DNA of 20,000 nt, taken from the IMG/VR virus record IMGVR_UViG_3300005512_000013; one strand, written 5' to 3'. The number at the start of each line of letters is the position of its first letter. The stretch's first letter is position 1. The stretch comes from an uncultured virus (IMG/VR IMGVR_UViG_3300005512_000013). Its lineage: Duplodnaviria > Heunggongvirae > Uroviricota > Caudoviricetes. The notes under the pieces were generated by a model. It saw nothing but the letters and a program-made list of their open reading frames with translations, was not told where the DNA came from and made no database searches. The translations under genes were made by a program, and so were the position numbers. Shown here piece after piece: positions 1 to 20,000 of this stretch.

Positions 1-87
1 GGGCAGGTACTTGTAGGCGTTGGTCTTCTTGAGGACGGTGTACTGGGCAGCGTTGATGTCTTGTCCGTTGACGTTGTAGTAGTTCAT
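1..87 (-). CDS. Early hypothetical protein (partial, runs off left edge): MNYYNVNGQDINAAQYTVLKKTNAYKYLP...
   Basis: ATG at 87 preceded by TAAGGAACAC and the conserved repeat at 99-125; frame is open to position 1. Confidence 0.8.
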   Translation of the reverse strand, partial: MNYYNVNGQDINAAQYTVLKKTNAYKYLP

Positions 88-98
88 GTGTTCCTTAT

Positions 99-125
99 CG
101 TGATAGTGAATGTGAACTGTCCCCC
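99..125 (-). repeat. Early-region intergenic repeat, copy 1 (GGGGGACAGTTCACATTCACTATCACG)
   Basis: 27-nt near-identical copies at 99-125, 2340-2366, 3022-3048 and 3431-3457, each just upstream of an RBS/ATG. Confidence 0.95.
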
Positions 126-130
126 GGTAG

Positions 131-166
131 CGGCCGAGGGCTCCCTGTGTAGAGAGCCCCCGACCG
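131..166 (-). promoter_or_regulatory. 16-bp RNA hairpin upstream of repeat copy 1
   Basis: - strand CGGTCGGGGGCTCTCT-ACAC-AGGGAGCCCTCGGCCG pairs fully with 3 G.U pairs; no U-tract follows. Confidence 0.8.
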
Positions 167-181
167 AGCGCTGCCTTCGGA

Positions 182-646
182 TCAGTCCTCCTGCAGGTTG
201 CGGTTCTTCCGTATTGCTACAGCGAGTTGCTTTGCAGTGAATGTGAAGCCTCTACGTCTGGCTTCTTCGAGCGTTTCTTTGTAGTTGTCGTCCTTGCCTT
301 GGAGCAGCGTTGCCATGACTGAGGCGTCCGTTGCGTTTTGAGGCTGGTATGCCTTCTTGGGAGCCTTGGGCATGTTTGCCTTGGCTTCAGGCGTGGGTTC
401 GTACATGTCCACGGTGAAATCAAGGGGGTACTCGGTGAGTTCGGTCTCGTTGAGTACGCTGTTCGCACATGCTTGTCGGACGGGGCAGGCGATCTTACTC
501 GCGAAGCCCTTTAGGTTGTTGACTGGAAGCGCCGTGTAGTTGTCGAGGATGTCCTTGACGGTGAGTTGATAGTGATACTTGTAGGGCGTGGCGCTGATGA
601 TGGGGAATTGCTTTCCTCCCCAGGTGCAGTGAGTCTTGTTATTCAT
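182..646 (-). CDS. Early hypothetical protein, 154 aa
   Basis: ORF track; ATG 2 nt after the previous stop, GAAGGGA upstream; no recognised motif. Confidence 0.85.
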   Translation of the reverse strand: MNNKTHCTWGGKQFPIISATPYKYHYQLTVKDILDNYTALPVNNLKGFASKIACPVRQACANSVLNETELTEYPLDFTVDMYEPTPEAKANMPKAPKKAYQPQNATDASVMATLLQGKDDNYKETLEEARRRGFTFTAKQLAVAIRKNRNLQED

Positions 647-648
647 GT

Positions 649-918
649 TCAGAGTCCCTTCGGTCGGATGACGCGGTCGGTGACGTGGACGGTGTTGTCG
701 GGCCCCGGCACGGTGCTGAGGTCCGGCTTGGGTCCTGCCGTCTGGGGCAGGTGCTCTCCGATTGGAGTCCAGATGTAGATGCCGCCTACTCCGGTCTTGC
801 CTCCGTGTTGGGTGCAGCCTCCGAGTGAGAGTGCAAACAGGAGTGCAAGCCCTGCGAGGATGCCCACTGTGGTGTGGTGGGTCAGGATGTAGATGAAGTT
901 GTTGGTGTGTCGATTCAT
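649..918 (-). CDS. Putative lipoprotein, 89 aa (start MNRHTNN)
   Basis: Start moved to ATG 918 (AAGGA RBS after the CACTATCAC motif); hydrophobic stretch ending in lipobox-like LSLGG-C. Confidence 0.7.
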   Translation of the reverse strand: MNRHTNNFIYILTHHTTVGILAGLALLFALSLGGCTQHGGKTGVGGIYIWTPIGEHLPQTAGPKPDLSTVPGPDNTVHVTDRVIRPKGL

Positions 919-924
919 GGAGTG

Positions 925-944
925 ATTCCTTGTGTGATAGTGAT
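925..944 (-). repeat. Short form of intergenic repeat (ATCACTATCACACAAGGAAT)
   Basis: 20-nt identical copies at 925-944 and 1665-1684, between a stop codon and the next RBS. Confidence 0.9.
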
Positions 945-1384
945 CAGATGATGCGGAGGTTGAGGTCACCCTGATCCCTGAGGATCCTGATTCCCTCGGT
1001 GAGCAGGCGCTGCCCGTATCCGATCTGCTGAGTGGGCAGATCAGTCAGGACCGCGTTGATTGCCAGCAGCATGCTACTGACGGTTACGTTGGTGTGCTCG
1101 TGCCAGAATGTGGCCCAGTCGGTGACAGCCTGAGCGGCTTCGACTGCATCGCGGGTAGCCTGGTGGGCCCGCTCGTCCTTCCAGCGTCCGTAACTGTCGT
1201 CGTACTCGTCGTCGCCCTGTTCGGCGTCGGCTCGGCAGCGGTCCATGTACTTTTCGCACTCGTCAGCGTTGTTCTCGAGGAGAGTGGCGACTGCCATGGT
1301 GAAGTGGGACAGGTTGGTGGAGGTGGCGTTCAGAATGCTCACGTTGAGCCCGCTTTGGTCGAGGTAGCAGATGTCCATGGTCAT
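944..1384 (-). CDS. Early hypothetical protein, 146 aa (start MTMDICY)
   Basis: Start moved to ATG 1384 (GAAGGGAA RBS right after the upstream TGA); acidic centre AEQGDDEYDDSY. Confidence 0.8.
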   Translation of the reverse strand: MTMDICYLDQSGLNVSILNATSTNLSHFTMAVATLLENNADECEKYMDRCRADAEQGDDEYDDSYGRWKDERAHQATRDAVEAAQAVTDWATFWHEHTNVTVSSMLLAINAVLTDLPTQQIGYGQRLLTEGIRILRDQGDLNLRII

Positions 1385-1397
1385 GATTCGGTTCCCT

Positions 1398-1658
1398 TCA
1401 GGGTGTGGTTGTGATTGCGAAGATTCCTGCCCATCCGATTGCGAATGTGAGGATATCTTGTGGTGTGAGTTTGTCCCCGTTGTCGTGTACCCATCCAAGT
1501 GCTCTGGCTATGATGCCAATCAGGGCGGGTACACCGAGGAAGCATACGGCGGGCCAGCAGATGCCAAACCAGATTGCTCCTTCTTTGGAGGAGGTGGTTT
1601 GTATAAGTGTGGCCGCTATTGTAACTACAATGAAGAGCATCATAGCGTCCATGGTCAT
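1398..1658 (-). CDS. Small membrane protein, 86 aa (start MTMDAMML)
   Basis: ATG 1658 follows the AAGGA RBS and short repeat; about 3 hydrophobic segments. Confidence 0.8.
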   Translation of the reverse strand: MTMDAMMLFIVVTIAATLIQTTSSKEGAIWFGICWPAVCFLGVPALIGIIARALGWVHDNGDKLTPQDILTFAIGWAGIFAITTTP

Positions 1659-1664
1659 GGTTCT

Positions 1665-1684
1665 ATTCCTTGTGTGATAGTGAT
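1665..1684 (-). repeat. Short form of intergenic repeat (ATCACTATCACACAAGGAAT)
   Basis: Identical to 925-944. Confidence 0.9.
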
Positions 1685-1944
1685 TAGTCTTCTTCGACGT
1701 GACGAAGGGTGGAGATTTGGAGGTTGGTGAGTTCCTCAAGGTAGCCCTTGAGTTCTTCGATGCGTTCTTCTTCTCGTTCGATGTACTTGACCAGTTCGTC
1801 CTGCGTGATTTCCCAGTTCGCTGAGTACGCTTCGGGGTCGTTGGTGTAGTACTCACTGCAGCAGCCGCAGGAGGCCGTGCTGATGCTGAGGTGTCCGCGG
1901 TGGACGCTTGCTCGGTCGATGGTTTCGTCGGTGAGGTGTCTCAT
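1684..1944 (-). CDS. Early hypothetical protein, 86 aa (start MRHLTDE)
   Basis: ATG 1944 with AAGGGAA RBS; contains SCGCCS and an acidic coiled-coil-like C-terminal half. Confidence 0.8.
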   Translation of the reverse strand: MRHLTDETIDRASVHRGHLSISTASCGCCSEYYTNDPEAYSANWEITQDELVKYIEREEERIEELKGYLEELTNLQISTLRHVEED

Positions 1945-1954
1945 GCGTTCCCTT

Positions 1955-2209
1955 TCAGGAATTGGGGTTGCTGATGAGGTGGATGATGGTTTGCACAATC
2001 TTCTCTTCTTGGGAGAAGTCCATGTTTGCCATTTCGTAGTCCTCAATGAGTTCGATGATGGGGCAAGCCCTCTGGCAAGCCTTGAGGATCAGGTGAGCGG
2101 GCAGGTTCGCGTAGTTCTTCTTAGCGCTGCCCCAGAGGTTGTGCAGGAGGTCGTGGGCGGTGCTGCCCGGAACCAGGTGTTCTGCGGTTCGTTCGATGTA
2201 TGCGTTCAT
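1955..2209 (-). CDS. Early hypothetical protein, 84 aa
   Basis: ORF track; AAGGAACACCAA RBS; ATGA overlap with the upstream ORF. Confidence 0.8.
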   Translation of the reverse strand: MNAYIERTAEHLVPGSTAHDLLHNLWGSAKKNYANLPAHLILKACQRACPIIELIEDYEMANMDFSQEEKIVQTIIHLISNPNS

Positions 2210-2331
2210 TTGGTGTTCCTTGACTTGAGTGTGAGTTTGATGGAGTCTCGTGTCTCTCCGTAGATACAGAGTACTCCTTGGATAATTGAATATCCGAAAA
2301 TGCAGAGGAAAAGCGTGAGTGCTGTCGTCAT
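2206..2331 (-). CDS. Small hydrophobic protein, 41 aa (MTTALTLFLCIFGYSIIQGVLCIYGETRDSIKLTLKSRNTK)
   Basis: Translated by hand; first ATG after repeat copy 2; stop overlaps the next start (ATGA); weak RBS (GAGAA). Confidence 0.65.
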   Translation of the reverse strand: MTTALTLFLCIFGYSIIQGVLCIYGETRDSIKLTLKSRNTK

Positions 2332-2339
2332 GGGGTTCT

Positions 2340-2396
2340 CGTGATAGTGAATATGAACTGTCCCCCGGAAGCAGGCGCAGGTGCGCCCGCCGCCGG
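2340..2396 (-). repeat. Intergenic repeat copy 2 (2340-2366) plus upstream hairpin (2365-2396)
   Basis: CCGG-CG-GCGGGCGC-ACCT-GCGCCTGC-TT-CCGG running into GGGACAGTTCATATTCACTATCACG. Confidence 0.9.
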
Positions 2397-2400
2397 TGGC

Positions 2401-2631
2401 TCAGATGTCGGTCCAGTCTTCTTCTTCGTCATCTTCGTCCGAGCAGTCCTCGTCGAGTGCGTCCATCGTAGCGATGGTTTCTTCGAGGCTATCAAGCAGC
2501 GGCTGTGCTGCTTCCATGATTGGACTGAGCAGGGTGTGCTCTTCGTCGGTGAGCTGGTCCTGCTTGTTCTCGAGGGTGTGGATGAGCAGGGTGAGTTCGG
2601 CGATCTGGTCAGTGGTGTACGTGCTTTGCAT
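2401..2631 (-). CDS. Highly acidic early protein, 76 aa (candidate DNA mimic)
   Basis: AAGGGAA RBS; 24 Asp/Glu against 1 Lys and 0 Arg by hand count. Confidence 0.8.
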   Translation of the reverse strand: MQSTYTTDQIAELTLLIHTLENKQDQLTDEEHTLLSPIMEAAQPLLDSLEETIATMDALDEDCSDEDDEEEDWTDI

Positions 2632-2771
2632 GGGATCGTTCCCTTGTGTTGGATGTGAGGTATAGTGCCGCGAGGTACAGCACTGCGTACTTGATGATGT
2701 GTGCTTCGATCATGGGTTCTCTCAGCAGAGTCCGATGAAGAGGAGCAGGGCGTACTTCCAGGTTTGCTTGT

Positions 2772-2891
2772 TCATCTGTATTGCTCCGTCCAGTGCTTGC
2801 CGTTCGGTTGTGGCTTAGCGGGTGTGTTGAGTGCCTTCAAGACGATCTTGATGACTACGATGAGTGCGATGGTAGCGATTGCTGCGAGCAT
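2772..2891 (-). CDS. Small membrane peptide, 39 aa (MLAAIATIALIVVIKIVLKALNTPAKPQPNGKHWTEQYR)
   Basis: Translated by hand; GAAGGGAA RBS; N-terminal TM-like segment. Confidence 0.6.
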   Translation of the reverse strand: MLAAIATIALIVVIKIVLKALNTPAKPQPNGKHWTEQYR

Positions 2892-2894
2892 TGG

Positions 2895-3005
2895 TCAGTT
2901 CCCTTCGATCAGGCGTGTGACTGCCGCGATGCCGGTCCCGAGTGCGAGGCCAGTGAATACGACAGTGAATACTTGGTAGAGTCTGAATTCGATTTCTTCT
3001 CGCAT
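2895..3005 (-). CDS. Small membrane peptide, 36 aa (MREEIEFRLYQVFTVVFTGLALGTGIAAVTRLIEGN)
   Basis: Translated by hand; GAGGA RBS immediately after repeat copy 3. Confidence 0.65.
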   Translation of the reverse strand: MREEIEFRLYQVFTVVFTGLALGTGIAAVTRLIEGN

Positions 3006-3021
3006 GGTGTTGTGTCCTCTG

Positions 3022-3095
3022 CGTGATAGTGAATATGAACTGTCCCCCACATGAGGAGCGAGGGCAGCCCTGCGGCTACCTTCGCTCCTCCGTGG
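3022..3095 (-). repeat. Intergenic repeat copy 3 (3022-3048) plus upstream hairpin (3047-3095)
   Basis: CCACG-GAGGAGCGAAGGTAGCC-GCAG-GGCTGCCCTCGCTCCTC-ATGTGG running into the repeat. Confidence 0.9.
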
Positions 3096-3096
3096 T

Positions 3097-3153
3097 TCAC
3101 TGTGCGGCCGCTCGTGCAGCCTCGATCCGTTCGATTGCTTCTTCGAGTGTCAT
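3097..3153 (-). CDS. Possible 18-aa peptide (MTLEEAIERIEAARAAAQ)
   Basis: GAAGGGAA RBS after the upstream TGA; fills the gap before the hairpin exactly. Confidence 0.45.
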   Translation of the reverse strand: MTLEEAIERIEAARAAAQ

Positions 3154-3165
3154 CGGGTGTTCCCT

Positions 3166-3408
3166 TCAGGAGAGTGTGCTGAGCAGTTCGACGTCGTTGT
3201 AGCCCGGTTCGCTGCAGACGTCGAGGTGCTGCAGGTTGCCGCTCATGTCCCGTGCGAGGACGGTCCACTGGGCCCCGTCGATTGCTTCATTGCAGGTGAG
3301 CACGGTCACGAGACGGCCAGCCTCGTGCGTGTCGAGCACGTGCTGGACGTGGGCGGTGTCGGCGAGGTCCGGGTTCGTGTTGGGTTCGAATTCGTTTGCG
3401 AGGTTCAT
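3166..3408 (-). CDS. Early hypothetical protein, 80 aa (start MNLANEF)
   Basis: Start moved to ATG 3408 (AAGGA RBS after repeat copy 4). Confidence 0.8.
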   Translation of the reverse strand: MNLANEFEPNTNPDLADTAHVQHVLDTHEAGRLVTVLTCNEAIDGAQWTVLARDMSGNLQHLDVCSEPGYNDVELLSTLS

Positions 3409-3430
3409 GGGTGATTCCTTTGGATTGAGT

Positions 3431-3493
3431 CGTGATAGTGATTGTGAACTGTCCCCCACTTTGGGGGCAGCCCTGCGGCCGCCCCCTCCGTGG
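3431..3493 (-). repeat. Intergenic repeat copy 4 (3431-3457) plus upstream hairpin (3456-3493)
   Basis: CCAC-GGA-GGGGGCGGCC-GCAG-GGCTGCCCCC-AAA-GTGG running into GGGACAGTTCACAATCACTATCACG. Confidence 0.9.
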
Positions 3494-3498
3494 TCCCC

Positions 3499-3765
3499 TC
3501 AGGCGCGCACCTGTTCGGTGCCGCCCTTGGGGTAGAACGTGACCTCGAAGCGCCGGCCGATCTTCGCTGCGTGCTGCCGCGCGAAGGTTTCGGCTTCCTC
3601 TCGGGTCATGTTCTCTCGGGCCATCCAGTTGACGGCTCCGGTTTCGAGGTTCCGGATGCCGAACATGACGGTCGCCTCGAGGACCTCTTCCGCCGGTGCC
3701 GCCTTCATGGCAGCGAGTTCGGCTTCGAGTTCGTTGACGCGGTCCTGCAGTTCTGCCTTAAGCAT
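3499..3765 (-). CDS. First early gene, 88-aa hypothetical with N-terminal coiled coil
   Basis: GAAAGGAACACC-ATG; LKAELQDRVNELEAELAAM heptad pattern. Confidence 0.85.
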   Translation of the reverse strand: MLKAELQDRVNELEAELAAMKAAPAEEVLEATVMFGIRNLETGAVNWMARENMTREEAETFARQHAAKIGRRFEVTFYPKGGTEQVRA

Positions 3766-3813
3766 GGTGTTCCTTTCGGTTGAAGTGTTGAAGCGGAGGG
3801 TTCCTGCCCCCCA

Positions 3814-3931
3814 GCCGCCAATGCAGTTAGCCGAGCTTGCGAGGCTTGCCGCCTTGCCGCCTTGGCTATCGAGTGCAGCTCTGCTATCGTGCAGCTGCTG
3901 CCGCCAATGCAGCCCGCCGAGCTTGCGAGGC
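3814..3931. repeat. 32-bp direct repeat pair in the early leader
   Basis: gccgccaatgcag-NNN-gccgagcttgcgaggc at 3814-3845 and 3900-3931 (29/32 identical). Confidence 0.9.
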
Positions 3932-4062
3932 CGGTGGCTGAGTGGGCTGCCTCGGCCATCGACTCATTGAGCGAAAGAAGCAGGTAACCACACGTCTACA
4001 CCTTAGCCACCAGCAGTACATTAGACGAGAGGCAGCCCGCGAAGGCAGCGATGCAGCGGCGA

Positions 4063-4088
4063 TGTTGGTGGCAAAGGGGCGAAGCCCC
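4063..4088 (-). promoter_or_regulatory. Putative N4-type virion-RNAP hairpin promoter (proximal)
   Basis: Template (+) strand TGTTGGTGGC-AAA-GGGGC-GAA-GCCCC; 5-bp stem with a GC-GAA-GC minihairpin core. Confidence 0.7.
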
Positions 4089-4130
4089 GCTTGGGTGTGT
4101 GCGACCGACGAGTCCGCGAGGAGGGAGCTG

Positions 4131-4156
4131 TGTTGGTGGCCGAGAGGCGAAGCCTC
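4131..4156 (-). promoter_or_regulatory. Putative N4-type virion-RNAP hairpin promoter (distal)
   Basis: Template (+) strand TGTTGGTGGC-CGA-GAGGC-GAA-GCCTC; same geometry with a compensatory stem change. Confidence 0.7.
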
Positions 4157-4159
4157 GAG

Positions 4160-4580
4160 GTTCTTGAAGAGGGGGGTTATGGGGGGAAACTAAAAAGATT
4201 AAAAGAGAAGATAGCCGCCTGTGTATTCCCAGGGGGTAAGTCGATTTCCCCGATCCCGAGTCGAAGGCGCAGCAGCTCCACTGATGTAGCAACTACCACT
4301 GGTAAGCCACTGATAGACTGCTATGAGCTCTGGGTTGGTAGCTAAGGGGATACTGAGACGGAAGCTAAGCAGTCTAGGTAGCTCCTTAGACACCAACTAT
4401 ATTATGTATTACTAATATACTTCTTAGTATATACTACTAAGCCATACAACCTTTACGGCATCAAAAACCCACTCTACACTCTTCCCATCCAGCGCCTGCC
4501 AACGTGGCAGTGACACGCAGACGGAAGCTAAGAGGCTTAGGGTGTTATCGTATAAATATTATAATAAGTCCCCCTAAGTC
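4160..4580. other. Non-coding late/early junction, probable genome-terminus or origin region
   Basis: No credible ORF; G6-TTAT-G6 run, AT-rich tract with a 12-bp palindrome, CTAAG-type short repeats. Confidence 0.45.
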
Positions 4581-4620
4581 GGGGCGGCCCAGCCGGCATT
4601 GCTGCCAACCAGACCGCCCC
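4581..4620 (-). terminator. 18-bp GNRA-capped hairpin after the giant gene (terminator or processing site)
   Basis: GGGGCGGTCTGGTTGGCA-GCAA-TGCCGGCTGGGCCGCCCC, 13 nt after the stop; 5 G.U pairs fix it to the - strand RNA; no immediate U-tract. Confidence 0.55.
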
Positions 4621-4633
4621 CACAAGGAGAGTA

Positions 4634-7600
4634 TCACTTTCCTAACTTGTCCGCCAGGGAGCCACCTGCGGATCCCGGTCCCATCGCGTTCCCCTTAGGA
4701 GTCGCAATGGTACCTGAGAGGCCGGAGGATCCTCCCTGAGGCGTTCCAGCCCCGCTTACTCCCGGAGATGAGTCTCCAGTCGTCTGCGGAGTTTTGGGCG
4801 ATTCAAAGCCCGCTACGTAGTCAGCCTTCAATTTGGCATAGTCCCTAGCTCGGCCCTTGAGACGAGTCTGCTTAGGAGCCGGCCCCCGGTATTCGGGGAC
4901 TGCATTGAAGTTCCCCAGGATCTGGAGATTCTTCGGACGATGCGATTGAGGCGTACCACTGGCGTCCTTGAAGTCACCAGTCGCTCCTCGGAGCCCCGCC
5001 ACCAGAAGGGGACGGAATTCCGCGGGACCGTACTTGTACAAGAACTCCTTAGCCTGACTCGCAGCCTCAGCGGGGTTGCCCTCAAGGAGAGCGCTGCCGC
5101 CCTGCTTCACCAGATCGGTGAACGCAGTGATGCTCTGGATCATCATAGACGGTCCAGGCATGCCGGGGGTGTTCATACCGAAGGAGCGCTCCTGGGCCTT
5201 AGAGCCAAAGACCGCGCCTCCGCTGAGCTTCCCGACAGAGGAAGTCAGACTATTCATAATCATATCAGTTAGGAACGACCCGGCCCCAAAGACAGGCATA
5301 CGAGCAAGAGCGGTGGTCATCTGCCCAGGGGCATCAGTCCGCCAGTCCTCCGCGATCGCCTCCGGGGAGTCGCCGTTCTTCATCCTGTTCAGCGAGTACC
5401 ACATGACCTCACCGAAGTAGAGAGGCATGAGCATAGCCGCGGTGGCACCGAGGCCGGTAGCCGCCAGGCCAGCCATGACTTCTCGCATGAACAGAATAGA
5501 ATATTGTGATAGCTGCTGCCACATACGGACAACGGGGCTCGTGTTCAAGTTGGTCGTACCAACTCGGGGCTCCATGTTCGTCTTGGCAACTTGGTTGAAG
5601 AGAAGCTGCTGGAGGCCAGTAGCCGCCTTGCCGGACTTGAGAGACTCCTTGCCTCTTCCGAGGCCAGGCTCCCAAGCGACAGCATCAAACATCTCTTCAT
5701 ACTTCAGGAACGTGTTATCAGGCATATAGTCTTCAGCCAGCTCAGACACCCGCCGAGCCATCTCCGGAGAGAGTAGACCCAGGCCGTGCATCTGAGTAGC
5801 CACGTCAGCCTTCACACCGTTCTCCTTCGCAAGGCGTCGAATCAGCTTGGCGTCAATAGTGCCCTCAGGGTTGGAGGCAATCCAATCGTTGAGAGCGTCA
5901 GCCAGCTTCATGGCCTTAGAGTTTCCGTCGGCGTCCGTGACCAGCATCTTCCGGAGAAGCTGCTGAGCAGGGATCATGGCCGCCTCACGCTGAGCGAGCT
6001 GCACTCGTTCAAACGCGAAGGAGCCCAAACGACGGATCTTCTTGTTAGCCTTGTCGTGGAAGCTTTCCTTGAGCGAGGGGTCCAGGGCCATTGCAGCCGA
6101 GGCCTCGTCGCCCATGTTCCAGATGTGACCGAAGCCAAGCTTCGTCATATGGTAGGGCATGGTGATACCGATGGCGTGCATCGAATCCCGCATGGCCCCC
6201 ATGTCACCGGCGTACTTTGGAAGAGTCATCTTCGTTCCGTCGGTGAACATCTTAGCTGCACGATTGACCAAGCCAGCCGTGCCTTCCACAATGAGGGACG
6301 CAGTCGTCCAGTTAGGCGTGGTCGCAAGACCGACCGCCGTCTGAATCGTAGGAGCAACAGCTTCGAGGAAGTCATTGCCCGACTCATCCTTATACGAAGG
6401 GTTACGGCCCTGGGCAAGCCTGTACTGAGACTCGAGGTTCTCAATCTCCTTGATCGCAGCGCGCTGCTGAGAATCGGAGAGCTTGACCATGGTACCGTCC
6501 TGCGAGACACGCGCCCGATGGACGCGAGCCTTAAGAGCATTCAGGAGATCGCCATAACCGAAGCCGGTAATGCCGTAGTACTCCTGATTAAAGAACTTGT
6601 CCGTGACTCCATGATCGAAGGCCATAAAGGTCTTCAATACATTAATAGGAGTACGGTTCAGACCCCGACCAGCAACACCGTCGTTCAAGATACGTCGGAA
6701 GTCACCGCCGCTCATGAAGCGGTTGTTAGCGAAGGAGTAACCACCGTGACGACTGCGATACAACATCTTCATTGCTTCGTAGTCGGCCGGCGAGGATACT
6801 TCCCTACCCGAGGCAAGTACCGCACGGAACTTAGCTCGGTCCTCCGGATCGGGGAAGTCCCGATCAAGGTGGCGCATATAGAAGGGGACATTCTTACTGT
6901 CCGTGAACACAGCGGGGTCAACGCGCCCCTGCATGGCCTGCTTGTAGACATCCCGCAACTGAGTGGGCATATCCTTAGCGTGCCACTGACCGGCCTCCAT
7001 TTTCTCTTGGAGAACCTGAGACGCCAGCCAGAACTCGTCAGAACGATCACCGCCATCAAAGCCGATGTCGTACTTGCTTTCATCAATGTTCAGCTTGCCT
7101 TCGTCAATAATAATATCAACGAGATCCGAACCATAGACGGAGTCCAGGGTATCGACATGGCGAGCCCGATCGGTGGGAGACATTGCTGACTTCCACGGAG
7201 CGAAGATGCCATAGTCGTGCATGAATTGTGCATTCACGAACCCCTGTCGTTCCTCGGGAACGGAGGGATCATATTCAAGTCGTCGAATCTGCTCTTGGCG
7301 GATGCCGTCACCAACCTTGATGGACATCTCGCGCATAGCAGAATCTTCCTTGATGATCTGGCTAAGCTGAATAGGCAGCTGGCGATTCCCGTCACCGACG
7401 AGACTATCGACCACCCACTTATCCATCTCACCAGTTTGATGCGCGTTCTTATACGCACGGTCGTACAGCTTAGCGAATTCACGCGAAGCAGTCTCGACCA
7501 GGTTGGCGGCATGCGGGTTCACACGCCCCAACTCATCCAGAGCCTCGGTATTATCCGGATGGCCGATGAAGGTTTCTTCAAACGCATCATCAACCATACG

Positions 7601-10600
7601 AACGAACTCAGGGTCCTGGATCTTCTGAGCCATCTCAAAGAGTTCAATGGACGCCGACATCGGCTTGCCATACAGCGCTCGCTGAAGCGTCTGGATCTCC
7701 TGCTGCGACATGCCCATACTAAAAGCCTGAGCAGCGGAACGCTCCTCGAAGCCAAGAGTATTGTTGAGCATCTGAGCCGCCCAGTTGATCTCATCCGTCA
7801 TCGAACGCCACGCCGAAGAGGTGCCCTGCAAAGCAATGCCCTCACCGACAAACATAGCCGCACGTCGGAACTTAGAGTCACCCACGGTCTCGCGACGACC
7901 AGCGATCTTCCCGTCAATCATATGATCAACGATAAGCTTCTTCTCGTCCTCAGTGAAACCGTCTAGGCGAACTCGACCGAACTCTTCGTGAGTAGCCGGG
8001 TCACCATCTGCAATCTTACGGGCAATCTTTGCACGCTCTTCGATCGTGAGACCGGAGTCGCGCATAGCATACCTCGTCTTCTTGCGGGTGCCCTCACCAA
8101 GCAGCGTCCTTTGGACACCAGCGATGGATCGCTCAGAAGGAGTCGCGTGCCCAAGCTCCGCCAAGCGGTTCTTGAGAGACTCAATCTTATTGCGGATCAT
8201 CGGTAGATCTTCTTCAGACGCTGTTCGTGATTCGTCCATCGCCTCAGTCAACGCCTTGCGAAGGGCGTCCTCTGTGTTGATGTTCGAAGAGTGATTAAAC
8301 CACATTTCGTTAAATGCCTTACGACCCGACCACAGCACAGGCTCCGCAGTGTTAGCAATGCGGCCCAGGCGCTCAAGGACCGTAGCGGGCTTAAGCCTGT
8401 CGGCTCTAATGCCCTTAGCCTCGATCTTAGGGGTCTCGTAGATCTTTGCGATCTTACGAATACGATCACCGTAACCGGCGCGATACAAAGCAGTAAACTC
8501 TTCACCGAAGTTCTTAGTCACCTCAGTATCGATCGTACGTGAAAGCAAATACCAGGACATCATCTGAGCTGCGAACTCCTGCGACGCAACACCCTGACGG
8601 TGAGAGTCACCGCTCTTGAGGTCGTCGTAGAACTTCTTAAACAACTCATTGCCCTTCTTGTCTCCATGGATAGCAACAAACGCGTCATTGAAAGTCTTCA
8701 AGTCCTCGGGCGTACCCTGAAGGATACGGCGATGGAACTGAGACCTCATCGACGTGAGGGCATGGGACGACGGTCCGCCGCCCTTGGCTCCCTTACCAAG
8801 TGCCATCCCACGGTGGACGATAGCGTGTCCAATTTCATGAACAACAATATCAAACACCTCCATGGCCTCCATGCCTCTCATATCCTTAAGGATAGAGACG
8901 CGATGAAGCATCTGCTGCGAGCTGTCAATCATAGACCGCATCTTAGCAGTACCAGCTTCGCCGGTGAACTGGAACTTGATCCCAGGGAGGAGATCCCCCA
9001 GGAGGTCCATGTTCATAGCCATCATCAAACCGAATTCGCGAGCAGCGTCTTCATCCTTAAAGACACCCGCCTTCTTAAACTCATCAATCAGAGTGTTCAA
9101 AGCCGGGTAACGCTTTTCACGAATTACCTTATCAAACTCATTAGCAAGAGTTCGGCCATTGCTAAAGATAGGCCCAGAGTTATCCGGGACACCCTCAGCA
9201 ATTAGCTTACCCTCCTGCTCAGTTTCCATATCATCGAGAACTCGACCAGCCGACGCATCGGTAATCAGATCGCGCTCAGGCATGTTAGCCATAACGGCTT
9301 CCAGCTTAGCTCGGTTAACACCTCGCGTGTTATAGTCCAGCTCGTCTCCCATGATAGCAGCAATGTCCTCTCGGAACGTGCCTTCTACTTCAGAGTTGAG
9401 ACGAGATTCGATAATATTAAAGTTATCATAAAACTTCTTGCCCATGCCTTCCGTAAAGTCCGATCGACGCAGGAAAGACACGGGAGGAACAGAGCCCTTT
9501 ATTCCCTCGGCCATGTTTCTCTTGGCTCGGGAAGAATACTTAGCAATAGAGGCCATCTTCATCTCGTCCTTACCAGAGAGATGATATGCCCACGCCGCGT
9601 GAGCAGCGTCTGCGTTCCAGCGAACCTCTCCGTCCTCATCTGCGGATTTCAGGTGAGACATGTCGAAGACGCCGGAGTTCTCGTAAATACCCAAGATTTG
9701 ACTACCCCGGATATAAGCAAGGGCATCAAGCCCAGACGAACCGGAGATAGAATCATCAAAAGACATCCACCGGTTAGCGCCGTCCGTGACTTCGCCAATT
9801 CCCTTACGGGCGGCGTCGATACGATCCTGGCTAACCTTACCTTCGCGGTCAGGGTGGAGATGTGAGAAGGCTCTAGACCTATACTCACGAGCGCCCATCT
9901 GATCCACGAGGTTGAGCTTCTCCATCTTCATTTCAAGCATCGACGCAAACCACAGACGACGAATCATCGGCTGAGACTTGGGGTCAATACCAGAAGCACG
10001 GAGCTGGCCCATAGTACGCCAGAGAAGAGTCTTCATTGGAACGCGGCTCAGAGTAAGATCGCGGCCAAGGGAATCGATGTAAGCCGCAGGCCTACGCTTT
10101 CCGTCCTCAACCTGGAGAACCTTAAGGTCCCCCTCAGTAATCATATCTTGCAGCAATTCCTGAGTAAGTTCTTCTGGCTTCGAGATACCAAAGAGCTTAC
10201 GGGCCAGGCCCATAGCTTCGGGATCCTTCATCAGGGTTTCACGAACAGACCCAAGACCCATCAACGTAGTAATGTTAGCAGGCATAAAGGACTCATCGAC
10301 AAACCCTTCCTGCCACTCCTTCAGCCTGGCTTCGTAGTACGATCCGTCCGCATCGTCCTCAAGACGCCTAGCGGCGTACTCGTTAAACTTAAACGCAGCT
10401 TCTTCAGCGTCCACCCCGAACTTGGTCATAATAAACCAATGCCCGAAACGGACAGACTCTTCAGCCGCGCCCATGCCAATACCAAAGTCATTGGAGAAAA
10501 CAGACTTCGCCATAATGCCGGTGATCAACGCGCCGGACGTAATGTTACTACCCTCAAGAACAATACCTTCTCGAGGAGCAGGCCCGAGCAGCGCATCAGC

Positions 10601-13600
10601 GTGCATCCAGTTCCCAGTGGGGTCGTTCACGTACAGCTCTCTAAGAGCCTGCAAGAACGAACCAGCGGGATAGGCGGTTCCAGTATCAGGAATAATCTGC
10701 ACGTCTCGCGTGCCAGCTTCCTTCTTAGCAGCAATCTCAGTCTCGCCCATGAGCTCTTCCAGATAAGACTGGATGTCTCGTTGGACGGTATCCATAAAGC
10801 CCTTCTGGCCTTCTATAGTCTTAAGGTCAAAGCCTTCACCGTTTTCGGTGGACTTCAACTTAGACGTACCTGAGGTCATGCCTTGCTTCACGGCTCTCTC
10901 TACGTGCATCAATCGGAAGACTCGCCCAAAGGAGTCCATGTCCGTGATCGGGATGCCAATAGAGTTGCTGTAATCATTGACTTCGCGCCACGTCCAGTTG
11001 CGAAGCCATTCCTTATCATTCTCGATTCTCATACCGTCGTTACCGCGAGGGGCAACGGGCTGAGGATTCTCGATCATGAATGTACTCAATTTATTTGCGA
11101 TCTTCAGGGGAGACGGCACAGCCATCTCGCCAAGAGTAATCGCAGGGCCAGATACTTCGCCCTTCATGGCGGCCTTAATCTTATCGCGCATCACGATATC
11201 AGACGTGCGGCGAAGACGGAAGGCCTGGAGCTGAGGAATGCCGGCATCAGTCATGATACCTTCATCGCCCTGCCCAAACAGAGTCTGAGTCCGAGTAGAG
11301 GGGACTTGACTACGGATATCATCCCAGAGGATGTCCGAAAGCTCCTCAGGCATCTCACCGTTCTGTTGTCGGTAATCAGCTCGCCATTCCTGGCGGATCT
11401 CTTCCATCTTCTCTCGGATACCCGTAGCTCGGCTCTCATTAGCAGCCCAGTCACGGTAGAAGCCTTCAACAGTCGGCTCCACGTAATCCTTGATCGGAGG
11501 GTTCTGAACCCCCAGGAAGTCGATCATCATATCCTGAACAACAAGCTGAGCAGCCACCAGATTGCGGTCCTCGGCAGACATCTCATTCCAGCCCCTTGCA
11601 TGCTCAGCATCGAGCTCCCAGATAGGAGCTGCGTGCTCGTCAGACACGGCTCGGTACACCGGCCGGATAGACCGGTCGGAGTCGTTAGGATTAACCCAAC
11701 CCTTGCCTCCCTGCCCTGCCCCGGTCCAACCACGTCCAGCGGACGAGTGAATCGAAGAGTGCAGACGTAGTCCGGCTTCGTGAGCAAGCTTCATCTTTGG
11801 ATCTAGATCGTCAGCAGTAAGACCAACACTCTTAAGAGCACTGTCGGCCTCTGCGTTTCGCATCCTATATCCAACACTATTCATTGCACGGATGGTGAGC
11901 TCATCTCGCCGCGTCAGCCAGTTCTCGAGGAAATCTCGGAGGGCCAGCTCAGGCGTATCAGACTCTGCCATAACTTCGCGCATCTTAACTGCAATATTTT
12001 CTTCAGCCACCTTGATCTGGTCCACAGTAGCCGCACCACTCTTAATGAGCATGAGGTTCTTCATGTGCCAGCGCCCAACAGTAGCGAGGAATTCATCGCC
12101 ATAATCGTTGGACCAACCACGACGCTTCGCAACGGCGACAGCTTTTTCCTTTACCTGCCGCTGGAAGTTCTCGTAGTTCTCTCGGTTAGCCTTTTCGTTT
12201 CGCTCTTCCCGAGCTGCTTTATCCTGAGGGGATTCGTCGCCCTCCGGCGCAGGCTCCCTCTCCCATGCCGTATCTTCCATACTGCGCTGAGCGTAGAGAT
12301 CATCATACGTAATGTTACGCATTTCGACTTCGCCCCTCTGAACCACAGTAGAGTCGCTACCGGCGTCACGCCCTCTGTGCTCAATCTGAAGATCAAGATC
12401 AGGGTTAAACGCATCCGCGTGGAGGGAGTTAAGGTTACGAATAGAATCACGGAAAGTCTTGGCGTCGGGCGTCTTAAGAATCTTGCCCATCATACCGCCT
12501 TCGCCCTTCCACTTCTTACCGGCCTTATCTGCAAAGGCCCAACCAAGGACGCTCGCAGTCTGGTAGAGAATAGAGTTAGGCTGTCGGTTACCCGACTTCG
12601 CGTCAGCTTCGAGCTTCTTCGCCAGATCGGGGAAAGCTTCCTCGACCATGCCTCGGAATTCAGCAGCTGCTGGAGTGTCAATACTAAAAGCTTCCTCAAG
12701 GAAGTCAGCAATGGCTCCAGACATAGCATCGCCACCGGCGCCGTAAGATCGGGTCATAACAGGACGCTTCATGAGCTTGTCCCGAAGGAACTTCTTCATG
12801 CGGCCCTGAGCAGCAGTACCTGGATCATCAGCCTTAGCCTCTTCTCCAATTTCCTGCTTACTACCAAACTTACCAATAGAATCAAACAAGTGATTCCACA
12901 TATCTGCGCCGTCAGCAAATACTTCCTCATTTCCAAAGCGTCCGCTACCAAAAGCGGTCTCGCTAAAGCCCGTACCCTCAGACCCTTCTATTCTACCCTG
13001 GAGCCGGCCTTGGCTCTTAGCAAAGCGAGGCTCAGCCGGGATATCGATCATCCCATCCCAGACAGTGGAGTAGAAGTCGGCAGCTACAACTGCCAGGCCC
13101 TCTTCGTCAAGCTTAGCGCTGACGTTCTGAGCCAGAGCTTCGGCCTTGAGCATCTCCATTCGAATGTCCCCGTTGAGGAAACCATCCTTAGGATCCCAGC
13201 CCATAGCCGTCTTAACTTCGTCGATACCACGAGCAATGTCGTAGTCCGAATCAATAATATTTTTAACATTAGCATCAGACTTACCGTAAGCCGCCTGCTG
13301 ACGAGCAGCAAAGACAGCGGCGTTGAACAAGCCCTTAGCCAGAGACACAGCCTGTGAAGCCGCGTCCCACGAGTTGAGGATCTCATCGAACTGCTTAGTA
13401 GAAAGCGTACCGCCTTCAAACTTAGCCTTTCGGATTTCTTCATCAACCTTGCGAACAGCGGTATCCAGCTCAATCAGGGTCAGCATCTCTGCTGCCTCAC
13501 GGAGCTCTGCTTCGCCCTTGCTGCCGCCCTTCTCGGCCAGCGCCAAAAGCTTTCGCTTCTCGCCGACCTTCAGGCTCTTCTTAATGCCGGCAGCATCAGC

Positions 13601-16600
13601 TGCCTTCTTCAGGGCTTCGCCCTTAAGGTTGGCAATGTGCTCAGGGATTTCAATCTCTTCCCCTTCGGCTGCCTTACCCCGAAGATCATTAGCAACAATA
13701 GCATCCCGCATGTCCTTCAAACTCTCAAGACCAATGGCACGAGCAAAAGCGTCCATGCCGTCAAACTGCCGGAAGATCATACCGGAGCGGATGTTAAGCC
13801 AGTCGGTAATACCGCCGGGCACCGTAGCCAGAGTCTGCCAGCCAGCGCCCAGGCCGTCCAGCGATCCTGCGCCCTGTGAGTTACGCATAACCATGGGACC
13901 AATGGCACCCATGTTATTGAGAGCAACGCCCTCCTGCATAATCAACGTAAGGTCATCGTGGATCCCCTGATGGAGATGCACTGGCTCCTGAAGCATTCGA
14001 GAGTAGTAATCATCCATTTTTTGCTTAATGTCGCCACTCCAATCACGAACAGGAGACCCGAGAGCCTTTGCGTCACGAGACACCAAGTGCAGCCCACGGT
14101 CCTTCTGCTCGAAGGGGTGCTTAGGAACATTAGCCTGGATCTCTTCCGCAGAAGCGTTCTTAAGGTTAGTGTAGAACTCAATAATATCGTTGAGCTCTTC
14201 ATGAGAGAATTCCCGAGGGGTCCCGTCCGGGTTGAACAGGATCTGCCTCTCGCCCTCTCTAAGCATGAACTCTTCAATAAACTTGACCTGCTTCTGAACC
14301 TTCAGGTTACCCGTGGGGTTCTGAGTTCGGTCAGCACTGAATCGAACGTGAGCATAGGTCTCGCCACGAGTGCCGACCTTAGTGTCTGCCTTAATCTCAG
14401 CGGCCGTGTCTCCAGTCAGGGACGCACCGTCTCGGTACATCCCGATCAAAGCCAGGCCAGCCTGATTACCACGAACGAAAGACTGGGAGCCATTAACAAG
14501 ATCCATGGGGCTATCAAACCCGAGATCCTTAGCAGCCAGCTTTGCAATCATAGGAGCGACAGTGCTCTTCCATTCTTCAGTAGGGGAGCTACCTCGCTGA
14601 GGCACGGGGATACCATGCCGCTTGAAGATAGCGTTTCTGTTCTCGACGGAGATACCGTGGTTACCGAAGAGCGCATTTCGAGCGCCCAGATACAGGGCGT
14701 CCTCTTCCGTTCTAAGGTAAGCCGCCCAGCCTTCTTCCCCGAGCTCCTGTCGCTTAGCGGCAGCAGCTTCCTGGGACACAGCTCGGTACGGAGCAAGCAT
14801 CTCTTGTTCGAGATAATCAATTTCATTAACAGTCTTAATCTTGCTGTTGTACTGCGCCAGCCGGATACGATCCTCGAGATCGGCTTCGCCATTCTTGACC
14901 TTGCCTTCGAGGCGCGCCATCTCGGCACGAGCAGCAGCAGAACGAGCAGTGTTGAAGTCAGCGTCGACACGAGCAAGGCGTTCTTCCGCAATGCGGCGAA
15001 CCTCAGCAAGGTCGTACTTATTGGTGCCCACGCCGGAAGTTCCCCGAGCAGGACCAAAGACTGCATCACGGAGGTTGACACCTGCGTCTGACTCAGGCCC
15101 AAAGAGGGGCCGAGCAATCGCGAGCATCTCTACTTCGCCAATGAACCTATCATGTCCACCAGCTCGTAGTTCCTCCATGTGCTTATTAACTTCATTCAAC
15201 ACATTCATAAAGTAGAGACGCTGCCCCTCGCGGTCAACCCCGAGGATCAGCATCTGATCAATATTCAGCTTACCGGCCGAAAGTTGATCGTCTACCTGCT
15301 GGATAAACCTGTGATACCCCACGAGGGCGGTAAGCTCTTCGATGTCCAGTCCCTTTACGGCGTCAGCGTTCTCTGCGGGATAGCCGAACTTCGAGTGAAG
15401 CTCCTGCCGGAGAGTCAGCTTCTTCTGGTTCTTATGCACCTTAGCAACCTCTCCCTCGACGTCCTTAATCATGTCCCCAAGCGATCGCTCGGTAGAGATG
15501 TTAGCGACATCGAAGGTCTCATGCAGAGTCTTCAGGTTTTCAATAGCCTTATCAAAATAGGCCGTGCCTTCAAGGAAGGCCTTATTATCACGGAACTGGT
15601 AATCGCGGAGACTACCACCTCCGACAAGAAGCTTAAGCTCCTGAGCCGTGCGGTAAGCCGCAGCGGGCCCAGCAGCCTTATGTTCTTCAATCTGCTTAGC
15701 AATAGCCTCATAGCTGCCTCGAGTAAACCGGCTCGCCAAGAAGACGGCGTTCGGATCCTCAGTAAGGCCCTTGAAGTTATTACCCTGTCCGTGACGACGA
15801 GCCGTGCGGATAGCGTTGTGCGCTCCGCCCAGATCAATCATATCGGAATCACCATTATCGAAAGACCGAGCAAACTCCGGATCAAGTTCCACCAGCGCGT
15901 GGCGGAGAACTTCGACCGGCATTTCCTCAAAGCCTTCCTTCTCAAAGCCGTCAACGACGTCATGTGCTCGGGACTCGACCGCACCGAGCATTCGGTGGGA
16001 TACGACCTGAGCAGCAATAGCGTCGACTTCGACTTCGTCAACATCTAGTCTCTGTGCAATAGCCTTACGGACAGCGGCCTGGGCCTCTTCCGCAGTATGC
16101 ACCTTCTGAGAAGCTTCGGCCTGGGCCTTCTTAGCCACCTTCTTAACCGGAGGAGGCTCAGGCACAGTAACCCGCTCGAATTCGACAGGAGCATTCTTGG
16201 CTTCTTCAACCTTCTGCGCAGCCTCATCGACCTTCTTTTGAGCGGCTGCCTTAGCCTCAGCCTCAGCGCCAGCACGCTCACGACGCAGGGCATCGATATC
16301 AGCCTCAGCATCCTCGCGAGCATCAGAACCCTTCTTGTAGTCAGGAGTATCCTCAAATCGTGAGGGGCCCTCAGGCTCTCCCTCAGCGGCTTCAGTCTCA
16401 GCCTTAGCCTTCGCTTCAGCCTCAGCCTCGGCTTCTTCGGCTTCGATCCTAGCCTTCTCAGCCTTAGCTTCCGCGAGAGCCTTTTCCTGCTCTTCGAGTT
16501 GCTTCTGCTTGGCGGCTTGGGCCTCTGCTTCGCGCTTTGCGTTTTCCTTCTCAGCGGCCTCTTCGGCCTCTTTCTTTTCCTTGAGACGCTGATCTTCGGC

Positions 16601-18640
16601 CTTCTTAGCTTCGGCCTTAGATGCCGCCCGGTCTGCAGCCGCTTGGCGCGCCTCAGCCCGAGCATCGTCAACAGCCTTGTTGGCTGCAATCAGATCGTCA
16701 ATCACAGGGTCAGCGGCTTCGGCCGTTTCCTGTGAAGCCTTACCGAGACCTTCCGCCGACTTATCCTCAACCTTGTGCTCTTGAACAATAGCACCGGTCT
16801 GGATATCATCGCGGGCAACCTCGTCTTCAGCCTTAGCTCGATCCGTCTCAGTCTTGCCCTTAGCAATCTGCCTCTCCAGCTCCTGACGACGCAGGTGCCG
16901 AGCCGCGACTGCATCGGGCTTTACAAATTCATCTTTAATAATATCATGCGCAGCTTCTCGAATGATAGCTGCCTTTTCTTCTGGCGTGCCTTCAAGGTCG
17001 TCCAGATCCACCTCATCACGCATACGGGCTGCCACCTTATGAGGGGCAACTCCCGCGCGCCCAGCATCTCTCTCGATGCCGGCAGACGTAGAGGTCACAA
17101 TAGCTTCGTCTTCGATCCCGCTCTTGGCGAGGATCTTCCGGGTAATCCCAGCAGTCACAGCAGATGATGCTGCTTCCTTGTTAGACTTGCCTCGGACACC
17201 TTCAAGGTTGCCGGCCAAGCCCTTAAGGCTTTTGTCGGCCATTGCCGTCAGGCCCTTGAAGCCTACACGAAGAGCGGAGCCCAGGGTAACCGCACCCGCC
17301 ACGCCCATGAGGCCGCGAAGAGCGACCTGATCGAAGCTGCGGATTGAGGCCATCTGGCCCTTGCCGTAGACCACGCTGTTGAGATCATCGATGTTCTGGG
17401 TATTCATAAGGAAGGCACCCACGCCACCGGCAACGCCGTCAGCAGAAGCACCAGCCAAGAAGGTCACCCAGTTATCGTACTCGTCCATATTGTTCCAGGC
17501 GTATCGGAGCCGAGACGCAGTGGTCTTCAGTTCCTTGCCCTTACGAGCGGCCTTGAAGGCCTTGACTCCGGGGACAACAAAGTCACCCAGGACGCGGGTC
17601 GGCAGAAGGCGGCCGGCGGTAGCCAGTCCCTTAGCTGCCTTGTGAGTTGCGAGAGCGCGGTTCGTGAGAGAGCCCGCCTTAGCGGCGCCGCTCACGTACA
17701 CACTCGCGCCACCGGAGGGGATCGCCAGCAGAAGCGCCATGCCGACCTCACCGATGGTATCAGGATCATTAATAATAGTAGGAAGCATCTGCCCGAAGTT
17801 CTCAAGCATACCGCCCCAGTCATCCGCCGAGGCGTGCTGCTGGAACTTGGCTTCCTTATAGAGACGGTTCATCCCGTAGATGAGCGCGTCTTGGTTTGTG
17901 AATCGGGACATGGTATCCCGCTTCATCCCAGCGGCCTGAATAAGGTAGCGACCAGCCTCCGAGGAGTTCATCGCTTCCCAGGCATTATCCTGAGCTTCGG
18001 CAGTCCAGGTGGGATCAACCCGCTTGGTAACCATATCCGAAATATCATCATACGTAAAGAGCGACTGGAACGGGCTGCTGAGGGTGTCGCCCCAGCTGCC
18101 TTCCTTGCTCGTATCCACGCCCCGAGCCTCAGCAGCAGCGAGGAACTCGGGAGAGTTCGTTAGGCCGAGGATCTTAGCGACGTCGGAGTTCTGCCCCGCG
18201 TCGTGCATAAACTGGTTCCGGGCACGGAGATCCGTACCGAGGAAACCCCAGTGCTCGTCAGACGTCATAGAGCGCGCTTGCTCCCAGGCTCCTTCGTGGA
18301 TCGACTCGACCCAGAAGTCATTGTTGGAAGCGTGACGCTCCGCTTCGGTAGCAACGTCAAGGCGGATCTTTTCCCAGGCCTCGATGTCTTCGCTAGCCCC
18401 GGAGGACATAGCCTTACCGAAGGCCTCCATCCGCTCATTGAATTGACGGAGGGCGCCAGTGCCGGTAGTAAGTCCGATTTGAGTCATCTCATCGGTATAG
18501 CGGGCACCAGTAATAATACTATTATGCTGACTAGCTGCATGGGCCTTGAGCTGAGCGTCAAGGTCCAGCTTTGCCTTCTCCTCGTCTACCGGCGCAATGC
18601 CGTTAGTGACGGGGTTCGGGACAGGGTTAAATTGAGACAT
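4634..18640 (-). CDS. Giant (4668 aa) virion/ejection protein with a single-subunit (T7/N4-type) RNA polymerase domain and a zincin-like motif
   Basis: 14-kb ORF with AAAGGAAAG RBS; motif B-like RDKLMKRPVMTRSYGAG (aa ~1953-1969); motif A-like WDAASQA (D~1759); ADFYSTV (D~1855); HEIGH (aa ~3268-3272); no Cys seen. Confidence 0.8.
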   Translation of the reverse strand: MSQFNPVPNPVTNGIAPVDEEKAKLDLDAQLKAHAASQHNSIITGARYTDEMTQIGLTTGTGALRQFNERMEAFGKAMSSGASEDIEAWEKIRLDVATEAERHASNNDFWVESIHEGAWEQARSMTSDEHWGFLGTDLRARNQFMHDAGQNSDVAKILGLTNSPEFLAAAEARGVDTSKEGSWGDTLSSPFQSLFTYDDISDMVTKRVDPTWTAEAQDNAWEAMNSSEAGRYLIQAAGMKRDTMSRFTNQDALIYGMNRLYKEAKFQQHASADDWGGMLENFGQMLPTIINDPDTIGEVGMALLLAIPSGGASVYVSGAAKAGSLTNRALATHKAAKGLATAGRLLPTRVLGDFVVPGVKAFKAARKGKELKTTASRLRYAWNNMDEYDNWVTFLAGASADGVAGGVGAFLMNTQNIDDLNSVVYGKGQMASIRSFDQVALRGLMGVAGAVTLGSALRVGFKGLTAMADKSLKGLAGNLEGVRGKSNKEAASSAVTAGITRKILAKSGIEDEAIVTSTSAGIERDAGRAGVAPHKVAARMRDEVDLDDLEGTPEEKAAIIREAAHDIIKDEFVKPDAVAARHLRRQELERQIAKGKTETDRAKAEDEVARDDIQTGAIVQEHKVEDKSAEGLGKASQETAEAADPVIDDLIAANKAVDDARAEARQAAADRAASKAEAKKAEDQRLKEKKEAEEAAEKENAKREAEAQAAKQKQLEEQEKALAEAKAEKARIEAEEAEAEAEAKAKAETEAAEGEPEGPSRFEDTPDYKKGSDAREDAEADIDALRRERAGAEAEAKAAAQKKVDEAAQKVEEAKNAPVEFERVTVPEPPPVKKVAKKAQAEASQKVHTAEEAQAAVRKAIAQRLDVDEVEVDAIAAQVVSHRMLGAVESRAHDVVDGFEKEGFEEMPVEVLRHALVELDPEFARSFDNGDSDMIDLGGAHNAIRTARRHGQGNNFKGLTEDPNAVFLASRFTRGSYEAIAKQIEEHKAAGPAAAYRTAQELKLLVGGGSLRDYQFRDNKAFLEGTAYFDKAIENLKTLHETFDVANISTERSLGDMIKDVEGEVAKVHKNQKKLTLRQELHSKFGYPAENADAVKGLDIEELTALVGYHRFIQQVDDQLSAGKLNIDQMLILGVDREGQRLYFMNVLNEVNKHMEELRAGGHDRFIGEVEMLAIARPLFGPESDAGVNLRDAVFGPARGTSGVGTNKYDLAEVRRIAEERLARVDADFNTARSAAARAEMARLEGKVKNGEADLEDRIRLAQYNSKIKTVNEIDYLEQEMLAPYRAVSQEAAAAKRQELGEEGWAAYLRTEEDALYLGARNALFGNHGISVENRNAIFKRHGIPVPQRGSSPTEEWKSTVAPMIAKLAAKDLGFDSPMDLVNGSQSFVRGNQAGLALIGMYRDGASLTGDTAAEIKADTKVGTRGETYAHVRFSADRTQNPTGNLKVQKQVKFIEEFMLREGERQILFNPDGTPREFSHEELNDIIEFYTNLKNASAEEIQANVPKHPFEQKDRGLHLVSRDAKALGSPVRDWSGDIKQKMDDYYSRMLQEPVHLHQGIHDDLTLIMQEGVALNNMGAIGPMVMRNSQGAGSLDGLGAGWQTLATVPGGITDWLNIRSGMIFRQFDGMDAFARAIGLESLKDMRDAIVANDLRGKAAEGEEIEIPEHIANLKGEALKKAADAAGIKKSLKVGEKRKLLALAEKGGSKGEAELREAAEMLTLIELDTAVRKVDEEIRKAKFEGGTLSTKQFDEILNSWDAASQAVSLAKGLFNAAVFAARQQAAYGKSDANVKNIIDSDYDIARGIDEVKTAMGWDPKDGFLNGDIRMEMLKAEALAQNVSAKLDEEGLAVVAADFYSTVWDGMIDIPAEPRFAKSQGRLQGRIEGSEGTGFSETAFGSGRFGNEEVFADGADMWNHLFDSIGKFGSKQEIGEEAKADDPGTAAQGRMKKFLRDKLMKRPVMTRSYGAGGDAMSGAIADFLEEAFSIDTPAAAEFRGMVEEAFPDLAKKLEADAKSGNRQPNSILYQTASVLGWAFADKAGKKWKGEGGMMGKILKTPDAKTFRDSIRNLNSLHADAFNPDLDLQIEHRGRDAGSDSTVVQRGEVEMRNITYDDLYAQRSMEDTAWEREPAPEGDESPQDKAAREERNEKANRENYENFQRQVKEKAVAVAKRRGWSNDYGDEFLATVGRWHMKNLMLIKSGAATVDQIKVAEENIAVKMREVMAESDTPELALRDFLENWLTRRDELTIRAMNSVGYRMRNAEADSALKSVGLTADDLDPKMKLAHEAGLRLHSSIHSSAGRGWTGAGQGGKGWVNPNDSDRSIRPVYRAVSDEHAAPIWELDAEHARGWNEMSAEDRNLVAAQLVVQDMMIDFLGVQNPPIKDYVEPTVEGFYRDWAANESRATGIREKMEEIRQEWRADYRQQNGEMPEELSDILWDDIRSQVPSTRTQTLFGQGDEGIMTDAGIPQLQAFRLRRTSDIVMRDKIKAAMKGEVSGPAITLGEMAVPSPLKIANKLSTFMIENPQPVAPRGNDGMRIENDKEWLRNWTWREVNDYSNSIGIPITDMDSFGRVFRLMHVERAVKQGMTSGTSKLKSTENGEGFDLKTIEGQKGFMDTVQRDIQSYLEELMGETEIAAKKEAGTRDVQIIPDTGTAYPAGSFLQALRELYVNDPTGNWMHADALLGPAPREGIVLEGSNITSGALITGIMAKSVFSNDFGIGMGAAEESVRFGHWFIMTKFGVDAEEAAFKFNEYAARRLEDDADGSYYEARLKEWQEGFVDESFMPANITTLMGLGSVRETLMKDPEAMGLARKLFGISKPEELTQELLQDMITEGDLKVLQVEDGKRRPAAYIDSLGRDLTLSRVPMKTLLWRTMGQLRASGIDPKSQPMIRRLWFASMLEMKMEKLNLVDQMGAREYRSRAFSHLHPDREGKVSQDRIDAARKGIGEVTDGANRWMSFDDSISGSSGLDALAYIRGSQILGIYENSGVFDMSHLKSADEDGEVRWNADAAHAAWAYHLSGKDEMKMASIAKYSSRAKRNMAEGIKGSVPPVSFLRRSDFTEGMGKKFYDNFNIIESRLNSEVEGTFREDIAAIMGDELDYNTRGVNRAKLEAVMANMPERDLITDASAGRVLDDMETEQEGKLIAEGVPDNSGPIFSNGRTLANEFDKVIREKRYPALNTLIDEFKKAGVFKDEDAAREFGLMMAMNMDLLGDLLPGIKFQFTGEAGTAKMRSMIDSSQQMLHRVSILKDMRGMEAMEVFDIVVHEIGHAIVHRGMALGKGAKGGGPSSHALTSMRSQFHRRILQGTPEDLKTFNDAFVAIHGDKKGNELFKKFYDDLKSGDSHRQGVASQEFAAQMMSWYLLSRTIDTEVTKNFGEEFTALYRAGYGDRIRKIAKIYETPKIEAKGIRADRLKPATVLERLGRIANTAEPVLWSGRKAFNEMWFNHSSNINTEDALRKALTEAMDESRTASEEDLPMIRNKIESLKNRLAELGHATPSERSIAGVQRTLLGEGTRKKTRYAMRDSGLTIEERAKIARKIADGDPATHEEFGRVRLDGFTEDEKKLIVDHMIDGKIAGRRETVGDSKFRRAAMFVGEGIALQGTSSAWRSMTDEINWAAQMLNNTLGFEERSAAQAFSMGMSQQEIQTLQRALYGKPMSASIELFEMAQKIQDPEFVRMVDDAFEETFIGHPDNTEALDELGRVNPHAANLVETASREFAKLYDRAYKNAHQTGEMDKWVVDSLVGDGNRQLPIQLSQIIKEDSAMREMSIKVGDGIRQEQIRRLEYDPSVPEERQGFVNAQFMHDYGIFAPWKSAMSPTDRARHVDTLDSVYGSDLVDIIIDEGKLNIDESKYDIGFDGGDRSDEFWLASQVLQEKMEAGQWHAKDMPTQLRDVYKQAMQGRVDPAVFTDSKNVPFYMRHLDRDFPDPEDRAKFRAVLASGREVSSPADYEAMKMLYRSRHGGYSFANNRFMSGGDFRRILNDGVAGRGLNRTPINVLKTFMAFDHGVTDKFFNQEYYGITGFGYGDLLNALKARVHRARVSQDGTMVKLSDSQQRAAIKEIENLESQYRLAQGRNPSYKDESGNDFLEAVAPTIQTAVGLATTPNWTTASLIVEGTAGLVNRAAKMFTDGTKMTLPKYAGDMGAMRDSMHAIGITMPYHMTKLGFGHIWNMGDEASAAMALDPSLKESFHDKANKKIRRLGSFAFERVQLAQREAAMIPAQQLLRKMLVTDADGNSKAMKLADALNDWIASNPEGTIDAKLIRRLAKENGVKADVATQMHGLGLLSPEMARRVSELAEDYMPDNTFLKYEEMFDAVAWEPGLGRGKESLKSGKAATGLQQLLFNQVAKTNMEPRVGTTNLNTSPVVRMWQQLSQYSILFMREVMAGLAATGLGATAAMLMPLYFGEVMWYSLNRMKNGDSPEAIAEDWRTDAPGQMTTALARMPVFGAGSFLTDMIMNSLTSSVGKLSGGAVFGSKAQERSFGMNTPGMPGPSMMIQSITAFTDLVKQGGSALLEGNPAEAASQAKEFLYKYGPAEFRPLLVAGLRGATGDFKDASGTPQSHRPKNLQILGNFNAVPEYRGPAPKQTRLKGRARDYAKLKADYVAGFESPKTPQTTGDSSPGVSGAGTPQGGSSGLSGTIATPKGNAMGPGSAGGSLADKLGK

Positions 18641-18691
18641 TATACTTTCCTTTTTGTTCTACCCACAACGGGGTGAAGTAAATAGAAAACC

Positions 18692-18715
18692 ACGCCTCCT
18701 CGGTAGAGGAGACGC
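18692..18715 (-). terminator. Possible intrinsic terminator/attenuator between the two virion genes
   Basis: GCGTCTCCTC-TACC-GAGGAGGCGT 10-bp stem followed by GGTTTTCTATTT. Confidence 0.5.
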
Positions 18716-18725
18716 AGTTAGATTA

Positions 18726-20000
18726 TTAGTCAATAGCGCCAAGGAATCTGGCGGCGTCATGAATAATTGTGTTTTGGTTGTCTACCTTCACAGGCTTGCC
18801 GCTAAGCGTAGCGTGCCCGCCGATGAGTGTTCCCACGTTTCCGGTCCTCTTCTTCCCGCGCACGAAAGTACGAGGATCGCCCTTAGTCCTGTCTTCGACC
18901 ATAGTAGGCCCAAACAGGGGGATAGGAAGTCCAGAAATATTCTCTACAGTCCGGCCAATAAACTTCAGGTTATCTAGAGTATATCTAGTCTGAGTATCAT
19001 AGCCCAGCTGAGTCTCTCGGAGATTAGCCGGATCCACATCAGCTCGGAAGGTACTGTCAACATCAAGATCGTAGGGACTGAGATGCTGGATAACCGCGTC
19101 GTTATCAGGGAACAGCATAGTCATAAGCGCAAGCTTGGCGGCCCACTTAGGGGGATTGGTATCCCACATGGTGAACCCCTGTGCCTTAGCGATTTCCTGA
19201 GTCTTCTTCCAGAGATCGTGATCTGGAGGCAGAGTACCAGCGCGGATCTGCTCGGCAACATCCCGAACAGCCTGAGCATCCTCTTCGTCGATCGGCACAC
19301 CGGCCTTCTTAAAGGTCGTGATCGTTTCATCGATCTGGTTGCCAAACGCGAGGCGTTCATCCTTAGTAGCTTGTCCAGTAACAAAGCCACGGAAAGGGGC
19401 CGAGTGATCAGCAAGATGACGTCGGTTGTTAGAGTCGGCCAGCCACTGATGGGCAGCCTCTGTACTTTCGCCGGCGTCATGGATTGCCTGAACCTGCTGC
19501 TCGTAGAAGACGTCCCCCGTCGAGCCCTCTCGATGGTTGAACATCCAATCCCACGTGCCTCCTGCAATGGAGCCAATAGTGGTTCTACTATATTCTTCAT
19601 TAAAATCATCAAGACCCATCATGCCTTCCTGCATGGCGTCAGTAAAGTCGCCGGTAAAGGGGGCAGCGGGCTTCGTGTTTCTAAGGCCATCTCCTGAGTA
19701 CAGCGAGGGGAGAGAAATAATCTCCGTTCGGACTACATCCCCATCCTCATTACGGATAGGCTCAGCAGCGTACCCATCCAGGCCAAGCTGATTACTGATA
19801 TCCAGAGCCATCTGAGTTGTGACTTCAGGATCTCTTAGCATCCACTGTTGAGTGAGATCATTGTACTGAATAACTTTCGCTGCCTCTGCGGCAGAGGTAA
19901 TACGCTGAGCGCCAACCTTGTCCCCGACAGAGTCGATTCGCTGATTAGCAACGTCGACATCAATGCCGCTGTAGTCTCCTCCGAATATTGACCAATCAAG
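18726..20000 (-). CDS. C-terminal part of a large protein, probably an internal virion protein (gp15-like position)
   Basis: Frame stays open from 19841 to the window edge (LDWSIFGGDYSGIDVDVANQ...), so the listed Met is internal; no Cys in 424 visible aa; lies directly upstream of the giant gene. Confidence 0.6.
   Translation of the reverse strand, partial: LDWSIFGGDYSGIDVDVANQRIDSVGDKVGAQRITSAAEAAKVIQYNDLTQQWMLRDPEVTTQMALDISNQLGLDGYAAEPIRNEDGDVVRTEIISLPSLYSGDGLRNTKPAAPFTGDFTDAMQEGMMGLDDFNEEYSRTTIGSIAGGTWDWMFNHREGSTGDVFYEQQVQAIHDAGESTEAAHQWLADSNNRRHLADHSAPFRGFVTGQATKDERLAFGNQIDETITTFKKAGVPIDEEDAQAVRDVAEQIRAGTLPPDHDLWKKTQEIAKAQGFTMWDTNPPKWAAKLALMTMLFPDNDAVIQHLSPYDLDVDSTFRADVDPANLRETQLGYDTQTRYTLDNLKFIGRTVENISGLPIPLFGPTMVEDRTKGDPRTFVRGKKRTGNVGTLIGGHATLSGKPVKVDNQNTIIHDAARFLGAID

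Follow-up and report, generated by a model that had tools for sequence, protein, structure and literature searches.

Few phage groups are known to inject a ready-made RNA polymerase, and the locus analysed here raises the question of whether an uncultured tailed phage uses the same strategy with a very distantly related protein. The window, a stretch of 20,000 nt from an uncultured Caudoviricetes virus (IMG/VR record IMGVR_UViG_3300005512_000013), encodes a giant cysteine-free protein. An earlier note, made from the sequence alone, had proposed that it is a gp16-like ejection protein which carries a T7-type RNA polymerase (RNAP) and drives early transcription from hairpin promoters next to its gene. 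About 28 kb of the 74.5 kb contig were read. We favour the reading that the protein is a far-diverged virion RNA polymerase (vRNAP) in a T7-related phage, to which we assign a probability of about 0.55.

The giant ORF (P0001, 4634..18640, minus strand) starts with ATG and is translated as a single chain of 4668 aa without cysteine, as had been described. Two protein searches returned only seven full-length relatives (4618-4900 aa, 30-72% identity), and cysteine is absent from all seven members of this family. At the cysteine rate of three neighbouring proteins (1.1%), a cysteine-free chain of 4668 aa would arise by chance with a probability of about 5e-23. The whole protein had no match in Pfam, PHROGs or the PDB sequences, none of its relatives was matched in Pfam, PHROG or PDB, and a profile of aa 1401-2400 searched against the PDB sequences gave chance rows only. 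The phage collection was unmatched by the window DNA and by tblastn of aa 1401-2700 or of the upstream gene, while scans of IMG/VR and JGI data recovered nothing beyond the phage itself or a 96% twin spanning the first 717 aa.

The likeness to a polymerase is centred on motif B. A stretch resembling the fingers and O helix of T7-family RNAPs (aa 1926-2011; 12608..12865, minus strand), delineated by hhalign and a block HMM, contains the string KRPVMTRSYG at aa 1958 (12740-12769, minus strand). Against a profile of ten T7-family sequences, this stretch aligned over 85 columns to T7 positions 600-697 with an E-value of 7.7e-4 (probability 25%), compared with 0.61 for the reversed control. The T7-family motif-B block HMM scored 9.7-12.6 bits in 7/7 members, the best of 210 shuffles reaching 0.5, and the corresponding N4-family block scored 2.5-6.3 bits, with six of the seven members above the best shuffle (3.0). 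The claim of a T7-type motif B thus proved statistically real. Weak matches to PF00940 at HMM positions 134-193 were seen in four of the seven members (E 0.07-0.16); these came from 1000-aa pieces only, the best scoring 12.3 bits where the cut-off is 22. The whole proteins were unmatched. The R-x3-K-x7-Y-G arrangement that a T7-like RNAP requires on its O helix is found in the giant protein, with R1953 five rather than four residues ahead of the lysine; K1958, Y1966 and G1967 are invariant in the family, and the K-to-Y spacing is 8 in the giant protein, T7 and N4 alike. The strings quoted earlier for comparison were correct, as T7 RNAP carries TKRSVMTLAYGS and QDIYGIV and the N4 motif B, which reads KNPLTITIYGSG, lacks VMT. 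Judged by these profile statistics, aa 1926-2011 are homologous to the motif-B region of T7-family RNAPs. In the ESM Atlas, the nearest named clusters to aa 1501-2300 were PF00940 and N4-vRNAP (0.83-0.85, a weak lead); this signal comes from the motif-B part, because aa 1300-1940 gave no usable match. With single sequences, hhalign against N4 gp50 paired motif B with motif B (E 0.52), and its alignment with T7 RNAP was discarded as it matched the wrong region (E 0.021, probability 2%).

The remaining catalytic motifs are far less clear. WDAASQA (aa 1758-1764; 13349..13369, minus strand) is a candidate motif A on the basis of invariance and residue pattern: its W, D, A, S, Q, A and the following V are invariant in 7/7 members, and WDA[AS]SQAV (with D1759) fits the D-small-x-S/T-polar-small-hydrophobic pattern of the T7 and N4 families. 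DFYSTV (aa 1855-1860; 13061..13078, minus strand), likewise selected by invariance, is a candidate counterpart of the T7-family D-I/V-Y..V stretch; A-D-F-Y..V-W-D around it is invariant in 7/7, the T7 family having D-[IVAM]-Y at the corresponding place, and D1855 is an alternative candidate for the catalytic aspartate of motif A. WDAASQA, DFYSTV and KRPVMTRSYG were present in the order that had been claimed and are invariant or nearly so in the seven members, but the first two, as polymerase motifs, remain candidates, with no score against block profiles of the T7 and N4 families. WDAASQA had no block HMM or restricted hhalign score above control, and DFYSTV had no block HMM score above control. 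Block HMMs for T/DxxGR, motif A, D-I-Y and motif C, whether built from the T7 or the N4 family, gave nothing above shuffled controls, and hhalign limited to the stretches on either side of motif B gave nothing above reversed controls. The same method aligned the RNAP domain of N4 with the T7 family over 330 columns with an E-value of 5e-9; a polymerase domain as conserved as that of N4 would therefore have shown in the giant protein.

Downstream of motif B, no match to the motif C pattern (h-h-H/F-D) and no profile score above controls was obtained, and D2114 in ..ITYDDL.., D2038 in AFAD and D/E2334-E2335 are unconvincing candidates. The T/DxxGR lookalikes NPxGN at 1441 and Q..KGL at 1763-1771 likewise did not score above controls. 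Four other assignments were rejected for want of any score above shuffled or reversed controls, namely FDGM/NIRSGM at 1616-1629 as motif C, GIHDD at 1559-1563 as motif A or C, NPxGN at 1441 as an NPQ box and LHSS...SDE at 2293-2335 as pre-C and C; adopting them would moreover disturb the canonical order or spacing of the motifs. Two AlphaFold models were nearly all-helical and too poor (pLDDT 55.4, pTM 0.44 and pLDDT 60.4, pTM 0.57) to show a right-hand polymerase fold of palm, fingers and thumb. Foldseek with the poor 1000-aa model gave a best E-value of 0.09, and the wide structure comparison of this model recovered a SAP-like hairpin only (model residues 262-313). With the poor 391-aa model the best E-value was 0.47, and no RNAP was present among the 1000 chains that Foldseek listed.

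These results leave room for another reading, an ejected or internal-core giant without RNA-polymerising activity. Its motif-B stretch would be what is left of a polymerase domain, or else a helix that binds nucleotides or nucleic acids and serves some other purpose, and early transcription would fall to the host RNAP or to a polymerase whose gene lies elsewhere. We regard this as somewhat unlikely. It accords with the undetectable motifs A, C and T/DxxGR and with the lack of a fold match in the model searches, but a full T7-type motif B, including the K, Y and G, is invariant among members down to 30% identity, which one would not expect of a decayed remnant. A separate RNAP gene elsewhere in the genome is possible, because only about 28 of the 74.5 kb were read.

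Further from the centre, the giant protein resembles N4 vRNAP in a second domain, which the earlier note had not described. This domain (aa 3266-3358; 8567..8845, minus strand) carries HExxH, as HEIGH at aa 3268, followed by QEF. With realigned domain profiles, hhalign placed it on N4 residues 2226-2313 over 83 columns with an E-value of 1.7e-4 (probability 49%; reversed 0.39), and it was the top match in the full-length comparisons with N4 (E 0.0036 and 0.027). PMC13434306 describes C1 of N4 (residues 2124-2375) with a conserved HExxH. Profile alignment thus identifies the HExxH domain as homologous to C1 of N4 vRNAP, an enzyme whose C-terminal domain has been proposed to be autoinhibitory. 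It sits downstream of the motif-B region as in N4, and motif B followed by a C1-like HExxH is the order of an active enzyme, N4 gp50, which argues against a protein without polymerase function. The C1-like domain is an addition to the earlier reading and points to a distant kinship with the whole of N4 gp50, not to a T7 RNAP fused to gp16.

The other parts of the protein are less distinctive. Two hydrophobic, candidate membrane-spanning helices (aa 299-317 and 439-457; within 17270..17746, minus strand) have a Kyte-Doolittle mean above 1.5 over 19 aa, and the N-terminal region aligned weakly by hhalign with N4 (aa 446-578 with N4 420-578, E 0.038; reversed 0.26). For the N4 N-terminal domain, PMC13434306 gives predicted membrane-spanning helices at 224-278. 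The comparison of the C-terminal third with N4 was weak (E 0.11; reversed 0.16). From about aa 640 to 900 the translation runs through a poorly conserved low-complexity spacer rich in A, E and K (15941..16723, minus strand), where an AT-skew anomaly was also observed in the 16001-17000 row. The four N4 vRNAP Pfam families PF21769, PF21894, PF21624 and PF21867 were absent from all seven proteins at E-values up to 10; N4 gp50 itself matches them at 1e-22 to 1e-97. The protein did not nest within the Schitoviridae vRNAPs, in line with the earlier expectation, as BLAST, HMMER and Pfam gave no match and local matches were obtained by profile-profile comparison only.

The HExxH domain could also belong to a polyvalent injected effector that disarms the host and is made up of unrelated modules, among them an HExxH peptidase and a SAP-like hairpin that binds DNA, its likeness to a polymerase being incidental. 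A conserved HExxH...E typical of zincin peptidases and the great length of the protein with its low-complexity linkers would suit such a role; we consider it improbable, as no effector domain was recognised in Pfam or PHROGs, the same HExxH module is found in N4 vRNAP, which is a polymerase, and the motif-B statistics hold.

The lack of cysteine bears on where the protein acts. Among the N4 ejection proteins gp50, gp51 and gp52 have no cysteine, in T7 the internal proteins gp15 and gp16 have none and gp14 has one, and cysteine is absent from 11/11 diverse and 111/120 close Schitoviridae vRNAPs. The three genes preceding the giant gene (152, 215 and 1199 aa) also encode no cysteine, and its other neighbours contain eight (a beta-helix protein), three (a protease) and four (TerL). 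The giant gene comes after the T7-type terminase and these smaller Cys-free proteins. Its cysteine content and its place last in the virion and packaging block indicate that its product is very probably a virion ejection protein, and we take it to be one of the N4 gp50 kind because it has no cysteine, follows a T7-type terminase and smaller Cys-free proteins, and carries an HExxH domain that aligns with N4 C1. Lack of cysteine and gene position support ejection only and would also suit an ejected protein that is not a polymerase. A non-virion cytoplasmic giant, for example a component of a late replication or transcription factory, would fit a gene that lies after TerL and not among visible head or tail genes, but is very improbable given the absence of cysteine in 7/7 members, as in known ejected and unlike the non-ejected neighbouring proteins, the N-terminal hydrophobic helices and the likeness to C1 of N4 gp50.

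The gene of the 1199-aa protein, a candidate ejection protein, occupies 18726..20000 (minus strand) with its 3' part, the whole gene lying at 6316-9915 in L002; its product had no Pfam or PHROG match. The 152-, 215- and 1199-aa proteins were compared by tblastn with the neighbours of vRNAP genes at 12 loci of Schitoviridae, and no similarity was significant; the best E-values (0.011 and 0.037) belonged to short segments within the vRNAP genes themselves. The 1199-aa gene is separated from the giant gene by an intrinsic-terminator-like hairpin (18688..18719, minus strand; 14 pairs with a T-rich tail), the first-listed site in a terminator scan of 4300-20000, and phage Pokken has a terminator annotated at the same place, before its vRNAP gene. 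Directly past the stop codon of the giant gene is a GC-rich inverted repeat (4581..4620, minus strand), which has no T run and is not in the list of the terminator scan.

We then considered the DNA beyond the giant gene, where two GC-GAA-GC hairpins had been placed about 500 bp past the stop; they were found 478-558 nt beyond it. Hairpin 1 (GGGGC-GAA-GCCCC, 4076-4088) and hairpin 2 (GAGGC-GAA-GCCTC, 4144-4156) each have a perfect 5-bp stem and a 3-nt loop, and lie within the two copies (4043-4089 and 4111-4157) of a 47-nt direct repeat, hairpin 2 in the second. The GAA loops are on the plus strand, which is the template for minus-strand transcripts, and in the direction of transcription hairpin 1 is followed by TTT and GCCACCAACA and hairpin 2 by TCG and GCCACCAACA. 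Three GAA/TTC hairpins of this kind occur in the 20 kb, against a mean of 0.54 in 300 shuffles, 9% of which had at least two anywhere, this being a test of count alone; the nearest-neighbour DNA folding of the hairpins is unexceptional (z -1.0 to -1.4).

N4 promoters, as set out in PMC4496689 and PMC13037366, require a 5-7-bp stem and a 3-nt loop with 5'G and 3'A and a closing G:C pair. The bases recognised are A/G at -11, G at -10, G at -8 and, at a distance of 11 nt from the loop centre, the template C at +1 (PMC4496689). Both candidate promoters have this stem and loop architecture, with a 5-bp stem, a GAA loop and a closing G:C pair on the template strand, and both carry -11A, -10G and -8G. 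At 11 nt from the loop centre they have G (4071 and 4139), the C lying at 10 nt (4072 and 4140); N4 P1, whose coding strand reads GTTGC-TTC-GCAAC, and P2 both have the template C at 11 nt. The proposal of hairpin promoters hence stands as to N4 architecture, strand and three of the four recognised bases, but not as to the position of the C. Promoters of the N4 type sit at the genome end that is first to enter, immediately ahead of early genes; the two hairpins precede co-oriented small genes, but they and the proposed start are about 306 nt from the first ORF, compared with about 10-50 nt in N4. A pattern of hairpin plus GCCACCAAC found five loci in viral contigs, three of them with identical surroundings and none with tblastx similarity to the phage, and these were treated as chance.

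If the giant protein does not polymerise RNA, the hairpins may instead close the late operon, belong to an origin or priming site, or act as a signal for packaging or for the genome end. According to PMC13037366, mini-hairpins of the GCGAAGC type are also known from priming sites of phages and plasmids. Moreover, the 870 nt in which the two hairpins lie are non-coding and contain further repeats and AT-rich palindromes, a setting that resembles a genome end or origin. Against this, the N4-specific bases are present, and on the correct strand.

The region ahead was scanned for other promoters. A sigma-70 consensus scan of 1-4700 found no site, with 1.7 expected, which also weighs against transcription of the early genes by the host RNAP. 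Scans for Rfam families and tRNAs were negative. The predicted small co-oriented ORFs are present downstream of the giant gene, the first after the hairpins encoding 88 aa without a family match (3499..3765, minus strand). All the genes in the approximately 28 kb read are on the same strand and the TerL is closest to Autographiviridae, which bears out the T7-like one-strand layout. The small-gene region (99..3457, minus strand) contains repeats 10-30 nt ahead of start codons that are candidate phage-specific promoters. A 27-nt element, GGGGGACAGTTCAYATTCACTATCACG, occurs there in four copies (99-125, 2340-2366, 3022-3048 and 3431-3457; none expected), with two further copies of its core alone (934-943 and 1674-1683), so that the core has six exact matches, all on the minus strand and all between 100 and 3441. 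None of these elements was found in the 10 kb upstream of the giant gene, and a pattern scan of viral contigs returned no match. They share the heptamer TCACTAT with five annotated T7 promoters. Such elements suggest a further, sequence-specific transcription system, which again would be compatible with an ejection protein devoid of polymerase function.

Returning to the favoured reading of a far-diverged vRNAP, the following mechanism can be proposed. The giant protein would be ejected from the virion and would correspond to T7 gp16 and N4 gp50. It would have a beads-on-a-string build, in which hydrophobic helices at the N-terminal end are followed by the A/E/K-rich spacer, an RNAP-like centre, the HExxH domain and a long C-terminal part. 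The centre would descend from a single-subunit RNA polymerase of the T7/N4 type, and the gluzincin-like HExxH bead is homologous to C1 of N4 vRNAP. Packed in the capsid, the protein would cross the tail and the envelope unfolded, which would explain its lack of cysteine, and refold at the inner membrane. There it may bind the two GCGAAGC template-strand mini-hairpins located 480-560 nt past its own gene and initiate near GCCACCAACA, so that the co-oriented small genes would be transcribed without the host polymerase, as by N4 vRNAP.

The claim of a distinct vRNAP lineage was thus borne out as far as a Cys-free ejection-type protein with a T7-type motif B outside the Schitoviridae, but not in motifs A and C, which score nothing. 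The protein may represent a new, very distant branch of the injected-polymerase strategy. More tentatively, and with considerable doubt, it could be a third, independent-looking lineage of injected single-subunit RNAPs in a phage with a T7-like packaging enzyme, with a T7-type motif B, an N4-type HExxH and a palm diverged beyond recognition, which would link the free RNAP of Autographiviridae with the vRNAP of Schitoviridae. Such a lineage might use two promoter classes, the first transcripts starting from N4-like hairpins on the template and the small genes that follow being served by double-stranded 27-bp elements with a T7-like TCACTAT core. The interest lies in the combination of a 4.7-kaa ejected protein, a T7-type motif B with an N4-type C1, a T7-type terminase and a one-strand gene order, which bears on the origin of the N4 enzyme from a polymerase like that of T7. 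If true, this would provide a second, much more distant data point on the parts needed for tail passage, catalysis and self-inhibition, and would add to the hairpin-reading polymerases that can be used with single-stranded templates. Even with a dead polymerase, these ejection proteins would form a new family, very rare and of very large size.

Among known systems, the T7 RNAP family (PF00940; Autographiviridae) shares with the giant protein R..K-[KR]-x-V-M-T-x-x-Y-G over about 85 columns around the O helix and, upstream of it and in T7 order, the conserved D-A-[AS]-S-Q-A-V and D-F-Y..V; the phage also has a T7-like TerL and the TCACTAT of its 27-nt elements. However, T7 RNAP is a free enzyme of about 800-900 aa and not part of a 4668-aa protein, PF00940 remains below its cut-off here with T/DxxGR and motifs A and C undetected, and the spacings from A to DxY and from DxY to B are 96 and 103 aa, compared with 32 and 62 in T7. 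With T7 gp16 and its companions gp14 and gp15 the protein shares a run of rising Cys-free proteins (215, 1199 and 4668 aa against 196, 747 and 1318 aa) and a T7-type terminase. The description gp16-like holds for its being the largest and last of this run, but not for the sequence, as there was no similarity to gp16 (hhalign E 0.39) and no lytic transglycosylase domain by Pfam, and the run sits after TerL rather than before the tail fibre gene.

The gp66 protein of the crAss-like phage phi14:2 belongs to the two-barrel polymerases and has no kinship with the T7 type. In PMC13434306, it and N4 vRNAP are given as the only virion-packed phage RNAPs characterised structurally. The 2270-aa protein of StenR_269, as described in PMC10747016, is likewise large, Cys-free, helical and late, with low-confidence AlphaFold models, and on those grounds alone its authors assume a vRNAP; it differs in its N4 layout, its N4-type capsid protein and its size, which is half that of the giant protein.

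The closest overall comparison is with N4, whose vRNAP has, as had been stated, 3500 aa, no cysteine and a gene on the strand opposite to the early genes. The giant protein is 1100-1400 aa longer than gp50, has no BLAST, HMMER or Pfam similarity to it, has unrecognisable motifs A and C, and carries a T7-type K-R-P-V-M-T where N4 has K-N-P-L-T-I. Its gene is co-oriented with the small genes, whereas the N4 late block opposes the early and middle genes; the TerL is closest to Autographiviridae, the spacing from hairpin to start is shorter by one base, and the leader extends over about 300 nt. In common with N4 gp50, it is a giant Cys-free chain encoded last after smaller Cys-free ejection proteins, with a putative intrinsic terminator just ahead of the gene, like the one that phage Pokken has in its annotation, hydrophobic and possibly membrane-spanning helices in the N-terminal part, a motif B of the form K-x7-Y-G in the centre and a C1-like HExxH domain downstream of it, and in both phages GC-G(A/G)A-GC hairpins on the template strand precede small early genes.

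The minus-strand ORF at 4634-18640 comprises 4668 codons from an ATG start and encodes a cysteine-free protein (the giant protein), in which WDAASQA, DFYSTV and KRPVMTRSYG (motif B) occur at aa 1758, 1855 and 1958, in the order claimed in the earlier note, with HEIGH (HExxH) as a fourth motif at aa 3268. The strings quoted there from known enzymes were also correct, as T7 RNA polymerase (RNAP) reads TKRSVMTLAYGS and QDIYGIV, and the N4 virion RNAP (vRNAP, gp50), a protein of 3500 aa without cysteine whose gene lies opposite to the N4 early genes, reads KNPLTITIYGSG at motif B and lacks VMT. A word-indexed protein search yielded five other proteins of 4618-4799 aa with 40-70% identity over aa 1500-2500. 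When aa 1250-2449 were searched exhaustively against 1.84 billion representatives, five proteins were returned at E <= 0.001, namely the query, two fragments and two full-length relatives, one of them new (4900 aa, 32% identical). This very small family is cysteine-free in all seven full-length members; Pfam, PHROG and PDB-sequence searches gave no match for any of the seven, and a phage collection gave no match by DNA, or by tblastn with aa 1401-2700 or with the upstream gene.

An identical giant gene is carried by a 70.5-kb JGI contig (L002), where the upstream genes are visible, all on one strand, in the order beta-helix protein, ClpP-like protease, large terminase, 152-, 215- and 1199-aa proteins and giant gene. 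The small ORFs downstream of the giant gene are on the same strand, and the proposed one-strand layout therefore holds for all visible genes (~28 of 74.5 kb seen). The large terminase (L002 3439-5220) has a T7-type RNase-H domain and is nearest to Autographiviridae (identity 35-39%, E down to 1e-99; 2771 records), and the gene for the ClpP-like (head maturation) protease (L002 1790-2482) adjoins it. Neither T7 nor N4 is known to use a prohead protease, which suggests a head module possibly of another kind than either. The 1199-aa gene is separated from the giant gene by an intrinsic-terminator-like hairpin of 14 pairs with a T-rich tail (18688-18719, minus strand), the first-listed site in a terminator scan of 4300-20000. 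In phage Pokken an annotated terminator occupies the corresponding position ahead of the vRNAP gene, and such an element may keep the number of giant-protein copies low. The cysteine-free 152-aa protein encoded after the terminase gene (L002 5217-5675) starts with a glycine-rich G.GPRSGTS resembling a loop that binds nucleotide or sulfate, and may be no ejection protein at all.

Cysteine is absent from each of the 152-, 215-, 1199- and 4668-aa proteins, and the beta-helix protein, protease and terminase contain 8, 3 and 4; at the 1.1% background of these three, the chance of finding none in 4668 aa is ~5e-23. The giant protein shares this trait with known ejected proteins of T7 (gp15 and gp16 with none, gp14 with one) and N4 (gp50, gp51 and gp52, none each), most of whose neighbours have some cysteine. 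Schitoviridae vRNAPs likewise lack it in 11/11 of a diverse set and in 111 of 120 close N4 relatives; one cysteine is present in each of the remaining nine. N4 gp50 is described as beads on a string (NTD, RNAP domain and CTD) with membrane-spanning helices predicted in the NTD, and gp52 and gp51, the other N4 ejection proteins, are likened to T7 gp14, gp15 and gp16 (PMC13434306). Hydrophobic helices also occur near the N-terminus of the giant protein (aa 299-317 and 439-457), which, together with the cysteine lack shared with known ejected proteins, makes it very probably an ejection protein.

All support for a polymerase comes from the motif-B region. With a block HMM for this motif, built from ten RNAPs of the T7 family (25-50% identity to T7), 7/7 members scored 9.7-12.6 bits, always at the same position, against 0.5 for the best of 210 shuffles; with the N4-family block the scores were 2.5-6.3 bits (best shuffle 3.0). 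In hhalign, aa 1300-2700 matched the T7-family profile with E 7.7e-4 (probability 25%, 85 columns, 1926-2011 on T7 600-697; reversed control E 0.61), and the best match to the N4 RNAP domain again set motif B on motif B (E 0.069). PF00940 matched four of the seven members, scanned as 1000-aa pieces, below its cut-off of 22 (E 0.07-0.16, 11.2-12.3 bits) and on the motif-B positions of the model, and an ESM Atlas feature search with aa 1501-2300 placed PF00940 and N4-vRNAP clusters nearest (0.83-0.85), a lead only by the tool's own scale. The T7-type motif B claimed earlier is backed by the block HMM and hhalign, and is the one solid polymerase hallmark.

For the motifs read as A-like and D-I-Y-like, WDA[AS]SQAV and ADFY..VWD are invariant in the family and fit T7- and N4-family residue patterns; the spacings are longer (96 and 103 aa versus 32 and 62 in T7), and neither motif has statistical backing. 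For motif A, motif C, T/DxxGR and the D-I-Y box, block HMMs of the T7 or N4 family gave nothing above shuffles, hhalign confined to the sequence on either side of motif B gave nothing above reversed controls, and ESM Atlas gave no usable match for aa 1300-1940. A pattern search downstream of motif B found no convincing motif C, the best candidate being D2114 in ..ITYDDL.., and Foldseek found nothing with two AlphaFold models of poor quality, each resting on seven sequences. With identical hhalign settings, the RNAP domain of N4 is joined to the T7 family with E 5e-9 over 330 columns, so the giant protein is either far more diverged from T7 than N4 is, or is without a complete polymerase. The main rival to an active virion RNAP is a non-catalytic ejection protein, a reading we regard as less likely though quite possible.

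Full-length profile-profile comparisons with N4-like vRNAPs always had as top match the HEIGH region against the N4 HELVH region, with E 0.0036 for a narrow N4 vRNAP profile and 0.027 for a profile of N4 with 11 diverse and three close vRNAPs; these are weak alone, since reversed-query controls reach E 0.05-0.09. When the cut-out domains were realigned in hhalign, 3266-3358 of the giant protein matched N4 2226-2313 with E 1.7e-4 (probability 49%, 83 columns) and a score of 42.2 versus 16.7 in the reversed control (E 0.39), the path running through HExxHA, L..LM.QF and QEFAA/NEFMAW in an HExxH...E arrangement. In N4 gp50 a conserved HExxH is reported in C1 (2124-2375), the first CTD subdomain (PMC13434306), and HExxH was found in 14 of the 15 aligned vRNAPs, the exception being JA-1. 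The N- and C-terminal thirds gave weak hhalign matches to N4. The HExxH domain is one solid N4-gp50 hallmark, placed after motif B in the N4 order.

Two perfect hairpins with 5-bp stems and 3-nt loops, GGGGC-GAA-GCCCC (4076-4088) and GAGGC-GAA-GCCTC (4144-4156), both on the plus strand, lie 478-558 nt past the stop codon and ahead of co-oriented small genes, the place given in the earlier note. Their spacing is 68 nt, they share orientation and flanking sequence within the one long non-coding stretch, and they sit inside a 47-nt direct repeat (4043-4089 and 4111-4157, copies 72% identical). The 20 kb contain no more than three such GAA/TTC hairpins (shuffle mean 0.54), and 9% of 300 shuffles had at least two anywhere. 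N4 early promoters are described as conserved from -17 to +1, with a GC-rich heptamer centred at -11 and flanking inverted repeats, extrusion requiring G and A at the 5' and 3' ends of the loop and a G:C pair that closes it, and with -11 A/G, -10 G, -8 G and +1 C specifically recognised (PMC4496689), and also as mini-hairpins of a 5-bp stem and 3-base loop with a GGA or GAA cap (PMC13037366). The coding strand of the N4 record reads GTTGC-TTC-GCAAC TTAT GGA at P1 and GAAGC-TCC-GCTTC TTTT GGA at P2, and the coding (minus) strand here reads GGGGC-TTC-GCCCC TTT GCCACCAACA and GAGGC-TTC-GCCTC TCG GCCACCAACA. The template strand therefore has GCGAAGC, in which -11 is A, -10 and -8 are G and a G:C pair closes the loop; both hairpins share the whole architecture of N4 early promoters and three of the four recognised bases. 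Where N4 recognises +1 C, at 11 nt from the loop centre, both copies have G on the template, with C at 10 nt. Transcripts would start at the conserved GCCACCAACA.

The first ORF (3765) follows ~306 nt beyond GCCACCAACA, behind another direct-repeat pair (32 nt, 91% identical; 3814-3845 and 3900-3931). Between the stop codon and the hairpins, a 30-nt repeat in two copies (4349-4378 and 4512-4541, core CTTAGCTTCCGTCT on the minus strand) and AT-rich palindromic blocks (4390-4445) may represent a genome end, origin or packaging site. Sigma-70 consensus scans found no site on either strand of 1-4700 (1.7 expected) or on the minus strand of 4300-20000, a weak negative, as the consensus may not suit the host. 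In a separate 2150-nt viral contig from a pattern scan, AGGC-TTC-GCCT is followed after 4 nt by GCCACCAAC (together 1126-1148), the layout of the hairpins here; this contig has no other similarity to the phage and the match is probably chance.

The small-gene region also contains four minus-strand copies (0 expected) of a 27-nt element, GGGGGACAGTTCAYATTCACTATCACG (99-125, 2340-2366, 3022-3048 and 3431-3457), each with a GC-rich inverted repeat ahead and a start codon 10-30 nt after, and its core TCACTATCAC alone precedes two further small genes (934-943 and 1674-1683, minus strand). The element is confined to 99-3457 and was not found in the 10 kb that precede the giant gene. Its heptamer TCACTAT is present in all five annotated T7 promoters compared, and the elements look like candidate promoters specific to the phage, read by a polymerase that recognises sequence and may be either the giant protein or a different enzyme. 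Strand asymmetry is strong at 1-4000, with a plus-strand AT skew of -0.26 to -0.33 and a GC skew of +0.16 to +0.20 over 1-3000 and +0.04 in 3001-4000. The small genes thus have a coding strand that is rich in A, also in C over 1-3000, with little T and G, a base composition unlike that of the giant gene.

Taken together, the giant protein represents a real and unusual family, new and very rare, of giant and very probably ejected proteins, and its most likely reading, at a probability of roughly 0.55, is an active, far-diverged virion RNAP. The earlier proposal of an RNAP-bearing ejection protein of a distinct lineage stands in its motif B hallmark and gains an N4 C1-like domain, but motifs A, C and T/DxxGR went undetected by profiles. 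A narrow literature search found no protein of this kind of 4.6-4.9 kaa. For the 2270-aa protein of StenR_269, a vRNAP function is described as assigned from size, helicity and lack of cysteine (PMC10747016). The present virus combines N4-type hairpins beside the giant gene with a T7-like terminase and visible genes that all run one way.

What the first reader, a model, noticed from the sequence alone, without database searches (positions are those of the whole stretch)
4063..4156. Tandem N4-type hairpin promoters with covarying stems and a conserved initially transcribed sequence
Seen: two elements 68 bp apart, TGTTGGTGGC-AAA-GGGGC-GAA-GCCCC and TGTTGGTGGC-CGA-GAGGC-GAA-GCCTC. The stem changes G:C to A:T while keeping pairing, and loop, spacer length and the 10-nt flank are identical. 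They are on the template strand for the early genes. Known: N4 vRNAP promoters are 5-7 bp template hairpins with a C-GAA-G or C-GGA-G triloop a few nt from +1. Inference: transcripts start near 4072 and 4140 as 5'-GCCACCAACA, with a 3-nt spacer rather than the 4 nt of N4.
Basis: partly seen in the sequence, partly recalled or inferred. Interest (0 to 1): 0.85.

Follow-up and report, generated by a model that had tools for sequence, protein, structure and literature searches.

The report
Tandem mini-hairpin boxes before early genes
Two near-identical small DNA hairpin signals sit in front of the early genes of an uncultured T7-like phage that also carries a giant cysteine-free protein, and they look like the start signals used by the injected RNA polymerase of phage N4, although this phage is not an N4 relative and the link is not proven.

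Summary
TGTTGGTGGC, a 3-nt spacer and a 5-bp/GAA-loop hairpin occur twice, 68 nt apart, on the + strand (4063-4088, 4131-4156), which is the template for the small ORFs downstream. The two copies differ in the stem by one compensatory pair. They are the only such pair in 65.7 kb.

The genome is T7-like: an intact 834-aa single-subunit RNAP and T7-type portal and tail-tube genes. The 4668-aa ORF matches no N4 vRNAP Pfam or PHROG family.

That ORF does share some vRNAP traits:
- It has no cysteine and closes a four-gene cysteine-free operon.
- Its HExxH region aligns to the C1 domain of N4 gp50 (hhalign E 3e-4).
- It has a motif-B-like KRPVMTRSYG.
- It gives weak fold matches to T7 RNAP fingers.

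The hairpins carry every N4 determinant (-8G, C:G closing pair, G-A-A loop) except the spacing to a template C, which is 7 nt instead of 8.

No relative's DNA could be obtained for this region, and five distant relatives lack such hairpins.

Best reading (about 0.45): hairpin promoters for an injected polymerase. Rivals: origin or genome-end element, duplex promoter or binding site, RNA leader element.

The parts
4063..4072 (+). Conserved 10-nt flank, copy 1 (TGTTGGTGGC on the template strand). It would be the first transcribed bases, 5'-GCCACCAACA, if a start lies at 4072.
4076..4088 (+). Hairpin 1: GGGGC-GAA-GCCCC with a GCGAAGC mini-hairpin core; loop centre at 4082.
4131..4140 (+). Conserved 10-nt flank, copy 2.
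4144..4156 (+). Hairpin 2: GAGGC-GAA-GCCTC; loop centre at 4150. One compensatory pair relative to hairpin 1.
4634..18640 (-). Giant 4668-aa ORF with no cysteine. Candidate ejected protein and candidate carrier of the polymerase that would read the hairpins.
12740..12784 (-). Giant protein aa 1953-1967, RDKLMKRPVMTRSYG: motif-B-like stretch.
8525..8848 (-). Giant protein aa 3265-3372, the HEIGH region, which aligns to the HExxH C1 subdomain of N4 gp50.
3499..3765 (-). First convincing ORF downstream of the hairpins (88 aa, ATG start; a GAAAGGA stretch lies just before the ATG). No family match.
4430..4453 (-). Copy of a 22-nt box, AGGTTGTATGGCTTAGTAGTAT. It is found 3 times in 65.7 kb and looks like a promoter. 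This copy lies about 300 nt upstream of the hairpins on the coding strand.
3432..3455 (-). First of six CACTATCAC boxes confined to the small-ORF region. The others have cores starting at 3031, 2349, 1682, 942 and 108 on the - strand.

Best explanation
The two elements are tandem early promoters of the N4 kind. When the DNA is underwound, the template (+) strand extrudes a very stable GCGAAGC-centred mini-hairpin. A virion-delivered single-subunit RNA polymerase binds the loop and stem and starts RNA 10-11 nt downstream of the loop centre, at or next to 4072 and 4140. It then transcribes leftwards into the small ORFs. The most likely reader is a polymerase module in the middle of the cysteine-free 4668-aa protein encoded just upstream, which would be ejected with the DNA as N4 gp50 is.

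Shown: the anatomy, strand, position and uniqueness of the elements; the cysteine-free operon; the HExxH similarity to gp50.

Inferred: that the giant protein is ejected, that it polymerises RNA, that it reads these hairpins, and where transcripts start.
For: 1. Both copies carry the N4 determinants: a 5-bp stem, a G-A-A loop, a C:G closing pair and -8G. They lie on the template strand (compared with N4 P1/P2 and passages of PMC4496689).
2. Conservation is confined to flank plus hairpin, and the only stem change is compensatory.
3. They are the only such pair in 65.7 kb. They lie between the giant gene and a cluster of small - strand ORFs.
4. No sigma-70-like promoter was found in 3400-4800: 0 found, 0.6 expected.
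5. The giant protein has 0 Cys in 4668 aa, as do all 7 family members and an N4-type vRNAP. The four ORFs after the terminase (133, 215, 1199 and 4668 aa) all have 0 Cys. Of the other 21 ORFs examined, 18 have 0.1-2.6% Cys and 3 (139, 316 and 327 aa) also have none. Lack of cysteine is noted for vRNAPs in PMC3715699 (passage).
6. Giant aa 3265-3372 aligns to N4 gp50 2225-2323 with HExxH on HExxH: hhalign E 3.2e-4, probability 39%. That stretch lies in the C1 subdomain described in PMC13434306 (passage).
7. Motif B signals:
   - phrog_414 (T7-like RNAP) at E 0.025 on aa 1940-1983.
   - hhalign against a 54-sequence ssRNAP alignment at E 0.004, the best of 15 windows.
   - The best local match to N4 mini-vRNAP in 3 of 14 windows is its motif B region 664-702.
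   - KR..M...YG occurs only twice in the six-frame translation of 65.7 kb: in the phage's own RNAP and in the giant protein.
8. In the 450-aa model (pLDDT 67), aa 1842-2076 align to T7 RNAP 535-792 with Z 4.3, rmsd 4.0 over 129 residues, and to human mtRNAP with Z 4.0.
9. Tandem early hairpin promoters and variable hairpin-to-start distances are known in LUZ7 (PMC9163698 passages).
Against: 1. The giant protein matches none of the four N4 vRNAP Pfam families and no PHROG at E<=0.001 (the families are seen on N4 gp50).
2. It has no PDB hit by sequence or profile.
3. All polymerase signals are individually non-significant. Foldseek places N4 vRNAP entries at ranks 16-34 and 10-32 with E 0.3-1.4. 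VIA Z 4.3 is in the range the tool calls common.
4. I could not place catalytic motifs A and C with confidence. My candidate motif A segment is predicted helical in the second model, and the extended hhalign does not align the catalytic Asp residues.
5. The template C is 7 nt, not 8 nt, from -8G. This is a tested N4 determinant that is not met.
6. There are only two copies, so covariation is a single event.
7. The first convincing ORF starts about 300 nt downstream.
8. A 22-nt promoter-like box lies upstream on the same strand, and six other promoter-like boxes precede the small ORFs. The early genes therefore do not need the hairpins to be promoters.
9. The phage has its own complete T7-like RNAP.
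10. Five of five distant relatives with giant ORFs show no clustered C-GNA-G hairpins.
11. No match to the element was found elsewhere in IMG/VR: 0 of 119 loose matches had the full stem, and there were 0 strict matches.
12. Which genome end enters the cell first is unknown.
Confidence: 0.45

Rival explanations
1. Replication-origin or genome-end element. The mini-hairpins form on single-stranded DNA and serve as a priming or initiation signal for the phage primase-helicase, or as part of the terminal or packaging region. They would not serve to start mRNA.
For: - GCGAAGC-type mini-hairpins are reported at priming sites of G4-type phages and of ssiA, as well as at N4 promoters (PMC13037366 passages).
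- The elements lie in an ~870-nt stretch without a convincing gene. That stretch is full of direct repeats and two AT-rich tracts.
- The GC and AT skews of the + strand flip at about 4000-4500 although genes stay on the - strand.
- The phage encodes a T7-type primase-helicase.
Against: - No terminal repeat or physical end could be placed here. Three assemblies break at different places: G001 starts at window 3370, the JGI contig at window 1602, and the window itself runs on.
- The orientation and the full set of N4 loop and stem determinants are not required by this model.
- No priming site is known with this flank.
Confidence: 0.22
2. Duplex-level signal. The 26-nt repeat is a promoter or operator read as double-stranded DNA, by the phage's 834-aa T7-like RNAP or by a DNA-binding regulator. 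The hairpin would be incidental, or used as in LUZ7 middle promoters.
For: - A 10-nt perfectly conserved flank is more typical of duplex recognition than of N4 promoters.
- The phage has a complete T7-like RNAP.
- LUZ7's T7-like RNAPII appears to use GC-rich hairpin promoters (PMC9163698 passage).
- An inverted near-copy of the flank lies at 4006-4015.
Against: - A polymerase that transcribes a ~70-kb genome needs promoters elsewhere, and the element occurs nowhere else in 65.7 kb.
- Two other box families fit that role better.
- The compensatory stem change argues for pairing.
Confidence: 0.15
3. RNA-level element. Transcripts from the upstream 22-nt box run through the repeats, and the RNA hairpins (UUC loops) with the GCCACCAACA tail act in processing, stability or antitermination of the early leader.
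For: - A promoter-like box lies about 300 nt upstream on the coding strand.
- The repeats would sit in a long untranslated leader.
Against: - RNA folding of the leader is no better than shuffles: z +1.1 for 3990-4072 and -0.2 for 3760-4140.
- No Rfam family reaches threshold.
- The stems are only 5 bp and are not followed by a U run; 0 terminator-like sites were found.
- The stable G-A-A loop is on the DNA template strand, not in the RNA.
Confidence: 0.1
4. A recent local duplication with no function of its own.
For: There are only two copies, adjacent to each other, in a repeat-rich spacer.
Against: Flanks have diverged to 39% identity while the core keeps 23 of 27 positions, and the stem change is compensatory.
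Confidence: 0.05

Closest known systems
Coliphage N4 early promoters P1-P3, read by virion RNA polymerase gp50 (PMC4496689; sequence read from EF056009)
   Same: - Template-strand hairpin with a 5-bp stem and a 3-nt G-A-A loop. The GCGAAGC heptamer is identical to that of N4 P1.
- C:G closing pair and G at -8.
- Upstream of small early ORFs.
- More than one copy.
- A giant cysteine-free protein with an HExxH domain is encoded in the genome.
   Different: - The spacer to the template C is 3 nt, not 4.
- The 10-nt downstream flank is identical between copies. N4 P1 and P2, as I read them, share only the first two transcribed bases.
- The copies are 68 nt apart in one spacer rather than before separate genes.
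- The phage is T7-like in gene content.
- The giant protein fails every N4 vRNAP family model.
Pseudomonas phage LUZ7 early and middle promoters (ONT-cappable-seq, PMC9163698)
   Same: - Hairpin promoters with a 3-nt loop.
- Tandem strong early promoters (33 nt apart).
- The distance from hairpin to start differs from N4.
- A T7-like RNAP may also read hairpin promoters.
   Different: - LUZ7 is a schitovirus with a recognisable vRNAP.
- Its starts lie 13-14 nt from the hairpin centre. Here the only template C is 10 nt away.
d(GCGAAGC) mini-hairpin DNA at priming sites of G4-type phages and ssiA (PMC13037366)
   Same: The same heptamer, or its class, forming an unusually stable hairpin on single-stranded DNA at an initiation site.
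   Different: Those sites prime DNA synthesis on single-stranded replicons. No primase link is shown here.
T7-group phage RNAP promoters
   Same: The genome layout and an 834-aa RNAP are of the T7 type. Other boxes in this window (the CACTATCAC family) resemble T7-group promoters; that consensus is recalled, not taken from a call.
   Different: T7-type promoters are read as duplex DNA and have no hairpin.

Membership tests
N4-type vRNAP hairpin promoter | Hairpin on the template strand, 5-7 bp stem, 3-nt loop | tested here: met
   5-bp stems and 3-nt loops on the + strand. The downstream ORFs are on the - strand.
N4-type vRNAP hairpin promoter | Loop 5'-G-(A/G)-A, C:G loop-closing pair, G at -8 | tested here: met
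   compared with N4 P1/P2 and passages of PMC4496689. Both copies read ..GGC-GAA-GCC..
N4-type vRNAP hairpin promoter | Template C at +1, eight nt downstream of -8 | tested here: not met
   the template C (4072, 4140) is 7 nt from -8G. The N4 position (4071, 4139) holds G.
N4-type vRNAP hairpin promoter | Lies at the first-injected end, upstream of early genes | tested here: inconclusive
   It lies upstream of a small-ORF cluster. The genome ends could not be placed.
N4-type vRNAP hairpin promoter | A cognate virion RNA polymerase is encoded | tested here: inconclusive
   There are no vRNAP Pfam or PHROG hits. Weak signals exist: a motif-B-like stretch, T7 RNAP fingers at Z 4.3, an HExxH C1-like region at E 3e-4, and 0 Cys.
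N4-type vRNAP hairpin promoter | Transcripts start there early in infection, independent of host RNAP | not testable with these tools
Schitoviridae (N4-like phages) | gp50-type vRNAP recognisable by its family models | tested here: not met
   0 Pfam families on the giant ORF. N4 gp50 hits PF21894, PF21769, PF21867 and PF21624.
Schitoviridae (N4-like phages) | Two-subunit RNAPII and N4-type structural genes | tested here: not met
   one 834-aa RNAP (phrog_414, E 6.5e-143) and T7-type portal, tail-tube A/B and primase-helicase PHROGs.
T7-like single-subunit RNA polymerase fold (central part of the giant protein) | Motif B (R..K....YG) in a fingers subdomain | tested here: inconclusive
   phrog_414 E 0.025; hhalign E 0.004; VIA Z 4.3 over 129 residues on T7 RNAP 535-792; pattern control.
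T7-like single-subunit RNA polymerase fold (central part of the giant protein) | Catalytic aspartates of motifs A and C | tested here: inconclusive
   I picked candidates by eye (D1855; D2113/D2114). They are not confirmed.
GCGAAGC mini-hairpin DNA | Heptamer GCGAAGC | tested here: met
   present in both copies (4078-4086 and 4146-4154 hold GGCGAAGCC).

The most novel reading that the evidence does not exclude
A lineage of ~70-kb T7-like podophages combines a complete T7-type RNA polymerase and T7-type virion genes with an N4-style start to infection. A giant cysteine-free ejected protein, too diverged for any vRNAP model, carries a polymerase that reads GCGAAGC mini-hairpin promoters with a one-base shorter ruler. 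The genome would then use three promoter classes in sequence: hairpins, CACTATCAC boxes and a 22-nt box. That would make injected-polymerase transcription older or more widespread than Schitoviridae, and would link the T7 and N4 strategies in one genome.
Probability: 0.3. Interest if true: 0.8.

Novelty: new variant of a known kind. Interest (0 to 1): 0.58.

Why it matters
Hairpin promoters read by an injected single-subunit polymerase are so far tied to N4-like phages. If they also work in a phage with T7-type architecture, that would bear on three points:
- The N4 strategy would not be a family peculiarity.
- It would give an experimental handle on an uncharacterised family of giant proteins (seven known members; none carries a source name or a Pfam domain). 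The family was found only in metagenomes.
- It would offer a natural variant of the promoter 'ruler' (7 nt instead of 8 nt from -8G to the start) for testing how such enzymes pick the start site.

If the rival holds, the site instead marks the origin or an end of this genome.

Tried and rejected
Comparative data for this region
- blastn of 3500-4700 against 50,697 phage records: no match.
- tblastn of the giant C-terminal 1000 aa against the same records: no match.
- Relatives of the giant C-terminus or of the first ORF in IMG/VR, JGI metagenomes and GTDB genomes returned only the same phage or a 92% relative lacking this region.
- A loose pattern scan gave 119 chance-level single hits, 0 with a full stem.
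- A strict pattern and the 22-nt box each gave 0 hits.

Polymerase tests on the giant protein
- No PDB match by phmmer or by profile.
- hhalign of the whole alignment against single N4 gp50 or the phage RNAP gave nothing usable.
- BLASTP against the phage's own RNAP gave only noise-level segments, E >= 0.39.
- The ESM Atlas gave no usable hit.
- Fold searches on the 1200-aa model were dominated by coiled coils.
- In Foldseek, N4 vRNAP appears only at E 0.3-1.4.
- My first motif A guess (FDGMD, aa 1626-1630) was dropped because the Asp is Glu in 2 of 6 sequences.
- A motif-C-like HDYG at aa 3808 is too far from motif B to belong to one domain. I left it as unexplained.

Distant relatives
- Five of five ~67-kb relatives (RNAP 38-40% identical) have giant ORFs. 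These show no BLASTP similarity to this one, no profile hit to its C-terminus, and no clustered hairpins.

Other
- RNA structure and Rfam: nothing.
- Earlier notes of this scan: none for this genome. A word search listed hairpin-promoter notes in other genomes.

Full report
**Observation**

The + strand reads TGTTGGTGGC-AAA-GGGGC-GAA-GCCCC at 4063-4088 and TGTTGGTGGC-CGA-GAGGC-GAA-GCCTC at 4131-4156, 68 nt apart. The exact 10-mer occurs only at these two places in the window. GGCGAAGCC occurs 4 times against 0.26 expected, and 0 of 200 shuffles reached 4.

Aligning the two 76-nt units gives 42 identical columns. Of these, 23 lie in the 27 core columns and 19 in the 49 outside. Selection therefore appears to act on flank plus hairpin. 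The only stem difference is a G:C to A:T change on both sides. With two copies that is one event. My own rough estimate is that two random changes among ten stem positions would form a compensatory pair about 4% of the time.

I joined window 1-3369 to the near-identical virus record G001 (99.98% over window 3370-20000). In that 65,680-nt composite there are ten C-G[A/G]A-G triloop hairpins with stems of 4 bp or more. Only these two are adjacent or share a flank.

**Surroundings**

Nearly all ORFs of the genome lie on the - strand. On that strand the order is: terminase, four ORFs of 133, 215, 1199 and 4668 aa, an ~870-nt stretch without a convincing gene, then small ORFs. The hairpins lie in that stretch.

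The stretch also holds:
- a GC-rich inverted repeat just after the giant gene's stop (my reading);
- two AT-rich tracts;
- a 30-nt repeat at 4349-4378 and 4512-4541;
- a 32-nt repeat at 3814-3845 and 3900-3931;
- a 22-nt box, AGGTTGTATGGCTTAGTAGTAT, at 4453-4430 on the - strand, which recurs at composite positions 51135 and 65057.

Six CACTATCAC boxes, four of them in a 24-27-nt conserved form, each precede a small ORF by 9-23 nt. They occur nowhere in the other ~59 kb. A simple scan found no sigma-70-like promoter and no intrinsic terminator in 3400-4800.

**What kind of phage**

PHROG matches show a T7-type layout:
- an 834-aa single-subunit RNAP (phrog_414, E 6.5e-143);
- primase-helicase, DNA polymerase and exonuclease;
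- T7-type portal, major head protein and tail proteins;
- terminase.

The RNAP is 25-29% identical to those of Autographiviridae isolates. The genome is not a schitovirus by gene content.

The RNAP has many relatives at 38-43% identity on 62-69-kb IMG/VR contigs. I fetched five of these. All five carry an ORF of 3258-4267 aa with 0-2 cysteines, so giant ORFs are a trait of the wider group.

**The giant protein**

It has no Pfam or PHROG family and no PDB match by sequence or profile. Only six relatives are known, all 4618-4900 aa and all unnamed. N4 gp50 hits four vRNAP Pfam families. The giant hits none, even in pieces at E up to 10.

Four things nevertheless point towards an N4-gp50-like ejected protein.

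1. Cysteine. There are 0 Cys in all seven family members and in an N4-type vRNAP. All four ORFs of the operon have 0 Cys. Of the 21 other ORFs examined, 18 have 0.1-2.6% and 3 (139, 316 and 327 aa) also have none. PMC3715699 notes that vRNAPs lack cysteine and links this to passage through the tail and periplasm (passage).
2. HExxH domain. Aa 3265-3372 (HEIGH) align to gp50 2225-2323 (HELVH) with hhalign E 3.2e-4, probability 39% and 26% identity over 94 columns. This was the one clear hit among 22 window comparisons with the N- and C-terminal parts of gp50. PMC13434306 places a conserved HExxH in the C1 subdomain of the gp50 C-terminal domain, residues 2124-2375 (passage).
3. Motif B. RDKLMKRPVMTRSYG (aa 1953-1967) has 11 of its 15 residues invariant in six sequences.
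   - It is the reason for a phrog_414 hit at E 0.025.
   - It gives hhalign E 0.004 against a 54-sequence ssRNAP alignment, the best of 15 windows.
   - It gives the top local match to N4 mini-vRNAP 664-702, where N4's motif B lies, although the P-value is only about 0.3.
   - The pattern KR..M...YG occurs only twice in the six-frame translation of 65.7 kb: in the phage's own RNAP and in the giant.
4. Fold. In a 450-aa model (mean pLDDT 67), aa 1842-2076 align to T7 RNAP 535-792 (Z 4.3, rmsd 4.0, 129 residues) and to human mitochondrial RNAP (Z 4.0). These are the longest alignments in a list otherwise made of short helical hairpins.

None of these signals is significant alone, and the tool itself warns that Z under 8 is common. 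Foldseek lists N4 vRNAP entries only at E 0.3-1.4. I could not place catalytic motifs A and C. I put the chance that the protein contains a polymerase-like module at roughly 60%. That is a judgement, not a computed value.

**Comparison with N4 promoters**

From EF056009 the N4 template strand reads CCATAA-GTTGC-GAA-GCAAC (P1) and CATCC-AAAA-GAAGC-GGA-GCTTC (P2).

The review PMC4496689 (passages) states four points:
- vRNAP recognises -11A/G, -10G, -8G and +1C;
- the C:G closing pair and the outer loop bases are needed for extrusion;
- a GC-rich heptamer is centred at -11;
- the four A's act as a ruler, so that transcription starts eight nt downstream of -8.

Both copies here have the P1 heptamer GCGAAGC, -8G and the C:G closing pair. 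The template C, however, is seven nt from -8, and the N4 position holds a G. In LUZ7 the start is 13-14 nt from the hairpin centre, and two strong early promoters lie in tandem 33 nt apart (PMC9163698 passages). Both spacing and tandem arrangement therefore vary among known systems.

**Rivals**

- Origin or end element. The review of mini-hairpin DNA reports the same class of hairpin at priming sites of G4-type phages and of ssiA (PMC13037366 passages). The elements lie where the + strand's GC and AT skews flip, among repeats and AT-rich tracts. This fits an origin or an end, but I could not place the ends. Three assemblies break at different points, and G001 ends in an adapter read-through.
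- Duplex signal. The 10-nt perfect flank fits a duplex promoter or operator, but the element's absence from the rest of the genome does not.
- RNA role. This finds no support in folding or in Rfam.

**Comparative tests**

All attempts to obtain the homologous region from relatives failed. The five distant relatives have no clustered C-GNA-G hairpins anywhere. Within 2.5 kb downstream of their giant genes there is no C-G[A/G]A-G triloop with a stem of 5 bp or more. Their giant proteins show no BLASTP similarity to this one at E <= 1e-3, so this neither supports nor refutes the reading.

**Literature**

Three full-text searches listed no paper describing hairpin promoters or a vRNAP in a T7-type phage. 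I read only listings and the passages cited above. Supplements were not opened. Table S2 of PMC3715699, with the LUZ7 and LIT1 promoter sequences, may bear on the spacing comparison.

**Verdict**

The assumed N4 context is wrong, and the polymerase link is only suggestive. I rate the hairpin-promoter reading at about 0.45. If it is true, this is a new variant of a known kind in an unexpected phage lineage.

Noticed in passing
window 3432-3455, 3023-3046, 2341-2364, 100-123 (- strand); cores only at 1674-1682 and 934-942: Six CACTATCAC boxes, four of them in the long form GGGGGACAGTTCAYATTCACTATCAC. Each lies 9-23 nt before the ATG of a small ORF. They are absent from the other ~59 kb of G001. 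They look like an early-region-only promoter class resembling T7-group promoters; that consensus is recalled, not taken from a call.
   Followed up: partly
window 4430-4453 (- strand); G001 composite positions 51135 and 65057: A 22-nt box, AGGTTGTATGGCTTAGTAGTAT, is perfectly conserved in three copies ahead of gene blocks. It is a candidate promoter of the 834-aa T7-like RNAP.
   Followed up: partly
window 4634-20000 (- strand) and L003:15357-19998: Four consecutive ORFs after the terminase (133, 215, 1199 and 4668 aa; 6215 aa in all) contain no cysteine. This may be an ejection-protein operon like N4 gp52-gp51-gp50.
   Followed up: partly
window 7203-7214 (giant protein aa 3808-3811): A motif-C-like stretch, GFVNAQFMHDYGIFAP, resembles the phage RNAP's GVINFSMIHDSYGCPAP, but it lies 1850 aa after the motif-B-like stretch. 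D, Y, G, A and P are invariant in the family. Unexplained.
   Followed up: partly
window 1-4500: The + strand of the small-ORF region is strongly G>C (skew up to +0.24) and T>A (AT skew down to -0.38). Both skews change sign at about 4000-4500 although the genes stay on the - strand.
   Followed up: no
window 3814-3845 / 3900-3931 and 4349-4378 / 4512-4541: Two further direct-repeat pairs lie in the same non-coding stretch (91% and 77% identical). The second pair flanks an AT-rich tract with a palindrome at 4420-4441.
   Followed up: no
L006 (G001 62281-62311): Record G001 ends in an Illumina adapter read-through. This may be an assembly artefact or a hint of a physical DNA end there. A 70,485-nt JGI contig of the same phage runs on past this point.
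   Followed up: partly
G002-G006 (L210-L229): A wider group of ~62-69-kb phages shares this RNAP type. All five that I fetched have a giant ORF of 3258-4267 aa with 0-2 cysteines, and three of the five contain an HExxH. These giants are not alignable to this one by BLASTP.
   Followed up: partly
window 4006-4015: An inverted near-copy (1 mismatch) of the 10-nt flank lies 47 nt downstream of copy 1. RNA folding did not pair the two.
   Followed up: partly
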